This document shows positions 1 to 64,000 of a DNA stretch of 64,000 nucleotides, piece by piece (within the stretch, counting starts at the first letter, position 1; each line of letters opens with the position of its first letter). The notes under the pieces were generated by a model, which was not told the DNA's origin, did not search any database, and saw only the letters and a list, made by a program, of their open reading frames with translations. Source of the DNA: an uncultured delta proteobacterium (lineage in GTDB: Bacteria; Desulfobacterota; Binatia; UBA9968); NCBI GenBank assembly GCA_963816145.1, contig CAWFJP010000018.1, positions 64,001 to 128,000 of the forward strand. Reading direction: 5' to 3'. The position numbers were made by a program, and so were the translations under genes.

Positions 1-8
1 GATACTTC

Positions 9-142
9 TCCCGCAAAGGCGCAAAGACGCCAAGTTCGGAATTGTTGTCATTTCGACCGTACGGAGAAATCCTCCTTACGCCTCTGGCATTCCCTGATCA
101 TGACGGCCATCGGCCGTTACCTTTGCGCCTTAGCGCCTTTGC
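9..142. repeat. Composite intergenic repeat: CGCAAAG-type tandem units and their inverted CTTTGCG copies flanking a GTCATTTCGA...GAGAAATC REP-like palindrome
   Basis: cgcaaaggcgcaaagacgccaag (12-34) is the inverse of ctttgcgccttagcgcctttgc (121-142); tgtcatttcgaccgtacggagaaatc at 46-71. Confidence 0.5.
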
Positions 143-175
143 CGGACATATTCCGGGAGTCGCTTGCAGCATGTT

Positions 176-1018
176 TCACCGCTTGCTTCTTTTCTCGTTG
201 GCGCGGACCACTCGGTCGGCGGCGGCGGCGAGCTGTTGGGTGATCGGCGTGTCGGTGTTGAGAAACCGCGCCAGCTCGGCCACCAGCGGAATATCTTTGT
301 TTAGCACGTTGCGGCCGGAGCGTGGCAAGGGATCACTGCCGCTCGGATCGAAAGTGTTCTGCCAACGATTTAAGACGCTGTCATGGCCGATACGACGCAT
401 CATTTCCAACGCTTTAGGATAGGGAATGCCGCCGGCGATGCCGATCTGAATCGCTTCATAAACGATCAAGGTCTCGGCACCGCCGAGCATGTTCTTGATC
501 AATTTGCCCACCGCTCCGGTGCCGGTCGGACCCATGTGAAAAACTTCCTGGCTCATCTTGAGCAGATGCGGCCGGGCGCGCTCGACCAATTGATCGGCGC
601 CGCCGACAACGAAGCTCAGCTTGCCGGCGCGCACCGTGTTCGGCACGCCAGTCATACAGGCATCGATGGCGTGCACGCCCTTGGCCCGCGCCGCAGCTTC
701 GACGGTCTTGACCGTGTGCGGCAGAATCGAACTATGGAGCAGCACGAGCGTGCCCGGCGCCGCCGCTTCGATCACGCCGTTCGCACCGAGCATGCAATCG
801 AGCATATCTTGATCCGTGCGCACCACCACGTCGATGAGTGTGGCGCGCTTGGCGACCTCGACCACGTTGGCGACCGCGCTAAATCCCAGCTTGCGAGCAT
901 CCGCCAACGCCGGCGCGCAGGCGTCATAGCAGACGACATCGGCGACACCAGCGAGCTTGAGCCGCTCTAGGAGCGCCAAACCCATGGCGCCGGTGCCGAT
1001 CATGCCGATGGTTTCCAT
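176..1018 (-). CDS. NAD(P)-dependent oxidoreductase, 3-hydroxyisobutyrate dehydrogenase family
   Basis: N-terminal IGMIGTGAMG Rossmann motif, DACMTG, G.G...KLIKN catalytic Lys. Confidence 0.9.
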   Translation of the reverse strand: METIGMIGTGAMGLALLERLKLAGVADVVCYDACAPALADARKLGFSAVANVVEVAKRATLIDVVVRTDQDMLDCMLGANGVIEAAAPGTLVLLHSSILPHTVKTVEAAARAKGVHAIDACMTGVPNTVRAGKLSFVVGGADQLVERARPHLLKMSQEVFHMGPTGTGAVGKLIKNMLGGAETLIVYEAIQIGIAGGIPYPKALEMMRRIGHDSVLNRWQNTFDPSGSDPLPRSGRNVLNKDIPLVAELARFLNTDTPITQQLAAAADRVVRANEKRSKR

Positions 1019-1043
1019 GTCCGCTCCCTATTACCGTCGCGCT

Positions 1044-1532
1044 TCAAGGTTGTTGTTCTTTGCGCCGCAGATAGGTGCGCAGAAAATAATGTTCGAAAGA
1101 TCCCATGGCATGTTCTTCGACGCGCGTGTTGCCGCTCCGCTCTTGGAGCTCCAAATACAGCGTGCCGCCGCTGCGGCGCAGGGACAAGATCGGCATGGCC
1201 CGCTTGTCGATGTAGCTCCCCACCGTGCGCAGAGTCTGCGACAGGCGAAAATAATCGGGAATCTGATTGGCGTCTTTGCGCATCGACTCGCCGCGGATCT
1301 GCAGCCAGACCACACTCTTTACGGGATAATGAATCTCGAAGGTCCGTTCGGTTTGGACAGCCTTCTGGCCGAGAACTTTGTCGACCCAACGGCGCTCCAA
1401 GGGTAAACCCCGTTTACCGCGGACAACGAACTCGCCGTCCTGCCATGCCAAGGTAAATTCTTGCACGCCCCGTTCTTCCAACGATTGGCCGATGGCACGC
1501 AAAACTTGGGAGTAAGACCAACCCTCAAACAT
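1044..1532 (-). CDS. Hypothetical protein with an internal two-fold repeat
   Basis: RBS GAGGTAGG; YSQVLRAIGQSLE and LSQTLRTVGSYID repeats; in line with the downstream gene. Confidence 0.7.
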   Translation of the reverse strand: MFEGWSYSQVLRAIGQSLEERGVQEFTLAWQDGEFVVRGKRGLPLERRWVDKVLGQKAVQTERTFEIHYPVKSVVWLQIRGESMRKDANQIPDYFRLSQTLRTVGSYIDKRAMPILSLRRSGGTLYLELQERSGNTRVEEHAMGSFEHYFLRTYLRRKEQQP

Positions 1533-2067
1533 ACCTACCTCGACTCCAACACGGCACTAAATCTCATCGAATTGAGAACCTGCCCCCCCTCTTTCAACGA
1601 CCGTCCTATGCACGACCCCACCCCGGCACTCCGACTAGGCCGCGCCACGGGGCGGCTTCCCTTCGGTAAAACCCAATAGCAGCTATTGTTTGTAGAGTCG
1701 AACAATAAAACCGGGCGTTTCTAGCCCGGCGGCCACCCAATTATCGACCAACTGCTCGGCCTGGGCGCTCTTCCCCACCGGAGGATTGGCGCGGTTGAAC
1801 AGGGTCTGTACCCCGGCACCGACATGGGAAATGAGTCTTGGACAAAAAGCGTCAATCTGAGGAGTTGTGAATTCGTCGACTCGAACTCCTTTTCCGCCAT
1901 TTCCGCGCACCCGGGAATTTAAGTTCTGGTGTTTTCACCGCAAGGCAACGGGGATGCCAGCCGGAGTTTACATGACCGAACTTCGGTTCGCCTGAAGCAT
2001 GCCCTGAGCAGCAGCGTCGAAGGGGCGAGGTCTTTCCTTCGTTTGCGCGAGGAAATTACCTATGCGC

Positions 2068-3673
2068 TCACCAGCCCAGGGCGTAACCGACCCGGCGCGG
2101 ATCGGCGGCGCCAAGCCAGGAGCCGTTCTCATGATCGTGCAAGATCACCTTGGCGCTGCCGAACGACCAGCGATCGACGATGGTGATTTTATGCCCCTTG
2201 GCACGGAGCGCATCGAGCGTTGTGCTTGGATACCCGGCTTCCATGCGCAGCGCCTCGGGCAGCTGGTCGCGCGGCGGCGTACCCGGCATATGGCTCCAGC
2301 GCGGCGCTTCGACGGCTGACTGCGGGTCCATGTCGAGGTCGACCAAGTCGTGAATGATTTGAAAATTGGTCTGCGGTTGCTCGTCGGCGCCCGGGCTGCC
2401 GCCGACGACAAAGACTTCGCCGCCGCGAAAGATCATATAGGTGTTGAGCGTATGCGCCGGCCGCTTGCCGGGCTTGAGCGCATTGGCCTTGCGCGCATCG
2501 AGCCCAAAGCTGCACAGCCGATTATTCATGATCACGCCGGTATCGCCGGCGATCACCCGCGAGCCGAAGGGCGCGAAGATGCTCTGAATAAACGAGATCG
2601 CATTGCCATCGCGGTCGGTGGCGCAGAGATAGGTCGTGTCGCTGCTTTGAATGCCCGCCGAGACCGACGGCCGGCGCAAGATCTCGTCGGCGAGTTGGCG
2701 CCGTTTGGCGGCATGTTCTTTGGAAATTAATTGGGGAATGATCTTCGGATCGCCGAACGCGGGATCTTCGAGATACTGGATGCGATCCTCGAAGGCTAAT
2801 TTTTTGGCGGCGGTCTGATAATGCAGCATCTCGGCCTGGCTCATGCTGCCGTTATTAAACGGCCAGGCCTCGGCGATGTTGAGCATCTCCAGAACCATGA
2901 AGCCTTGGGACACCGGCGGCTGCTCATAGACCATAGTATCGCGATAGCTCGACGCCAGCGGCTCGAGCCACTGGCAAACGATCGGCTGTAAATCTTCCGG
3001 CGCGAGCAAGCCGCCCTCGGCTTTGATCGTCGCGCAGATTTTGTCGGCGACTTCGCCGGTGTAAAAACCGTCGCGACCGTGAATGGCGATCTTTTCGAGA
3101 ACCCCGGCCAAGCCCGGTTGCACGAGAATCTTGCCTGGCTTCGCCATTCCCAAGGGCTGGCGATAACACTTGTCGACCCAGGGATATTCGCGGCGCGAAC
3201 TCATGCACCGCTTCGGAAAATTCTTGAGATATGGGAAAGCCCTCGCGGCCCAATCGTACCGCGTCGGCGGTCAAGCGGGCTAAATCGACGGTGCCGTATT
3301 TTTTGTGCAACTCCAGCCAGCCGTCGACCGCGCCGGGCACAGCGATGGCAAGCGGTCCATACTGCGGAATGCCTTTCAAGCCGCGCCTGTGAAATTCTTC
3401 GATGCTCGCCTTGGCCGGCGCTGGACCGCTGGCGTTAAGCGCTTCGACCTTGCCGGTCTTTTTCATATACACCAGAGCGAACAGATCGCCGCCGGGCCCG
3501 CTGGTCTCGGGTTTCACCACCGCGGACACGAAAGCCGCGGCGAGCGCCGCATCCACCGCGTTGCCGCCTGCCTTGAGAATCTCGACGCCGGCAAGCGATG
3601 CCAAATAATGGCCGGACGAAACCATGCCGTTCCGGCCCATGATGACGGGACGCGCTGCTTTTGAGAACTTCAT
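2068..3673 (-). CDS. ggt: Gamma-glutamyltransferase (one frameshift near 3190-3200)
   Basis: GNAVDAALAAA and GPGGDLF in ORF 2924-3847; DTTYL nucleophile Thr, PGKRPAHT and GAADPRR in ORF 2068-3204. Confidence 0.9.
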
Positions 3674-3698
3674 GCCACTCCTGATTAAAGTGCTGCGG

Positions 3699-4721
3699 TT
3701 ATTGTCCAATGCCGAGAATCTTGGCAGCGTTGCCGCCGAGAATTTTTTCCTTATCGGCCGGGGCGAGATCGAGACCGTCGATGGCTTTAAGACTGTTGCG
3801 CAGCAGAATGCAGCCCTCTTCCGGCCCATAGGGATAATTCGTACCAAGCACCATTCGCTCCGGGGTGAAGAAATCCTTTACGCAGCGCAGCGTCGACGCC
3901 GGATGGTCCGCCGTGTCGACATAAAAGCGCCGGAACGAATCGAGGGGATTTTCTTTGAGGCCGTACTTATGGCGAATCTCCTCGGTGCGGCCGGTATAGA
4001 TGTTGATCGCCCGCTGGGCGAAGAACGCCAAGACGCCGCCGACGTCGGCAACCACCCAGTTGATTTCCGGAAAGCGCTCCAACACCCGGCCGTAAACCAG
4101 CCGGGTCATCGCCACCGTGCTATCGTAGGCCCAGCCGAAGATCAGCGTCGGCATGATATCGATACCGCTCGACGCCGTCGCCAGCGGCGCGGTGGGATGG
4201 ATGTAAACCGGCAATTTGTAGCGGGCCAGCCGCTCATAGATCGGAAACAAGTCTTCGCGGTCCAATCCTTGGCTGTTCAAATTGGCAAAGCCGCCGAAGC
4301 CGCGCAGACCGAGCTCATGGACCGAACGTTCCAACTCGTCGAGGGAGGCTTTGATGTCGCAAGTCGGCAAGGTAAAAAAACCGATGAACCGTTTGGGGTG
4401 CTGCCGGGCGATGGCGGCGATGGCATCATTGGCGATCCGGGCAAGTTGAATCGCCCCCTCGCCCTCGAAGCGATCGGCACCCGGCGCCGGAATCGTCAAC
4501 ACATGGATATCGATGCCATGCTGGTCCATATGCTGTAAGCGCCGCTCGATGTTCTGCCCCTGCAGGGTGCAGGTGTTGATACGGCAGCCGAGTTTTTTAT
4601 CGTAAAAATAGCTCATGCCGCTATGCGCATCGGGCGCTTCGAGAATCACCACGCCGTCGAGCCGCTGCATCGCGGCCAGATAGCTTTCAGGAAAAACATG
4701 AGCTTGAAAATCGATGATCAT
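3699..4721 (-). CDS. Amidohydrolase_2 family (ACMSD-like decarboxylase/hydratase)
   Basis: IIDFQAHV, PVYIHP, FYVDT, GTNYPY, ILGGNA. Confidence 0.88.
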   Translation of the reverse strand: MIIDFQAHVFPESYLAAMQRLDGVVILEAPDAHSGMSYFYDKKLGCRINTCTLQGQNIERRLQHMDQHGIDIHVLTIPAPGADRFEGEGAIQLARIANDAIAAIARQHPKRFIGFFTLPTCDIKASLDELERSVHELGLRGFGGFANLNSQGLDREDLFPIYERLARYKLPVYIHPTAPLATASSGIDIMPTLIFGWAYDSTVAMTRLVYGRVLERFPEINWVVADVGGVLAFFAQRAINIYTGRTEEIRHKYGLKENPLDSFRRFYVDTADHPASTLRCVKDFFTPERMVLGTNYPYGPEEGCILLRNSLKAIDGLDLAPADKEKILGGNAAKILGIGQ

Positions 4722-4750
4722 ATTCAGTTGCCGCTCTAGAAAACTCGCGT

Positions 4751-5779
4751 CTATAATCCGTACAGCGCGCGCGCGTTGTCGTCGAGAATCCGGTTCACCA
4801 CCGGCGTCGGAATCGCACCGTCTTCTCTGAGCTTGCGCAGAGCCAGGATTTCCGAGGAGGTGTCGTTATGGCCGTAGTCGGTGCCGATCACCAGCATATC
4901 GTCGCCGGAGAACTTAAGCACATAAGCAAGATCATCGTCGGTCTGGCAGGCCACCCACATGCGGTTTTTGCGCAGCACCTCGGACTTGTCGATCTTGATG
5001 CCGTTGCGCTCGTAGCGCCGGGCGTAATCGTGAATCGCATAGGGTACCCATTGGGAGCTGACTTCGATAAATGCCCACTTGGTCTTGGGGAACTTCTCGG
5101 GGATCTTGTAGAAGATCAGCGAGTGAAACGAGCCGACCACCGCCAACTTGAAGCGGTTGAAACCGCATTCATCGCCAAAATAATCATGCACGGCAAAGCT
5201 GCCAGTGGCCGAATGGACGCAAATCGGCAGGTCAAGCTTGCCGGCTTCTTCATAGAGCGGATAAAAATACGAATCGTGCAGCCGCTTCTCGCCTTCCAGA
5301 CCGCGAATAAAAATGCCGCAGGCGCCATGTTCCTTGGCGTAACGCGCCTCTTCGAGGGCTTTGTCCATCGACAGTAGCGGCAGCAGCGCCACCCAGCGCA
5401 AACGCGCGGGCGACACTTTCCAGATATCGATCAGCCAGCGATTGTACGAGCGCGCCAACGCCAACTCGACATCGGGCCGCCGGGTAAACGGACGCAAACA
5501 AAATGTCGGATAGAGCACTTGAATATCGACGTCGAGCTCGTCCATATGCTTGAGCCGGGCGTTGATATTTTCCATCTCGCGCGCTTCACGGGAAGTATCG
5601 GCGCCGACGTTGCGCGCCTTGCCGAGATAGAGGCCGTCGATCAACCAGGATTCGCCGCCGGAGGTTGGATCGTTGGGCGTCGGCACGATGCGCGGCCTGA
5701 GCGCCCGCTCGGACTCCAACATATAATCCCAGGTATGTTCGGTCTCCAGCACATGGGCATCTGAATCGATCACGGCCAT
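4751..5779 (-). CDS. Amidohydrolase_2 family protein
   Basis: IDSDAHV, PICVH, GTDYGHND, ILDDNARALY. Confidence 0.88.
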   Translation of the reverse strand: MAVIDSDAHVLETEHTWDYMLESERALRPRIVPTPNDPTSGGESWLIDGLYLGKARNVGADTSREAREMENINARLKHMDELDVDIQVLYPTFCLRPFTRRPDVELALARSYNRWLIDIWKVSPARLRWVALLPLLSMDKALEEARYAKEHGACGIFIRGLEGEKRLHDSYFYPLYEEAGKLDLPICVHSATGSFAVHDYFGDECGFNRFKLAVVGSFHSLIFYKIPEKFPKTKWAFIEVSSQWVPYAIHDYARRYERNGIKIDKSEVLRKNRMWVACQTDDDLAYVLKFSGDDMLVIGTDYGHNDTSSEILALRKLREDGAIPTPVVNRILDDNARALYGL

Positions 5780-5781
5780 CC

Positions 5782-6000
5782 CTAAAATCCTCCTGAGCGC
5801 AATTTTGTAGCGCCGCTGCTTTGATTGATACCGGCTTTTTCGGTTTTCGAGCCGACAGAATTATTACACTTCTGACAAGTGTAGTCGTACATTTCACCGT
5901 CGGGCAATACAAGCAGTAAACGCTGGCGCACCGGCATCGCTTGGCCGCACTTATTGCAGTAGAGCAGGCTGGCATTGAATTGGCCGTAGGATTCTGCCAT
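5782..6000 (-). CDS. Small zinc-ribbon protein
   Basis: CNKC...CQKC; RBS AGGGAG; sits tightly between neighbouring genes. Confidence 0.75.
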   Translation of the reverse strand: MAESYGQFNASLLYCNKCGQAMPVRQRLLLVLPDGEMYDYTCQKCNNSVGSKTEKAGINQSSGATKLRSGGF

Positions 6001-6021
6001 TGGGACTCCCTAACCGTGCGC

Positions 6022-8121
6022 CTAATGCTCGCCCTCGTGCTCGGCCATCTTGCGCGCCTTGGTTTCTTTGATGACTTTTTCGGCCAAGTGCGCCGGCAGC
6101 TCTTCATAGTGCGCGAACTCTAGTTGAAACTCACCACGCCCGCTGGTGATGGCGCGCAGATCGGCGGCATACTTGAGCACCTCCGCCATCGGCACTTTGC
6201 TTTTAATTACTTGAATACGGCCCTTGGTTTCCATGCCCACCACTTTACCACGCCGGCTGTTCAAATCGCCGATGATGTCGCCCATGCACTCGTCCGGCAC
6301 TGAAACCTCCAGGTTCATGATCGGTTCGAGCAGCACCGGTTTGGCCTTTTCCACCGCGTTGCGAAAGCCCATGGACGCGGCGATCTTGAACGCCATATCG
6401 GAAGAATCGACATCATGATAGGAGCCATCGTAAAGCGTCGCTTTGACATCAACCATTGGAAAACCGGCGAGGTAGCCGCCCGCCATAGCTTCTCTAATCC
6501 CCTTCTCCACCGCCGGGATATAATTCCGCGGGATCGCGCCGCCAACAATCTTGTCGACGAATTCAAACCCGCCACCATGGGGCAGAGGTTCGACTTTGAT
6601 CCAAGTATCGCCAAATTGGCCATGTCCGCCGGTCTGTTTTTTTTGCCGTCCTTGGGCGCTGGCGCTGGCGCGGATGGTTTCTTTATAGGGCACCTTGGGC
6701 GCTTTGAGCACCACCTCGGCGCCATATTTGCGCTTCAATTTCTCGACGGCGATTTCAATATGCTGCTGGCCCATGCCCGACAAAATGAAATCGCGGGTTT
6801 CTTCGTCGCGGTGCAAGTCGATGGTCTGATCCTCCTCCTTCATGCGATGCAATCCCTGCGGCAGCTTGTCCTCGTCCGCTTTGCTTTTGGGTTCCAAGGC
6901 GAAGGAAATATTGGGCGTAAAATGGACCGGCCCGTCGTATTGGATCGGCGCCTTTTCATCGCATAGGGTGTCGCCGGTGGCGATGTCTCTAAACTTAGCG
7001 ACCGCGATGATTTCACCCGCTAGAGCTTCTTTCACCGCCTCTTGCTTCTTCCCTTCAAGGCGAAATAAGTGGCCGACCTTCTCGCGAACTTGCCGGGTTG
7101 GCACGTAGATCGTCATGTCGGAATTAAGCTTGCCGGAGATCACGCGCAGGATCGACAGCTTACCGGCGAAGGGATCGATGACAGTTTTAAACACATAAGC
7201 TGAGAATGGCGCGTCAGGATCATGTTTGCGCTTGAGGGCTTCGCCCTTCACGGGATTCTTGCCGGTGAATTCCGCCTCCTCCAGCGGCGCCGGCAGATAG
7301 TCGGCCACGGCATCGAGCAACTGCACGACGCCGATCTGGCGCAGCGGCGAACCGAACAGAATCGGAAATATCCGCCGTTCCAGGGTGGCGTCACGGACGG
7401 CCTTTTTTAATTCCTCCACCGCCAACTCCTTGCCGTCGAGAAACTTCTCGAGTAACGCGTCATCGAGTTCGGAGACATCTTCGAGCATTTTTTCGCGCCA
7501 CTCCAGCGCGTCCGCGTTGAGCTCTGCGGGAATGTCAACTTCATTGCATTTGCCCGAGTCACCGTCAAAGACGAAAGCCTTCATCGACAAGAGATCGACG
7601 ACTCCCTTAAAGTCGAACTCGGTGCCGATGGGCATTTGTAAATAAACTCCCTTGGCATCCAAAGTTTCCAGCATCGGTGCGATGCGCTCACGGAGGTTAG
7701 CTGGCTCGTGATCCATCTTGGAGATGAACAGTAGCCGGCTCACGCCATCTTCGTTGGCACGTGCCCATAGCCGTTCCGATTCGACGCGGACACCAACGGT
7801 GGGATTGAGCACAAACACAGCGCCGCCCATGGCGCGGATGCTGTTGATCGAGTCGGCGAGAAACGCCGCGTAGCCCGGCGTGTCGATCAAGGTAATCCCG
7901 TATTTCTTCCATGATAAAGAATGAAACGCGGTCGAGATCGTCACCCGATGTTTGATCTCTTCCGGTTCGAAATCGAGCACCGAAGTGCCGTCTAGGACTT
8001 TGCCGAACCGCTGAGTCGCCCCCGCCGCAAACAATATCGCCTCGCCTAAAGAGGTCTTCCCCGAACCGCCCTGACCCAAAATGCCGACGTTACGCAGTTT
8101 ATCGAACTCCGCTGCAGCCAT
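6022..8121 (-). CDS. fusA: Elongation factor G paralog (EF-G2/FusA-like)
   Basis: GQGGSGKT, DTPG, KKQTGGHGQFG, DGSYHDVDSS, LLEPIM; not in an str operon. Confidence 0.92.
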   Translation of the reverse strand: MAAAEFDKLRNVGILGQGGSGKTSLGEAILFAAGATQRFGKVLDGTSVLDFEPEEIKHRVTISTAFHSLSWKKYGITLIDTPGYAAFLADSINSIRAMGGAVFVLNPTVGVRVESERLWARANEDGVSRLLFISKMDHEPANLRERIAPMLETLDAKGVYLQMPIGTEFDFKGVVDLLSMKAFVFDGDSGKCNEVDIPAELNADALEWREKMLEDVSELDDALLEKFLDGKELAVEELKKAVRDATLERRIFPILFGSPLRQIGVVQLLDAVADYLPAPLEEAEFTGKNPVKGEALKRKHDPDAPFSAYVFKTVIDPFAGKLSILRVISGKLNSDMTIYVPTRQVREKVGHLFRLEGKKQEAVKEALAGEIIAVAKFRDIATGDTLCDEKAPIQYDGPVHFTPNISFALEPKSKADEDKLPQGLHRMKEEDQTIDLHRDEETRDFILSGMGQQHIEIAVEKLKRKYGAEVVLKAPKVPYKETIRASASAQGRQKKQTGGHGQFGDTWIKVEPLPHGGGFEFVDKIVGGAIPRNYIPAVEKGIREAMAGGYLAGFPMVDVKATLYDGSYHDVDSSDMAFKIAASMGFRNAVEKAKPVLLEPIMNLEVSVPDECMGDIIGDLNSRRGKVVGMETKGRIQVIKSKVPMAEVLKYAADLRAITSGRGEFQLEFAHYEELPAHLAEKVIKETKARKMAEHEGEH

Positions 8122-8168
8122 ACAAAGGATTCCTCCTTCCAATTTCTGCTACGTTGCTGTTTGGCTAA

Positions 8169-8939
8169 TTATCTCAGTGCATTCCGTTCATGAATGATCC
8201 GTAGGCCTTCGAGGGTAAGAAACTCGTCGACCTCATCAATCGTCGCGCACTCCGACGCCACCAGGGGCGCAAGCCCGCCTGTGGCAATGACCTTGACCTG
8301 AATGTTCTGTTCTTTTTGGATTCGCTTGACCAGGCCGTCAACCAAGCCGACGTAACCGTAAAAAATTCCCGCTTGAATCGAATTGACCGTGTTGCGCCCG
8401 ACCACCTCCTTGGGCTTGATGATTTCGATGCGCGGCAGCTTCGACGCTCTTTGCACCAACGCTTCGAGTGAAATCGACAACCCCGGGGCGATGGCGCCGC
8501 CGACGTATTCGCCTTTTTTGGAAATCAGATCGATGGTCGTTGCGGTGCCGAAATCGACGACGATGCAAGCGTCGCGATATTTGTCGTAGGCGGCAATGCC
8601 GTTGACGATGCGGTCGGCGCCGACATCCTTGGGGTTCTCGTAAAGAATCGGCATGCCGGTTTTGATGCCGGGACCGACGATCAGCGGGTCGCGATCGAAA
8701 AATCGCGCCGCCAGCTCCTGTGTCGTCGTCAGCATCGGCGGCACCACGCAAGAAACTGCGATGGCCGAGATCTGCTCGCAGCGATAACCGCCATGCTCGA
8801 CCAGCTGAGTGAGGATGACGCCGTATTCATCGGCGGTTCGCTCCGCTTGGGTCGCCAGGCGCCAATGGGTGATTAGCTTCTTGGCTTGGTACAGTCCAAG
8901 GACGATGTTGGTGTTACCGATATCGATGGCGAGCAGCAT
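8169..8939 (-). CDS. coaX: Type III pantothenate kinase
   Basis: [26 protein letters not shown]. Confidence 0.95.
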
Positions 8940-8949
8940 GGCGCGCGTT

Positions 8950-9795
8950 TCAATTCTCCAGTGGAATCACATCACCGGCGAGGATCCTCTGTTCGTTGCC
9001 GCTTTCGTCAACCAGCACCAGGGCGCCATCGCGATCGATGCCTTGGGCGGTGCCGAGAGTGACTTGATCGAGCAACTCAATCCGCAGGCGCCGGCCGCGC
9101 CATGCGAAATAACTCTGCCAACGCCGCGCCAAAGCATCGAAACCGGCTTGTTCAAGCTCTCCATAACACCGCTCGATACCTTGAAGCAATCGTTGCAGAA
9201 AGCTTTCGCGGTGAACCGTCTTGCCGGTAACTTCGAGCAACGAGGTAGCACGCCGCCGGAGCTCTTCCGGCATGGCGTCGCTGGCATAATTGAGGTTGAC
9301 GCCGACGCCCAAAATTACATAGTGGACCCGTTCAGTGTCGCAGGAGGCTTCGGTAAGAATCCCGGCGAGCTTTTTATTGCCGATCAGAATGTCGTTGGGC
9401 CACTTGATCGCGGTCTGCCCCGGCACATAAGCGTCGACCACATCGGCCAGAGCGACCGCCGCCATCAACGTGATTTGCGCCGCGTGAGCTGGCGAAAGTT
9501 TGGGGCGAAGCAAAATCGACAGATAGAGATTTGTGAATGGCGGCGATTCCCAGCGCCGCCCCAAGCGGCCGCGCCCCTGGCTCTGCGACTCCGCAACCAC
9601 CACAGTCCCCTCCGCTGCGCCAGCCTCGGCGAGCTCCCGGGCATGACTGTTGGTAGAGCCGATTTCGTCAAAGTAATGAAACGACTTGCCGAAACGGCCG
9701 CCAGCAAGACCTTGCTGAAGGAGCGTAACGTCGAGCGCCGCCGGCTGTGCAACTGTGACGTCTTGGACCGATGAAACCGCCTTGAAGTCAAACAT
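8950..9795 (-). CDS. birA: Biotin--[acetyl-CoA-carboxylase] ligase (no N-terminal HTH)
   Basis: [31 protein letters not shown]. Confidence 0.95.
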
Positions 9796-10636
9796 TCATC
9801 GTGATCTTCATATTGAAGTCGACCACCGGCGCCGAATGAGTAAGCGCGCCGGAAGAAATAAAATCGACGCCGGTTTCGGCGACCTGGCGGATCGAATCCA
9901 ACGTAATGCCGCCGGAGGCTTCCACCCCCGCGCGTTTGTTGATCAACTTCACCGCTTCGCTCATCTGCGCCAAGTTCATGTTGTCGAGCATAATGACATC
10001 GGCGCCGGCATCGATCGCCTCTTGCACCTGTTTCATGTTGCTGGCCTCGACTTCGACCTTGGCCATGAACGGCGCATGGCGGCGCACCGCCGTGACCGCG
10101 CCGGCGATCGATCCGGTGGCTTCGATATGATTGTCCTTGACCAGCGCTGCGTCGTAGAGACCGATGCGATGGTTGGTGCCACCACCCATGCGCACGGCGT
10201 ACTTCTGCAGCGTGCGCAGCCCAGGTGTGGTTTTGCGGGTATCGAGAACTTTGCAGGAGAAGTCTTTGACGGCGTCGACTAGTTTGCGCGTTAAGGTTGC
10301 CGTGCCGGAGAGCTGCTGCAAAAAATTGAGCGCTGTCCGCTCGCCCAATAATAACGCCCGCACCGGCCCAACCGCTTCAGCGACTACCATACCGGACTTT
10401 ACCGCCGCGCCATCTTTGACCAACAATCGAACCTCTACTCTATGATCGATGAAATAAAAAATTCTGTCGAGCAGAACCAAGCCGGCAACCACGCCGTCCT
10501 TCTTGGCGCGGAACAGCCCCTTGCCCCGGGCGTCCGCCGAAATCGTCGCCATGGTCGCCAGATCACCGGCACCGATATCTTCATCGAGCGCATCGCGAAT
10601 CAACCTTTCAATTTGTGGGCTGACATGGATATCCAT
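9788..10636 (-). CDS. nadC: Nicotinate-nucleotide diphosphorylase (carboxylating)
   Basis: ERTALNFLQ, DTRKTTPG, KDNH, IMLDN, EASGG. Confidence 0.96.
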   Translation of the reverse strand: MDIHVSPQIERLIRDALDEDIGAGDLATMATISADARGKGLFRAKKDGVVAGLVLLDRIFYFIDHRVEVRLLVKDGAAVKSGMVVAEAVGPVRALLLGERTALNFLQQLSGTATLTRKLVDAVKDFSCKVLDTRKTTPGLRTLQKYAVRMGGGTNHRIGLYDAALVKDNHIEATGSIAGAVTAVRRHAPFMAKVEVEASNMKQVQEAIDAGADVIMLDNMNLAQMSEAVKLINKRAGVEASGGITLDSIRQVAETGVDFISSGALTHSAPVVDFNMKITMNV

Positions 10637-10640
10637 AAAA

Positions 10641-13394
<2,754 letters not shown>

Positions 13395-13414
13395 TCTTGT
13401 ATTAACCCTGGAGT

Positions 13415-13913
13415 TCAGCCGTTTTCAGGCTCATCGTCGACCACTTCGACTAATTCAATCACCTCGGCGCCACCCGCCGCCGGGCTAACGGCTGCCTTGG
13501 TTTTCTTGGCGCGGGTTTTTGCCGGCAAAGCGGTGCGAGATTCCACCCGCTTTGCGGCTGCTGTCGATGGGCTCGCCGGATTGACACAATCGAACACCGC
13601 TTTGAGCAGCCGTTCGCGCTGCACAGGCATTTTTAATGTTACCCAATTGACGCGCTCCGGAGTTGAAACTGGCTCCAGGTCATCGATCCACACCGTCGGG
13701 ACTTTCCAACTATCGACGGCTTGAAGATCAACTTCGGTTAGCCTTGCTCCCTGGCGTAACATCGCCGCATCGACGATCACCCCGTCGACATTCTCAAGCG
13801 CCGGCGCTTGCCGGCAACGCATCGACAAATCGAGCGAGATGATCAGGTATCAGCGCCACAGCCAGTCCATAGCGCATCATAAGATTCGGTTCTATGACTA
13901 ATAATCGACTCAT
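13415..13913 (-). CDS. Hypothetical protein with a receiver-like N-terminus (probable frameshift near 13815)
   Basis: MSRLLVIEPN start at 13913 joins ORF 13415-13828 by a single shift; C-terminal VIELVEVV motif. Confidence 0.5.
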
Positions 13914-14008
13914 CAATGGACTCATTTGGCCAATTACGCTCGGCAAACTTGACAAGCCCACCACCCCAAGTTAGAAACATAGGGTCTCGTCAATATTCGA
14001 GCAATTGC

Positions 14009-14095
14009 GCGAAAGTGGCGGAATTGGCAGACGCGCAGGACTCAGGATCCTGTGGGGTAACACCCGTAGGGGTTCAACTCCCCTCTTTCGCACCA
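14009..14095 (+). tRNA. tRNA-Leu (anticodon CAG)
   Basis: Acceptor GCGAAAG/CTTTCGC, D arm TGGCGGAATTGGCAGACGC, anticodon arm CAGGA-CTCAGGA-TCCTG, long variable arm, GTTCAA T loop, encoded CCA. Confidence 0.97.
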
Positions 14096-14273
14096 ACAAT
14101 TAATTAACATACAAACCAGCGATTCTCTAACGTTCGCCGCTATTCTCCCTGCCAAACATGCAGCGTTAGTTCGGCCGAATTTTGTCCCCGGTGAAATCGC
14201 CTCAACCGGGACGGCTGCAAGAGCGCGTTCATCGCGCGGCGAATCATCGCGGTTAGTTTAAGTGGGAGTGCGT

Positions 14274-14612
14274 ATGCCCAGGATTGGCCAGCTAATCGTC
14301 ATGGCCCTGTTAGTGACAGCCGTTGCCGGCTGCTCGAAAGAAAGCGATCAAAGTTCAGGGAAAAGTCCAGATTGGCAGCGCGGCAGAGCCGTGTTTCTGG
14401 CAAATTGTATCGCCTGCCATAACAACGACCCATCAAAGGATGGTTCGATTGGTCCAGCAATCGCCGGCTCATCGAAAGAGTTGATCGAATCCCGCGTTCT
14501 CTCCACCAGCTATCCGCCCAACTATAAACCAAAACGGCCAACTAAGGTCATGCCCCAATTTCCATTTTTGAAAGAGGAGGTCCCTTACTTGGCCGCTTAT
14601 CTGGCTCAATAG
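14274..14612 (+). CDS. Monoheme cytochrome c lipoprotein
   Basis: Lipobox VAGC, CIACH heme motif, distal Met (VMP). Confidence 0.9.
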   Translation: MPRIGQLIVMALLVTAVAGCSKESDQSSGKSPDWQRGRAVFLANCIACHNNDPSKDGSIGPAIAGSSKELIESRVLSTSYPPNYKPKRPTKVMPQFPFLKEEVPYLAAYLAQ

Positions 14613-14621
14613 CGCGGGCTT

Positions 14622-15320
14622 TTAGGTCAGCGCCATCGTCAACAAGAACAAGATACCGGTCAACAGGAAGCCAAACCAAAGCGCTCCCTTGACCGAATCC
14701 AACGGTTTCTTGGTTGGACCTTGTGTCCCGACCAAGGCGTTAACTTCGACAGCCGCTACAATGATGATCACGAGAATCCAGTAAAAGGCCCGGGATTCGG
14801 ATTGATGCACCATCGCGCCATAGTGACTCGCCGCGCCCATGAAGAAGAGCATTGGAATTGAAAAGACCGTATTGGTCCTGGAGGCTAGGCCAGCGCGGCG
14901 GCCGGCTCCCGCTGCCGCCGGCAACGCTTGTCCGCCGGAAGCGACCTGACTGGTCGAGGCCATGACAATTTGCTGATTGGGCCAAATCACCAGCCAGACA
15001 TTCAGAAACATCAGGATACCCATCAAGCCGCCGACTGTGATCGTCACGCCGTAGGGCGATGAATAGAACAAGCTGCCGCCCATCTCACCGAGCCGCATGA
15101 TATAGATCAAGATGCCCGCCAGAAACGTAAACATCGCGCCCCAACGAAACCACCATAACGCGCGCGGCAAAAGCTTTTGAATCGCGCCGGTGCGCACCGC
15201 CGGTTCGGTCTCGGCGAAAAACGGTGTCTGGACAAAGTTAAAATAGTAAAGAATCCCGATCCAAGTTACGCCCGCCAAAAAATGCACCCACCGCAAGAAA
15301 AATAGCGTGAACTCATGCAT
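14622..15320 (-). CDS. PuuD/Urate_ox_N-like membrane protein without the fused cytochrome c
   Basis: RWVHFLAGVTWIG..YYF, WWFRWGA, MFLNVWLVIWPNQ, SRTNT..SIPMLFFM..ASH. Confidence 0.8.
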   Translation of the reverse strand: MHEFTLFFLRWVHFLAGVTWIGILYYFNFVQTPFFAETEPAVRTGAIQKLLPRALWWFRWGAMFTFLAGILIYIMRLGEMGGSLFYSSPYGVTITVGGLMGILMFLNVWLVIWPNQQIVMASTSQVASGGQALPAAAGAGRRAGLASRTNTVFSIPMLFFMGAASHYGAMVHQSESRAFYWILVIIIVAAVEVNALVGTQGPTKKPLDSVKGALWFGFLLTGILFLLTMALT

Positions 15321-15539
15321 TGTAGTATCTCCTTTTCTCGTCTGGTTTGGTCTATATGAATTGCACAAACCGAGTTGTTATGCTCGGTGTATATATTAGG
15401 GGACGGTCGTTTTTGTCAAGGAATATTCACGGGTTTTGCCTGGGCGCGAGAATTTTCACTGCGCCGCGCAACGCCATCGTTGGGCAAGCCTGCAGCGCCG
15501 CAACCGTCACTGCAATCAGCTTGACGTGACAGGGGATCT

Positions 15540-16628
15540 ATGACATTTTGCCTGCATCTTTTCTATCCGACCCGTGGAGACTATCTGATCCAAGAGAGCA
15601 AATCAGGGACGTTGGCGGCGGAATCGCCCAGCGCGCTCAATGGTGAACGGAAAATCCCGCTATTGAAGGGAATCAACGATCCATTCAGCTATGTGAGCGA
15701 CGAACTCAATCTCGTCGAAGAGAATCTCGCTCGAGCGATTCGTTCCCGCGAACAACAACTCACCGACATCGCCGGCCATCTGATCGTCGGCGGCGGCAAA
15801 CGAGTGCGCCCGATGGTGACGCTGCTGGCTTACGCCGCTTTCGGCGGCAAGCGTGTGCGGGATATCGTCGACATCGCTACAGCTATCGAATTGATTCACA
15901 CGGCAACGCTGCTCCATGACGACATCATCGACGGCGCCGATACTCGCCGCGGCAAAGTTTCGGCATTCAAAAAATACGGTTTGAAATCGACGCTGGTTGC
16001 CGGTGATTTTTTGTTCATCAAGGCTTTCGAATTCGCCGGCAAATTCGATGAGACCGTGGTGCAGTGGACGGCCGATGCCTGCACCCTGTTGACCGAAGGT
16101 GAAATCCTGCAAAGTCATTTCAACCGCAATCACGCCGTCACGCTTGACGACTATGTCGAAATCGTTAAGCGCAAGACCGCCTCGTTGTTTCACACCGGCA
16201 CCAAAGTCGGCGCCTACCTTGCGGGCGCCAGCCAAGCAATGATCGACGAAACCGAACGTTACGGTTTGAACATGGGCGTCGCCTTTCAGATGGTCGACGA
16301 CATCCTCGATATCGTGGGGCATCCCGATCTGCTCGGCAAACCAACCGGCATGGACCTGCGCGATGGCAATCCCGCATTGCCGATTATTTTGGCGCTCAAA
16401 CAGGGCGATCCGGCGGTGTGCGCGGTGTTCGATTGCGAAAATCCGTCGGAACCGCAGATCGCTCGAGCCATCGAGGCGATTAAAAACGGCCCCTCCATCG
16501 GCGAGGCCAAAGCTCTGGCCAAGCAGGCGGCCGAAGTCGCATTGAAGTCAATTCGGAAACTCCCTCCTTCGCAATACCGAAATGGTTTGAAGACCCTGGT
16601 TCAGCTCATCATCGATCGAGACTTTTAG
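15540..16628 (+). CDS. Polyprenyl diphosphate synthase (IspB/HepT-like); start uncertain
   Basis: GGKRVRP, LLHDDIID..RRG, KTA, FQMVDDILD. Confidence 0.93.
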   Translation: MTFCLHLFYPTRGDYLIQESKSGTLAAESPSALNGERKIPLLKGINDPFSYVSDELNLVEENLARAIRSREQQLTDIAGHLIVGGGKRVRPMVTLLAYAAFGGKRVRDIVDIATAIELIHTATLLHDDIIDGADTRRGKVSAFKKYGLKSTLVAGDFLFIKAFEFAGKFDETVVQWTADACTLLTEGEILQSHFNRNHAVTLDDYVEIVKRKTASLFHTGTKVGAYLAGASQAMIDETERYGLNMGVAFQMVDDILDIVGHPDLLGKPTGMDLRDGNPALPIILALKQGDPAVCAVFDCENPSEPQIARAIEAIKNGPSIGEAKALAKQAAEVALKSIRKLPPSQYRNGLKTLVQLIIDRDF

Positions 16629-16690
16629 AGAGCCTGATGCCGCGCGCCGGTGCTCGGAATGCCGGCCCATGGGTACACGTGTTTCAATTC

Positions 16691-17425
16691 ATGTCCGTTC
16701 AAAGCCATCCGCGCGACCAGGCGGTGCAGGGAATGTTCGACCGGATCGCCGGCCGGTACGATCTCCTCAACCGCGTCATCAGCTTCAAGCTTGATAACTG
16801 GTGGCGTAAGCAGGCCATCGAAATCCTCATCCACGGCGAGGCACCGCGCGTCGTCGATCTCGGCACCGGCACCGGCGACATGATCTTCAGCGCCATGAAA
16901 AGTGCGCACGGCAATGCGCGCGTGGTTGGCCTCGACTTCTCACTGAATATGCTGCAATTAGCGCAGTCCAAGCGAGCGACGCAGCCCGAGAGTGCGACGG
17001 CGACCTTCGTCCAGGGCAGCGCCTTGGCGTCGCCCTTCAAGAACGCCAGCTTCGATGGTGCGATGAGCGCTTTTGTACTGCGCAATGTGTCAGATCTTAG
17101 TGTTTTTTTTAGCGAGGCTTGCCGGATTCTCAAGCCCGGCGGAAAATTAGTCACCCTCGACATGTTTCCGCCCCAACAGAATTGGTTCGCGCCGTTGTAC
17201 TGCCTCTATTTTTACCGCCTGGTGCCGTGGATCGGCGGATTGCTCGCCCGCGACCGCAGTGCTTACCGCTATCTATCCGACTCGGTGCGCCGGTTTCATC
17301 CCCCAGAAGTCATTAGCGATCGGATTCGCCAAGCCGGCTTTGCCCGGGTGACGCTGCGCAAATTTCTCAACGGCGCGGTGTGCATGCATATCGCTGAAAA
17401 AGCCGGCGCTAACCAAGCCCGATAG
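16691..17425 (+). CDS. ubiE: Menaquinone/ubiquinone biosynthesis C-methyltransferase
   Basis: MFDRIAGRYDLLNRVIS, DLGTGTGD, FVLRNV, AYRYLSDS. Confidence 0.92.
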   Translation: MSVQSHPRDQAVQGMFDRIAGRYDLLNRVISFKLDNWWRKQAIEILIHGEAPRVVDLGTGTGDMIFSAMKSAHGNARVVGLDFSLNMLQLAQSKRATQPESATATFVQGSALASPFKNASFDGAMSAFVLRNVSDLSVFFSEACRILKPGGKLVTLDMFPPQQNWFAPLYCLYFYRLVPWIGGLLARDRSAYRYLSDSVRRFHPPEVISDRIRQAGFARVTLRKFLNGAVCMHIAEKAGANQAR

Positions 17426-17429
17426 GACG

Positions 17430-18260
17430 ATGCAAGGATTTTCCAGCAGCTTCCTGATATTCTTCTACCAAATCGCTTTGGGTGGAATGTTCGCCCTGGC
17501 CGGCACCCCGTTTCACGAAATCGAGCGCGGCTTTTACAAGTCCACCGCCGGAGTTCTCTACTTCATCGCGGTGGTCGGCTTTTTCGGCAAAAGCGGTTTT
17601 TATCTGCACGCTTTCAGCCAGTCCGTCAGCCTCGGACTCGGATTGGAAATCTTCTTCCACAGCGCGTTTATTCTAGCATTCACCGCCTACATGATTTCGC
17701 TCTGGGGTGAACGGCAAGTTTTTCGCGCGCGCAGCTTCTCCGCCACCCTTCTGACCGGCTTGGCCGGCTTGCTGATTAGCACCCATAGCTTTTCCAGCGC
17801 GCCGTTGTTGGCGGTCGAGAGCGTAATTTATCCTGCGGCGTTTTTCCTGTCGTCGCTTTTACTGGGCAGTGTCACGGTCGGCATGTTGATCGGCCACTGG
17901 TATCTGATCGACACCGGTCAAAGTCTCGACCCGTTCATTCGCATCTATAAGTTCTTTGTCTACGCGTTGGCGGCGCAGTGCTTATTTTATCTTATCGCCC
18001 CACTGGGGTTGCATCTCGCGGGCAGCGCAGCAAGCCTGAATGGGCTTCAACGTCTGTGGCAGAACCATTCGACCCTGCTGGTCAGCCGGCTCATCGCCGG
18101 GCAAATCGCGCCGCTAATTTTGTCATGGATGATTTGGCGCACGCTGCTGATTCCCCACACCATGGCAGCGACCGGCCTTTTTTATATCGCGCTGCTCGGA
18201 GTGTTTGTCGGGGAAATTTTGGGACGGCAAATCCTGGCGCTCACTTCGCTGCCCTTTTGA
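17430..18260 (+). CDS. Multi-pass membrane protein (about 8 TM), function unknown
   Basis: Hydrophobic helices, conserved-looking MLIGHWYL and ATGLFY; co-oriented with ubiE. Confidence 0.8.
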   Translation: MQGFSSSFLIFFYQIALGGMFALAGTPFHEIERGFYKSTAGVLYFIAVVGFFGKSGFYLHAFSQSVSLGLGLEIFFHSAFILAFTAYMISLWGERQVFRARSFSATLLTGLAGLLISTHSFSSAPLLAVESVIYPAAFFLSSLLLGSVTVGMLIGHWYLIDTGQSLDPFIRIYKFFVYALAAQCLFYLIAPLGLHLAGSAASLNGLQRLWQNHSTLLVSRLIAGQIAPLILSWMIWRTLLIPHTMAATGLFYIALLGVFVGEILGRQILALTSLPF

Positions 18261-18284
18261 AATCCATCCATCGAGATCACAGGA

Positions 18285-18551
18285 CTATTTAGGATAGGTC
18301 TTAATCTTGGTAACCCGCAGGCCGGCCGAAGTCCAACCGAGGTCATAGCCAACCTGCTCGCCGACTCGTAGATCAAGCGCCGACTTGATCGCGCCGATCA
18401 GAATGACCAGGTCATAGGAAAACGTCAGTTCACGGCCGCTCTCAGTGCGCACGACACCGGTGTTATTTGACGGGAATAGCTTGGTGATCACGCCTTGATG
18501 ATACCAATCACCACGGCTTGAGGCTAACGGGTCATTTTCTGGTTCAGCCAT
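18285..18551 (-). CDS. Small OB-fold/cold-shock-like hypothetical protein
   Basis: GVITKL...GVVRTESGRELTF...LRVGEQVGYD pattern. Confidence 0.65.
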   Translation of the reverse strand: MAEPENDPLASSRGDWYHQGVITKLFPSNNTGVVRTESGRELTFSYDLVILIGAIKSALDLRVGEQVGYDLGWTSAGLRVTKIKTYPK

Positions 18552-18640
18552 TTCTTGTTGTGTCGAAACCGGACAGGGGCTGCTGCCAACCATGCTGGGC
18601 GACTCCAGCGACGGTCGCCGCGGCGGGACAATCCCGAAAT

Positions 18641-19159
18641 TTACGTGATCGGATGTTTTTGCTGGGCAATGCGACCTTGCAGCTCCATCAGACCATCCAA
18701 AACCGCCTCTGGACGCGGCGGACAGCCGGGCACGTAGACGTCGACCGGAATGATGCGATCGATGCCTTGCACCGTCGCGTAGTTGTCGTAAAAGCCGCCG
18801 CTGGCCGCGCAGGCACCGAAGGCCATCACCCACTTGGGCTCGGACATTTGCTCGTACACTCTTTTGAGCACCGGCGAAAGTTTGTGGTTGACGGTGCCGA
18901 TCACCATCAATAGATCGGCCTGTCGCGGACTAAAGCGCGGCAACAGGGCGCCGAAACGATCGATGTCATAGGGCGACATGGAGAGTGACATATACTCCAT
19001 GGCGCAGCAGGCCGTCGCAAACGGATAGGGAAATAACGAATATTTGCGCGCCCAACCCAACGCCTTATCCAAGCGCGTCAGGACAACCGAATCGGCCAGC
19101 AGCCGATCTTGTCCAAACGCTGGATTCGCCGTCGCCGCTACTTGGTTTGTCGGATTCAA
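18641..19159 (-). CDS. nuoB: NADH-quinone oxidoreductase subunit B (orphan)
   Basis: ACCAME, SPRQADL, GAC..SGG, PGCPPRPE; TTG start with AAGGTGG RBS. Confidence 0.92.
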   Translation of the reverse strand: MNPTNQVAATANPAFGQDRLLADSVVLTRLDKALGWARKYSLFPYPFATACCAMEYMSLSMSPYDIDRFGALLPRFSPRQADLLMVIGTVNHKLSPVLKRVYEQMSEPKWVMAFGACAASGGFYDNYATVQGIDRIIPVDVYVPGCPPRPEAVLDGLMELQGRIAQQKHPIT

Positions 19160-19340
19160 TGAGCCACCTTCGATCGATTGCAATGAGCTTACGAGAAGAA
19201 AGGTACTCTGTTTCTTCGGAATTAACAAATCTTTGCCGCCGTGAGGGAACGGTAGGTTACCGCGCCCGTCTATCGGACGATCACCGGTGCGAGCAAGGCC
19301 AAAGGATCGAACGGCCAACCTATCTAAAAAAATTACTTAA

Positions 19341-19541
19341 TCATTTAATCATGACATTGGCCGCTTGGAGTCCCTTGCTACCTTGGGTTATCTCAAACTC
19401 GACATCTTGACCCTCGTTGAGAGACCGGTAGCCATCGCCTTGGATCGCACTATAGTGAACGAAGACATCGGCGCCACCCTTTTGCTCAATGAAACCATAT
19501 CCTTTTGAATTATTAAACCACTTCACCTTTCCAGTAGCCAT
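19341..19541 (-). CDS. cspA: Cold-shock protein
   Basis: GKVKWFN, KGYGFI, VFVHYS, QAANV. Confidence 0.95.
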
Positions 19542-20055
19542 CAGCACATCCTCCATTTCTTCGCTAATCGAAAGAACCGTGCTTTCACCGTGAACAAGAC
19601 ACCGCCAAATTTCCGGCGCTGACATTAGTTAAACCCTGCCACCTTTGTCAAGAATATTTGCCGAGCGACACTTGCGACAATATTTCTTGACATTATGGCC
19701 AAATAAGTTTTCAATAAAAGTAGACAGACATCCGGCGTATTGAAGATCAAGTCCTTTGTGATCGTCTAACGAGCAAGGAATCGGCAAGCCGACTAACGCA
19801 ACAGGAGGTCGCATGCGAGCCCAAGTTTACTCCCGGAGTTCCCACCCTGCCCCTATCGGCCGCTGCGCCCTAGCGCGGCCATTTTTCTGCTCAAGGTGAT
19901 GCACGAACCGGTCATAGCTCATGCACAGGCCTCGTTTTGTCGAGGCAACCGCCCTGTTTTTTTCTTCGCGCCCGCACATCCAGAGTTCAGCTCCATCGGT
20001 AAATTCAAAGGTTTTAGTAATAACCAAAGCAATTCCAAAAAGGGAGGCTGCTGGA

Positions 20056-21990
20056 ATGGACCATAACACGGAGTTCGAAGCGCTCATCAAGCGAGACCGA
20101 GACTTGCACCATTCGCGCGCCTGGCGCGGCAACTTGTTGGGATATCTCGACAAAGTCAAAGAAGATCCGGCCATCGCCAAACTCGCCCACGCGCGCATGT
20201 ACGACATTCTTATGAACGCGGGGGTTCGCGATATTCATGAGAAGCACGACCCGCACACCAAGCGCCTTTACAAAGACGAAAACATTAAACTCTACGACTT
20301 CTTCGCCGATGAGTTCTTCGGCATCGAAAAGACCATTTCACAGATCGTCCGCTACTTTCATGCCGCCTCGCTCAAGGGCGAGGAAAGCCGCCAAGTGCTC
20401 TACCTGATGGGACCGGTGGGCTCGGGCAAAAGTTCTCTGGTCGAAAAGCTTCATCGCGGTCTCGAAAGCAGCGAGCCGATTTACGCCATCGACGGCTGCC
20501 CGATGTTCGAGGAGCCGCTCCATCTGATTCCGCGTCATCTGCGCAAAGAGTTCGAAAAGATGTTGGGGTTGCATATCGAAGGCGATCTCTGCCCGGTCTG
20601 CCGTTACAAGCTGCAAAATGAATACAACGGCAAGTACGAGGAATTTCCCGTCCACACCCTCGAGTTTTCCAAACGCGCCCGTGTCGGGCTCGGCGTCGTG
20701 CCGCCAGTGGATCCCAACAATCAGGACACCTCGGTGCTCATCGGCAGCGAGGATATCTCAAAGCTGGATCTCTACTCCGAGGGCGATCCGCGAGTCCTTG
20801 AGTTGAACGGCGCGCTCAACGTCGGCAACCGCGGCTTGGTGGAATTTATCGAGGTGTTCAAAAACGAGATCGAGTACCTGCACTGCATGATCACCGCAAC
20901 CCAAGAAAAAGTCGTGCCGGCCCCGGGCCGGCATGGCCTGGTCTACGTCGACACCGTCATCGTCGCCCACTCCAACGAAGCGGAATGGCAAAAGTTCAAG
21001 GCGGACCACACCAATGAAGCGATCCTCGACCGCATCGTCGTGGTGCGCGTGCCGTATAATCTGCGGCTCTCCGAAGAGGTGAAAATCTATCAAAAGATCA
21101 TCCGTCATTCCGATTTCCGCGCCCATGTCGCGCCCCACACCCTGGAATTCGCATCCATGTTTGCGATTCTCTCGCGCCTGGAGCCCACCGCCAAGTGCGA
21201 TCTGATGACCAAGCTCAAACTCTATAACGGCGAAGAAGTCGTCGAAAAGGGCCGGACCAAAAAGGTCGACGTCCAGGAACTCCGAGAGGCAACCAAGCGT
21301 GAAGGCATGTCCGGGATCTCGACGCGATTCATCATGAAGGCTCTCGATAACGCGCTGTCGGACAACACGGCGGGCAATTGCATAAACCCGATCAACGTCC
21401 GCGAAGCTCTGATCAACATGTCCAAGGAAGCGGACATGCCCGATGACACCAGGAAACAGTATCTGGAGTTTCTCCAGGACACCCTGCACAAGGAATATTT
21501 GGAACTGCTCGAAAAGGAAATTACCCGGGCATTCGTTTACTCCTACCAGGAACAGGCCGAGGGTTTGTTCCAAAACTATCTCGACCACGCCGAAGCCTAT
21601 ATCAACAAGAGCAAGGTCAAAGACCGCAATACCAAGGAAGAGCTGACGCCGGATGAAGGCTTCATGAAGTCCATCGAAGAGCAGATCGCGATCATCGGTT
21701 CCGCCGCCGATGGCTTCCGCCAGGAAGTGATCGCCTACCTGTGGGCCGCCAACCGGCGCGGCGAAAAAATCGATTATCGCAGCTACGAACCGCTCAAAGA
21801 AGCGATCGAGAAAAAGCTCATCACTTCGGTGCGCGACTTGAGCCGTGTGATCACCAAGTCGCGCATGCGCGATGAAGAGCAATCCGAGAAATATAACGCC
21901 ATGGTCAAGAACCTTTTAGAGAATGGCTACTGCGAGAGCTGCGTCGACGTCGTTCTCAAATATGCGGCCAACAATCTTTGGAAGGACTGA
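20056..21990 (+). CDS. prkA: PrkA/YeaG family AAA+ serine protein kinase
   Basis: GPVGSGKSS, GCPMFEEPL, HSNEAEW, GMSGISTRF. Confidence 0.95.
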   Translation: MDHNTEFEALIKRDRDLHHSRAWRGNLLGYLDKVKEDPAIAKLAHARMYDILMNAGVRDIHEKHDPHTKRLYKDENIKLYDFFADEFFGIEKTISQIVRYFHAASLKGEESRQVLYLMGPVGSGKSSLVEKLHRGLESSEPIYAIDGCPMFEEPLHLIPRHLRKEFEKMLGLHIEGDLCPVCRYKLQNEYNGKYEEFPVHTLEFSKRARVGLGVVPPVDPNNQDTSVLIGSEDISKLDLYSEGDPRVLELNGALNVGNRGLVEFIEVFKNEIEYLHCMITATQEKVVPAPGRHGLVYVDTVIVAHSNEAEWQKFKADHTNEAILDRIVVVRVPYNLRLSEEVKIYQKIIRHSDFRAHVAPHTLEFASMFAILSRLEPTAKCDLMTKLKLYNGEEVVEKGRTKKVDVQELREATKREGMSGISTRFIMKALDNALSDNTAGNCINPINVREALINMSKEADMPDDTRKQYLEFLQDTLHKEYLELLEKEITRAFVYSYQEQAEGLFQNYLDHAEAYINKSKVKDRNTKEELTPDEGFMKSIEEQIAIIGSAADGFRQEVIAYLWAANRRGEKIDYRSYEPLKEAIEKKLITSVRDLSRVITKSRMRDEEQSEKYNAMVKNLLENGYCESCVDVVLKYAANNLWKD

Positions 21991-22014
21991 GGCCGCGGCC
22001 GTCGGTTCGTTCAA

Positions 22015-23217
22015 ATGTCAACCATCTTTCGCCCGTACAATTCATCCTCGGGTCAACGTAGCGACCGCAGTGCCGGCGACCGCCTGCGCCACCGGCAAAA
22101 AGTGCGCGAAGCGATTCGCAACAATATCGCCGATATCATCGCCGAAGAATCAATCATCGGCAAAGACCACAACCGGATCATTAAAGTGCCGATTCGCGGC
22201 GTCAAAGAGTATCGCTTTATCTACGGCGACAACGCTCCCGGCGTCGGGGAAGGCGGCGATGGCGATCCCAAACCCGGAGATGTCGTCGGCCAAGGCGAGG
22301 AGGGCAAGGCCGGGCAACAGGCCGGCAACCGGCCCGGCGTCGACTACTACGAGACCGATGTCAGCCTGGACGAACTGATCGATCTGATGTTCGAAGATCT
22401 CGAACTGCCCGATCTCGAGCGCAAGCGGTTGCGCAAGATCGAGTTTGAGCGGCTGATCCGGCAAAAGGGCTATCGCCGCAAAGGCATCCGGGTTCGGCTT
22501 GACAAGAAGCGCACCGCGCTTTCGCGGGTCAAGCGCAAAAAGGCGATGCAGCGCCGTCAGTCGGCGCGACCGCAGGCAAATCCGGAGTTGGTTCAATTGG
22601 AGCGTTTCCCTTTTCACAGAGATGATCTGCGCTATCACCATACGGTGACCGACACCCGCGAGGAGTCCAACGCCGTGGTGCTGTGCATCATGGACACCTC
22701 GGGCTCCATGGACACCATGAAAAAATATTTGTCGCGCAGTTTTTTTTTCCTGCTCTATCAATTTATTTCGACTCGCTATCAGAACGTCGAGATCGTCTTC
22801 ATCGCCCATCACACCGAGGCCAAAGAGGTCACCGAAGACGAGTTCTTTCACAAAGGCGAGTCCGGCGGCACCATGATCTCGTCGGGCTACATCAAAGCGC
22901 TGGAGATCATCGAGCAACGTTACCACCCGGCGCTGTGGAACGTTTACGTGTTTCACTGCTCCGACGGTGACAACTTCGAGTCCGACAACCCGGCGACACT
23001 CAAAGCCGCCCAAGAACTTGCCAAGGCCGCCAATCTGTTCGGCTATGGCGAGATCAAACCACTCGGCTCGGGTTACTATGGCAGCAGCTTGATCAGTTTT
23101 TTCTCACAGATTCAGGAGCCCAACTTTCTCGCTGTGCAAATTCAGAAGAAGGAAGATGTCTGGAGTTCCTTCAAAACCTTTCTGACCAAGGACCGCGCCA
23201 AAGAAGACGCGGCCTGA
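22015..23217 (+). CDS. yeaH: YeaH/YhbH (DUF444) protein
   Basis: VKEYRFIYG, DLELP, CIMDTSGSM, ESGGT, SDGDN; prkA-yeaH-spoVR synteny. Confidence 0.92.
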   Translation: MSTIFRPYNSSSGQRSDRSAGDRLRHRQKVREAIRNNIADIIAEESIIGKDHNRIIKVPIRGVKEYRFIYGDNAPGVGEGGDGDPKPGDVVGQGEEGKAGQQAGNRPGVDYYETDVSLDELIDLMFEDLELPDLERKRLRKIEFERLIRQKGYRRKGIRVRLDKKRTALSRVKRKKAMQRRQSARPQANPELVQLERFPFHRDDLRYHHTVTDTREESNAVVLCIMDTSGSMDTMKKYLSRSFFFLLYQFISTRYQNVEIVFIAHHTEAKEVTEDEFFHKGESGGTMISSGYIKALEIIEQRYHPALWNVYVFHCSDGDNFESDNPATLKAAQELAKAANLFGYGEIKPLGSGYYGSSLISFFSQIQEPNFLAVQIQKKEDVWSSFKTFLTKDRAKEDAA

Positions 23218-23226
23218 GAACACGCC

Positions 23227-24660
23227 ATGGCTACCGACTATAGCCTCGACGATCTGGAAAATTGGAACGAACGAATCATCCAGTTGGTCCAACGTTTCGG
23301 CCTCGATCCATACGATCAAGAGTTCGAGATATGCGACCACGAGGACATGCTCTCCTACATGGTCTACTCGGGCATGCCGTCCCATTATCCACACTGGTCC
23401 TACGGTAAAAGCTTCGAAAAGCTCAAGACGCTTTATGACTATGGCATCAGCGGCTTACCCTACGAAATGGTCATCAACTCCAATCCGTCGATCGCCTACC
23501 TCATGCGCGACAACAGCCTAGCCTTGCAGGTGCTCACCATCGCCCATGTTTACGGCCACAACGATTTTTTCAAGAACAATTTCACCTTTCGCTCGACCCG
23601 CGCCGAGTTTACGATCGCAAATTTCAAAAGCCACGCCAACCGGGTGCGCCACTATGTCGAAGATCCGAGCATCGGCCTGGAACGCGTCGAGTCGGTTGTC
23701 GACGCCGCCCATGCGCTGTCGCTGCAATGCCGGCGCAACCTCGCCGTGCGCAAACCCACTGCCGCCGAAGAAAGGCAACGCAAGATCGAAGAAGCCAAAC
23801 TGCCGGACGATCCGTTTCACGCGGTTCACCGCCGGCGCCAAGTCGCCGAACCGGATTTGCAGAAAGTGCCACTCTACCCCGATCAAGATTTGCTGCTATT
23901 CATCCGCGATCATAATCCGCTGCTCGCCGAATGGGAAAAAGATCTGCTGACGATCGTACACGAAGAAGCCCAGTACTTCATTCCGCAGATCGAAACCAAA
24001 ATCATGAACGAAGGTTGGGCAAGTTTCTGGCACAAACGCATCCTTGAAAACCTCGATTTACCTCAAGGGTTGCACCTGGAGTTTCTCGTGCGCCACACCC
24101 AGGTGCTGCGGCCCGCACCAGGGAGTATCAACCCCTATCATGTCGGCATGAAGATTTGGGAGGACATCGAGAAGCGCTGGCAGAATCCCAGCGCCGCCGA
24201 AGAAAAAGAATTCGGCCCGCGCAAGAAAAGCGCCAACGAAAAACTCTTCGAAGTGCGCGAGGTCGAGCGCGACAGCTCGTTCCTGCGCCGATATCTGACC
24301 GAAGATTTGCTACGCGAACTCAACCTGTTCGAATATAAAAACCAGGGGAACCAACAGGTGGTCAGCCATGTCGCCGACGACGACAACTGGCAACACATCA
24401 AAGACACCCTGATCCGTAACGTCGGCACCGGGACCATCCCGGTCATCAAGGTCGTCGACGCGGATTACCGCAACAACCGCACGCTCTTGTTGCAACATGA
24501 CCACGACGGTCGCGACTTGCAGTTGGAATACGCCGAGAAGACTCTGCAATACGTCCAGCAACTATGGGGGCACGACGTCGCGATGGAAACCGTGAACGAT
24601 AATCAGCGGGCGATCCTGGAACTATCCGACCGCAAACTAGCCGTCAAAAAATCGGCATAG
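23227..24660 (+). CDS. spoVR: SpoVR/YcgB family protein
   Basis: HWSYGK, YEMVINSNP, HVYGHNDFFKNN, TKIMNEGWAS. Confidence 0.95.
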   Translation: MATDYSLDDLENWNERIIQLVQRFGLDPYDQEFEICDHEDMLSYMVYSGMPSHYPHWSYGKSFEKLKTLYDYGISGLPYEMVINSNPSIAYLMRDNSLALQVLTIAHVYGHNDFFKNNFTFRSTRAEFTIANFKSHANRVRHYVEDPSIGLERVESVVDAAHALSLQCRRNLAVRKPTAAEERQRKIEEAKLPDDPFHAVHRRRQVAEPDLQKVPLYPDQDLLLFIRDHNPLLAEWEKDLLTIVHEEAQYFIPQIETKIMNEGWASFWHKRILENLDLPQGLHLEFLVRHTQVLRPAPGSINPYHVGMKIWEDIEKRWQNPSAAEEKEFGPRKKSANEKLFEVREVERDSSFLRRYLTEDLLRELNLFEYKNQGNQQVVSHVADDDNWQHIKDTLIRNVGTGTIPVIKVVDADYRNNRTLLLQHDHDGRDLQLEYAEKTLQYVQQLWGHDVAMETVNDNQRAILELSDRKLAVKKSA

Positions 24661-24715
24661 GCGTTAGTGTCATGTCCGAGAAATTGGTTGAACAAAAGGC
24701 CTATCGGTTCGGACG

Positions 24716-24803
24716 ATTCCCCCTTGGAAAAGGATGGCAAGGGTTTTTTTTGCAAACCCACAGTTCAAATCCCGCCTCGATCCCGCTTTTTCAAAGGGGA
24801 GGC
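24716..24803. repeat. Degenerate CCCCCTT..AAAGGGGG-type REP-like doublet
   Basis: ttcccccttggaaaagg and cccgctttttcaaagggggag in the spoVR-aroE spacer. Confidence 0.4.
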
Positions 24804-24911
24804 TCTGAAATTGTTTTTTAAACATATTTCTCGGCCGGGATGCTAGGATACTGTTGCCGGTTGCCAAAACCTTGGCTGCATGCGACTACTTGAAAACAGC
24901 GCAGACCGGCC

Positions 24912-26021
24912 ATGGCAGCGATACTGAGCATCAAGCAAATTCACGCGCATATATCCAACCGTTTGGCTGAAAAAGCCATCGCCGGTAAGACCGTGGCCGG
25001 CATCATCGGCGACAGTCCATCGCGCTATTCGAAGAGCCCCGGCCTGTGGAACGCGGCGTTTCGCCATTTAGGGATGAATGCGACTTACCTGCCCTTCGAT
25101 GTCGACGCTGCCCATGTCGACGACCTACTGCGCCTCCTGCGGGCTTCGGAACAGTTCATCGGTCTCAACGTCACTGTGCCACACAAAGTGCGGGTGATGG
25201 ATTTTCTCGACGAGCTCGACCCCGGCGCCGCGCGCATCCAGGCGGTCAACACCGTGGTTCGCTCGGCGGATGGCAAGCTGACCGGATACAACACCGACGG
25301 CGAGGGATTTCTCGATAGCCTATTCCTGCCGACGCCGGAGCATCCACAAGGTTTCATGCCATCACTTGCCGGCATCGATGTCTTGCTCTTGGGCGCTGGC
25401 GGCTCGGCCCGCGCCGTGGCTTTTCACGTCAGCGATCGGATCGGCCATGGAAAACTGATCATCGCCAATCGGACCCTTGCTCAAGCGCAATCTCTCGCCG
25501 GCGAAATTACCATTCTCGGCCGCCAAGCGATCGCCATCGGCGAAGAGGATGTTTCAATCTGGGCGCCAAAAGTCGGATTGATTGTCAACAGCACGACCAA
25601 AGGCCAAGGCGGTGTGCGTAAGCTTAACAATGGCATGGCAACCATGCTGGCACCCTATTCCGCCCTGGCGCCGGCGCAACCGCCGCTGCTTGCCGAGAGT
25701 CTAGGCGATGGTTTTGAAAGGCAATGGCACGCGGCGGCAGGCAACGACATCGAAGCCAACAACCGTAGCTCCGAGTCCCTAACCGCGACGATCCCCGTCG
25801 CGACGCGCTTTTACGATCTGATTTATCATCCCGAAGAAACCGTCTTCCTGCGTCATGGCCGGGAGACCGGGCATCGAACCATGAACGGCAAAACCATGAT
25901 CGTCTGCCAGGCGGTCATCGCCTTCTGCCGCAGAATCTGCCAACGGCAATTGCAGGCCTTGGGCAAAAACACGCCAGCCACCCAGCGCCAAGTCGCCGAG
26001 ATCATGTTCGCGAATTGGTGA
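24912..26021 (+). CDS. aroE: Shikimate dehydrogenase family protein
   Basis: SKSP, NVTVPHK, AVNT, NTDGEG, LLGAGGSARA, DLIYHP. Confidence 0.9.
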   Translation: MAAILSIKQIHAHISNRLAEKAIAGKTVAGIIGDSPSRYSKSPGLWNAAFRHLGMNATYLPFDVDAAHVDDLLRLLRASEQFIGLNVTVPHKVRVMDFLDELDPGAARIQAVNTVVRSADGKLTGYNTDGEGFLDSLFLPTPEHPQGFMPSLAGIDVLLLGAGGSARAVAFHVSDRIGHGKLIIANRTLAQAQSLAGEITILGRQAIAIGEEDVSIWAPKVGLIVNSTTKGQGGVRKLNNGMATMLAPYSALAPAQPPLLAESLGDGFERQWHAAAGNDIEANNRSSESLTATIPVATRFYDLIYHPEETVFLRHGRETGHRTMNGKTMIVCQAVIAFCRRICQRQLQALGKNTPATQRQVAEIMFANW

Positions 26022-26215
26022 CAGCGCGGCGATTCCGCGGCTCAAACGGATCTCTGCATCGCGCCTGTTTCGAGCTGCCGGCTTCGGCGAAGCTCTGGTT
26101 ATTCGGAACCGCCGAAAAAATATTGGCCGCCGGCCGGCCAGACATGCCTAGATCGACGCGTTGTTTTAGGATTCCGAGAGTTCATAATGCCGGCTCAAGC
26201 AAGGAGAATCGCGGT

Positions 26216-26941
26216 ATGAAAGACGTCGAACAGGATCTCATAGCGACTGCGCTGCCCTATTGGGAAACCGAGGCGACGATCGTTCGGCGATTTTTCAAGA
26301 GCAAGCCGACGCGGGAGGATCATATTTTTTGGCTCAAGGCGCAGCTGTGGAAGGAGCTCCATCCGGTGGACGGTTATTTCACCGGGCTGCAGAAGGAACT
26401 GAACAATCTGGTGGCGAGTTTTCCCGAGATCGACAAAACCATCGGCCGCCATCAATATCACTCGCTCCTGGAACAACTCACTCAAGAGTTCAATCACTAC
26501 GTGCTCATGGCCGACGTTCTCGAATATCTTCTGCGTCATGCGGTTTCCGCCGAGGATACGTTTCAACTACCGCAGGAGAAAATACTCGGAGATATGCGCC
26601 GAGCTTACGCAAACTCGGGATCGGCCGTCGATAGGGCCGCCGTCCTCGTCACCGAAGGCGGCGGCGCGCGGATGTTCCGCGAAGGAAGAAAGCTAAAAGG
26701 CGGCCAGCTCGAAAGAATGATCGCCAGCGCGATGGAGGTCGTCTATCGCGACGAAAAGAACCACTATAAGGACGCCGCCAGAGAAGCGGCCCGCGCCGTC
26801 CGGACCAAGCCAGACCTGGCGCGAATGAAAAAGGCGGTCAAGGAAGTAAGCCTGCAACGAGTCCATATGCGCAATGAGATGTTCAAGGCAGCGCTGACGA
26901 GCGACGAAATCAAAAGGTGTCTGGCATCTCACGCGCATTGA
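26216..26941 (+). CDS. Ferritin-like (di-iron) hypothetical protein
   Basis: RBS AAGGAG; two ExxH motifs (EFNH, DEKNH) plus KE and TEGGG helices. Confidence 0.65.
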   Translation: MKDVEQDLIATALPYWETEATIVRRFFKSKPTREDHIFWLKAQLWKELHPVDGYFTGLQKELNNLVASFPEIDKTIGRHQYHSLLEQLTQEFNHYVLMADVLEYLLRHAVSAEDTFQLPQEKILGDMRRAYANSGSAVDRAAVLVTEGGGARMFREGRKLKGGQLERMIASAMEVVYRDEKNHYKDAAREAARAVRTKPDLARMKKAVKEVSLQRVHMRNEMFKAALTSDEIKRCLASHAH

Positions 26942-27289
26942 ATCTGATATGCCCCGCGGCTTGCTGCGGGGACAAACTTGTTGGGGTTGCCAAAATGGGG
27001 TTGAACATCTTCTTTGGTCGCGCGCGGGATCCAGACCCCGATGGCGAAATGCCAAGTTGAGTAATCGCCTGACCGGCACTGCCGCGCTAGGAAGTATGCC
27101 CCTGCCCCTGATTTCCTGATCCTGTCACGTTCCCAAGTTGTCTTCACCGATCGCGCGTTGACAATCAAACCGTACATCAAATACTTTGCACCGAGGGTTG
27201 ATGCAGCTGAGATGAATTGCCGGCAGTGTCGGCACGAAGATCCGCTCTTGTAGCAGTCCGCTGATCGGCAGGACGGAGGACAAGCAAAT

Positions 27290-28925
27290 ATGGCAGAGCA
27301 AGTACTCGTGGTGCAGGGTGGAAAACTGATTGACGGCACCGGCCGGCCGCCGATCGAGAATTCCGTAATTGTCATCCATGCAGGCAAATTCCAGGCGATC
27401 GGCAGGAGCGGCGAACTCCCTATTCCCGCCGGCGCTGAGGTCGTTGACGCCAAGGGCAAGACCGTTCTGCCGGGGTTCATCGATGGACATGGCCACCTGG
27501 AGGATTTTCATGGCGAGCTTTATCTTCATCTGGGAATTACCACCTGCGCCAATATCGAGCTCTACCAGGACGGCCCGTGGACTCTGGCGCAAAAACAGGG
27601 CACCGCTCTGGGGAAAATCCGCGGGCCGCGGATTTGGATGTCGGGCCGGGCGATCGGCGGCGTCAGCACCGGGCACGATGCCTTTGGCTCGCGAACCGCC
27701 CGCGACAACATCATCGTCACAACGCCGGAGGCAGTGCGCCGAGCGGTGCAGCGGAAAAAGGAGCTTGGCTGCGACATTCTCAAGGTCAATGAGTTTCTTT
27801 CCTTGGACCTGGTGCAGGTCGCAGCCGACGAAGCGCACCGGCTCGGCATGCCGGTGGCCGCCCATAGTTGGGATGTCGTCGGTCATGCGAACGCGGGCGT
27901 CGATGCCATCGAGCATATCTGGTCGGTCGGTTACAGCTCGATTCCTTACGCACCCGCCAGACGCAAGCTCGCCGAGGATCGGCTCGGCGGCGTGATCGAT
28001 CAGGAGCTCGCCGGCGCTTATTACCAGACAGAAAATTTCGCCGCGGTGATCGGCGCCATGGTCGAGCACCAGGTGGCGTGGACCCCGACCATCGCCAAGT
28101 GGCTGCGGCCGCTTTCGCCGAGCGCGGAGCGCTTTAGAAAAAGAGAACAGGAGATCTTGAACGACCCTGATGCCGATCTGCCCGCGGCGGTCCGCGCGGT
28201 GACCGACAACTCCTACGACAAGTTACTCAAGCGCTATACGCCGGCGCAGCTCGAGCAAGCCAAAGTCGGCTATGAAAAAGCCAAAGAATTCATCCGCCGT
28301 TTTGTCCAAGCCGGCGGCATTCTCAAGGAAGGCTCGGACCCGCCGCGCGGCATGGCCGCGTTGCTGATGCATCAGGCGCTGGCGATGGACGTGGAGGCGG
28401 GCGTGCCGCCGATGAAGGCGATCCAAGCCGCCACGCTCAACGTCGCCAGGACGTTCAAGAAAGACCAAGACTATGGCAGCGTCGAGCCCGGCAAGGTCGC
28501 GGATCTTTCCATCGTCGAGGGCGATCCGCTGGAAGACATCTGGATGACGCAGAACGTCAAGCTGGTCGTCATGGACGGCAAGGTCATCGAAAGCGGGTTT
28601 AAAAAATATAAGAATCCGATCGCGTCATTCTATTCCTACCAGAGCCTGCCACTGGACCTGGAAATCTCCCCGCTGTTTCTCATCGAGGGCTCCGGCCCGA
28701 CGACGTTGAGGGTGCGCGGCGCAGGGCGGCATGTGGCCGTTCCATCGCGTCATGTTGAACGGTCAGCCGCTGCCGACCAGTTTTGTCTCGAAGGACGAGC
28801 TCAAGGCGATCATTGCCCCCGAGGCGATACCGACCGCCGGCACTTACATCGTCACGCTCAAGTGCGAAGGCGAAGCGTTCCCCGAGTCCCATCGTGCCCA
28901 TCTGGTGGTGGGCTTCAAGCCCTAG
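27290..28925 (+). CDS. Amidohydrolase (imidazolonepropionase-like) with a C-terminal Ig/IPT-like domain; frameshift near 28720
   Basis: LIDGTG, PGFIDGHGH, GSD, GSVEPGKVAD; reading continues in ORF 28731-28925. Confidence 0.85.
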
Positions 28926-29009
28926 TCATAGCGCGATTAGAGTAACTGTCACAGATCTCAGTAGGACTGATAGGGTTGTTACACGTCACCCTGGGACTTT
29001 AACTTGGGG

Positions 29010-29110
29010 GCTTCAGCCAACAGATCCAACTGACATAATCTCGTTGCTGTTATCATGACATATTGACGTTGCTACGACACCGTTCATCAGAAAAGTAGCC
29101 TGCCCCCCCT
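29010..29110 (+). repeat. About 90-bp repeat, copy 1 (divergent RAYT-end-like unit followed by the AAGTAGCCTGYCCC motif)
   Basis: Aligns with 30313-30402. Confidence 0.65.
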
Positions 29111-29230
29111 TTCTTACCGACTCAGAGAGTTTAGAAATTTGACCGAGGACCAGCGGCGAGATGCCGCTGCCACTTTCTTGACACTTCACCTGCGAACGGA
29201 GGTCTTTGGAAAAACGATTCTCCCGCGCCG

Positions 29231-29497
29231 TCAAAAAATAACCGAGTCGCGCCGGAAATGCTCCGGCGGCACCAGGAAGACTTCGCTGTCGTTTTCGAGC
29301 CGAAATTTTCGCCCGCTTCTGGGGCAAAAAGTACTATGGCCGCGAATTGCCTCAACCTGCGCCGGTATCGATCGGCCGTGAAACAATTCGGCAATGCTTT
29401 GTTTGCGCTGGAGAACTTCTTCGATGTGCAGCCTCAAGAGCACCGGATGATCGCGGCCACAATCCTGGCAGTGCACTGAAATATCGTAGGCAGGCAT
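29231..29497 (-). CDS. Small Cys/His (putative zinc-binding) hypothetical protein
   Basis: CQDCGRDH...CPRSG; purine-rich upstream sequence. Confidence 0.65.
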   Translation of the reverse strand: MPAYDISVHCQDCGRDHPVLLRLHIEEVLQRKQSIAELFHGRSIPAQVEAIRGHSTFCPRSGRKFRLENDSEVFLVPPEHFRRDSVIF

Positions 29498-29862
29498 GGT
29501 ACTGTCTCTCTTCCACCGGACTCCTATTGCCGACTTCGTGGACCGTGCGAAAATAAGTTGAGTTCCCCGATGGCGCTAGAAGCGACAAAGTTATTTTTCT
29601 GCAACCGTTTATGAATAAACCTTCGAACGCCGGTGCATTTCTGTAGGAAGGACACTGCACCGCTGGTGCCGACATTTTTTCTGGAACCAAGCATGAATTT
29701 TCCCTCCCGGCGTTTATCCCCTGTGAATTCAACCAGTCACGGACCGGGTACAAGTGAAACAGAAGTGTGCAGGTCGTCGCGTTATTGCTGCCGCTAAAAC
29801 CTACGCAGCATACGTGCCAAAACAATATCTCGAACAGGAATAAAGTCAGCGACTGCCATCAC

Positions 29863-30093
29863 ATCCCCGTCGCGGCGCGTTTCTACGATCTGATATATCA
29901 CCCGGAAGAAACCGTTTTCCTGCGTTATGGCCGGAAGACCGGGCATCGCACCATGAACGGCAAAAACATGATCGACCGCCAGGCGGTCATCGCCTTCTGC
30001 CGCAGATTCTGCCGTCGGCAATTGCAGTCATTAGGCAAAGACACAGCCGCCACCCAGCGCGAAGTCGCCGAGGTCATGTTGGCGAATTGGTAA
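29863..30093 (+). pseudogene. Duplicated 3' end of aroE
   Basis: Direct repeat of 25791-26021; similarity continues about 45 bp past the stop. Confidence 0.9.
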
Positions 30094-30312
30094 CAGCGAG
30101 GAGATTCCGGGGGCTCACACGGCGCTCAACATCGCGTCTATCCCGGTCGTCAGCGGTGATTTTCGGCTTTCGACCCCGCGGATCATCACGCGGTGCGGCG
30201 ATCTGGGTCTATCCCACCCTGACTCCGCTAGCGCCGGCGCTTCCTTAATTCAATTTTATCCAGCTATTCAACGATGTCCGTTTCGCTCTCCGGTCCGTTT
30301 TCTGACTTGGAA

Positions 30313-30402
30313 GCTTCAGCTAACAGACCGATCTGACGTAGTCACGTTGCTGTTAATGTTACATATTCACGGTGCTATGACCCGGATAAGTAGCCTGTCC
30401 CC
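30313..30402 (+). repeat. About 90-bp repeat, copy 2
   Basis: gcttcagc...gttgctgtta...acatatt...gctatgacccgg...aagtagcctgtcccc. Confidence 0.65.
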
Positions 30403-30403
30403 T

Positions 30404-31288
30404 CTACTCAGTTGAACGAAGCGCAGCGGTTGAACGGCTGGAACGATTGGAACAGCCTTCCAACAACAGGCGCAACCGCTCGGCGCGTTCTATCCCGGCC
30501 GCTTCCAGGCTGGCAGCGAACGCCGAGCGCGCGCCGACCAGCGGCGCGACGTCGCATTCGAGAAAGCGCAGCCGGCCGCTGTCCTTCTCATGAATCAGAT
30601 CGATGCGCGCGGCCCAATTGACGCCGAATACTTCGGCGATCCTTTGCGCGGCGTCTCTCACCCGCGCCGCGACACCGATGTCGGCGAGCGGCGCGCGCGG
30701 CGGGCGAAGCAAATATTTGCGCCAGAAGGAATACGGTGTGCCTTCGGGCAAATGAATCTGCAGCGGCACGCCGACGCGCCCGTGCAACACGGCAACGGTC
30801 AACTCTGTCCCGTGAATGTACTCCTGCGCTATGTAAGCCTCGGTTCGAAACCGCGCGGGAATCGGACCGCCGCGCAAGAGTCGTACGCCGAGCGAGTCGG
30901 AGCCGCGGCGCGGCTTCAGAATCAACGGAAACGCCATGCTGCCGGCAGCGTCGGCGAGCGATGTCGGGGGAGAGTCCACGCTATTCGCCGCGGCGAGGCG
31001 ATGGGCTTGGTATTTGTCGTAGCAGCGCGCCATGACTTCAGCGCTGGGACCGATAAAAGAGCGCCTGGCGCTCGTGAGCGCCTGTGCGGCGGCAAGCATC
31101 ACGGGATCCGAAAGCCGCAACAAAAGCATCTCGGCAGTCAAATACTGTATCGAATCGGCGCGGTACCGCAGGACGTTGACTTGATGTCCGGCGCGCCGCA
31201 GTTCTCCGGCGATGGCGCGCGCTTCACCGCGGTGTATCCAGGCGAGCGGATGAGGACGCCAAGGTTCACGAAGAAGGGTGATCTTCAA
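30404..31288 (-). CDS. ATP-grasp protein (D-Ala-D-Ala ligase-like, divergent)
   Basis: CYDK, FPLILKPRRGSDSLGV, QEYIHGTELTV, ARID, FLEC; the 3' end runs into GTTCCA repeats. Confidence 0.8.
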   Translation of the reverse strand: MKITLLREPWRPHPLAWIHRGEARAIAGELRRAGHQVNVLRYRADSIQYLTAEMLLLRLSDPVMLAAAQALTSARRSFIGPSAEVMARCYDKYQAHRLAAANSVDSPPTSLADAAGSMAFPLILKPRRGSDSLGVRLLRGGPIPARFRTEAYIAQEYIHGTELTVAVLHGRVGVPLQIHLPEGTPYSFWRKYLLRPPRAPLADIGVAARVRDAAQRIAEVFGVNWAARIDLIHEKDSGRLRFLECDVAPLVGARSAFAASLEAAGIERAERLRLLLEGCSNRSSRSTAALRSTE

Positions 31289-31467
31289 AGCCCGCGATCA
31301 GAAAATCGCTATACGGATCGACCAGCAGCAGCCCGGTCCGGTCCGGAAAATAGTTGATTTTGCTCATCAGATATCTTTCGGATTGTCGCCGAGCTCCACG
31401 ACCGAACAGCGTTCACCTGATCCATTCCTTGCCATGAGTCGAACGCATGGGGCACCAAACGGAGTTG

Positions 31468-31535
31468 AAAGTGGCGCAGGCGTCCCGCCTCCGATCTGGT
31501 TGGGAAAATCACCGGCGGGACACCGCTGCCACTTT
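31468..31535. repeat. REPIN-like inverted doublet
   Basis: aaagtggcgcaggcgtcccgcc ... ggcgggacaccgctgccacttt. Confidence 0.55.
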
Positions 31536-31704
31536 ATTAAGCCGCACAGTCATTAAGCGAAACCACTTCGCGGGCGGGGATTTAACCCCGCCGCCAATTT
31601 CAATATTGCAAAGGGGGATGCTCGCCCCCTTGGAAACCCCATTTAGTTGTGCCCGCCTCAAGAGGCGGGGTTAATGATAAATCAACCGTTCTCGCTGCGC
31701 CGAC

Positions 31705-32061
31705 CTAGCGCGGCGCGCGGATCTCCATCTCCAAACCGTTGGGGTCTTTGACGAAGATGGTCGTCAGCTTGCCGGCGGCGTCGCGATTTTCGCGCAGGAT
31801 CGTTGCGCCCTTTTCTTTGAAATCCTGGCGCACCTGGTCGATATCGTCGGTGACGAAGCCGTAGTGATGGACGCCGACGGCGGTCGCCGACTCCATCAGT
31901 TGGATCGCCGGCGCGCCGGCGATGCGCATGAAGCAAAACGCATAACCGGCATCGCCTTTGCGGATCGCCGTCGGTTGGGCGCCGAAAAACTTCTGATAGA
32001 ACTCGATCGCTGCGTTCAAGTCTTTGCAGTAAATCGCCACATGTTCCAATTGGTAGTTCAT
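31705..32061 (-). CDS. VOC/glyoxalase family protein
   Basis: LEHVAI, FYQKFFG, HHYGF, FVKDPNG..MEI; RBS AGGAGG. Confidence 0.9.
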   Translation of the reverse strand: MNYQLEHVAIYCKDLNAAIEFYQKFFGAQPTAIRKGDAGYAFCFMRIAGAPAIQLMESATAVGVHHYGFVTDDIDQVRQDFKEKGATILRENRDAAGKLTTIFVKDPNGLEMEIRAPR

Positions 32062-32284
32062 CTTTCCTCCTGCCGGCACACTATCATACATCCGATCCGG
32101 CGTCGCCCCGTCGCGCCGGCCGGCGCAAGCACGCGCCTCCAATGAATGTTTGAATGTTGTAGAGGTTTGCGCTTCGCGAACCGCCTGCTAGTTTGTAATT
32201 CCCAGGGTGTGGCGGCACAGGCAGGTTGCGGCGCTAAAGCAAACGGAGCAGCCACGGCCGATGTGATTTTCGGTGTGTGTAGAG

Positions 32285-34246
32285 ATGAATTCCGACCGCG
32301 TCACTTCGCAGCGCAAAGCCTTATCCGGATCGGCAGATGTCCGCGATGCGCTCCATGCGGCTGTCCAAGATGCCGATCCGAGCAGCTTGGAACGCGCCCG
32401 GTCGCTGATCGCCGGCAGGGTTGCCGCGGATGAACCCGCCCGCGAGTCGGTGGAGCGCGGCGCGGAAAGCGCCGAGCTTCTCGGCAAACTCGGCATGGAT
32501 GCCGAGACTCTTGCCGTCGCCCTGCTGTTTCCCCTCGTCGACGACGGGGCACTCGATGTGGCGGCGATCGAGAAATCGGTCGGCATCGAGGTTGCCCGCC
32601 TGACCCAAGGGGCCCTTCGTATCGCCAGCCTTAAGGCTCTGCGCAAAACCGCAAGCGAGATTTTACAAGCCAATCGCCTGCGCCAGCTGCTATTGACCAT
32701 CGCCGAGGACCCGCGGGTCGTGCTGGTGAGCCTGGCGCACCACCTCTGCGCTCTGCGCCGAGCCGGCAACGCCTCCGAACAGACACGCCACACCCTCGCT
32801 CAGGAAACCGTCGAAGTTTTCGCGCCGCTGGCGAACCGCCTGGGCGTTTGGGAGCTCAAACAGGAGCTCGAAGATCTCGCTTTTCGCTACCTGGAGCCGG
32901 ACGCTTATCAGCGCATCTCGGACGGGCTCGATCAGCGGCACTCGGACCGTCAGCGTTACATCGCGCAGGTGGTTGCGCAACTGCGCGAAGAATTGCAGCG
33001 CGCCGGCATCAGCGCTGAGATTGGCGGCCGCCCCAAGCATGTTTACAGCGTCTGGAACAAGATGCACCAAAAGGGGCTCGATATCAGTGGCGTCTTCGAT
33101 GTCCTCGGTTTTCGCATCTTAGTGAATGACGTGAGCGACTGTTACGCGGCGCTCGGCGTGGTGCACGGGCTGTGGGAGCCGATCCTGGATGAGTTCGACG
33201 ACTACATTGCCAAACCCAAAGCCAATGGGTATCAGTCGCTGCACTCGGCGGTGATCGGTCCCGAGGGAGTGACGATCGAGGTGCAAATCCGCAGCTTCGC
33301 CATGCATCGCCACGCCGATCTGGGCGTGGCGGCGCACTGGCAGTACAAGGAAGGTCTGCCAAACCGCATCGCGTGGTCGCGCGGCTTCCTGGAAACCGAC
33401 GACAGCATGTCCCCCGGCACAGACCTGATCGAGCGCTTCAAGCAAGCGGCTTTCGTCGATCGCATCTACCTGCTCACACCGCAGGGTCATATCGTAGATC
33501 TCCCGCCCGGCGCCACGCCGCTCGACTTCGCCTATGCGATTCACACCGCGATCGGTCATCGCTGCCGCGGCGCCAAGGTCGATGGCGTGATCGTCTCGCT
33601 TACGGCGCCCCTCGCAAGCGGCCAACAGGTCGAGATCCTGACGGCGCGGCAAGGCCGGCCCAGCCGCGACTGGCTCAATCCCAATCTCGGATATCTGAAA
33701 ACGGCGTCTGCGCGCGCCAAGGTGCGTCGCTGGCTCAAAGAGCAGGATCATGAAGCCCATGTAGCCCAGGGCCGGGCCTTACTCGAGCGCGAGCACCGGC
33801 GCTTGGGCCTGAGCGAGATCAATATCGGCGAACTCGCCAAACGCTTCAATATGCGACCCGAAGAGCTGCTCGCGGCGCTGGGCCGCGGCGCTATCGCCAC
33901 CGCGCGGCTCAGCCAAGTGCTTGGCAGCGAGCTGCCGCCGCCGGCGCCGAGCCCCGCGGCATCATCGCCGCCAACGCTTGCGCGGGCCGACCTGCTGGTG
34001 CAAGGCAAGAGCAACGTTTTGACCAAGATCGCAGGTTGTTGCAGCCCCGCGCCGGGCGAACCCATTGGCGGCTACGTCACCGCGCAGGGAGGCGGTATTT
34101 CGATTCACCGGCGCGATTGTGCGAATCTGCAGCGGCTTGCGGCGCTACGGCCTCAGCGGTTGGTGGAAGTTGCCTGGGGGGAAACGAGCGCGCAGCGCCG
34201 TCCCGCGGGAAAAACGGACGCCGCTCGAAAGCAAAGCGAGCATTAA
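32285..34246 (+). CDS. relA: RelA-type (p)ppGpp synthetase lacking the C-terminal ACT domain
   Basis: APLANRLG, GRPKH, EFDDYIAKPKANGYQSLH, TGS domain (GATPLDFAY), CC..PG..I.G...IHRRDC. Confidence 0.88.
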   Translation: MNSDRVTSQRKALSGSADVRDALHAAVQDADPSSLERARSLIAGRVAADEPARESVERGAESAELLGKLGMDAETLAVALLFPLVDDGALDVAAIEKSVGIEVARLTQGALRIASLKALRKTASEILQANRLRQLLLTIAEDPRVVLVSLAHHLCALRRAGNASEQTRHTLAQETVEVFAPLANRLGVWELKQELEDLAFRYLEPDAYQRISDGLDQRHSDRQRYIAQVVAQLREELQRAGISAEIGGRPKHVYSVWNKMHQKGLDISGVFDVLGFRILVNDVSDCYAALGVVHGLWEPILDEFDDYIAKPKANGYQSLHSAVIGPEGVTIEVQIRSFAMHRHADLGVAAHWQYKEGLPNRIAWSRGFLETDDSMSPGTDLIERFKQAAFVDRIYLLTPQGHIVDLPPGATPLDFAYAIHTAIGHRCRGAKVDGVIVSLTAPLASGQQVEILTARQGRPSRDWLNPNLGYLKTASARAKVRRWLKEQDHEAHVAQGRALLEREHRRLGLSEINIGELAKRFNMRPEELLAALGRGAIATARLSQVLGSELPPPAPSPAASSPPTLARADLLVQGKSNVLTKIAGCCSPAPGEPIGGYVTAQGGGISIHRRDCANLQRLAALRPQRLVEVAWGETSAQRRPAGKTDAARKQSEH

Positions 34247-34289
34247 AAATACCCGCCACTTGTCATTAACCCTTTCCGTTTCGAGTCGG

Positions 34290-34406
34290 AACACGCGCAA
34301 GCCAAAAATGGTCCTGTGCCTTGTGCAACATGGTGGCCCGGCCGTTGCCACAGTTGATGATACGGTAAACGCCCCCGCCCCACTGTTCTCGTGGTATCCG
34401 CGGCAC
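34290..34406 (-). pseudogene. N-terminal fragment of a second-family RAYT/Y1 transposase
   Basis: GTG at 34406 reads MPRIPREQWGGGVYRIINCGNGRATMLHKAQD, resembling the MPR..R.....YHV.NRGN N-terminus of RAYTs. Confidence 0.6.
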
Positions 34407-34443
34407 GAATCGCTTCTAGCCGCTCGATCCGGATCGGACCAAG

Positions 34444-35232
34444 CTATATTGCGGGATCTTCAACGGTTTCGTCCCAAACAAGAGCGTTTTCCGAGCTTAG
34501 AGCCGCCTTTTCACCTACGGACTTGCCCGCGTAAGCTGCCGCCGGTTCCCGCAGAACGTAACTTCCTTGCACTTCGATCAACTCGCGATGTCCGGCCTTG
34601 AAGCCACGCTGATTCTGGACGTTCTCGACAAACGATAGACTGCCCACCGCGATCGATTCCGACCACCGTTCATGACAAGCCGCCAAGCCGTTCTCGATCC
34701 CTCGCTCGATCCACTCACGGTGTGCTCTTTGAAAGTCCTGCAGATCCGAGAATCCACTCAGTTCGCTCAGGCTTCGCAAGTCGATGATTGCGTAACGCTT
34801 CGGCGGCTTTTGGATCTCAGCAAAACCGCTCTCCTTCCACTTCTCAGGGTGACTCACTACCCCGGCACGAACCATGTTCAAGTCAATGTAAACTAAGCAA
34901 CGATTGAGATGTTGGTCGGCTTCGACAGCGGTAGCATGGTAGCGGTCCTGCCAAAATGCCCCGTGGCGTTCTTTGCGCTCATTGTACTCTCGTGCCGTGC
35001 GACCGGCGATGAGCTGCATGCTCTCTGCGATGACGTTTTTGCCGGTATCTTTCACCAGTAAATGAATGTGATTCGATGTCACCATGTAGTCGAGCACGCA
35101 CAAACCAAAACGCTTCTTGGCTTCAAAAAGCCAGTGCAGGTAGCGGCGCCGATCACGCTCAAACTTGAGTAGAAATTCTCTTTGATGGGAGCGGTGTGTG
35201 ATATGCCAGATGTAACCTGGCAGAAAATAAAA
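34444..35232 (-). mobile_element. REP-associated tyrosine (Y1/HUH) transposase, near complete but with the first few codons replaced
   Basis: YFLPGYIWHITHR, HUH motif NHIHLL, FWQDRY, catalytic YIDLNMVRAG. Confidence 0.88.
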
Positions 35233-35300
35233 GCCACCGACAATTCGCTTGCGGCGCAGGATTGTCGTGAAGTAAAAGTCAGACCCCGTGCTTTCCCCGC
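35233..35300 (+). repeat. About 65-bp repeat ending AAAGTCAGACCCC (second copy 44871-44935, partial copy 43935-43966)
   Basis: gccacc..aattcgc...gattgtcgtgaagt(a/t)aaagtcagaccccgtgctttcccc. Confidence 0.75.
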
Positions 35301-35372
35301 CGTGCTTTCCCCGCCGCGCTTTCCCCTGGTCGGTGTGTGACGCCTGTGCAGCTAGCTGGCGGGCCGCGCTGT

Positions 35373-36161
35373 TCAGTCGACCACCGATCGATCGGCAACC
35401 AGCGAGCGCTGGAGCCACTGGAACATCCGCCATCCGACGGGGTCAAGCGCAAGTGTCGATGCCGCAGCCGCAGAGGCTTCGTCGGAGATCGGCCGCCCGT
35501 TCGGCGCTTTCACGTGGACCTCGGCCACCCGTTCGGCCATCACGAACCATCCAACCGATTCCTCCACCGACCGGCCGACCGTGAGCAGGCCGTGGTTGCG
35601 CAGGATGCAGAACTTCTTGTGGCCGAGCGCTGCGGCGATGCGCCTGCCGCCATCGATCGAAAGCACTTCAACTTCCTCATCGTCGAAGAGCGCCTGGTCG
35701 AACACGAAGGCACAGGCCTCCTGACTGAGCGCGCGGAACGGCTCGACGTTGGCCGACCATGGCGTACCGAAGGCGGTGTGGGTGTGAGCTGCGCTGACGA
35801 CGTCGGGACGGGCAGCGAGCAGCGGATGGTGGATGTTGTAGCCGGCCGTGTTGACGGCACCGGTGGCGTTGCCGTCGGCATCCTTCACCTCGCCACCGGG
35901 ACCGACCAGCACCAACTGGTGGACCGTCGCCTGGCTGAAAGGGACACCCCAGTCGAGCAGCCAAAAGTGATCGGTCAACTCAGGGTCACGGGCCGATATG
36001 TGGCCGTCGCCGAGCATCCCCCAGCGCATCGCGCCAAAGATGCGGTATCCAAGCGCACACATCCGCTTGCGGTGCGCCCGTTCGCCGGCAACCGAACGGA
36101 CCGTGCCGTAGGGCTCGACCCCGTCAAACGGTGGATAGGGACTCGTTGTCACGTCGCTCAT
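35373..36161 (-). CDS. Class II aldolase/adducin family protein
   Basis: GHISARDP, IH, AAHTH, LRNHGLLTVG. Confidence 0.9.
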   Translation of the reverse strand: MSDVTTSPYPPFDGVEPYGTVRSVAGERAHRKRMCALGYRIFGAMRWGMLGDGHISARDPELTDHFWLLDWGVPFSQATVHQLVLVGPGGEVKDADGNATGAVNTAGYNIHHPLLAARPDVVSAAHTHTAFGTPWSANVEPFRALSQEACAFVFDQALFDDEEVEVLSIDGGRRIAAALGHKKFCILRNHGLLTVGRSVEESVGWFVMAERVAEVHVKAPNGRPISDEASAAAASTLALDPVGWRMFQWLQRSLVADRSVVD

Positions 36162-36205
36162 GCTACGTCGCGCGATTTAATCGGGTGCAGTCTCGGCTTA
36201 CACTG

Positions 36206-36380
36206 AGTGAAACGGTTGAACATGTTTTTCTTAATATCGCCTCATGCCTGTGTGGTGCGCGCGGCATCGTTTTTCTTAGAGGTCGCTTTTTCGCTTCGAA
36301 ACGCTATCTCTAAGCTCTTAAACAACGCCTTTTAAGCCATCTTATATTGGCAAATCAAGAACTTGCTTGGTCCGACCCGG
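36206..36380 (+). repeat. About 175-bp repeat (second copy 38374-38558) ending in an IHF consensus plus GGTCCGACCCGG
   Basis: Direct alignment of the two copies; AATCAAGAACTTG matches WATCAANNNNTTR. Confidence 0.85.
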
Positions 36381-36582
36381 CGTCGGTCGCCTTTTGTCAC
36401 CCTTTTGGCTAGCGATAACTCTGGCCGGTCGGCTAAGCCGATTCTTACTGTGGCGAAAGCTCAGCGTCAAACTGAAGTCGATGATCGAAACGTCGCATTC
36501 AGAATGATCAAGATTAAAAGGCCTGGCCTCGGATCTTTCCAGATCTTTACCGGTCCGACGCGGAAGTTCAGCTTGAATCGTC

Positions 36583-36611
36583 TTGACCACAAGCTGTCTT
36601 GTATATACGAT
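36583..36611 (+). promoter_or_regulatory. Sigma70-type promoter for brnTA with an inverted-repeat operator
   Basis: TTGACC-17-TACGAT, 6 nt before ATG; ACAAG/CTTGT inverted repeat in the spacer. Confidence 0.65.
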
Positions 36612-36617
36612 TTGCCA

Positions 36618-36893
36618 ATGTTGTATCGGTGCGACGAACGCAAGCGGAGAGCCAATCTCAAGGCTCACAAGCTCGACTTTCGCGATGCACCCGAGGTGTT
36701 TGACGGCCTCACAGTTACTTACGAGGACGATCGATTCGACTATGGCGAGCAGCGCTACGTGACGTTAGGGTTTCTCAAAGGGATTGTCGTTTCCATCGTC
36801 CATACCGAAACCGAAAAACAAATTCGTATTATCTCTTTTAGAAAGGCGACACGAAATGAAGAAGCGTACCTCTTCAAAAGTCTCCAAAACTGA
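36618..36893 (+). CDS. brnT: BrnT family toxin
   Basis: DERKRRANLKAHKLDF, YGEQRYVTLG, IRIISFRKA. Confidence 0.9.
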   Translation: MLYRCDERKRRANLKAHKLDFRDAPEVFDGLTVTYEDDRFDYGEQRYVTLGFLKGIVVSIVHTETEKQIRIISFRKATRNEEAYLFKSLQN

Positions 36894-37134
36894 TTGGCAA
36901 GGACTACGGGCAATGAAGACATCTCAAATCAAGCTATCGAAAGAGCATCCGGAACTTGATCTCAAGCATGTCGCGCGGGCGATTGTTCGCAAGGGCCTGC
37001 AACCTATCCCGCCAAAGACGTCGATCGCGCTGCGGGTCGACGCCGACGTTGTCGAGTGGTTCAAATCCCAGGGACCCGGCTATCAAACGCGCATGAATGC
37101 TGTACTGCGAGCTTTTAAAGAAGCCTCAATTTAG
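36856..37134 (+). CDS. brnA: BrnA family antitoxin
   Basis: KTDW, LRVDADVVEWFK..GPGYQTRMNAVLR. Confidence 0.9.
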   Translation: MKKRTSSKVSKTDWQGLRAMKTSQIKLSKEHPELDLKHVARAIVRKGLQPIPPKTSIALRVDADVVEWFKSQGPGYQTRMNAVLRAFKEASI

Positions 37135-37362
37135 CAGAATCGCTCGCCCGCCTGGTTGCCGCCTTCGGCGAATCGACCCGAGTCGATACGAGTCGCCAAC
37201 CGCCGACGGATTATACGATATCGCGTGAATTTTGTTCGCGCCGCGGGCAATGCGTGCCGCCGCTAAAGTTTTGAGCGAGCTGTCCTCGCTGACAAGGACC
37301 TGACAGCCGCTCGCTTTTTCAACCAGGCTAAGGACCGTGCGGGTTACTTCTCGAAGTGTCAT
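37126..37362 (-). pseudogene. Truncated hypothetical gene (MTLREVTRTVL...)
   Basis: Its start lies inside the 190-bp repeat and it ends against brnA. Confidence 0.4.
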
Positions 37363-37541
37363 GGAGTGATACCATAGCATAAACGGATCAAGCACAAACC
37401 GCCCGCCGTCGGTATGAGACCACGTCATAAGATCGGGTACTGGCGCGAGCAGGCTCAGTGGAAATCGAATCGGCGAGGCAGGTTCATCGGTCGACTGATA
37501 CTTGAGGAGGGATAGTCAATAAAGCAAGGCCAGGCCCAATC
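37359..37541. repeat. 100-190 bp repeat family ending GGCCAGGCC(C)CAATC; copies at 37359-37541, 42257-42360 and 43566-43749
   Basis: Shared gcaggctcag.ggaaa.cgaa...ggtcgact.atacttgagga.ggatagtcaataaa. Confidence 0.85.
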
Positions 37542-37645
37542 ACGTAGCCTCCGTAGCCTGGCCCCCGAGCCTTAATCTGACAAGAGCGTTGCAATAAATC
37601 ATTGGGGTAGAATTTCGCCATGCCTATTGGCTATAATCAACCGCT

Positions 37646-37885
37646 ATGGAGGCTTCGATGGAAGTTTACCCGGGGATAACGATGAACTCGGAAGTGCGCT
37701 TTGGCAAGCCTTGTATCAAAGGCACAAGAATCGATGTTGCAACGGTACTCGGTAGATTTGCCGCAGGCGACAAGATCGAAGACATCCAAGAAGATTATCG
37801 GCTCACGCGAGACCAAGTCATGTCTGCGCTCGCTTATGCTACGCACGTTGCCGAGCATCTACCTCCCGCCGTCAAATCCGCATGA
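37646..37885 (+). CDS. DUF433 antitoxin
   Basis: GKPCIKGTRIDV, EDY.LT; TG-TATAAT just upstream. Confidence 0.9.
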   Translation: MEASMEVYPGITMNSEVRFGKPCIKGTRIDVATVLGRFAAGDKIEDIQEDYRLTRDQVMSALAYATHVAEHLPPAVKSA

Positions 37886-38241
37886 TCATCTTGCTGGATG
37901 AAAACTTCCCACTGCGATTCTATACCAGGCTGCAAAAAGAAGGTCTCGCGGTACAGCACATCCTGCTAACCGATCGCGGCATCGATGACAAGCAGATCAC
38001 CGCTCGGCTGATGCAGGAAGAGATGCTTTTCCTGACACAAGACGAAGACTTTGTCGAAGCTGCGCCCGACTGTAAGGCCAGCATCATCTGGTCTCGTGTG
38101 TCGCAATCGATGGCGATAGACCAACGGGTTGAAATCTGGCTTAACGCCGTGAGGCAGTTCTTTGCCAAACCGTGGAATGAAAACTTCTTTGAGTTATACG
38201 ACGACGGACAACTTCATCCCGTTGAGGTTGTAAAGAGATAG
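37882..38241 (+). CDS. DUF5615 PIN-like toxin
   Basis: ILLDENFP, G.DD, LTQDEDF; ATGA overlap with DUF433. Confidence 0.85.
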   Translation: MIILLDENFPLRFYTRLQKEGLAVQHILLTDRGIDDKQITARLMQEEMLFLTQDEDFVEAAPDCKASIIWSRVSQSMAIDQRVEIWLNAVRQFFAKPWNENFFELYDDGQLHPVEVVKR

Positions 38242-38373
38242 CGGTCTTCGCCGGGTCGGACCAACGACAAAAACCAAACCCACCAGGGATCGCGCCACCA
38301 GCTCGTCAGTGTTGGATTCAAAAGGTCTTGAACGGACCCCGGATTAGATTTGCGGGATTGCACGGCTAGAACG

Positions 38374-38558
38374 GAGTGAAACGGTTGAACTTGTTTTATC
38401 TCACTGTTGCCTCATGCCTCACGCCTAATTGGTGCACGTGGCAGCGGTTTTCTTAGAGATCGCTTTTTCGCTTCGAAAAGCTGTCTCTAAGCTCTTAAAC
38501 AAAGCCTTTTAAGCCAGCTTATATTGGCAAATCAAGAACTTGCCTCGGTCCGACCCGG
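38374..38558 (+). repeat. Second copy of the 175-bp RAYT-end-like repeat
   Basis: CTCTAAG at 38485, IHF consensus 38530-38542, core 38547-38558. Confidence 0.85.
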
Positions 38559-38595
38559 CATCGTCTACTCCGGCATCGTCTACTGCGATGGGCGT

Positions 38596-39615
38596 TCAGA
38601 TTTTGTAAAACCTCTTGGCATTTTCTCCCAGGATCAGCTTCTTGTGTTCATCGCTGATATCATGTCGGTGCTCGATTTCATCGATCTCGTGGCGAGCATC
38701 CTCCATCGGAATTTCATGAGGGAAATCGGACGCGAACATACACGGTTGTGGACCGATAAGATTCACGACACTGGACAGAGCCCTCTCATTTCCCTCACAG
38801 CCGACATAAAAATTACCACTGGTAAAGTAGTCAAGAACTGGCCTTTGGCAGTGAAGCTCGCCGTACTCGTGTTCCCTTTCGAGCCTGTCAACGATCATGG
38901 GAATCCAGCCGGTTCCTCCCTCCATAAACCCCACCCTCAAATTAGGAAACGCATCCCATACCCCATCCTGAATCATCCCTGTCATGGCAATCGCCAGAGG
39001 CATAGGCATCCCTAACGCTCGGGTTCCCGGAAATTTGGTGAAGGTGTTAAATCCGAGATCGCTGTAACTGCCGCCGTGGATGCCAACGGCGCAGTCCAAT
39101 TTTTGCGCTTCCTCGTAAATTGGCCAGAACTCCTTTGCGCTAAGGTGTCTCTTTAGGCCGTTGGAAGGAATGTAAGCGCCAACAAATCCAAGGTCATTTA
39201 CCGCCCGCCGAAGCTCTGCAACGGCACTGGGCGGGTCCTGCATTGGAATCAGAGCCATCGCCTTCAATCGTGGACTTTTTCTCAGATACGTTTCATGAAC
39301 GTAGTCGTTCCACGCTCTGGCGTATGCAACCGCCCATTCCGGAATTACCACGTGACCGTAAGCGAGCGCTGTGGTCGTGTAAAGAACAGTAGACTCTAAT
39401 CCGGTCTTGTCCAAATACTCCAGCCATTGCTCGGGACCGACGTTGAAATCAAATGTGCCTTTTTTTCGCAGCTGCGGAGTATGAAACTCATCTAGGGAAG
39501 GTAGTAATCTTCGCTCTGCGACGGTATCGGCGCTCCTCCAAGGTTCTTCCAGATACCCGATTAAGTCCGCTGCTCTCTCCATAATATGACCGTCAGCATC
39601 AACATAGTGTGGCAT
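38596..39615 (-). CDS. Amidohydrolase_2 family protein
   Basis: VDADGHI, GIHG, EGG.GW, ASDFPH, ILGENAKRFY. Confidence 0.9.
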   Translation of the reverse strand: MPHYVDADGHIMERAADLIGYLEEPWRSADTVAERRLLPSLDEFHTPQLRKKGTFDFNVGPEQWLEYLDKTGLESTVLYTTTALAYGHVVIPEWAVAYARAWNDYVHETYLRKSPRLKAMALIPMQDPPSAVAELRRAVNDLGFVGAYIPSNGLKRHLSAKEFWPIYEEAQKLDCAVGIHGGSYSDLGFNTFTKFPGTRALGMPMPLAIAMTGMIQDGVWDAFPNLRVGFMEGGTGWIPMIVDRLEREHEYGELHCQRPVLDYFTSGNFYVGCEGNERALSSVVNLIGPQPCMFASDFPHEIPMEDARHEIDEIEHRHDISDEHKKLILGENAKRFYKI

Positions 39616-39715
39616 GGTTCTCTCCTTTTACGACCGATCACTTAAAATTCCCCGCTCCGCTTATTCTTGGGTATTGTCGCGAGACTTTTTTCGCGGGCGA
39701 CCCATTCGCCGGACG

Positions 39716-40684
39716 TTACTTCATCGCTTCGTCAACATAACGATTAGTAAATGTCTGTTTGGGGTCCAACTCCTTGGCCTTCGGGCTATCGAGAAATTTT
39801 ATCCCGTTGGCCATCGCCTTCTCGATCGTCAGTAAAGACTCTGGGAAATAGGGTTGAATATATTCCAAGGTAGCCTGAAGGGTCGTCTCGTCTTGAACGC
39901 GGAGGTAGCGGCGCAGAGCTTTTTTACTGACTTGGGCGTCTGTCTTGGCCAAGCGCAACCCCTCGCCCATCGCCCGCAGAAAATTCACCGCCACGTTATG
40001 GTTGCGCGGAATTTTGAGCCAGGATTCCCGCGCCGCCACCGTGGCGTTAGGGTAAAGCCCATACTCGCTGTCGGCTGGTCGAAATAAGGCTTGAAATCCG
40101 GCTTGTTTGGTTTTTAGGCTAAATGGATATCCGAGCATTGCGGCATCGACTGCGCCGTTCGTGAGCGCCGCGAACGATTCAGCGTTACCGCCCGCCTGGA
40201 TGAACAAGACATCGGCTGGTTTCATGCCGCGAGAATCGAGCATCGCAACTGCGGCGAAATAAGTCGATGCGCCAATGCGGCTAACGGCGACCTTTTTCCC
40301 CTTCAAATCGTTGATCGACTTGATCTCGGGCTTGGCCATGCCGTTGATGGTGAGCACTTGCAAGTAACTACCGATGACGGTGAGATCGCTGCCGGCTAGC
40401 CGGCTGGAGACAATTCCCCCGCCGCCGGTCAGACCGATGGAAAATTCTCCAGCCATCATCGCCGAAACGATCAACGGCGTGCCGCCAAAAAACACCGGCA
40501 CGACATCTAAGCCTTGCTTCTGAAAAAGCTTTTCGTCGATCGCAATAAAGAACGGTAGGGTCGCCGCCGTGATCGGTGTGTAGCCGACGGTGAGCTTGAT
40601 GAGATCCGGTTGAGCCGCGTGCGCACGAGCACTGAACACGCAAAGCGTCACTAGGGCGGCGAATTTTAAGACTCGTTTCATCAT
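39716..40684 (-). CDS. ABC transporter substrate-binding protein (NitT/TauT, NMT1-like)
   Basis: Signal peptide (AHA), F.KQGLDV, DLKGKKVAVSRIG, GAVDAA. Confidence 0.88.
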   Translation of the reverse strand: MMKRVLKFAALVTLCVFSARAHAAQPDLIKLTVGYTPITAATLPFFIAIDEKLFQKQGLDVVPVFFGGTPLIVSAMMAGEFSIGLTGGGGIVSSRLAGSDLTVIGSYLQVLTINGMAKPEIKSINDLKGKKVAVSRIGASTYFAAVAMLDSRGMKPADVLFIQAGGNAESFAALTNGAVDAAMLGYPFSLKTKQAGFQALFRPADSEYGLYPNATVAARESWLKIPRNHNVAVNFLRAMGEGLRLAKTDAQVSKKALRRYLRVQDETTLQATLEYIQPYFPESLLTIEKAMANGIKFLDSPKAKELDPKQTFTNRYVDEAMK

Positions 40685-40961
40685 TCTCTCCCCAGCTACA
40701 CTCAATAGGTGTTGAACCACGTTGGGTCAATTTTTCTATTGCCGCGCACGCCCCCGCGACTCCACGCCAGCGTTACTTCAGCGGTTCGTCAACAAACCGT
40801 TTTTACCTTTATTATAGAGTCTGACTTGGATGCAACTGTTTTGCGCGCACAGAGAGAGGACGGAAGGATCAAGGAACAGAGAAAATCAAATCCACCCGAC
40901 ACGAGGATTGGAGATCCCCAGCACCGGTAACCGACGCCCCATCGATTCGGGTCGGACCAAG

Positions 40962-41527
40962 CTATGTCGCGGCATCTTCAACGGTTTCGTCCCAAGCAAG
41001 AGCGTTTTCCGAGCTTAGAGCCGCCTTTTCACCTACGAACTTGCCCGCGTAAGCTGCCGCCGGTTCGCACAGAACGTAACTTCCTTGCACTTGGGTCACA
41101 TCGCGATGTGCCGTTTTGAAACCAAGCTGATTCCGGACGTTCTCGACAAACGATAGACTGCCCACCGCGATCGATTCCGACCACCGCCGTTGACGAGCCG
41201 CCAAGCCGTTCTCGATCCCTCGCTCGACCCACTCACGGTGTGCTCTTTGAAAGTCCTGCAGATCCGAGAATCCACTCAGTTCGCTCAAGCTTCGCAAGTC
41301 GATGATTGCGTAACGCTTCGGCGGCTTTTGGATCTCAGCAAAACCGCTCTCCTTCCACTTCTCAGGGTGACTCACTACCCCGGCACGAACCATGTTCAAG
41401 TCGATGTAAACTAAGCAACGATTGAGATGTTGGTCGGCTTCGACAGCGGTAGCATGGTAGCGGTCCTCCCAGAATGGCCCATGGCGTTTTTTGCGCTCAT
41501 TGTACTCTTGTGCCGTGCGGCCGGTGA
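40962..41527 (-). mobile_element. RAYT/Y1 transposase, 5'-truncated copy (HUH motif lost)
   Basis: Long identical stretches with 34444-35010; cut at the promoter of the adjacent TA pair. Confidence 0.88.
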
Positions 41528-41556
41528 TTGCACACCAATGTGCAGTAATGTACAAT
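41528..41556 (+). promoter_or_regulatory. Promoter of the phd/vapC cassette
   Basis: TTGCAC-17-TACAAT with a TGCAC/GTGCA inverted repeat. Confidence 0.65.
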
Positions 41557-41580
41557 CCGGCTGATGGAGGGCGAACGTTT

Positions 41581-41811
41581 ATGATAAGTCTATCGTTTAC
41601 TGAGTTTCGAAGGAGAGCGTCAGAAATTTTGACTCTCGTCGAAAAGGGTGAAACGATTCGTGTCGTTCGCCACGGCAAGACAGTGGCGAAAATCATTCCG
41701 GCTGACACCGAAGAGAAAATTCCGGCATGGAAGCGACCCGGTTTGAGACTAACCCGTCCGGGCGCATCGCTCAGCAAGGCGATTTTGCAGGAAAGGCGAA
41801 AGTCACGTTGA
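41581..41811 (+). CDS. Phd/YefM family antitoxin
   Basis: SFTEFRRRASEILTLVEKGETIRVVRHGKTVAKI. Confidence 0.88.
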   Translation: MISLSFTEFRRRASEILTLVEKGETIRVVRHGKTVAKIIPADTEEKIPAWKRPGLRLTRPGASLSKAILQERRKSR

Positions 41812-42227
41812 ACGTTTTCTTCGATTCATCGGCCCTGGCTAAACGATACATTGAAGAGAAAGGAAGCGATCAAATTCAAGCGATCCTCTCTTCTGCTTCA
41901 ACTTTAGCCGTCTCGGTGATCTGCGTTCCAGAAATCGTCTCGGCTTTATGCCGCCGTCGGCGCGAACGCAAACTGTCAATTGAAGAGTACCGAAATGCCA
42001 GGGCATCGGTACTTTCGGACATCGACGACGCTACGGTCATCGGCCTTACTGAGGAAGTGATCGCTCAGGCGGTGGCGCTGCTTGAGCAGTTCTCCCTCGG
42101 TAGTGCGGATGCCTTACATGTCGCCTGCGCCTCGGCGTGGTCGACAGACCTGTTCGTTTCTGCCGACGACCGTCAGTGTACAGCCGCTAGAGCGCACGGT
42201 CTCCGAGTCGAAGCCATAAGGGTATAG
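41808..42227 (+). CDS. vapC: VapC (PIN) toxin
   Basis: FFDSSALAKRY, DALHVA, FVSAD; TTG start overlaps the antitoxin stop. Confidence 0.88.
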   Translation: MNVFFDSSALAKRYIEEKGSDQIQAILSSASTLAVSVICVPEIVSALCRRRRERKLSIEEYRNARASVLSDIDDATVIGLTEEVIAQAVALLEQFSLGSADALHVACASAWSTDLFVSADDRQCTAARAHGLRVEAIRV

Positions 42228-42477
42228 CAAATTTATACCGGCGACGAGGTCGCTAACTGGCGGAAGCAGGCTCAGCGGAAAACGAACCGGCCAAGCAGAT
42301 TCATAGGTCGACTAATACTTGAGGATGGATAGTCAATAAAGCAAGGCCAGGCCACAATCATTTCCGAAGCCCTCTTGGTTTGAGCGCTTACGAGCCTTCC
42401 CGGCCCGGAACCTTTGTCCCAGTCGATCCCCTGCCCCGGATTGTAAATGCACGCCATTTCTTCGTATACTTCGAATT

Positions 42478-42669
42478 ATGAAAAATGAATTGGACGCCCA
42501 AATAGTCAGTCTTAAAGCACAACTTGCCGTCCTGGAGGCACAAATCCGGCGGCACGAGAGCAAAGCCGATTTTGCTGACCTCTACGGCCTGTTGCGTGGT
42601 GAAGCCGAAAGCAGCGAGAAGGAGATTGATTCGGTCCGATATTGTTTGCCCAAGGATGGCGCCGATTGA
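42478..42669 (+). CDS. Putative antitoxin
   Basis: LYGLLRG motif; overlaps the PIN gene; TTGTAA-18-TATACT 7 nt upstream. Confidence 0.7.
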   Translation: MKNELDAQIVSLKAQLAVLEAQIRRHESKADFADLYGLLRGEAESSEKEIDSVRYCLPKDGAD

Positions 42670-43055
42670 TACTCGTCCTCGACACTCACCCCGTCGTCTG
42701 GTTTCTCGAGGCGTCATCGCGCCTTAGTTCTAAAGCACAGCAAGTTATTTCCGATCCATCGTCACAACTTATCATTCCGTCCATCGTTCTGGCGGAAATC
42801 ACCTACCTGTATGAAAGGAAACGCATCGCTACCCCCGCCTCTGAAATTCGCACACGATTGATCGCCGCGAATAATGTCGTCGTCTATCCCCTGGACGAGC
42901 AGGTCGTGGATAAACTGCCGACCGCGCTCGACATCCACGACGGCATCATTGTCGCCACCGCACTATTGTACCGCGATGTGCTGCGCCAAGAGGTGGCGGT
43001 AGTTACGAAGGATGAGATGATTGCCGGATCTGGATTGATCAACGTAATCTGGTAA
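42666..43055 (+). CDS. vapC: PIN domain toxin
   Basis: VLDTHPVVW, PSIVLAE, HDGIIVATA, VVTKD. Confidence 0.88.
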   Translation: MILVLDTHPVVWFLEASSRLSSKAQQVISDPSSQLIIPSIVLAEITYLYERKRIATPASEIRTRLIAANNVVVYPLDEQVVDKLPTALDIHDGIIVATALLYRDVLRQEVAVVTKDEMIAGSGLINVIW

Positions 43056-43172
43056 GCAGATTTACAACTCTCCACGTCGTCGTCGATGGTGCAAGGACAT
43101 CGTAGTAGACTTGCCCCGCATCTCCACATTTATTTCCAGCAGGCCGGAGAAAAACCGCGAAAAACGCACAAC

Positions 43173-43412
43173 TCATGCCTGACCCCGTAGCTGCTTCCAG
43201 CGGTATTTTGCCATCACCGACTCGTACGAGACCGTCGGCACTTTGCCGGCTTTGTAAGCCGACCACCGTTTGCGCGCCTCCTCCGCCCACACCCGGTCGA
43301 TCTCAGGATCCGGTTTATCGTGGTCAGAAACGATCGTCTCCAGCAAGCGCAGCTTTTCAACGTCCGACAGCTTACGAATCTCTTCGGTTATGTCATCAAC
43401 ATTTTTCGCCAT
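43173..43412 (-). CDS. Addiction-module antitoxin component (TIGR02574-like), no partner toxin
   Basis: LS..EKLRL...PDPEID..WAEEA..R...Y.AG pattern. Confidence 0.8.
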   Translation of the reverse strand: MAKNVDDITEEIRKLSDVEKLRLLETIVSDHDKPDPEIDRVWAEEARKRWSAYKAGKVPTVSYESVMAKYRWKQLRGQA

Positions 43413-43977
43413 TACTATTCCCCCCTCGGATCACCTCATGACAATAACTATCACATGGCAACGTTTCGCTCATGAGGCGCCAAATATTTTTCCCCGGCGT
43501 CGACATACTCGAATCATAACCCAGTTAGTTAGCCTTGGAAACCGCCTTCGACCTTCTCGAATTGGCATGGAGTGATACCATACCACAAACCGATCGAGCG
43601 CAAACCGCCCGACATCGGTACGAGACTACGTGAAAAGATCGGGTACTGGAGGAAGCAGGCTCAGCGGAAATCGAATCGGCCAAGCAGTTTCATCGGTCGA
43701 CTAATACTTGAGGATGGATAGTCAATAAAACATGGCCAGGCCCCAATCATGAATCCTGTTCTCCCCGCGCGCAATCCGCGACGCCGGGACTGTTTCGTTA
43801 CTTAAACTAGCCTGCCCTCGCTTTTGTTCGATTTAACAGAAATGAGCGCGCAGAACTTTGAGAACGAGGATGAAACGCTCGACCACTCATGCTTCGACGC
43901 CGCAGGCATAAGACTGTCAGTCCAGGGCACGGATCGAAGATAGTCGAGATGTAAAAGTCAGACCCTGAAAACAGGAT

Positions 43978-44199
43978 CTAGTTATTGTCGCCATTGAGAT
44001 ATTCATTCCAGTTGATCTTGGTTCGTTCACGCTCGCTTTTCTGCCACTCCGCCTTCGCTTCCGGAGTCATCGCCGCGACCCGGGCCGTCTCTTGGGTCAT
44101 CGCTTCGTCGTATTCGGCGTTGAGCCGGCTCACGGTGGCGCAACTCGACCCAAATAGGCCGCCGAGGAGAACGATCGCCAAAGCTCCGCTGTTCTTCAT
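43978..44199 (-). CDS. Small putative lipoprotein
   Basis: MK, hydrophobic stretch, GSSC. Confidence 0.55.
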   Translation of the reverse strand: MKNSGALAIVLLGGLFGSSCATVSRLNAEYDEAMTQETARVAAMTPEAKAEWQKSERERTKINWNEYLNGDNN

Positions 44200-45169
44200 A
44201 AAGATTCACCGCCCTTCCAACTGAATTATGAATCCCCGTCGTATCAGGGTTCCCGACACGCACTTTCGCCTAATTGGCAGCCGGGTGTGGCTGGAGAACC
44301 AGACGAGATTTTGATCCAAGCCACAGAGACTGCTCGACTAACTCGAGATACCAGCGAATGCGCGATTCATGGCCAGGTTTGGCAATCACACAATCTCGTA
44401 GTGCAAGACGCGACCCCGATTCCGATTCTTTCAAATCGCCGCATCGGCAACTTGAAAACCGTTTGCACGGAGTGAACCCAGGTTTATTTTAGACGGGCCG
44501 AGTAGGAGTGGATTAAGCCGCCCTATCCTTCGCAGCAGCCGCCACATTGAGAGCTTCCTTCTTGGTCTTGAAATACTCCCGTTTAGAAAGCCGATTCGCT
44601 TGCCGCTTGCGGCGCTGTGAATTGCGTTTAGCGTTCTGATTCATTCGAGTGCCTCCATGCGCTGAGTTTCCGAACTGTCTGTACACGTCTATCAATACCA
44701 CCATGGAACAACAATCTCCCGCTGTCTAGACGAGGGCGGCTGTCCCGCACTCTCATCGAGCGTTGCGATATTTCGAGAAGAAGTTGCCTTGGTCCGACCC
44801 GGCGTTACTCTGGCCTGCCGCTATGGAGTCTTTCGAGCTGTTAGTTGAGCACTTTCCGGTCGAAGGCAAAGCCACCGGAATTCGCATGAGGCGCAAGATT
44901 GTCGTGAAGTTAAAGTCAGACCCCGTGCTTTCCCCGAGTAGGTCGCAAAGACCGTATCGAAGGGCTTGAACGATTGGAACAGCCTTCGGTACTTTTTTGG
45001 CTTTGCTCGCCCCATCGGCTGTCTGATACCCTCGCCGAGCTTGCCCAGCAACTGAAACTTCATTACTCGATGCTCAGCCGAATTCTTAAAAAAGGATAAG
45101 ACAAGCAAGAGTAAAGATCTGACCCTCGTCGTTTGCTCACCTCTCCGACCCTCATCTCTCATCTCAAAA

Positions 45170-45249
45170 AGGAATCTCTAAGCCCTTAAACGATGCTTTT
45201 TATGCTATGTTCCGTCGTTAAATCAATCAGTTGTTTTGGTCCGACCCGG
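45170..45249 (+). repeat. RAYT-end-like unit (CTCTAAG, IHF consensus, GGTCCGACCCGG)
   Basis: CTCTAAG at 45176, AATCAATCAGTTG at 45221-45233, core at 45238. Confidence 0.8.
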
Positions 45250-45330
45250 TAGTTGACTTATACGCCGTACTTTTTCTGACGAGCAATAAGCGCAGCTTCG
45301 CCGCCATCCAGCACACTCAAAACGGCATCC

Positions 45331-47950
45331 TTAATCGCGCTCTTCGTCCATGCCAAGAAGCCTGCGGCGGATGTTGGAACTGGTACCATCCGAATCGATA
45401 TGAAAAATCAAATCCGCGTCCGTAAGCACCACCAAGTTCGCGTTGTGGGAAGTCAATAAAAACTGCTGACCTTGCTTTTTATTGAGAAGGTCTGGCGCTA
45501 TCGTGTCCGCGATGTAGCGGTTATCCAGATTGTCCTCGGGTTGGTCGATGACTAATGGTCCGCGGCTATTGCGCAGCAGCAAGGGAAAGACTGCTACGCA
45601 CCGCTGCCCCGCCGAGAGGTTTTGTATAGGAACAAAGCCACGGTTACCTACCTCTAGCGAAATTTCGACATCATCATCATCAATGACTTCAAGTAAATCT
45701 ACAAACTTGCAGCGGTCCAATAATTGACTTTCAATTGTCCACTTGTCCTGGTCGATATCCAAGGATTGAAGCTTGAGAACAGGTCACAAAACTTCTCGTA
45801 ACTTCATTACCCCATAGCGATCCACAAATCCATGATCAAGGTTGGACCATCTGCGCGATAACTCCCCTGAACCGATTCCGGGCTTCTTTGTCAGCCGAAC
45901 TCGATCGAATAAAATCGTGATCCCGTGGTAACTCTCCATTTAACGTATTCGACGAGAGCTGAGCGCGAACTCGGCAATCTCATCACGAAGTCTACGCACC
46001 TCCATGCAAGACGAATAAAGCTGTGCCGGCCTAACGAACGCAGTTCGTGAAGCTGTTCGGCGCAACTACTTTCGACAGAGGGAAGTTCTTCGTTTCCTCG
46101 AGCACTTGAATGTTGTTTCGTCAAGATCTCGCGGTCATCTGACGAAGGCACGCCACGGCTGGCGCGTACGTTTCCTCGCGGAAAGAGGCGAATGTTGTAT
46201 TGAGGATACTCGCGCTTTCCTTAGCTTGCTATCGCCAGCGCTTGAAGCAGCAGTCTCGTTCAGCGGAGAGCTCGTCGATGCTGATTCCGCCGGCGAGACT
46301 CCAGCGCCCGTTTTTCCCACTTCCACAAGGGCATCTTTAAGCGCACCCAACGAAGCGCCATCAGCAGACCGCAGCAATCAGAGTATCAATTCGGCTAGGT
46401 AGTACTTCTGGCAGCTCGCTCGCCGAGATGTAGCTGCCGCCGCAATTGTCTGGATCGTTGCTTCGCTTTCAAGTACCAATCATACTGATATTGAAGCTGA
46501 GAAAGAGCTCTCTCCCGTTAAGCCGCGTAAGTGTAGATCGCTTGCGACTAAGTTCCCAAAGTGTCGAAAGACTTTATCAAGTCACCGCAGCCGTCGCTCA
46601 TAGCGGTAGAGCATTCGGGATTGGGCGATATGATACCGCGATTGACTGTAAGCTCGTCCTACGCTTTCGGGTTGACCGGCTCATCAAGTATTCCAGTCCG
46701 GCGATGCGGCTGCGCCAATCTGCGACCGATGATCGAATCTCTGCGCCATCGAGGATAGAGATCCGGAAAGACTTGTCCTGCTGACGCCATTACCGTGGTG
46801 CTTTCTTCTCTTCAGAGGTTACCGTGATGCGGTCGCTGGAATCCGCCTTGCCAGAACCAGAACTTGCTTTCCTTCCGGTCTTGAATGAGACATTCAACAT
46901 ATCCACTACTGCCTAGTCTATGTTGTCGGTGTTTGTTAACCTCGTCGCGTCGTTCCTTCGGTACGGCCGTATTCAATACAAAACGCAGGCACTCAGCACC
47001 GCCGTTTTACCAGCCCCCTTACTGCCTATTAACGGGTTGAGGCCCTCATCAAGGTTGAATCCAAGTATCTCGATGAAAGCACCCATAATGTGAAGGCCAA
47101 TAACCGAAGCATGAAACGTGGCCTCAGGGCGAATCAGAGTAACGCGGTGCGCTAGTGCCAAAGCGGCTTTCAGTTCGCGAAGGTGTTCTTTCATTCGGAT
47201 CAGGTTCGACCGTCCCCGCACCAATATCGTCATGGTGATGTGCATCGCTGGAGCTGACAACAGCCAATTCCGGCGGAATCGAAATGTCCGGTTGCGTTTT
47301 GTTTCGCCATCAAGAAAATGGCAGTCTTCGTATCTTGCACCTCAACGGCGTCAAAAGCTCCATCTCTGATGAACCCAGAAGTGCATCTCATCGAAGAGGT
47401 CATCCACGCTTCGAGATGTCTGGGGGCTTTACCCGCAGGAGGAGGTGAGAAGGAGAGAGCACAGCGCACCAGCCTTTGGCAGACGGAATTCGGTTGCGAC
47501 ATCAACGATACTAGAACGGAAACCAGTCGGGTATGCGCCGGGACGATACTGGAGGCTGTCACGCGCCGTGCACAGTATATAGTCCGTACCCATCGCTGAA
47601 TTTCGTCAACAGGGTCAGCGCAACAATGCAGTGAGAAATAGTAGTCTCGTCCAATTTTTTTGAACAACGCATCTACCAGGTGTACATTTATCTCTGCTCC
47701 AGGAATAAGGGTTCAGAGGGGCAATACTGGTTGAAGTCTTGCGAGTTCCAGATTTCGTTGCAAACGATTCAGTGATTTAGAGCTGCGGCCAACTGTATCT
47801 CGCGGATTCGATGAACACCAAGGTGGTGCATAAGCGTCGATCTGCTTTCTCCCCAGCTGTAGTCGTTGAGGAAGGTAGATGCACGTGGAAGTCGCCTTGA
47901 GCCAACGGGCAACTGCCGTCATAGCCCTAGCAGGACGTCCTTTTGAGGAA
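45331..47950 (-). pseudogene. Fragmented PHP-associated ABC/AAA ATPase (TrlF/Ppl-like); 5' limit uncertain
   Basis: Walker A GLNPLIGSKGAGKT near 47020; LSAGQR, VIDQPEDNLD and TSHNANL at 45400-45620; many indels. Confidence 0.65.
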
Positions 47951-48475
47951 TTGCGAGAATTCTACGACATCGTCATTCGCCACTCGAACTGGAACCAGCG
48001 GCCGAAACAGGCATAAGTATCTGACAATAATGCAGCCCTGCAACGAATTGAAAGTAATTTCCCTCGAAGTTTACGTCCAGTTGAACAGGGCCGCGCCAAA
48101 GTTTGAATTAATTTTTCAAAAAGCTCGTTATTTATCTACGTTGCTCTTTTGTTGGAATAGACCGCACGAAACTTCGTCGAAAAGGTTTCCCATTTTCGTA
48201 GTGGACACCCTCTCCTCTAAAATTCTAAGCCGGCACAACAATAACTTCCTCTTCAGGATTCGCCGTAACTTGCGTACTGTTCGGCAGGGAACTTTTTGGC
48301 GTAGGAGACGCGCATAGGGAGAGAACAGCGTCAACGAAATCGATAATTTGCGTGAGCGTGCTGCATCAGGCCCCTTACGTTTTAAAACACAGCGAAGGGT
48401 TTAGCCTTGCCTCCAGCTTTTATCGATAGCAGGTGCCTTGTCAAGCGAGCACATATAATCGCGTGCGGAAAGGTC

Positions 48476-48838
48476 TCAAAGCAGATCTGTCATGACCCGC
48501 CGGTACCGTCGACAGGTGGTACACCGACGTGCCAAAGCTGGTGAAGCCTTTGCCATTAGACACCCGTCATAGAAATTCCGGCCTTGCGCCCTTTCACGAG
48601 TCGGTGTAGCAAAGCAATGAATTCTCTTTGCGGCTAAATGACGTTCGGCTAACCGGGATCCTCCCTTTCGACTCCACTGGCACGGGGCGTCCACCGCCAC
48701 GACGCCGGCTTCGTTACGAAGACACCACTCGACGATCTTTTCGGGATCGCAAGCAGTTTTTTGGCCTATAAACTGGCCATCCCTTAGCGCCACAGCATGA
48801 AAACCTTTGCGGTCATCACCGACATCGATGCCCGCCAC
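48476..48838 (-). pseudogene. DUF429 (RNase H-like) family fragment
   Basis: GIDVG..KGFH, VAVDAP, SR.AER.L. Confidence 0.65.
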
Positions 48839-48876
48839 GGCCTGCTTAGAGCTTGATTGTTTAAACGCGCTGATCG

Positions 48877-49606
48877 TTAAGCCTTATCGGTATACTTCGC
48901 TTCAAGAGCGCTGTGGAGAGCTTCGATACCAGAAAAGTTGGGATGCTCTTCCAGACCTTTCAGGTTATAGCCAAGACAGATTTCGATGTCCTTTTGCGAG
49001 ATGTAGTTGTCGTGGATGAGCACTTCGCGGATTTGGTCGGCGGCATCGGGATATTCGCGCTCGTCGGGGTCGTGGTTCTGGAGCAGGAACTCTCGGTAAC
49101 AGTGCTCAATGACGCGGCTTGGAATGGGTTTGGATTTCGTCCACGACCCGGAGGATCTCGGTGATCTTAGTGTCGAGCGCGGCCTGCGTGCTGAAGAAGA
49201 TGTTGCCGTTGGGGTGGGCGGTGTCGTTGCGGTCGTCCACCAGCTTGGCGTAGGTGCCGATCTTGCCGTTGTCGCAGTCGATGAGCTTGAGGAAGCGCAG
49301 GATGCTGCGCTCGTTCACGGTGCTGAAGACGAAGGGCGAAGTGGCGTCCAGGAGGCTTTTCTCAATGTCCTTGCCGAAACCGATGAGGCCCATCGCGAAA
49401 TCCTTCGGCTCCGTCTGCTTGATCTGCCAGATGTTGAAATAGACGAAGCTCATCGTGAGCATGTGGTAGGCGAGGAAGGCGAACTGGTATTTGCCGTGCG
49501 TGTAGTTCGTCTCGAAGGCGTCCCACAGGAACTCGATGTATTCCTGCTCCTTCGGGGTCTTGAAGGAGAGCGGCAGGTAGTTGGCGAGTTCGGCGGCTTC
49601 TTCCAT
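48877..49606 (-). CDS. Hypothetical protein downstream of the type I R-M genes (frameshift near 49115)
   Basis: ORF 49106-49606 (RNDTAH, HEPN-like RxxxxH) continues in another frame to TAA at 48877. Confidence 0.65.
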
Positions 49607-50417
49607 GGCTCAAGCCTCCGTACGCGGCGGGCGTCTTCGCCCCAGACGCGGGCGAGGGTCGCTTGAATTTTTTTCTCGAAGCGGGTGATCAGTTCGCGGT
49701 TGGCGGCGACCAGTGCTTGCTCGGCTTCGATCTCGGCGACGATGGCTTGCTGCGTAGCGAGTGGTGGGAGTGGAATTTTAGCCTCGTTCAGACTCCTAAT
49801 CGGAAGCTGAGGCTGTGCGGCACCGGAAACGATTGCATCCCTTTGCGCCCGGAAGTTTTCTGATTGGAAGAAATGAAATAGATAGCTGCTCAATAACCTG
49901 GTCGTATCAGGTCGGAAAATGAGCATGCCGGAGTTAATGCGTATGTGCTCAAACTCGACCGTCGCGTCATAGAGTGCAGTATTCCCCACGGTCCCTCGTG
50001 TTGTCAGCAATACGTCGCCGCGTTCGAGCTTCCTTTTCGCAGTGTGTTATCTTTCTGCTCACTGATGAACTCCAAATCGTCGAACTTAAATCCGTCCGAT
50101 CGAACGTTCTTCGTATTCAGGAAAAGGCAAAAGCCCGAATGGAAAAATCTTCCTTGCTCGGGTAGTTCGTTCCCCGGTCGCCGTCGATAATCTGCAAAGG
50201 TGCCTCTTCGATGTGGGACTCGGCCAGTCAGGGTGGATGGGGATGTGGGGGCGGTAGTGGTCGAGGACGGCGCGGGCGCCGTTGATGACTTTCTGGTAGC
50301 CCTCGATCTCCGCCACGATCTCCTTCTGCACCTCCAGCGGCGGCAGGGGGATTTGGAGTTTCTCGATGTCCGCCCGATTGATCGACGCGAAAACTGCGCC
50401 TGCATCTCCTTTGATGT

Positions 50418-52356
50418 CACGGTAAACTTGTTCTCCGTTAAGCAGGAGCCGGGCGAGTCGTGAAGGAGTTTTTCGCCAGGCGCAAATAGTCGAAGACGGC
50501 GCGGATGTTTCTGTTGAGGCGGCGCATTTTCTGGGTGACGTTTTTGACGCCTTTGGATTGGAGGAGACCGATGGCAAAGCGGCGTAGGCGTGAAATATTC
50601 TCAGGGCCGTAGCCGGTGCGAATGCGACAGCGGTCCTCATCGAAGGCCCAATCGAGAACGTAGTGGCAGCAGTTTTCGATGGTCCAATGGCCCCGGTTGA
50701 TTTCGAGCAAGCGCTGGGGCGAGGCCTGCCCAGGAGAACGGCTGGTAATACCGTAGGCGATTTCACGGGAAGTCTTGCCGGTTTTTTTGTTGAGGGTAAT
50801 CCGTTCGATGGCAAAGGCTTGGCCGAGGTGAGGGAAGTTGAGATAAGCGTTGAGTTCAGTGGTGGTCCAGATTTGCCGAGTTTCAATGCGGCCATGATCG
50901 GGCGGGTCGTGCATGACAAACTGGGGTTGATGGCGATCGTTGAAGAACAGCACGAGATCGTCAAGGAGCGAGGGCTGATTGGCTTTAACCGTGAAGTGGT
51001 AGTGGGCTTTGCGGGTGCGGACCAAGTAGTCGGCGAGTTTACGTTGGGTGAGAAGGGCATCGGCGGTTAAGTCTTTGCCACACAGATCGAGGTCATCGAG
51101 GAGTGGAATGGCCATGCCGATCTCGTTGGTTTGTTTTAGCTCAGAGGTGTCGCCATGGGCGGGCAGCGAGCCGACTTTTTTTGGGTGTAGCAGATCTTGG
51201 AGTGGTGGCCGACCACGCTCATGAGGTGAGTTTGATGGTCGTTGTGATCAAGGGCGTTGCGCATGGTTTTGCCGTCGATAGCGAGGGTAGAGTCCTGTTG
51301 AGCAAAGGCTTGATTGTAACGGTTTAGAGCTTTTTCGAGATCGCTGGGAGCCACCCGGATCATGACATCGCGGATGATCGACTCGCTGGGGACGAGGTAT
51401 AGTCCGTTCACGTAACGGCAGCGAAATCTCTGGCGGGCCCGAGGCGAGAGGCTGTGGGCCCAGTCGGCGATGGCCTTATAGCCGCGCATGCCACACAGAG
51501 TAGCGGCACAAACAATGGCCAGGACGCAAGCGAGCGAATGGCGTCGTCCTTGGGCGCGGCGCGGATCGGGGATATCGGCAAAGAAGTCCCAAAGCGAGAG
51601 CATCTGTTGCGCGGTGAGTTTCATTTTCACAACTCCTTGGCGATACGGAACTGGCAAGACGCAGGCAGCGAGCAGGGAGCGGGCCTGTTGGTGTAAGGAC
51701 TTAACGAAGACTTTTTTCGGTGCGATAGCGGTGTTGCTGTAGCCCTGAGGGGTGCGCCGATAACCACGGGTCAGCCCGAGATAGCTCCAGTTGGCGGATT
51801 GATAGACCGTGCCGACAAAACGTTGGGGGTCGACGAAGGTCTCCAGCAGCAGTAAGGAATGGCCAAAGCGCTCTTGCCAGTCGGCGCACAGCCGCTTGTG
51901 ACACAATGATAGAATCTTGGAGCCGAGATTACGGTGGTGCCAATCGGGGAGGATTAAAAACCGGCTGTTGTTGGCGATCAGTTTTAAACGGTCGTAGTCG
52001 TACTGATGGTGCAAGTCCCAGCCGATCCACTGATCGCGCACGGCACATTTCCAGGCGGCGGCTGAAAACGTCAACAGTGCAATCCACTGATCGTGATAGG
52101 TGGCCACGTACCACAGGGTCTGACCGATCTTGGGTAGATAGCCCAAGTAGTGATGTTCGGTCATCAGGCGACGGTGCAGCGACTCTTCGCTGCGCTCTGC
52201 CACACGGACTTGAACTTGGTCGAGCTTCAACGCTTGCGGCTTCTGCCTTTTCTCGCAAAGTCAGAACCGTTATACAGGATTGTGCAGGGGATGTCCAGTT
52301 GTATCGAGAATCTTCTTACTCACCGCGAGGTTTATTGCCAGGACAAATTCACCCTG
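50418..52356 (-). mobile_element. ISAs1-family insertion sequence (1939 bp)
   Basis: Imperfect TIRs CAGGGTGAATTTGTCCT / CACGGTAAACTTGTTCT; 10-bp target duplication CCTTTGATGT at 50408-50417 and 52357-52366. Confidence 0.92.
50438..52230 (-). CDS. DUF4338-ISAs1 transposase fusion, two frames joined at A_AAA_AAG
   Basis: HHYLGY, RDQWIGW, NNSRFLI, ETFVD (DUF4338); DPRRAQGRRH, AIDGK, TNEI, ADALLTQ, VKANQ, HGRIE, HWTIEN..H..LD..F.ED. Confidence 0.88.
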
Positions 52357-54084
52357 CCTTTGATGTGCTCTTCTTGGCTTCTGAGGAAGTAGAAGGCGTA
52401 TGATGACATGAGTCTACCCTCAGCGGGCTTGATCGCGGCTAGACCGCGACCTATGCACATTCGCTGAGTTGCGAGATTCACTGGTCCTACAGGAGCGCGA
52501 ACCGAAATCAGAATGTTGCCAGCTTCCGCGAAGCGTTGAGGGTCCGTTGTCCAAGTCGTCGGAGCACCAATGAACATTTCGCCGAACTCAGTCTTGCCCT
52601 GATAAAAAGGAATTCCGATTCCGGTATCATTGTAGGACTCGCCGGGTGGTGACTGACCTGCTATCGACTTCAGCGACTTCGCCTAATTGAACGATTGGAT
52701 AAGCGTGTTGCTCTGGCCGCTCCCTCCCGATACCGCTCCCGCTGAGGTTGTAGTCGCCATTCGCGGCGATCTTTTCTTTCGGCACGATCAGGCCGCAAGT
52801 GCGGCTGGAGGTCGATCGGTGGACTTGGCGGCTGCGGAGGGCTGGAGGTAGGCGGCGAGTTCGGCTTGGACCTGCGGCAGGTCGTTCTTGTCGATGGCGC
52901 GGCGCTGGGCACCGAGGCCGAAGCCGTCGTTCTCGACCTTGAAGAAGGCGATGGTGTCGCGTCTGCTTGGCCAGCGACTTGTCGAGGATCAGGATGGAGG
53001 TCTTCACGCCGGAGTAGGGATTGAACACGCCCGCCGGGCAGCGAGACGACGGCGACGAGGTACTTCTCGACGAGCATCTTGCGCAGTTGCTTTGTAGGCG
53101 GTCTGGCTCTGGAAGATGATGCCCTCGGGCACGATGATGCCGGCGCGGCCGCTGGGCGTGAGGTGCTCGGCCATGTAGTCCACGAAGAGCACTTCGCTGC
53201 GCTTGGACTGGACCGAGAAGCGGTTGTGCGGCTTGATGCCGCCCTTCGGCGACATGAACGGCGGATTGGCGAGGATGACGTCGGCGTATTCGTTCCAGCG
53301 GTCCTGGCTGGTGAGCGTGTCGTACTCGTAGATGTGCGGATCGGTGAAGCCGTGCAGGTACAGGTTCACCAGCGACAGGCGCACCATGTCGGGCGAGATG
53401 TCGTAGCCCTTGAAGTTCTGCGCGCAGCCGGCCCTTGCTCGTCGGGCGTCAGCGTGCTGTGGCCCTTGGCGTCGGTGTTGGCCTTGAGGATGTGCTTGTA
53501 GGACGAGATCAGGAACCCGGCGGTGCCGCAGGCGGGGTCGAGCACGGTCTCGTTCTTCTTCGGGTCGACGACCGCGACGATGAAGTCGATGATGTGGCGC
53601 GGGGTGCGGAACTGCCCGGCGTCGCCCTGCGAGCCGAGCACGGAGAGCAGATACTCGAAGGCGTCGCCGAGGCGCTCGCGAGTGGTCGTAGCTGAACTCG
53701 TCGATGATCTTGAGGAAGGCCTTGAGCGTTTCGGGGTCGCGGTAGGGCAGATAGGCGTTCTTGAAGATGTCGCGGAAGAGCGGCGGGATGCCGGGGTTCT
53801 CCGGCATCTTGGCGATGCCTTCGGCGTAGAGGTCGAGCGTCTCGTGGCCGCCGAGCCCGGAGCGCATGAGCTTGGCCCAGCCGTAGCGGGCGAACTCGCC
53901 GGCGAAGAACTTGCGCTTGCCGCCGAGTTCCTCGGCCTCGGCGTCCATGTCGTCCATGAACTTGTAGATCAGCGCGATGGTGATCTGCTCGACCTGGCTC
54001 TTGGGGTCGGGCACCTTGCCGACGAGGATGTCGCGGGCGGTGTCGATGCGGCGTTTGGTGTCGGTGTCGAGCATGGGGTCTCCT

Positions 54085-56638
54085 TTAGGCGGCGAACTGG
54101 TTCAAGGAGACGTAGTCCTTGACGTATTCGGGGATGAGCGCGCGGTACTTCTCCGGCACGGCCCTGAAGTCGCGGGTGGAGAAGACCGGGTTGGTCGCCA
54201 GGTCGGTGAACTGCCTGCTCTCGATGATGTCGCGGACCCGGTCGCTGGTGACGTAGGCCTTGAAGTAGTTCTTGATGGCCGGGATGGCCGTCGGCCTCTT
54301 CGGGCTTGTAGTCGGCGACGAACTTGGCGAACTCCTCTTCCAGCAGTTCGTCCTTGGACTTGAAGCGCGGGATGAGGCCGAAGACCTTCTCCAGGATCTC
54401 GCGCAGCGTCAGGCGGCGGTCCACGGCGGCGGCCTTGCGCAGCTTGTCGAGGGTGTAGTACTCCTCGGGCTTGTCGAAGACTTCGCGGTTGACGTAGTCG
54501 ATGACGCGGTCCCACTGCCCGGCCTCGACGGCTGCGGCGATGGTCTCGTTCTCGCGCACGGTGTCCTCGAACTTCTCGAAGAACATGCGGTCGATCTTCA
54601 TGCCCTCGTAGCCGATCGTCTCTTCCTTGATCGAGGCGAGGATGTCGGCGCCGAGGTGCTCGTAGGTGCCGCCGACGACCACCGGGCCCGTCGCCGCCGC
54701 CGTCATCGCGGCCCTTGCCCTGGGGCCGGGGGAGCTTCAGCACTTCGTCGTAGTTGAACTCCTCCTCGAAGTATTCGCAGTTGGCGAAGAAGTCGAAGAG
54801 CTTGAAGGCGGTCTTCTGCGGCTGCTGCGACGCCGTCCTTGAGGCTGTCGTCGAAGAGCTGCTCGAGGAAGTTGTGCTTGCGGGTGCCGCGCCCCTTGAT
54901 CTGGATGAAGTCGGTCGGCGAGAAGATCGGGCGGAAGAGACCGAGGTTGAGGATGTCCGTGCAGTCGTAGCCGGTGGTCATCATGCCGACGGTGACGCAG
55001 ACGCGGGCCTTGCTGGTCTTGTAGGCGGGCGAGGAAGTTGGCCGAGCCGAGCAGGTTGTTGTTGGTGAAGTTGATGGTGAACTGCTGGGCGTCGGGAATC
55101 TGCGAGGTGACCTGCACGGCGAAGTCGGACTGGTACTTGCCGGGGAACATGCGGTCGGCCATCTGGTTGAGGATCTGCGCCAGCTTGGCGGCGTGGTTCT
55201 GGCTGACGGCGAAGATGATCGACTTGCCGATCTCGCCGCTGACCGGATCGCGCAGGGCGTTTTCGAGGAAGGTCTTGCAGAAGAGCTGGTTGGTGGCGTC
55301 GGCGAAGAAGCGCTTCTCGAACTCGCGCTGCTTGAAGGTCTCCTCGCTGGTCCTCGCCGGCGTCGTCCGTGAACGAGACGACGAAGCCCTCGTCGGAGAG
55401 CAGCTGCGGTGGTGATCTCGGTGCGGGCATCCACCACCGTCGGATTGATCAGGAAGCCGTCCTTCACGCCGTCGAGCAGCGAGTAGCGGAAGGTGGGCTG
55501 GCTGTTCTCGCAGCCGAAGGTGCGGTAGGTGTCCAGCAGCAGGCGGCGCTCGGCCTCGCGCGGGTCGCGGGTGGTCGGCTTCGGCTTTGTCGAAGCTGCT
55601 TGAGGTAGTCGCGCGGCGTGGCGGTGAGGCCGAGCTTGTAGCCGATGAAGTAGTCGAAGACGGCGCGGGCGTTGCCGCCGATGGAGCGGTGCGCTTCGTC
55701 GGAGATGACGAGATCGAAGTCGGTCGGCGAGAAGAGCTGCTGGTACTTGTTGTTGAAGAGCAGCGACTGCACGGTGGTGACGACGATCTCCGCGCGTCGC
55801 CAGTCGTCGCGGTTCTCCTTGTAGATGACCGTCTTGAAAGTCGTTCGTGAGAGCAGCGCGGCGAAGGCCTTCTTGGCCTGGTCTTCCAGTTCGAGGCGAT
55901 CCACCAGGAAGAGGACGCGCCGGGCGTTGCCGGTGCGGAGGAAGAGCTTGATGACGGCGGCGGCGGTGAGCGTCTTGCCGGTGCCGGTGGCCATCTCGAA
56001 CAGGAAGCGGTCCTTGCCGTCCTTGACCGCGCGCTGGAAGGCGTGGATCGGCCTTGAGCTGATAGGGCCGCAGAAAGCGCAGCTTGTTGGCCTCGATGTA
56101 GCCGGGGCGCTCGGCTTCGTTCCGCCACGCCGGCTTCGGATTGGTAGTTCGGGCGCTGGGTGAGGACGATGTAGTCGTCGCCGACCTGCTCCTCGATCAG
56201 GCGCTTCGGGTTGGGCGTGACCTTCTGGTAGCCGATGACCGAGTCGGGCGTCGGAAACGACGTGATGACGTAGGGGTTGCCGCGCTCGAGATCCCAGAAG
56301 TAGTGCAGGTTGCCGTTGGAGAGGATGACGAAGCGGCAGTTCTGGGAGCGGGCGTATTTGCGGGCCTGCTCCTTGCCGACGAGCGGGTTCTTGTCCTCGG
56401 CCTTGGCCTCAAGGACGATGAACGGGAAGCCCTTCGCGTCGAGAAGCAGAAAGTCGATGAAGCCCTTGCTCGTCTTCTCGAAGTTGTCGCCGAGCGCGTC
56501 GAGGTCGGTTGACTTGATCGTGACGCTGGGTTCAAGGCGGATGTTGGCGGGCGCGTCGCCTTCCGCGAAGAAACGCCAGCCAGCGGCTTCGAGCAGCTTG
56601 TTGATCTTGATGCGGGCGGTGGCTTCTTTTGCTGCCAT
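54085..56638 (-). pseudogene. hsdR: Type I restriction subunit R (EcoEI-like DEAH helicase), multiple frameshifts
   Basis: KEATARIKI, LEAK, MATGTGKT, DEAHRS, GLTATP, MMTTGYD, QIKGRGTR. Confidence 0.88.
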
Positions 56639-56877
56639 GGGAAATTCAATCGCTGCGCTATTCTTAAAAGCGTCCAGGACACGCGTGGTCCTACAGGATC
56701 AGCGGCAAGGTTCTGTTCCGTCAAGCCACTCAAGCCCGGTCGTTCGACTTGGTTTAACTACGACCCGGACAGGCGCTCCGCTCAAGACGTACAATTGCGC
56801 GGGAATGACTCGGACCAAATTTTCGTCACTCTACTGGAATCAGCGGGGAGGTGGCAAGGGGTACTATAACTTGGGGA

Positions 56878-57440
56878 CGTTCCAATAGTTCCAATGGTTC
56901 CATAGGTTCCAACCGGTGACGTCAGGATCGTTCAAAGGTTCAACGACGATTCGCGAGGCTACCGTTCCAATAGTTCCAGCCCTTCGATACGGTCTTTGCG
57001 ACCACTCAGGACGGACGAAATGTTTTAATTGGGGGCCGTTCAAGTCGTTACTCGATCAAGGTCGTCTGAGCCGTTCCAATGGTTCCAATGGTTCCATAGG
57101 TTCCAGCGGTTATCGATCAAGGCGTTCGACCTCGGTTCAATCGTTCCATAAGGTTCAACGACGATTCCGCGAGGCTACCGTTCCAATAGTTCCAGCCGTT
57201 CCAAAGGTTCCAGAGGTTATCGTTCAAGCCCTTCGATACGGTCTTTGCGACCTACTCAGGACGAACGGAATTTCTTAATTGCAGTCCGTTCAAGGCGTTA
57301 CTCGAGCAAAGAACGCAGGTTCCAAGTGTTCCCATCGTTCCAAAGGTTCCAGCGGTTGGCCTTCATAAGGTCGTTCAAGAGTTCCGTTCGGCGGGCTCAG
57401 GGCCTGAGTTTATCAAAGGCAAAAGTTCAAGCGTTCAATC
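56878..57440 (+). repeat. GTTCCA/GTTCAA micro-repeat spacer with two CCCTTCGATACG...CTCAGG units
   Basis: Many GTTC(C/A)A units at 7-9 nt period; related blocks at 58245-58495, 59172-59370, 62273-62530 and inverted at 30410-30460 and 44935-44985. Confidence 0.85.
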
Positions 57441-57514
57441 CTTCATCAGGGCGCCTCACATCCGAGGTCATTCTGTCGTTGACTGGTTTCGCCTCCCCTT
57501 GTACACTTCCCCCC

Positions 57515-57781
57515 ATGAAATTGTCTATCAGTGAAACTCGCAGGCGCTTGCCGGAGCTGGTGCGGCGGGTGCAAAAAAACGCCGAGACGAAGGTCGAGAT
57601 TACCGTGCGCGACGAGGTCGTTGCCGAGCTGCGGCCAGCGCAGGCGCGGCCTGAGCCCGGTGCGGCAGCAAAGAAGCTGCTGGGTCTTATGCACAAGCTG
57701 CCAAAAGGCCGCGGCGCAAAGACCAACGTCTCCGGCCGTGTCAAAGACTACCTCTACGGCTCCGCCGGCACGAATCGCTGA
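57515..57781 (+). CDS. Phd/YefM-like antitoxin
   Basis: LSISETRRRLPELV...ITVRDEVVAEL, DYLYG; TTGACT-17-TACACT 7 nt upstream. Confidence 0.8.
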   Translation: MKLSISETRRRLPELVRRVQKNAETKVEITVRDEVVAELRPAQARPEPGAAAKKLLGLMHKLPKGRGAKTNVSGRVKDYLYGSAGTNR

Positions 57782-58197
57782 TGGCGCTCCCGTCCCGCTT
57801 ATTCTGCGATACGTCATTTTTCTACGCCTGTCTCGATCCCAACGACAGCAATCATAACCGAGCCGAAGAGCTTACAGCCGACGCCGCAGCGTCATCTGTT
57901 ACGTTCGTCACTACTTGGGACATCATCAGCGAGACGGTTACCCTTCTGCGATATCGACTAGGCTATCAACCCGCGCTGCGTTTTCTCGAAGAGATCAAGC
58001 CGCATCTGACCGTCGTAGACTACGGCCCCCATGTGCGACATGAAGCCGAGCGAATATTTCGCCAGCGTGGCCGTAGGCGTCGCCTCTCGTTCTGTGACGC
58101 GATTTCATTTACTACCGTCACCACGCTTTTGGACCATATACCCTGCCTAGCTTTCGATCGAGATTTTCGCGCCCTTGGACTGACGGTGATCGTCTAG
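57781..58197 (+). CDS. vapC: VapC (PIN) toxin
   Basis: FCDTSFFYA, ISETVT, SFCDAISF, FDRDF. Confidence 0.9.
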   Translation: MALPSRLFCDTSFFYACLDPNDSNHNRAEELTADAAASSVTFVTTWDIISETVTLLRYRLGYQPALRFLEEIKPHLTVVDYGPHVRHEAERIFRQRGRRRRLSFCDAISFTTVTTLLDHIPCLAFDRDFRALGLTVIV

Positions 58198-58500
58198 ATT
58201 TCCCCGTTTGCAGAGTCTGTTTCGGTCAGCTTGGAGTCTCCAGCGGCTGGCTTGGATCGTTCAAAGGTTCAACGGTTCAAAAGTTCAAGGTCAGATTCGG
58301 AAGAATACCGTTCCAATAATTCCGGTCGTTTCACCGGTTCCAGCGACTGCTTCGGATCGTTCAAGTGTTGAAGGACGGCTTCGGGCGGACTGGGGAGCAA
58401 AGAAGAAGGCGGAAGGACGGCGGTGATTCCGTTAAGGGTTCCCGTCGGCGGGCTCAGGGCCTGAGTTTATCGAAGGCAAGCGTTCAAGGATTTCCATCTC

Positions 58501-58728
58501 TCAGGCGGCGCCGTACTGACGGACTTCGACCTCGATCCCTGACCGGGCGGCCTCGGCTGCAGATTCTAGCAAGCTCGCGGTGATATCTCCGTCTACGTAC
58601 TCTTCACCGCAATTCGAGCAGATACTCGCGGGGACGCCTCTGAAAACTAGAGTGGCCCCCTCTTTATCCAAGGTGACTGTGACTTTGCCAGGCCGGGTCT
58701 CACCCTTTTTACAAATGACGCATTTCAT
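58501..58728 (-). CDS. YgiT-type/MqsA-like zinc finger protein
   Basis: MKCVIC, VPA.IC.NCGEEY. Confidence 0.9.
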   Translation of the reverse strand: MKCVICKKGETRPGKVTVTLDKEGATLVFRGVPASICSNCGEEYVDGDITASLLESAAEAARSGIEVEVRQYGAA

Positions 58729-59024
58729 GAGGTCTTTCTCCTTTTGAAATCAGCTTCCCAAACATCGGAATCGGGTACATAGGCCGTGATGATGACATGT
58801 TCCTTTTCGTCGAAGTTATCTGCCACGACGATGTGAAGGGGTCGATTGTTATGCCACCCAAGCAAGAGACGGCTTGGATAAGGGGTGTCATCGGGATAAT
58901 CTTCAATGATTTCTCCGGTGGCAATCACATACCGGACTTCCAGTTCGCTGATACTTCGTTGGTACATGCGCTGAATCGCGTGAACTCGAAATACCAACCG
59001 TTCAAAAACCACAACGACACCCAT
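58725..59024 (-). CDS. DUF4258 protein (putative toxin)
   Basis: HAIQRM..R.I, IEDYPDD.PYPS.L, PLHIV, ITAY.PD...W. Confidence 0.88.
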   Translation of the reverse strand: MGVVVVFERLVFRVHAIQRMYQRSISELEVRYVIATGEIIEDYPDDTPYPSRLLLGWHNNRPLHIVVADNFDEKEHVIITAYVPDSDVWEADFKRRKTS

Positions 59025-59395
59025 TAAATCAAATGACCGTTGCCTTGTAGCGACGCAAAATCTTTTTTCTTGAACTCCACTGACAAAGCTTATCTTACGC
59101 GAATCGAGATGGTGATGCCAAGCCTCAGCTCTCCGGATCGGACCCGCCTAACTCTAATCAAGAAACTGGCTCCGTTCCAATAGTTCCTGCCCTTCGATAC
59201 GGTCTTTGCGACCTACTCAGGACGAACGGAATTTTTTAATTGGGGGCCGTTCAAGGCGTTATTCGATCAAGGTCGTCCGAGCCGTTCCAGTGGTTCCAGT
59301 CGTTCCAGGGGTTCCAACGGTTTAACCTCGCGGGATCGTTCAAACGTTCAAGGTTCAAAAGTTCAACGACCGATTCGGAGCGCCGGATTAACGAC

Positions 59396-60148
59396 TTACT
59401 TATGGGGCTGCTCTTGCAGCAGATGGAGATGGTGCACTATCGCTCGGTTTAATTCCGGCGTTGCGATGGGCCGGGAACTCGTCGCCCTGTAGTGGCTGAT
59501 AAATGCGACTAATTCCGCAGAGCGGAGCACCGGAATCGTCGGACTTTTGAGGTTAAGCCGCCCGTTGGGATTTGTGAAAGCCAGTATCGGGTTCACCCAG
59601 GGAATCCTCGCGTGATACTCCCTGAACACGCCGTCGAGGCTGTTCTTGATTGCCATCGCGTTGCGCTTGGCTTGCTTGCTCAGGCTGTCAATCTCCCGCC
59701 GGTTGACATACCAACGATCGCCCCAGCAGCTCACGTAGCCCGAGTAATTCTTGGTTTCGATGACGAAAATGCCGTTGGGACCGATCACCAGATGGTCGAC
59801 GTTGCCGCACCCGTCGGGAAGCATGAGATCGTTGAGCAGGACATATTCGTTGGGCAGCGCCTTGAGCACCTCGGTAGCGGCCAACTCCCCTGCTTTGCCG
59901 GCCTGCCAATTACCCCAGCGCTTTAAGTCGGCTTTGGCGCCGGCGACGACAATGGCGCCGCCAATCAATCCGAGAAGCGGCGAGATCGTCAGAGCCAAAC
60001 CGCCGAAGACAGCGGTACCGAGCGCGACATGGCGCAGAACCAACCAGCCATGCTGTTCGATCCGCCGCTCGGTGAAATCCCCGCCATGGCGCAACAAAAG
60101 CATACCCCGGACACAGGCAAGGCCGATGCCAGGGACTCGGGGATGCAA
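59396..60148 (-). CDS. NERD-domain nuclease-related membrane protein; start uncertain
   Basis: TM helices, G..GE, NVDHLVIGPNGIFVIETKNYSG. Confidence 0.85.
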   Translation of the reverse strand: MHPRVPGIGLACVRGMLLLRHGGDFTERRIEQHGWLVLRHVALGTAVFGGLALTISPLLGLIGGAIVVAGAKADLKRWGNWQAGKAGELAATEVLKALPNEYVLLNDLMLPDGCGNVDHLVIGPNGIFVIETKNYSGYVSCWGDRWYVNRREIDSLSKQAKRNAMAIKNSLDGVFREYHARIPWVNPILAFTNPNGRLNLKSPTIPVLRSAELVAFISHYRATSSRPIATPELNRAIVHHLHLLQEQPHK

Positions 60149-60275
60149 AGTTGGCGCGATTGGCGAATTAAAGAAAAACTCGCAGTACGAAAAAGTTAAG
60201 GTGTAACTCTAACAGACATCCAAGTTTGCCACGACGGGTTACCGTTTGCGACTGGCGCTCCAAGTGAAGCTGTCT

Positions 60276-60622
60276 TCAAGGCGAAGCCGTTAGCTTGCGC
60301 AAAAGGCCGTCGACCTTCGATTTTAGATTCGGAAGATCTCGCTCAATCGCATCCCACACGATGTTCGTATCGATCACAAAGTAGTCGTGGAAAAGGATAT
60401 GCCGCATACCAATAATCTCTGTCCATGGAATATCCGGCTCGTGATCTCGCACCTCGCGCGGCAAGGCGTATGCCGCCTCGCCAATAATTTGGCGATGGCG
60501 CCCGAACCAACTCTGGATTAGCTCGTCCTTTTCAAAAGCCTGCCGCCCGCGTGCGGCGTAGCGTGTTCGATGTTGGCGATCGCATCGAGGATGTCACGGA
60601 GGCGCTCCTTCGGGTCCCTCAC
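60276..60622 (-). pseudogene. HepT/DUF86 (HEPN) toxin, frameshift near 60565
   Basis: L.DILDAI, IIGEAA, IPW..IIGMRHILFHDY. Confidence 0.82.
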
Positions 60623-60909
60623 AAGGACTCCGCTTCTTTCAAGACCCGTTCGCGGATGCGCGGTTTAAGACCATGCTCGGTGACAACGTCGACATTTACT
60701 CCGAGCAAATCTCGTAGCTCCATCAGTAGCCCGCCCAGATCGAGAAGCGTGCGGCCAGGCGCCATATCCAGCAAAAAGTCCACATCGCTATCGGGCCTCG
60801 CGTCGCCGCGCGCCACCGAACCAAAAACCCGAATATTGCGGGCGCCATGCTTGGCAGCTATCGCGCAAATCTCGATCTTGTTCTTTCCTATAAGCGCGGC
60901 GATATCCAT
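60619..60909 (-). CDS. MNT nucleotidyltransferase antitoxin
   Basis: [20 protein letters not shown]. Confidence 0.9.
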
Positions 60910-61021
60910 CGATTCACCTTTCACAAGTCACGAGGCGATATTATCTTCTTTCAGCCCTGGTTTGCCAGCCCAACCGAGGGCCACGTTTTCGTATCAACGT
61001 CATTCGGGTCGGACCCGCCTA

Positions 61022-61200
61022 ACTCTAAGAAATCGTACCGTTTTCATCCCATACAACTGTGTTTTCGAGCCTTAGAGCGTCATTTTCACCGGCAAAATTG
61101 CCCTCGTAAGCAGCACTCGGTTCGCGTAGCAACACCGTTGGCTCGCCGCGTTCGATTGAGCGGTGCCTCGCTTTGAATCCCAGTTCGTTTTGCACTTGCT
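61022..61200 (-). pseudogene. Divergent 3' fragment of a RAYT transposase
   Basis: Reads ...VQNELG...AYEGNFAGENDALRLENTVVWDE, matching the C-terminus of 34444-35232; followed by the core motif. Confidence 0.75.
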
Positions 61201-61720
61201 CGACAAAAGATCCATCCCCAACTGCAATGGCTTCGCTCCAGTGAGCCGCGCGCGTGAGCTCACCCGCGAGCGCTTCTTCGATCCATCGCTGATGGACTCG
61301 TTGAAACTCTTTTACGTCGGTGAATCCGCAACATTGAACGTGTCAGGCTTTGCTACTTTGATTATGCGGCGTTTTCGTTCCACCGCGAGGAAACGTTCGG
61401 AAACAAGCAAATAAACAAAAGCCGACACGTTTCCCGTTTCCGCTTCTTTAATTTCGGTAGCTTGGAGCGTGGCTGAAACTGCAGAATCACCGATGCGGTA
61501 GGATCTGCGTGCGGTTTTGGGCTCAAGCCTAAGTATGACTTATTTACATTGGCATCGTTGGACAAGTGTTCGCCACCTCACCACCTATCATCCAACTCAG
61601 GATAATGGCGAAAGATCCCTTGCTGATTGAAGGGCAAGCGCCGTTCGGACGCGAGATGCACACTTGCAAACGTCTGGATTACCGCCAGTTAGTGTTCCTA
61701 ACTAACGGTCCACCGACTTT

Positions 61721-62155
61721 TTACCTGAGCGCTTTCCTCAAGATGCCGACCGCGTTGTCCGCGTCCATCGCGCTGTCGAAAGCCACGTAACTTACGGAGC
61801 GTCGCCCAAGCGCCGCCGCCGAAAGACCACGCAAATTGATCCCGGCGTCGGCGATGGCTTTGGTCATTTTCGCGCCAAGTCCCGCTTTGTCGGGGCCTTC
61901 AACCCGCACCGAATGGAGGCTATCGGTCGTGGCGAAGCCTGTCCCTTGGGCCGCGCTTTTCTGTTTTGCGCCTTTGATTGGGGTGACGAAAACGACCCCT
62001 GTGCCGGGTTTATCGGCGGCGCGGCGCGCGATTAGAAACTCAAGATTTGCGCCGGCATCACTCAAGGATTGTAACTTCTCGGCCAACCCTCCCGGACGAT
62101 CGGCGATTTCGCCTGCCCAAACGTCGACTTTCTTTACCGTATACGCCATGGTCAT
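61721..62155 (-). CDS. ACT-domain (tandem) protein
   Basis: DRPGGLA..L..L..AGANLE and D.AGLG......IADAGINL; RBS AAGGAGG. Confidence 0.88.
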   Translation of the reverse strand: MTMAYTVKKVDVWAGEIADRPGGLAEKLQSLSDAGANLEFLIARRAADKPGTGVVFVTPIKGAKQKSAAQGTGFATTDSLHSVRVEGPDKAGLGAKMTKAIADAGINLRGLSAAALGRRSVSYVAFDSAMDADNAVGILRKALR

Positions 62156-62594
62156 TCCTCCTTACTGTTTGGAACTTAAGACGTAAATGGGGTGGTAATA
62201 CATTCGCGCGCCGGTCGTCAAGCGCAATGCTATCGCATTCGGGTCGGACCCGCCTAAGTTTCGCAAGGCTAGCGTTCCAATGGTTCCAGTCGTTCCACAG
62301 GTTCCAGCGGTTGGGGTTCCTAGGATCGGTTCGAAGGCTCAACGACGATTCCGCAAGGCCACCGTTCCAAGTGTTCGAGACCTTCGATACGGTCTTTGCG
62401 ACCTACTCAGGGCGAACGGAATTTTTTAATTGGGGTCCGTTCAAGTCCTTACTCGATCAAGGTCGTCGGGGCCGTTCCAATGGTTCCAGCCGTTTCAATA
62501 GTTCCAATCCTTCCAGGGGTTCCAGCGGTTAGAACTCATGGGACATTGACAGCGTTCAAGCCAATGTCTTCACTTCGATCATGCGCGGCGATGT

Positions 62595-64000
62595 TTAGTC
62601 CTGTCCCGCCGCTTGTCGTGCCTTTACCTGTGGTCCCCACTTTCGCACGGCGCCCTTCGAAAGCAGCGCCTCAAGCTCTCGACCGGCAGTGGCCCTCGAC
62701 GCTCCAGTTGCCCGTCGATACTCGCTGTTATTGATTCGCGCATGACTCTTCAAGTATTGAACGGCCTGCTTCTGTCGGTCGTTAAGCTCAAAACGACCTA
62801 ACAGATCCGCCGTCAACCAATCGCGCCACAACGTCGTCACGAAGAATCCCTGTCGCGACTCAAAATCGGGTTCGGGTAATCCGCCTTCGCGGCAAAGCTC
62901 GATCATGGTCTGGGTGCCCGATCCCACTCGCTCGATGTAGCGCGTTAAGTATAACGATTCGGCAACCAAAGGGTTGTAAGGAATTGAGGCGTGATCGTGC
63001 GCAGCGCCTCCAAGGTGAGCGAGCCGGGAAGCCTGCCGGGATTCCAGACCTCTAAGCGATCAGCGAACAGGCGCACCTCGACAGAACCATTGCTGTAAAA
63101 GTCACGATGGGCAATCGCGTTGAGGATCGCCTCACTGACGGCGTCGGGCGTAAGCTCGTAGCTGGCCGGCGCGATATTGCTTTGGCCGAGCGCCGATGGA
63201 GCGGTTGATCTTCGCGAGCACGAAATCGCGATCTTGATCCGCCGTTCGAAGAGATCGCCGCCGTAAACTTGCAGGGAGGCATGGGACGGCGGAACTCGGT
63301 GCCATGGCAGTGAATGCATTTGACTTCGGCGGTGCGCTGGAAGCGCTGCGGATGGGTACCGATCAACAGCATCGCCGCATTGGTCGGCTTGGCGCGATCA
63401 AGCGAATTGCGATGCTGAGTAAAGCCTTGGTTTCCGTGTTGGGTTTCAGCGGAAAGCCGCGCTCGCGGCGGGCGGTTTGCAAAAACCAGTCGACGTCGCT
63501 TCCGAGAAAGATTGCGCCAGAGTCGCGCAGTCGCACGTCGAGATGTCGAACGGCGGCACGCGCAGCGCGCCCATATCATCGAGCTTGATCCACCAGACTG
63601 GCATAGACTTCGGCGGTCAGAGCGATGGCATCTTCGACGCGGCGGCGAACCTGTTGACCTCTGGCTTTGCTCACCGTGGCGCATATTCGCGGCGCGGTTC
63701 GGGGTGTCCTCGCTGCACAGACATAGATCAGTCGATCTTGATGTAACGAATCGCGTGATCGTAATCAGGTTCGGTGGACGACATCCCGTTGGTCTCGACG
63801 GATTCATTCCAAGCAGTCCGAGATAGACATCGCGCGCTCGACCTCTTTCAAATACACTTCGTAAGCGCGCCGGTCTTTGGCGAGCAGGTCCCGAACAGAA
63901 ACCCTCGGTGATGAATCGCTGCAACACTGCGTGGACAACTCAACGAGGATATCGATATCCTGGCGCATCAGGCGAACTCTGTCTGAACTGCTGTAAAAGT
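62595..64000 (-). pseudogene. Fragmented DUF4062 / RecG-like HATPase_c_4 / HTH protein (runs off the window end)
   Basis: YLGLLG, TNAAMLL, EAILNAIAHRD, DRLEVWNPG, YIERVGSGT, LNDRQ..A. Confidence 0.72.

What the first reader, a model, noticed from the sequence alone, without database searches (positions are those of the whole stretch)
29010..62260. Integron-like cassette array built around Y1/HUH (RAYT) transposase ends, with no integrase
Seen: a 12-bp core GGTCCGA(C/T)CCG(G/A) occurs at 34429(-), 36369(+), 38251(-), 38547(+), 40947(-), 44791(+), 45238(+), 59133(-), 61004(-) and 62239(-), with a degenerate copy at 36552. Every copy is intergenic and at a module boundary, and I saw no full copy in the first 29 kb. 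Three copies directly follow the stop of a RAYT gene or fragment. Others directly precede unrelated 1-2 gene modules (BrnTA, DUF4258-YgiT, MNT-HEPN, ACT protein, SBP-amidohydrolase). Related cores (GCTAYGAC, GTCAGACCCC, TAGCCTGYCCC, CCAGGCCCC) mark other junctions. Established: RAYTs are single-strand HUH nucleases, and some TnpA(Y1) groups are flanked by short GGGGWSAS-type terminal motifs, but their cargo role is unclear. Inference: the motif is a cut/join site through which the enzyme captures, stacks and reshuffles gene cassettes, making a functional analogue of an integron.
Basis: partly seen in the sequence, partly recalled or inferred. Interest (0 to 1): 0.88.

Follow-up and report, generated by a model that had tools for sequence, protein, structure and literature searches.

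The report
Tyrosine-transposon ends littering a defence island
The repeated 12-base motif is the outermost tip of both ends of a small tyrosine (HUH) transposase element of an already described kind, and its many broken copies sit between toxin-antitoxin and defence genes in a fast-changing island, which looks like a cassette array but shows no sign of integron-like capture.

Summary
GGTCCGAYCCGR occurs 10 times between 34429 and 62250 (0.06 expected). The 7.8 Mb genome has 18 copies.

The motif is not a free-standing cassette site. Alignment with intact relatives shows it is the tip of both terminal inverted repeats of a ~1 kb Y1 transposase element. The left end runs CCGGGTCGGACCAAG, then ~105 nt, then ATG. 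The right end runs stop, then CTTGGTCCGACCC. This matches the published TIRtron/TIRYT kind (PMC3733652, PMC6006769).

The window holds one near-complete copy without the normal start codon, one 5'-truncated copy, one 3' scrap, four solo left ends, a 308-bp two-tipped miniature, and two tip-only remnants. All are co-oriented. They lie in a toxin-antitoxin/restriction island that begins just after a conserved amidohydrolase gene and differs almost entirely from the syntenic locus of a 92%-identical relative.

Duplication and population breakpoints fall inside repeats, not at the motif. No integrase, attC-like site or tip-to-tip junction was found. End orientation follows GC skew, as expected for single-strand Y1 transposition.

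Verdict: transposon-end debris. Integron-like capture is unsupported, and passenger carriage is not excluded.

The parts
27290..28945 (+). Conserved amidohydrolase gene. The variable island starts right after its stop codon.
   Evidence: Pfam Amidohydro_1/3. 89-92% nucleotide identity to G004 and G022 up to window 28955-28956, and none beyond.
34424..35340 (-). Copy A. It has the right end with tip motif (34429-34440), a Y1 transposase frame (longest ORF 34444-35433; conserved part from about residue 69), and a variant left end (GGGGTCTGAC tip, then three 14-nt GGGGAAAGCRCGGC repeats). CTG stands where relatives have ATG.
   Evidence: Pfam Y1_Tnp 8.3e-13. NCBIfam REP_Tyr_transpos 68.6 bits, below the cut-off of 80. 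Alignments. nhmmer RE hit 34430-34572.
35355..36187 (-). Class II aldolase module (gene 35373-36161). It is an old resident of the island, not cargo of the element.
   Evidence: Pfam Aldolase_II. 92.8% identical to G004:C6:582610-583442 with the same two boundaries and no transposon ends beside it there.
36188..36380 (-). Solo left end (tip motif 36369-36380 read on +). It has the 105-nt leader, ATG and about 5 codons of the transposase, then unrelated sequence.
   Evidence: Alignments. nhmmer LE hit 36252-36380, E 5.7e-35. Two further copies share the same inner breakpoint (38363-38563 and C3:3855-4063, 84-85%).
36363..38241 (+). Two toxin-antitoxin pairs: BrnT/BrnA (36363-37134) and DUF433/DUF5615 (37646-38241).
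   Evidence: Pfam hits.
38251..38558 (-). Miniature two-tipped derivative (308 bp). It has the tip motif at both ends in inverted orientation (38251-38262 and 38547-38558). Its right part is a solo left end (38322-38558).
   Evidence: LE hit 38431-38558, E 1.2e-35. A longer miniature (right end 209 nt + 38 nt + 38311 onward) stands in metagenome contigs of X1, X9 and X20.
38596..40720 (-). Amidohydrolase_2 gene and NMT1-type substrate-binding protein gene.
   Evidence: Pfam hits.
40942..41528 (-). Copy B. It has the right end with tip motif (40947-40958) and the transposase from residue 142 to the stop. The HUH motif region is missing.
   Evidence: 93.9% identical to copy A over 587 nt. tblastn aa 142-328. 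nhmmer RE hit 40948-41091.
41727..43412 (.). PIN-domain toxin genes (41727-42227, 42642-43055) and an 'Unstab_antitox' gene (43173-43412), with ~100-200-nt repeats of another family between them.
   Evidence: Pfam hits. Repeats D6/D7.
44778..45249 (-). Three stacked left-end remnants, all pointing the same way: a 25-nt left-end tip (44778-44802), a variant left-end scrap (44868-44936) and a left end (45124-45249).
   Evidence: (D15, D19).
50418..52356 (-). Unrelated, recently active DDE insertion sequence.
   Evidence: 99.9% identical copies on C14 and C11. Pfam DDE_Tnp_1, DDE_Tnp_1_assoc and a DruA-like N-terminus.
53004..56638 (-). Restriction-modification gene remnants (N6_Mtase; HSDR_N).
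   Evidence: Pfam hits.
58483..59321 (-). Block duplicated on contig C29. It holds the DUF4258/MqsA-like pair (58501-59024), a tip-only motif copy (59133-59144) and part of a ~250-nt island repeat.
   Evidence: 95.4% identity over 847 nt to C29:410487-411333. Pfam. Flanks.
61004..61327 (-). Right end with tip motif (61004-61015) and a C-terminal transposase scrap (aa 227-323, 52% identical to copy A).
   Evidence: nhmmer RE hit 61005-61138, E 4.9e-35.
62239..62250 (-). Tip-only remnant (about 20 nt of right-end tip), next to a ~250-nt island repeat and upstream of an ACT-domain gene (61721-62155).

Best explanation
The motif is the tip of the terminal inverted repeats of a ~1 kb mobile element. 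That element encodes a RAYT-like Y1 (HUH) tyrosine transposase and is of the kind published as TIRtron/TIRYT. An intact element reads: left tip CCGGGTCGGACCAAG, a ~105-nt leader containing an imperfect palindrome (CTTAGAG...CTCTAAG), ATG, a transposase of about 260 aa, a stop codon, then the right tip CTTGGTCCGACCC(GR).

Shown here:
- Homology among dozens of copies in the genus stops exactly at these tips.
- The window carries at least 11 ends or end remnants, mostly without a transposase gene, and all point the same way.
- They sit in the intergenic gaps of a species-variable toxin-antitoxin/restriction island.

Inferred:
- The elements entered by single-strand, replication-coupled Y1 transposition, which would explain the common orientation and its agreement with GC skew.
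- They landed preferentially in this permissive island and then decayed by internal deletion and replacement. That left solo ends, two-tipped miniatures and tips.
- The many repeats, these ends among them, then serve as homology for ordinary recombination that shuffles the small gene modules.

The cassette-array look is thus a by-product, not a capture system.
For: (1) Ends defined by comparison. Ten upstream regions of transposase copies were aligned (nine from relatives plus the window's copy A). Seven relatives carry GTCGGACC with CGG/GGG immediately 5' of it. Three relatives have a variant (L002 AATCGGACC, L004 GTCG--CC, L008 TAG+GTCGGACC). The window's copy A has a different left end. The ATG lies about 118 nt in. 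Eleven of twelve right ends end in GGTC(C/G)GAC (L007 has GGTCCGCC), with no similarity beyond. Fifteen left ends align over about 135 nt.
(2) In genus-wide BLAST with two intact elements plus flanks, at least 10 listed matches start at query 779-783 and at least 20 end at 1766-1773. None runs past 1778. For the second element the limits are 847-858 and 1781.
(3) Profile search of the genome finds 12 left ends and 11 right ends, 11 of the 23 on C18. Seven of the 10 window motif copies sit at the tip of such a hit, and 3 are tip-only.
(4) Of the 18 genomic motif copies, 9 carry a long left- or right-end flank. Five are short tips, two of which are one duplicated block. Four lie in unrelated, apparently coding sequence.
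(5) Two-tipped internally deleted derivatives recur: window 38251-38558; relatives L018 5514-5950, L019 7272-7536 and L020 1199-1765; and a metagenome form in 3 of 4 runs.
(6) Clusters of fragments of this transposase recur in relatives (G017, G024, G012, G018, G019, G043).
(7) Orientation. All 11 ends on C18 share one strand. For 22 of 23 ends (8 of 9 loci) the transposase-sense strand is the G-rich strand over +-50 kb. In relatives this holds for 4 of 6 loci. IS200/IS605 members insert with their active strand on the lagging-strand template (PMC5027513, passages).
(8) Island nature. BrnTA, DUF433/DUF5615, three PIN genes, MqsA-like/DUF4258, MNT/HEPN, NERD, an AbiEii scrap, restriction-modification remnants and an active IS are present. 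Against G004, only three blocks are shared across more than 36 kb.
(9) Published match. TIRYT genes are flanked by long TIRs whose families are 'moderately abundant' and often in dimers or clusters (PMC3733652, passages). Group 1 RAYT flanking 16-mers occur about 12 times per replicon (PMC5581495, passage).
Against: - No transposition event was seen. No empty site was found for either intact element tested, and no circle or tandem junction was found.
- The published TIR consensus GGGGWSAS is not matched exactly by the main tip (GGGTCGGA). The variant left tip GGGGTCTG fits 7 of 8 positions. The consensus is not clearly enriched in the region (6 against 3.06 expected).
- No Pfam HTH domain was detected in the C-terminal extension at E <= 0.01.
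- The left-end palindrome has 12 predicted pairs but 0 with compensatory change.
- Random decay does not by itself explain why tips are so regularly kept, nor why three solo left ends share one inner breakpoint.
- Two structures have foreign genes lying between a right tip and a left tip: window 40942-44802, and L015 4182-5875 in G017. This is what passenger carriage would look like.
- The GC-skew test uses unplaced contigs, noisy skew and non-independent kin. One G000 locus (C14) and two relatives' loci (G018, G004) go the other way.
Confidence: 0.7

Rival explanations
1. Passenger-carrying, non-autonomous TIRtrons. Any DNA lying between a right tip and an inverted left tip can be moved in trans by the transposase. 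Toxin-antitoxin and defence modules would then travel as cargo, and the island would be built partly by such hops.
For: - Two-tipped miniatures recur, so pairs of tips seem to be what is kept.
- In G017 (L015 4182-5875) a TIR-domain gene replaces the 3' two-thirds of the transposase between a 48-nt right end and a full left end.
- Window 40942-44802 has right end, truncated transposase, three toxin-antitoxin-type modules, then a left tip.
- Motif orientations alternate -,+,-,+,-,+ from 34429 to 44791.
Against: - No cargo unit was found twice with the same two tips. The second copy of the G017 block (10581-11887, 94.5%) lacks its own ends, and its left limit is not at a tip.
- The aldolase that seems to lie between tips (34429...36380) is an old island resident with identical boundaries in G004, where no ends flank it.
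- The solo left end beside it is a copy of a pre-truncated unit present three times.
- Alternating orientation follows from all elements pointing one way, with right ends reading - and left ends reading +.
Confidence: 0.15
2. The motif is a site-specific cut-and-join site at which the transposase captures single cassettes and stacks them, as an integron does at attI/attC.
For: - The motif is intergenic and lies at the edges of small one- or two-gene modules.
- Three copies lie 80-110 nt upstream of minus-strand modules (59133, 61004, 62239).
- The island content turns over quickly between species.
- HUH enzymes do cut and rejoin single strands at defined sites (established knowledge).
Against: - Seven of 10 copies carry 25-990 nt of the element's own end on one side. 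Sequence beyond the motif is unique.
- The motif lies inside, not at the edge of, the only duplicated module that holds it.
- Population joints are not at the motif.
- Genes run both ways and mostly form self-contained toxin-antitoxin pairs.
- No tip-to-tip or single-site circle signature was found in 31 assemblies.
- The resident transposase gene lacks the family's start and left end.
Confidence: 0.07
3. A true integron cassette array that has lost its integrase (a cluster of attC sites lacking an integrase).
For: Three motif copies are preceded by GTTAGGC or CTTAGGC, which fits or nearly fits the GTTRRRY core of attC. The content is rich in toxin-antitoxin pairs, as in chromosomal integrons (recalled).
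Against: - None of the 11 Phage_integrase matches in the genome lies on the 272-kb contig.
- A crude scan for paired RYYYAAC...GTTRRRY sites with inner complementarity found 0 in 29001-64000 and 0 in the control 1-29000.
- Genes, and the motif as read on the + strand, run both ways.
- The repeat is demonstrably the end of a Y1 element.
Confidence: 0.01
4. The near-palindrome GGTC-C-GACC is a protein-binding operator or recombination site used by the host, for example for regulation of neighbouring modules. On this view it is only secondarily associated with the transposase gene.
For: The core is a 9-bp palindrome, extended to 13 bp (CGGGTC-C-GACCCG) in three copies. Tips are retained when the rest of the element is lost.
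Against: The conserved flank is always the element's own end. Copies outside islands are few. There is no consistent distance or orientation to neighbouring genes.
Confidence: 0.03

Closest known systems
TIRtrons / TIRYT (TIR-associated tyrosine transposases; Di Nocera et al. 2013, PMC3733652). Probably TnpAY1 subclass 2.1 of Quentin et al. 2018 (PMC6006769), equal to RAYT Group 1 of Bertels et al. 2017 (PMC5581495).
   Same: - A RAYT-like Y1 gene is flanked by long terminal inverted repeats instead of REP hairpins.
- The TIRs form a moderately sized repeat family (23 ends here, against about 12 flanking 16-mers per replicon reported for Group 1), often in pairs or clusters.
- The protein (about 260 conserved residues) is longer than IS200 TnpA and has a C-terminal extension.
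- Key motifs read by eye are NHIH, WQ and YIDLNM, against NHVH/NH[YF]H, W[EQ] and YIELNP/Y[IV]HLNP for subclass 2.1 (Table 1).
   Different: - The main tip GGGTCGGACC does not fit GGGGWSAS exactly.
- No HTH Pfam domain was detected in the tail.
- Here the ends are concentrated in a few variable islands, strictly co-oriented, mostly solo, and interleaved with toxin-antitoxin/defence modules. The passages I read do not describe this.
REPtrons: RAYT genes flanked by REP/REPIN sequences.
   Same: A Y1/HUH transposase of the RAYT branch, flanked by inverted copies of a short repeat that also occurs elsewhere in the genome. Two-tipped miniatures resemble REPINs.
   Different: - There is no GTAG-tagged 20-40-nt hairpin at the tip.
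- The family has tens of copies, not hundreds.
- The gene occurs as multiple decayed copies rather than one conserved single copy.
- The NCBIfam REP_Tyr_transpos score is 68.6, below the cut-off of 80.
IS200/IS605 family (IS608, ISDra2).
   Same: A Y1 HUH catalytic domain (Pfam Y1_Tnp). A subterminal imperfect palindrome in the left end. No target duplication is evident. Strand orientation tracks replication direction as judged by GC skew.
   Different: - IS200/IS605 ends are not inverted repeats.
- The NCBIfam transpos_IS200 score is 28.1, below the cut-off of 55.
- There is no tnpB.
- The protein is longer.
Integrons and clusters of attC sites lacking an integrase.
   Same: An array-like run of short one- or two-gene modules, many of them toxin-antitoxin pairs, separated by repeats in a variable chromosomal locus.
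   Different: No tyrosine-recombinase integrase on the contig. No attC-like sites in a crude scan. Genes run both ways. The repeats are transposon ends.
IS91/ISCR rolling-circle HUH elements (one-ended transposition; recalled).
   Same: One conserved end is retained with variable neighbouring DNA. HUH chemistry. A proposed role in gathering adjacent genes.
   Different: Those enzymes are Y2-type, far larger, and have distinct ori and ter ends without inverted repeats. Here both ends are conserved and inverted.

Membership tests
TIRtron / TIRYT | Encodes a RAYT-like Y1 transposase with an HUH motif and a catalytic tyrosine. | tested here: met
   Pfam Y1_Tnp, E 8.3e-13, residues 76-184 of P0001. 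HIH in ...TSNHIHLLV... and Y in ...LVYIDLNMV... were read by eye.
TIRtron / TIRYT | The gene is flanked by terminal inverted repeats rather than REP stem-loops. | tested here: met
   Left tip GGGTCGGACCAAG and right tip CTTGGTCCGACCC, with a further shared GCTTAGAG block about 60 nt in. Homology across the genus stops at the tips.
TIRtron / TIRYT | The TIR carries the motif GGGGWSAS (seen in the majority, not all, of published cases). | tested here: inconclusive
   The main tip is CGGGTCGGAC. The variant left tip GGGGTCTG fits 7 of 8 positions. The consensus occurs 6 times in 29010-62260 against 3.06 expected.
TIRtron / TIRYT (subclass 2.1) | A C-terminal helix-turn-helix extension (Bac_DnaA_C, HTH_23 or HTH_28). 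| tested here: inconclusive
   An extension of about 140 residues follows the Y1 domain, but no Pfam family other than Y1_Tnp was found at E <= 0.01. No structure was predicted.
TIRtron / TIRYT | The TIRs form a repeat family elsewhere in the genome, as singles, dimers or groups. | tested here: met
   12 left ends and 11 right ends were found by nhmmer, clustered on C18, C2 and C31.
REPtron (RAYT with REP/REPIN) | Flanking GTAG- or CGTC-tagged palindromic REPs present in high copy number. | tested here: not met
   The tip has only a 4+1+4 palindrome and 18 exact copies. NCBIfam REP_Tyr_transpos is below its cut-off.
IS200/IS605 | Non-inverted ends with subterminal hairpins, and a short TnpA (about 150 aa). 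| tested here: not met
   The ends are inverted repeats. The NCBIfam transpos_IS200 score is 28.1 against a cut-off of 55. The conserved protein is about 260 aa.
Integron / cluster of attC sites | An IntI tyrosine recombinase next to the array. | tested here: not met
   There are 11 Phage_integrase matches in the genome and none on contig C18.
Integron / cluster of attC sites | attC sites (R''/L''...L'/R') between cassettes, all in one orientation. | tested here: not met
   A crude paired-core scan gave 0 candidates in 29001-64000 and 0 in 1-29000. Genes, and the motif as read on the + strand, run both ways. IntegronFinder's model was not available.
Active single-strand Y1 transposon | Excision as a circle with joined ends, and insertion polymorphism at exact tips. 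| tested here: inconclusive
   No abutted tips were found in 31 assemblies. No empty site was found. The contigs laid are short. Raw reads were not searchable for the junction.

The most novel reading that the evidence does not exclude
Pairs of inverted tips of this Y1 element are live cut-and-join sites, and whatever lies between them is moved in trans. Toxin-antitoxin and defence genes would then ride as passengers of non-autonomous TIRtrons. Defence islands in this genus would be assembled and reshuffled by a single-strand tyrosine transposase. That would be a transposon-based counterpart to cassette systems rather than an integron analogue.
Probability: 0.12. Interest if true: 0.7.

Novelty: new member of a known kind. 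Interest (0 to 1): 0.33.

Why it matters
TIRtrons were named in 2013 and have barely been studied since. A full-text search for 'TIRYT' found 3 papers. Their ends, mobility and biological effects are unknown.

This locus and its relatives give a clean definition of both ends of one family. They also show a range of derivatives: intact elements, two-tipped miniatures, gene-substituted forms and solo ends. The strand bias fits replication-coupled single-strand transposition. Together these make the family directly testable at the bench.

If the passenger reading were true, it would add a Y1-transposase route for moving defence and toxin-antitoxin genes. As it stands, the finding mainly removes a false lead. 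The array is not an integron analogue. It is ordinary mobile-element debris in a variable island.

Tried and rejected
- Integron reading. No integrase on the contig. No attC-like pairs in a crude scan. Rfam at gathering thresholds found only a tRNA in the window.
- 'Cargo inside the element' for the aldolase. Rejected because G004 has the same aldolase block with identical limits and no ends beside it.
- 'Second subfamily of 3' scraps' (36296-36381, 38473-38558, 45164-45249). This was my first reading. It was rejected once relatives showed these are left ends in reverse orientation.
- Empty-site search. BLAST of two intact elements with 0.8 kb flanks against 31 genomes of the genus found each flank separately in other genomes but never both adjacent.
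- Tip-to-tip junction search. 0 of 31 genomes.
- Exact inverted repeats of 10 nt or more around three other Y1 paralogs of the genome (and around copy A): none. The method allows no mismatch, so this says little.
- Same-locus test in farther relatives. No left or right end was found in the stretches fetched next to the orthologous amidohydrolase gene in G043, G003, G012, G014, G018, G023 and G006. Up to 20 kb was fetched from each (7 kb for G023). Only G022 has a 30-nt left-tip scrap. The debris at this locus is therefore shared only by the closest kin.
- Reads. Contigs of X1, X3, X9 and X20 gave no cover over 45764-48400. Several listed joints (34989->41509, 38373->36205, 36290->44778, 34389->40953) are most simply switches between paralogous copies. 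I draw nothing from either.
- The shares of 0.37-0.50 in 20 runs were not used as evidence of habitat.
- Covariation in the left-end palindrome: none.
- Supplementary files of PMC3733652 and PMC6006769 (TIRYT alignment, subclass tables) were closed and may bear on the subclass assignment.
- G005 is unpublished.

Full report
**Observation.** There are ten copies between 34429 and 62250 and none in the first 29 kb. Chance predicts 0.06 per window. The one-mismatch copy at 36552 is also there. In the whole 7.82 Mb assembly (31 contigs; the window is C18:64001-128000) there are 18 copies, 13 of them on C18. By my ORF and Pfam map all ten window copies lie between recognisable genes.

**What flanks the motif.** I oriented all 18 copies by the motif. 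Sequence 3' of it is unique in every case. Sequence 5' of it is conserved in groups.
- One group is the 3' end of a 329-codon frame (34444-35433, minus strand). This frame has a Pfam Y1_Tnp domain (E 8.3e-13). It scores below the curated cut-offs of both NCBIfam REP_Tyr_transpos (68.6 against 80) and transpos_IS200 (28.1 against 55).
- A second copy (40942-41528) is 93.9% identical over 587 nt but starts at residue 142.
- A third (61040-61327) is a 52%-identical C-terminal scrap.
- A second group of flanks (36194-36386, 38322-38563, 45164-45249, C3:3855-4105, C18:58023) I first took for a diverged 3' end.

**Relatives resolve the anatomy.** The same transposase (57-71% identity for the full-length copies, up to about 87% over fragments) is found in 25 of 41 related genomes at E <= 1e-10. 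It often occurs as several fragments in one locus.

I aligned ten upstream regions (nine relatives plus copy A). Seven relatives carry GTCGGACC with CGG or GGG just 5' of it. Three relatives have a variant: L002 AATCGGACC, L004 GTCG--CC, and L008 TAG before GTCGGACC. About 105 nt further in lie ATGCCNCGNGC and the reading frame (MPRANR...).

Twelve downstream regions were also aligned. In eleven the gene's stop is followed by C(T/G)TGGTC(C/G)GACC, then nothing shared. L007 has GGTCCGCC.

The motif is therefore the tip of both ends, as a 13-nt inverted repeat GGGTCGGACCAAG / CTTGGTCCGACCC. A further shared block (GCTTAGAG) lies about 60 nt in. The 'second group' of window flanks is the left end read backwards, cut off about five codons into the gene.

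The left end holds an imperfect palindrome, CTTAGAG...CTCTAAG, just before the ATG. It is conserved in 15 sequences, but none of its 12 predicted pairs shows a compensatory change.

Genus-wide BLAST used two intact elements plus flanks. It gives many partial matches that begin at query 779-783 or end at 1766-1773 (847-858 and 1781 for the second element). None runs on into the flank. The unit is about 0.93-1.0 kb.

**Inventory.** Profiles of the two ends find 12 left and 11 right ends in the genome (E <= 0.01). Eleven are on C18 between 58 and 134 kb. Others cluster on C2 (4) and C31 (3).

Seven of the ten window motif copies sit at the tip of such a hit:
- right ends at 34429, 40947 and 61004;
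- left ends at 36369, 38547 and 45238;
- a 25-nt left tip at 44791.

Three copies are tip-only (38251, 59133, 62239). One of them, 38251, pairs with the left end at 38547 to form a 308-bp unit with the motif at both ends.

Of the 8 copies outside the window, 3 are long-flank ends (C3:3861, C18:58023, C18:133865). One (C29:410672) is a duplicate of the 59133 block. Four lie in unrelated, apparently coding sequence and are probably chance.

The only full-length gene (copy A) has a different left end. It has a GGGGTCTGAC tip preceded by three 14-nt repeats, CTG in place of the ATG, and a 10-nt insertion. No other copy of this subfamily exists in the genome. The other Y1 hits are 26% identical or less. 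So the resident population looks inactive.

**The setting.** The region is a toxin-antitoxin/defence island. It holds:
- BrnT/BrnA, DUF433/DUF5615, three PIN genes and an antitoxin;
- an AbiEii scrap, an MqsA-like/DUF4258 pair, NERD and MNT/HEPN;
- restriction-modification remnants;
- a DDE insertion sequence with 99.9% identical copies elsewhere.

Relative G004 is syntenic. G004:C6:573639-576411 matches window 26191-28955 (89%). The aldolase block 35355-36187 matches at 92.8%. Window-frame 64891-65723, which lies on contig C18 just past the 64 kb window, matches at 90%. Everything between differs. The island thus starts right after the stop of the amidohydrolase gene at 28945 and turns over quickly.

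In the stretches fetched beside the orthologous gene in G043, G003, G012, G014, G018, G023 and G006 (up to 20 kb each, 7 kb for G023), no end of this element was found. G022 has a 30-nt scrap.

Genes between ends in relatives' clusters are varied: DinB, an ECF sigma factor, a catalase-like protein, an MBL hydrolase, APP1, isochorismatase, Usp and TIR-domain proteins.

**Tests of the cassette-capture idea.**
1. The aldolase lies between a right tip (34429) and a left tip (36380). In G004 it has the same limits with no ends beside it. The left end beside it is one of three copies sharing one inner breakpoint. It was therefore not made by capture in place.
2. The block 58483-59321 (a toxin-antitoxin pair plus a motif copy) is duplicated on C29 at 95.4%. 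The motif is internal, and the limits lie in other repeats.
3. Contigs of four soil and wetland metagenomes holding near-identical DNA show a joint 34632->38311 with 38 other letters. It appears in X1, X9 and X20, and as 41150->38311 in X3. This is an internally deleted element (right end 209 nt, left end 248 nt) whose breakpoints are not at the motif. A second joint, 29146->31473 (X3, X9, X20), involves other repeats. The remaining joints are most simply switches between paralogous copies.
4. No right tip abutting a left tip was found in 31 genomes.
5. None of the 11 integrase-family hits is on the contig. A crude attC scan found nothing.

**What speaks for some role beyond debris.** Two-tipped internally deleted units recur: the window 308-bp unit; L018 (~440 bp), L019 (~265 bp) and L020 (~560 bp); and the metagenome form. 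In G017 a TIR-domain gene stands between a 48-nt right end and a transposase 5' scrap with a full left end (L015 4182-5875). The gene block is duplicated at 94.5%, but the second copy lacks those ends. Window 40942-44802 has a comparable layout. These fit passenger carriage but do not show it.

**Mechanistic hint.** All 11 ends on C18 point one way, as do the 4 on C2 and the 3 on C31. For 22 of 23 ends (8 of 9 loci) the transposase-sense strand is the G-rich strand over +-50 kb. In relatives this holds for 4 of 6 loci, and G004 is not independent of the window.

IS200/IS605 elements excise and insert with their active strand on the lagging-strand template (PMC5027513, passages). That this strand is the gene-sense strand is recalled. 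The bias is thus what single-strand Y1 transposition predicts. Ordinary gene-strand selection, noisy skew and unplaced contigs are caveats.

**Comparison with the literature.** Di Nocera et al. 2013 described RAYT-like genes flanked by long TIRs (TIRtrons, TIRYT). Many share GGGGWSAS, and their TIR families are moderately abundant and often in dimers or clusters (PMC3733652, passages). Quentin et al. 2018 equate most TIRYTs with TnpAY1 subclass 2.1, which has a C-terminal HTH tail (PMC6006769, sections 17 and 20). Bertels et al. 2017 report about 12 flanking 16-mers per replicon for Group 1 (PMC5581495, passage).

The present protein's motifs (NHIH, WQ, YIDLNM, read by eye), its length, its TIRs and its copy number fit that kind. 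The tip does not fit GGGGWSAS exactly, and no HTH domain was detected. A search for 'TIRYT' found 3 papers. A search combining Y1 transposase, gene cassette, integron and RAYT listed nothing describing such arrays (listing only).

**Verdict.** The motif is real and strongly non-random. It is the terminal inverted repeat tip of a TIRtron-type Y1 element whose decayed, co-oriented copies litter a variable toxin-antitoxin/defence island. The integron-like capture model is not supported. Passenger carriage between paired tips remains possible (about 0.12-0.15). The find is a new, well-defined member of a little-studied known kind.

Noticed in passing
window 30412-30453, 56850-57460, 58239-58390, 59270-59380, 62257-62612; genome-wide: Arrays of TGGAAC/TTGAAC hexamers at 9-nt spacing occur all over the genome (389 triple hits). 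One 48-nt form (GTTCAA... with a GCGCAGCG centre) is 92-96% conserved across nearly all genomes of the genus. It is inserted in the N-terminal coding part of G004's otherwise intact transposase copy. It looks like the genus's true high-copy small repeat. Its function and mover are unknown.
   Followed up: partly
window 44933-44980, 56961-57356, 59172-59317, 62362-62507; also C18:129746-129924, C1:2.7-6.2 kb, C29:409-414.6 kb: A ~250-nt repeat unit contains GAGTAGGTCGCAAAGACCGTATCGAAGGGC and a 7-bp hairpin (GAACGGA...TCCGTTC). It is confined to three islands (11 exact 16-mer copies) and is mostly co-oriented between small toxin-antitoxin modules. At 44936 a variant transposon left end joins it exactly before GAGTAG.
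   Followed up: partly
window 35286-35340: A 14-nt tandem repeat (GGGGAAAGCRCGGC, three copies) lies at the variant left end of copy A. One unit fewer is seen in contigs of X3, X9 and X20 (table 4).
   Followed up: no
window 29146-31473: A 2.3-kb stretch holding an ATP-grasp gene and the second copy of a ~105-nt repeat (29002-29110 / 30305-30405) is skipped in contigs of X3, X9 and X20. TATAGG stands in its place, and the shorter side is only 21 letters.
   Followed up: no
window 31547-31686: A ~135-nt repeat has copies on C14, C3, C29, C17, C8 and C4 (83-93% identity). Many metagenome contigs break there (table 7). It is probably another miniature element.
   Followed up: no
window 50418-52356: A DDE insertion sequence has 99.9% identical copies on C14 and C11. 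Its larger frame joins a DruA-like N-terminal region to DDE_Tnp_1_assoc.
   Followed up: no
window 28770-28924; C30:104537-104626; C2:273361-273514; G004:C6:571565-571725 and 583649-583752: The last ~90-160 nt of the flanking amidohydrolase gene are repeated elsewhere. On C30 the copy abuts a degenerate left end of the Y1 element. In G004 one copy lies beside the aldolase block.
   Followed up: partly
L022 8278-10734 (G014:C5), L037, L038: A 2.46-kb repeat has three copies at 99.6-99.7% in G014. Two of them follow a left end cut at GGTC|CGA, in the centre of the tip palindrome. Those two share 100 nt of the left end, so they may be one event copied. Its 648-aa frame has InlB B-repeat (Flg_new_2) domains and no recognisable transposase domain.
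   Followed up: partly
L015 4182-5875 and 10581-11887 (G017:C26): A TIR-domain (Thoeris ThsB-like) gene is fused behind a transposase 5' scrap and is present twice at 94.5% identity. One copy is framed by a right and a left end of the Y1 element.
   Followed up: partly
window 48000-56000: This stretch has strongly positive GC skew (up to +0.195) and higher G+C (to 0.64), unlike its surroundings. It coincides with the insertion sequence and the restriction-modification remnants, which fits recently acquired DNA.
   Followed up: no

Follow-up and report, generated by a model that had tools for sequence, protein, structure and literature searches.

Why do two short motifs, CTCTAAG and GGTCCGA, recur as a pair at an almost constant distance in this bacterial DNA? 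The original prediction had proposed an arm site and a core site, with an abutting IHF consensus, overlapping the 3' coding end of a RAYT gene. All six predicted pairs are present in the window, that is, the whole stretch of 64 kb that was analysed, with start-to-start distances of 62, 61, 62, 62, 62 and 62 nt. The joint pattern CTCTAAG-N54/55-GGTCCGA had 6 matches for 0.01 expected, and none of 100 shuffles reached this number. Each motif alone was mildly enriched (CTCTAAG, 11 matches for 3.7 expected, 1 of 100 shuffles reaching 11; GGTCCGA, 18 matches for 11.0 expected, 3 of 100 shuffles reaching 18). The six sites are probably the terminal inverted repeats (about 108 nt each) of copies and wrecks of a TIRtron with one RAYT-like Y1/HUH gene. 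We report here the anatomy of these ends, their conservation across phyla, their fixed spacing, the constraint on their DNA and the RAYT fold of the enzyme.

Anatomy of the ends

The sequences between the two motifs fall into two types, as had been noticed. Type A (CTCTAAG at 34502, 41020 and 61077, minus strand) spans the last ~25 codons of the Y1 transposase gene or of its remnants, and here the proposed overlap with the RAYT 3' coding end holds. Type B (36308, 38485 and 45176, plus strand) is non-coding, and for it the overlap fails. The features of the window are:

34432..34540, minus strand: type A end (coding) of element copy 1 (nhmmer E 2e-30); tip GGTCCGATC at 34432-34440, CTCTAAG at 34496-34502, weak 5' arm GCTTAC at about 34529-34534; transposase stop codon 4 nt before the tip
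34444..35433, minus strand: RAYT-like Y1/HUH transposase ORF, 329 aa (Pfam Y1_Tnp E 8e-13; tblastn)
36264..36377, plus strand: type B end (non-coding; nhmmer E 8e-35); arms CTTAGAG at 36275-36281 and CTCTAAG at 36308-36314, IHF-like AATCAAGAACTTG at 36353-36365, tip GGTCCGACC at 36369-36377
38251..38262, minus strand: solo tip (CCGGGTCGGACC on the plus strand), at the left edge of a ~308-bp remnant without a transposase, whose other edge is the type B end 38441-38555
38441..38584, plus strand: type B end (nhmmer E 5e-33); arms at 38452-38458 and 38485-38491, IHF-like motif at 38530-38542, tip at 38547-38555; 15-nt unit CCGGCATCGTCTACT twice directly outside the tip (38555-38584)
40950..41528, minus strand: type A end and truncated transposase remnant (nhmmer E 1e-33); tip at 40950-40958, CTCTAAG at 41014-41020; transposase residues 142-328, 89% identical (nucleotide match 91% over 300 nt)
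45164..45246, plus strand: type B end that has lost the 5' palindrome arm (profile match from position 48 only); CTCTAAG at 45176-45182, IHF-like AATCAATCAGTTG at 45221-45233, tip at 45238-45246
61007..61327, minus strand: type A end and C-terminal transposase remnant (nhmmer E 4e-24); tip at 61007-61015, CTCTAAG at 61071-61077; transposase residues 227-323, 52% identical

Read inward, an end starts with a near-invariant tip, GGTCCGACC(C), at the point where similarity between copies stops. It is followed by TCAA-N4-TT(A/G) at -15 to -5, by short A- or T-runs, and by an imperfect palindrome of ~40 nt, CTTAnA ... TnTAAG. The 3' arm of this palindrome is CTCTAAG, whose first base is 62 nt before the tip, and its partner CTTAGAG lies 33 nt upstream. 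CTCTAAG is not an isolated arm site: it belongs to a subterminal palindrome found at both inverted ends.

One end lies inside the last ~30 transposase codons and the opposite one just upstream of the gene start. Relatives have a type A end on one side of the gene and an inverted type B end on the other, both finishing outward in GGTCCGACC, and 26 of the 29 loci with both ends span 924-977 bp. In the window element the partner ends have been displaced by insertions, the type B end of the intact gene being ~1 kb off. Genome-wide (7.8 Mb), the tip GGTCCGAYCCG has 25 copies, 13 of them within one 76-kb stretch, CTCTAAG occurs 234 times, and the nhmmer end profiles detect ~21 ends.

Two further sites, 29010/29071 and 30313/30374, had been taken for divergent copies of the pair. 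They belong to an unrelated direct repeat of ~100 nt, whose two copies are 79% identical, ungapped, and 1303 nt apart, and which showed no similarity to the type A and type B end profiles even with nhmmer --max. Since these are two copies of one separate direct repeat, their equal spacing is trivial. A few more copies of this repeat are found on contigs C2, C3 and C4.

The distance between palindrome and tip is fixed across phyla

Spacing was measured in 80 loci from many bacterial phyla, with 148 tips, 119 of which have a palindrome. The palindrome-to-tip distance was 62 nt in 101 of these 119 ends, 61 in 4, 63 in 6 and another value in 8, so that 111 ends fall within 61-63 nt; four of the eight off-distance ends are outer copies of duplicated junctions. 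The canonical tip is missing from 21 loci. Thirty of their ends carry GGNNNGACC, at a distance of 62 nt in 28 cases, 61 in one and 63 in one. Variant tips include GGCCCGACC, and in that subgroup the palindrome falls beyond the stop codon. The stop codon is placed 4 to 35 nt before the tip, with unchanged spacing. Non-coding copies and distant phyla thus retain the distance.

The conservation profile of the ends has a best period of 11.0 nt, for type A and type B separately. None of 2000 position shuffles reached the observed value, a significance that is overstated because shuffling positions scatters conserved bases that naturally cluster. Of the periodic patches, four belong to the palindrome itself. 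A search for covarying pairs within the spacer found none.

The constraint acts on the DNA

Could spacing and motif merely be left over from conservation of the protein in the C-termini of ancestral transposases, as the alternative attached to the original prediction has it? In type A copies, the last ~30 codons do specify conserved amino acids (Y, F, E-K/N, L-R/S, E-N, W). However, the non-coding end of every complete element has the same arrangement, which is also present beyond the stop codon in the GGCCCGACC subgroup, and the spacing is constant in spite of the variable position of the stop codon. The encoded tail is moreover predicted to be disordered.

Codon usage in the transposase genes provided a check that had been named from the outset. 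At the motif, 24 of 24 Leu codons were CTA or TTA; in the rest of these 34 genes the share was 21%. The codon that follows reads AGG, AGC or AGA, by which Arg and Ser are swapped and AG is kept, and the 5' arm has an NCT codon whose residue varies among Pro, Ser and Ala. CTCTAAG is therefore conserved at synonymous positions, and the codon is fixed where the amino acid varies. This codon choice shows a constraint on the DNA: a DNA signal overrides codon choice in the transposase's own tail. Contradicted by the spacing, the codons and the copies beyond the stop, the relic explanation is extremely improbable and we reject it. Synonymous-position conservation and the non-coding copies together support the proposal of a two-part DNA site whose spacing is under DNA-level selection.

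The palindrome and its possible hairpin

The pairing register i+j=79 is the best one at both end types. Among 45 type B ends, 72.1% of cells pair in this register, versus 35-61% in slid registers, and the covariation score is 0.172, reached by 1 of 500 shuffles, versus 0.128. Double changes were found in 11 of the 17 palindrome pairs, and compensated variants are seen, for instance in loci L104 and L052. The five middle pairs are formed in only ~35-65% of sequences, and RNAalifold found no consensus structure (0 pairs) on the 45 type B ends.

In the window, two of the six copies (36270 and 38447) fold better than shuffles: as single-stranded DNA, the end at 36264..36377 gives a hairpin of -8.2 kcal/mol (z -2.6) and that at 38441..38584 one of -10.4 kcal/mol (z -3.0). 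The three type A copies do no better than shuffles (z 0.12 for copy 1, -0.5 and -0.2), and the end at 45164..45246, with one arm lost, does not fold (0 kcal/mol). With only two copies in six folding better than shuffles, a hairpin is plausible, though the data do not demand one; in another reading the two arms would be inverted double-stranded motifs.

Role of the IHF-like motif

An exact WATCAANNNNTTR was found, as predicted, at 36353, 38530 and 45221. These are three of the four matches in the window (1.25 expected), and they count as one event, since the three sites are homologous copies of one sequence type. Across loci the exact form occurs in 23 of 109 ends (type B 9/42, type A 4/41, genus set 10/26) and the relaxed form TCAAN4TTR in 19/42, 6/41 and 11/26, respectively. 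It always stands in the same register, starting at -17. The host encodes both IHF alpha (NF001401, 122 bits for a cut-off of 111) and IHF beta (NF001222, 122.3 bits for a cut-off of 115). The fixed register, the consensus match and the host genes speak for the predicted abutting IHF site; its exact consensus, kept in just 23 of the 109 ends, speaks against it, so that IHF binding is no more than possible.

In the model first proposed, IHF would bind WATCAANNNNTTR next to the tip and bend the DNA, so that a protein held at the distal motif could reach the tip in an arm/core complex. We regard this model as possible but doubtful. It is favoured by the exact consensus in all three type B ends of the window, in the fixed register, with a variable N4 flanked by conserved ATCAA and TT, by the IHF genes of the host, and by the 11-nt periodicity, which fits a protein lying along one face of duplex DNA. 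Boccard and Prentki 1993, an entry in the reference list of PMC6006769, also deals, by its title, with the binding of IHF to REP-containing RIB elements of E. coli. However, the exact form is present in a minority of ends, as is the relaxed form, and the motif is absent from all three type A ends of the window, so that at most one end per element would be bent. The exact form was found in 0 of 15 ends in hosts labelled non-proteobacterial versus 13 of 68 in others, which could be a sign of IHF dependence, though with small numbers, related sequences and labels taken from metagenome bins. As an added host factor, IHF is compatible with the TIRtron-end explanation.

Type B ends, upstream of the gene, preserve the motif better than type A ends do, and there it might equally be a -35 box. 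More generally, the conserved parts might serve transposase expression, the palindrome forming 5' and 3' stem-loops of the mRNA that control its stability or translation. ATCAA, read on the other strand as TTGAT(A/T), would then be the -35 box of an inward promoter. In compact relatives the type B palindrome indeed ends ~15 nt before the start codon. A promoter-like pair scoring at least 9/12 was found in 18 of 42 type B ends versus 2 of 41 type A ends, and in 11 of those 18 the -35 starts at -12, as the complement of the IHF-like motif. Expression leaves unexplained, however, the near-invariant tip and the 62-nt distance at both ends, as well as the same arrangement at the 3' end, within or beyond the coding region. 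A promoter scan of the window (12 sites in total, versus 6.5 +/- 2.5 in shuffles) found no inward site at type B ends, where the only site was an outward TAAACA-18-TATATT at 36319 and 38496. We therefore hold a role in expression to be quite improbable as the reason for this conservation.

The transposase

The ORF at 34444..35433 is the sole full-length RAYT-like Y1/HUH transposase ORF of the genome (tblastn). The part conserved in relatives is 34447-35232, and the last ~29 residues are encoded by palindrome and spacer. H55 and H57 (HUH) and Y98 are invariant among 34 sequences. An AF2 model of the protein (pLDDT 82.7; below 50 for residues 234-262, the end-encoded tail, predicted disordered) has as its closest fold 4ER8, the E. 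coli RAYT bound to a REP hairpin (Z 14.5, rmsd 2.5 over 154 residues; runner-up Z 7.3), with a Foldseek match at E 4e-6. The enzyme is thus an HUH Y1 transposase with the fold of the E. coli RAYT, and not a lambda-type recombinase acting on arm and core sites; no Phage_integrase domain was found in the 15 + 47 = 62 ORFs scanned between 26.7 and 64 kb of the window.

A proposed mechanism

By analogy with the solved complexes of RAYT and IS608, the transposase would recognise the palindrome, probably extruded as a single-strand hairpin, and would break and join the DNA at the tip. The 55 nt between palindrome and tip would be a spacer of required length, and the conserved patches every 11 nt suggest a protein lying along one face of the duplex, which may bring palindrome and tip together. 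In solved Y1 systems cleavage takes place ~10-20 nt from the hairpin. To our knowledge a hairpin-to-cleavage gap of 55 nt is without precedent, which counts against this best explanation.

In favour of a break at the tip, tandem repeats adjoin its outer side in 19 of 105 ends versus 3 of 315 control positions, their start falling within tip positions 8-12 in 11 of 15 cases. On the other side, a search for an empty site, which would fix the exact element edge and the target and reveal mobility, found none. In its full form, which we think rather unlikely to hold, the proposal is that TIRtron ends would be sites of nucleoprotein assembly, ~108 bp long, with no known parallel among characterised HUH transposon ends. 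The palindrome, or a cruciform or hairpin, would be held by the Y1 transposase, and the duplex, contacted on one face every 11 bp and possibly bent by IHF near the tip, would bring the enzyme to a cleavage site at a distance of 55 nt. The short tandem duplications that start at the outer tip edge in about one end in five would be marks left by repeated nicking there and, if this is true, a readable record of activity in genomes.

Comparison with known systems

The window element belongs to a known kind, the TIRtron or TIRYT (Di Nocera, De Gregorio and Rocco 2013, PMC3733652). In the portions of that paper drawn on here, a RAYT-like HUH/Tyr gene lies between long terminal inverted repeats (TIRs), without REPs; a TIR may reach into the gene at its 5' or 3' end, and the elements have low copy number and occur in many phyla. 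The relatives likewise have a Y1/HUH gene with a catalytic Tyr and long inverted ends, and no REPs. A tip motif, GGGGWSAS, is described there for 'some' TIRs: the relative L089 reads GGGGTCAC on the other strand, an exact fit, and the window tip read inward, GGGGTCGG or CCGGGTCGG, matches at 7 of 8 positions. The same portions mention TIRs and some self-complementary tracts, but not the 62-nt subterminal palindrome, the 11-nt periodicity, the codon override or the IHF-like motif.

Subclass 2.1 of TnpA(REP), which the consulted parts of Quentin et al. 2018 (PMC6006769) equate with TIRYTs, comprises long RAYT-like proteins that have a C-terminal extension and lack REPs in their vicinity, features shared by the protein studied here. 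According to the same parts, the defining feature of the subclass is an HTH-like domain at the C-terminus (Bac_DnaA_C, HTH_23 or HTH_28), whereas Pfam searches up to E 10 gave no match to these three in the whole window protein, its C-terminal 148 aa or four relatives.

REPtrons (RAYT with REPs or REPINs, such as E. coli TnpA(REP), 4ER8) have the same protein fold and a gene between inverted palindrome-bearing copies. The element described here differs in having no high-copy REP population and in its ends of ~108 nt with the palindrome far from the tip, and its protein scores 67.3 bits with NCBIfam REP_Tyr_transpos, under the equivalog cut-off of 80.

IS200/IS605 elements (IS608, ISDra2) also have a Y1 HUH transposase; their subterminal imperfect palindromes are recognised as hairpins, and they are not known to make target duplications. 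The hairpins of IS608 are on the same strand, whereas the ends here are inverted repeats. The protein is longer (~255 versus ~150 aa; NF033573, 29 bits for a cut-off of 55), as is the palindrome-to-tip segment (~55 versus ~10-20 nt). With IHF-assisted transposon ends and lambda attP the ends share a host-factor consensus, here a candidate IHF site, close to the site of strand exchange, and distant motifs at fixed spacing. Those systems use DDE transposases or tyrosine recombinases on duplex DNA, whereas no integrase was found among the 62 ORFs scanned here.

TIRtrons, named in 2013, have been little studied, and no mechanism is given in the parts of PMC3733652 and PMC6006769 drawn on here. The family now gains a precise end anatomy, with an invariant tip, a palindrome 62 nt inside, patches every 11 nt and a host-factor-like motif. 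If the spacing is functionally required, an HUH/Y1 enzyme would use a long structured end where a hairpin beside the cut is the rule, and such an end would bridge single-strand mechanisms of the IS608 type and those of the transpososome type. With the ~108-nt end profile and the tip, TIRtrons and the derivatives that lack a transposase can be annotated in genomes and metagenomes, in which such elements are at present labelled 'transposase' or left blank.

Six paired sites are inverted ends of a TIRtron

According to the original prediction, CTCTAAG recurs at six places 61-62 bp upstream of a core GGTCCGA, with intervening sequences of different types, three of them carrying an abutting IHF consensus. 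All six places were found exactly as reported. CTCTAAG has 11 matches in the window and GGTCCGA 18, a mild enrichment of each word taken singly, and the joint motif CTCTAAG-N54/55-GGTCCGA occurs 6 times versus 0.01 expected, so that the six-site observation is real and beyond chance. The six intervening sequences form two types, A and B, of three copies each. In all three type B copies the exact consensus ends 3-4 nt before GGTCCGA, and these copies account for three of its four matches in the window. The "divergent copies" at 29010 and 30313, which had been added to the series, belong to a different direct repeat of about 100 nt without similarity to the end profiles, and this part of the observation therefore falls. 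That repeat (29002-29110 and 30305-30405, 79% identical) is unrelated to the TIRtron ends and has weaker copies on contigs C2, C3 and C4 of the genome; the 1.3 kb between its two copies contains no Pfam-annotated ORF.

The six sites reflect conserved, structured inverted ends of a known, barely studied class of elements, the TIRtrons, in which a RAYT-like Y1/HUH transposase gene (the TIRYT) lies between long inverted ends, here of about 108 nt. The outermost, near-invariant bases of an end are called hereafter the "tip" (canonical form GGTCCGACC). The features in the window are:

34444-35433, minus strand: ORF with the Pfam domain Y1_Tnp, the sole full-length copy in the 7.8-Mb genome; its conserved part, of 262 aa, is encoded by 34447-35232
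40968-41528: transposase remnant
61040-61327: transposase remnant
34502, 41020 and 61077, minus strand: type A copies, at the 3' end of the gene or gene remnants
36308, 38485 and 45176, plus strand: type B copies, non-coding, each with exact WATCAANNNNTTR
38251-38558: transposase-less remnant of 308 bp

The window copies are atypical: the intact gene lies about 1 kb from the nearest type B end, and the second copy is interrupted by about 3 kb with PIN-domain genes. A match to the transposase was present in 17 of 61 searched genomes of the same genus and family. There, a type A end and a type B end, inverted relative to each other, enclose the gene, the former covering its last codons and the latter lying just upstream of its start, and both terminate outward in the canonical tip. 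A scan of one genome per species gave 225 relatives, from which 80 loci were retained. According to their record titles, these belong to delta-, beta-, gamma- and zetaproteobacterial bins, Binatia, Scalindua, Pirellulales, Bacteroidota, Spirochaetota, Acidobacteriota, Nitrospiria and Calditrichia. The inverted A/B arrangement recurs in these loci. Both ends were present in 29 loci, with a tip-to-tip length of 924-977 bp in 26 of them. One type B end came from an unpublished genome (locus L016, genome G005), on which no claim rests.

The best fold match of the transposase was the E. coli RAYT bound to its REP hairpin (4ER8, Z 14.5, rmsd 2.5, 154/165 residues; Foldseek E 4e-6), far above IS608 TnpA (Z 7.3). 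It was found by fold comparison only, as the PDB sequence search gave no match. Scores against the NCBIfam models stayed below cut-off, both for REP_Tyr_transpos (67.3 bits, cut-off 80) and for IS200 (29 bits, cut-off 55).

CTCTAAG is one arm of a palindrome at a fixed distance from the tip

CTCTAAG had been suggested to act as the arm site of an arm-site/core-site architecture. It is half of a palindrome, of which the other half, CTTAGAG, lies 33 nt upstream in type B ends, and between the two T-runs oppose A-runs (for example CTTAGAGGtcGCTTTTTcggttcAAAAAGCcaCCTCTAAG). Among distant relatives (83 ends), pairing was best in the palindromic register at both end types (means of 0.65 and 0.69, versus 0.39-0.58 when shifted). 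Among 45 type B ends, 72.1% of cells were paired, versus 35-61% for slid partners, and changes on both sides were seen in 11 of 17 palindrome pairs. The covariation score in the same set was 0.172 versus 0.128, a value reached by 1 of 500 shuffles. Fully compensated variants also occur, such as CCTTACGTGACACA..TGTGTCACGTAAGG in locus L104.

The transposase may recognise this palindrome as a hairpin. The poorly paired middle of the stem counts against a strict hairpin, and RNAalifold returned no consensus structure on the 45 type B ends. Folding was better than in shuffled sequences only in the two complete type B copies of the window (z of -2.6 and -3.0), and no better in its three type A copies; the third type B copy has lost the 5' palindrome arm. 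The sole Rfam match in 27-64 kb, at E up to 1, was a chance lncRNA, and therefore no known RNA family covers the ends.

The ends show a fixed spacing and selection at the level of DNA. The fetched loci contain 148 tips, 119 of them with a palindrome of 14 bits or more. Among these 119 ends, the spacing between the CTCTAAG equivalent and the tip was 62 in 101, 61 in 4, 63 in 6 and another value in 8, of which four are outer copies of duplicated junctions. The predicted spacing thus extends to the relatives, including those with another tip: 21 loci without the canonical tip carry GGCCCGACC (25 ends), GGTCAGACC (2), GGTGTGACC (2) or GGCTCGACC (1), at a distance of 62 in 28 ends, 61 in one and 63 in one. 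These 21 loci (within L043-L109), a sister group with GGCCCGACC as its main tip, are mostly labelled Desulfobacterales, and their right-hand palindrome lies beyond the stop codon.

The alternative put forward for this spacing was a relic of protein-level conservation in ancestral RAYT C-termini. In 34 coding sequences, the Leu codon within the motif was CTA (16) or TTA (8) and no other, whereas over the rest of these genes the two account for 21% of Leu codons. Where the residue is not Leu, GTA or ATA is used. AGG, AGC or AGA follows, so that Arg and Ser alternate while AG is kept, and the codon in the 5' arm is NCT, for Pro, Ser or Ala. The stop codon stands 4 to 35 nt before the tip, varying among relatives. 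In the AlphaFold model (pLDDT 82.7), confidence is high as far as residue 233 and falls below 50 for residues 234-262, exactly the part encoded by palindrome and spacer. With codons fixed, the stop position variable and the encoded tail of low pLDDT, CTCTAAG is therefore conserved at synonymous positions and the protein relic fails.

The sequence between palindrome and tip is itself weakly conserved (mean column identity 60%), and no further covarying pairs were found in it, either as a second hairpin or as guide-to-cleavage-site pairing; the raw mutual-information list was left unused, being dominated by differences between types A and B. Over the 100 nt inside the tip, conservation had a best period of 11.0 nt in the type A and type B sets separately (patches CTTAnA, T5, A5, TnTAAG, A4, T4, TCAA and TTAnCTT), under a generous shuffle control and with four patches belonging to the palindrome. 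Such a period would fit an end whose DNA is wrapped.

An IHF-like motif in fixed register

The IHF-like motif has a constant position, with its start at -17. Ends with the exact consensus numbered 9 of 42 (type B), 4 of 41 (type A) and 10 of 26 (genus set), and those with the relaxed form TCAAN4TTR 19, 6 and 11, respectively. In the host, the equivalog models for IHF alpha and IHF beta both have matches above cut-off, and one HU-like gene is also present. None of 15 ends from hosts labelled non-proteobacterial had the exact form, versus 13 of 68 in the rest, which is suggestive, although the numbers are small and the sequences not independent. The reverse complement of the motif, TTGAT(A/T), could instead be the -35 box of an inward promoter. 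Among the 42 type B ends, 11 have it as the -35 of their best inward promoter-like pair, versus 2 of the 41 type A ends. In the two complete type B ends, the promoter scan of the window gave outward-facing sites and no others. Under the IHF reading, the protein would assist at the end.

The tip as a candidate breakage site

Similarity between copies ends directly after GGTCCGACC(C). Short, variable tandem repeats directly outside the tip were detected at 19 of 105 ends, versus 3 of 315 random positions. Their units are 6-20 nt long, in 2-6 copies; they begin at tip positions 8-12 in 11 of 15 exactly scored cases and often duplicate the tip's final bases. One case lies in the window (38555-38584), and others are at loci L035, L040, L050, L052, L058, L062, L064, L066, L070, L077, L090 and L105. 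Whole junctions of 33-54 nt are duplicated at L041, L045, L065 and L093. We infer that the tip is the breakage site, where the transposase would cleave; repeated nicking at its outer edge, followed by faulty repair, could yield the tandem repeats.

Symmetry is lacking in GGCCCGACC, the most frequent variant tip, so that a functional 4+1+4 palindrome in the tip (GGTC c GACC) was rejected as a conserved feature. No empty site was found on comparing locus L002 with 41 genomes and by blastn of its flanks: in genomes G003 and G000 only the left flank is conserved, and the right one is a different repeat with three copies in G014. At L002 (G014:C5, about 2400; also G014:C3 and C2), the start of a sequence at least 1.4 kb long, which occurs three times in G014 at 100% identity, falls within the tip of a type B end. 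This sequence may be another mobile element inserted at or beside the tip.

Comparison with published TIRtrons

In the portions of the two papers considered here, TIRtrons and TIRYTs are RAYT-like genes with long flanking TIRs, some of which have a common GGGGWSAS and some of which overlap gene ends (Di Nocera et al. 2013, PMC3733652), and subclass 2.1, characterised by a C-terminal HTH, is equated with the TIRYTs (Quentin et al. 2018, PMC6006769). The window tip read inward, GGGGTCGG, matches GGGGWSAS at 7 of 8 positions, and locus L089 fits exactly. No HTH domain of the kind defining subclass 2.1 was detected in the window transposase. The same portions of PMC3733652 and PMC6006769 make no mention of a fixed-distance palindrome, periodic conservation, codon override, an IHF-like motif or junction duplications.

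Genomic surroundings and variant forms

Of 25 tip sequences in the genome, 13 lie at positions 58-134 kb on the contig holding the window (C18), where toxin-antitoxin and restriction genes are abundant. An integron-like cassette array was considered in view of this clustering, and rejected, since tip orientations are mixed and the tips form pairs, as the inverted ends of transposase copies. The low-GC stretch that houses the copies (51-54%, 36363-63000) also contains many toxin-antitoxin and defence genes: BrnT, DUF433/DUF5615, three PIN genes, an AbiEii fragment, type I restriction-modification pieces, MqsA/DUF4258 and NERD. In an ORF at 51139-52230 (minus strand), a DruA-like domain (Druantia, E 9e-28) occurs together with a DDE_Tnp_1_assoc domain (E 1e-20). 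Repeat families D1, D3, D4 and I1-I4 share a 9-nt GTTCCANNN periodicity (56849-57400, 58280-58340, 59172-59352 and 62244-62560, with an inverted partner at 44932-44980), and some adjoin tips preceded by TTAGGCG (59138, 62244).

Contigs from four metagenome runs (X1, X2, X3 and X9) were placed on 34000-38800. They are short pieces; none spans the interval, and no clean excision product was found among their variants. One contig each in X1 and X3 departs from the window at 35229 and continues into type-B-like sequence (..GGCATCGTCGTTCCTTA), a compact arrangement absent from the window copy. In X1, X2 and X9, contigs join 34632 to 38311 via 38 other letters, so that one end of each type is present, the transposase is absent and the left flank is the same.
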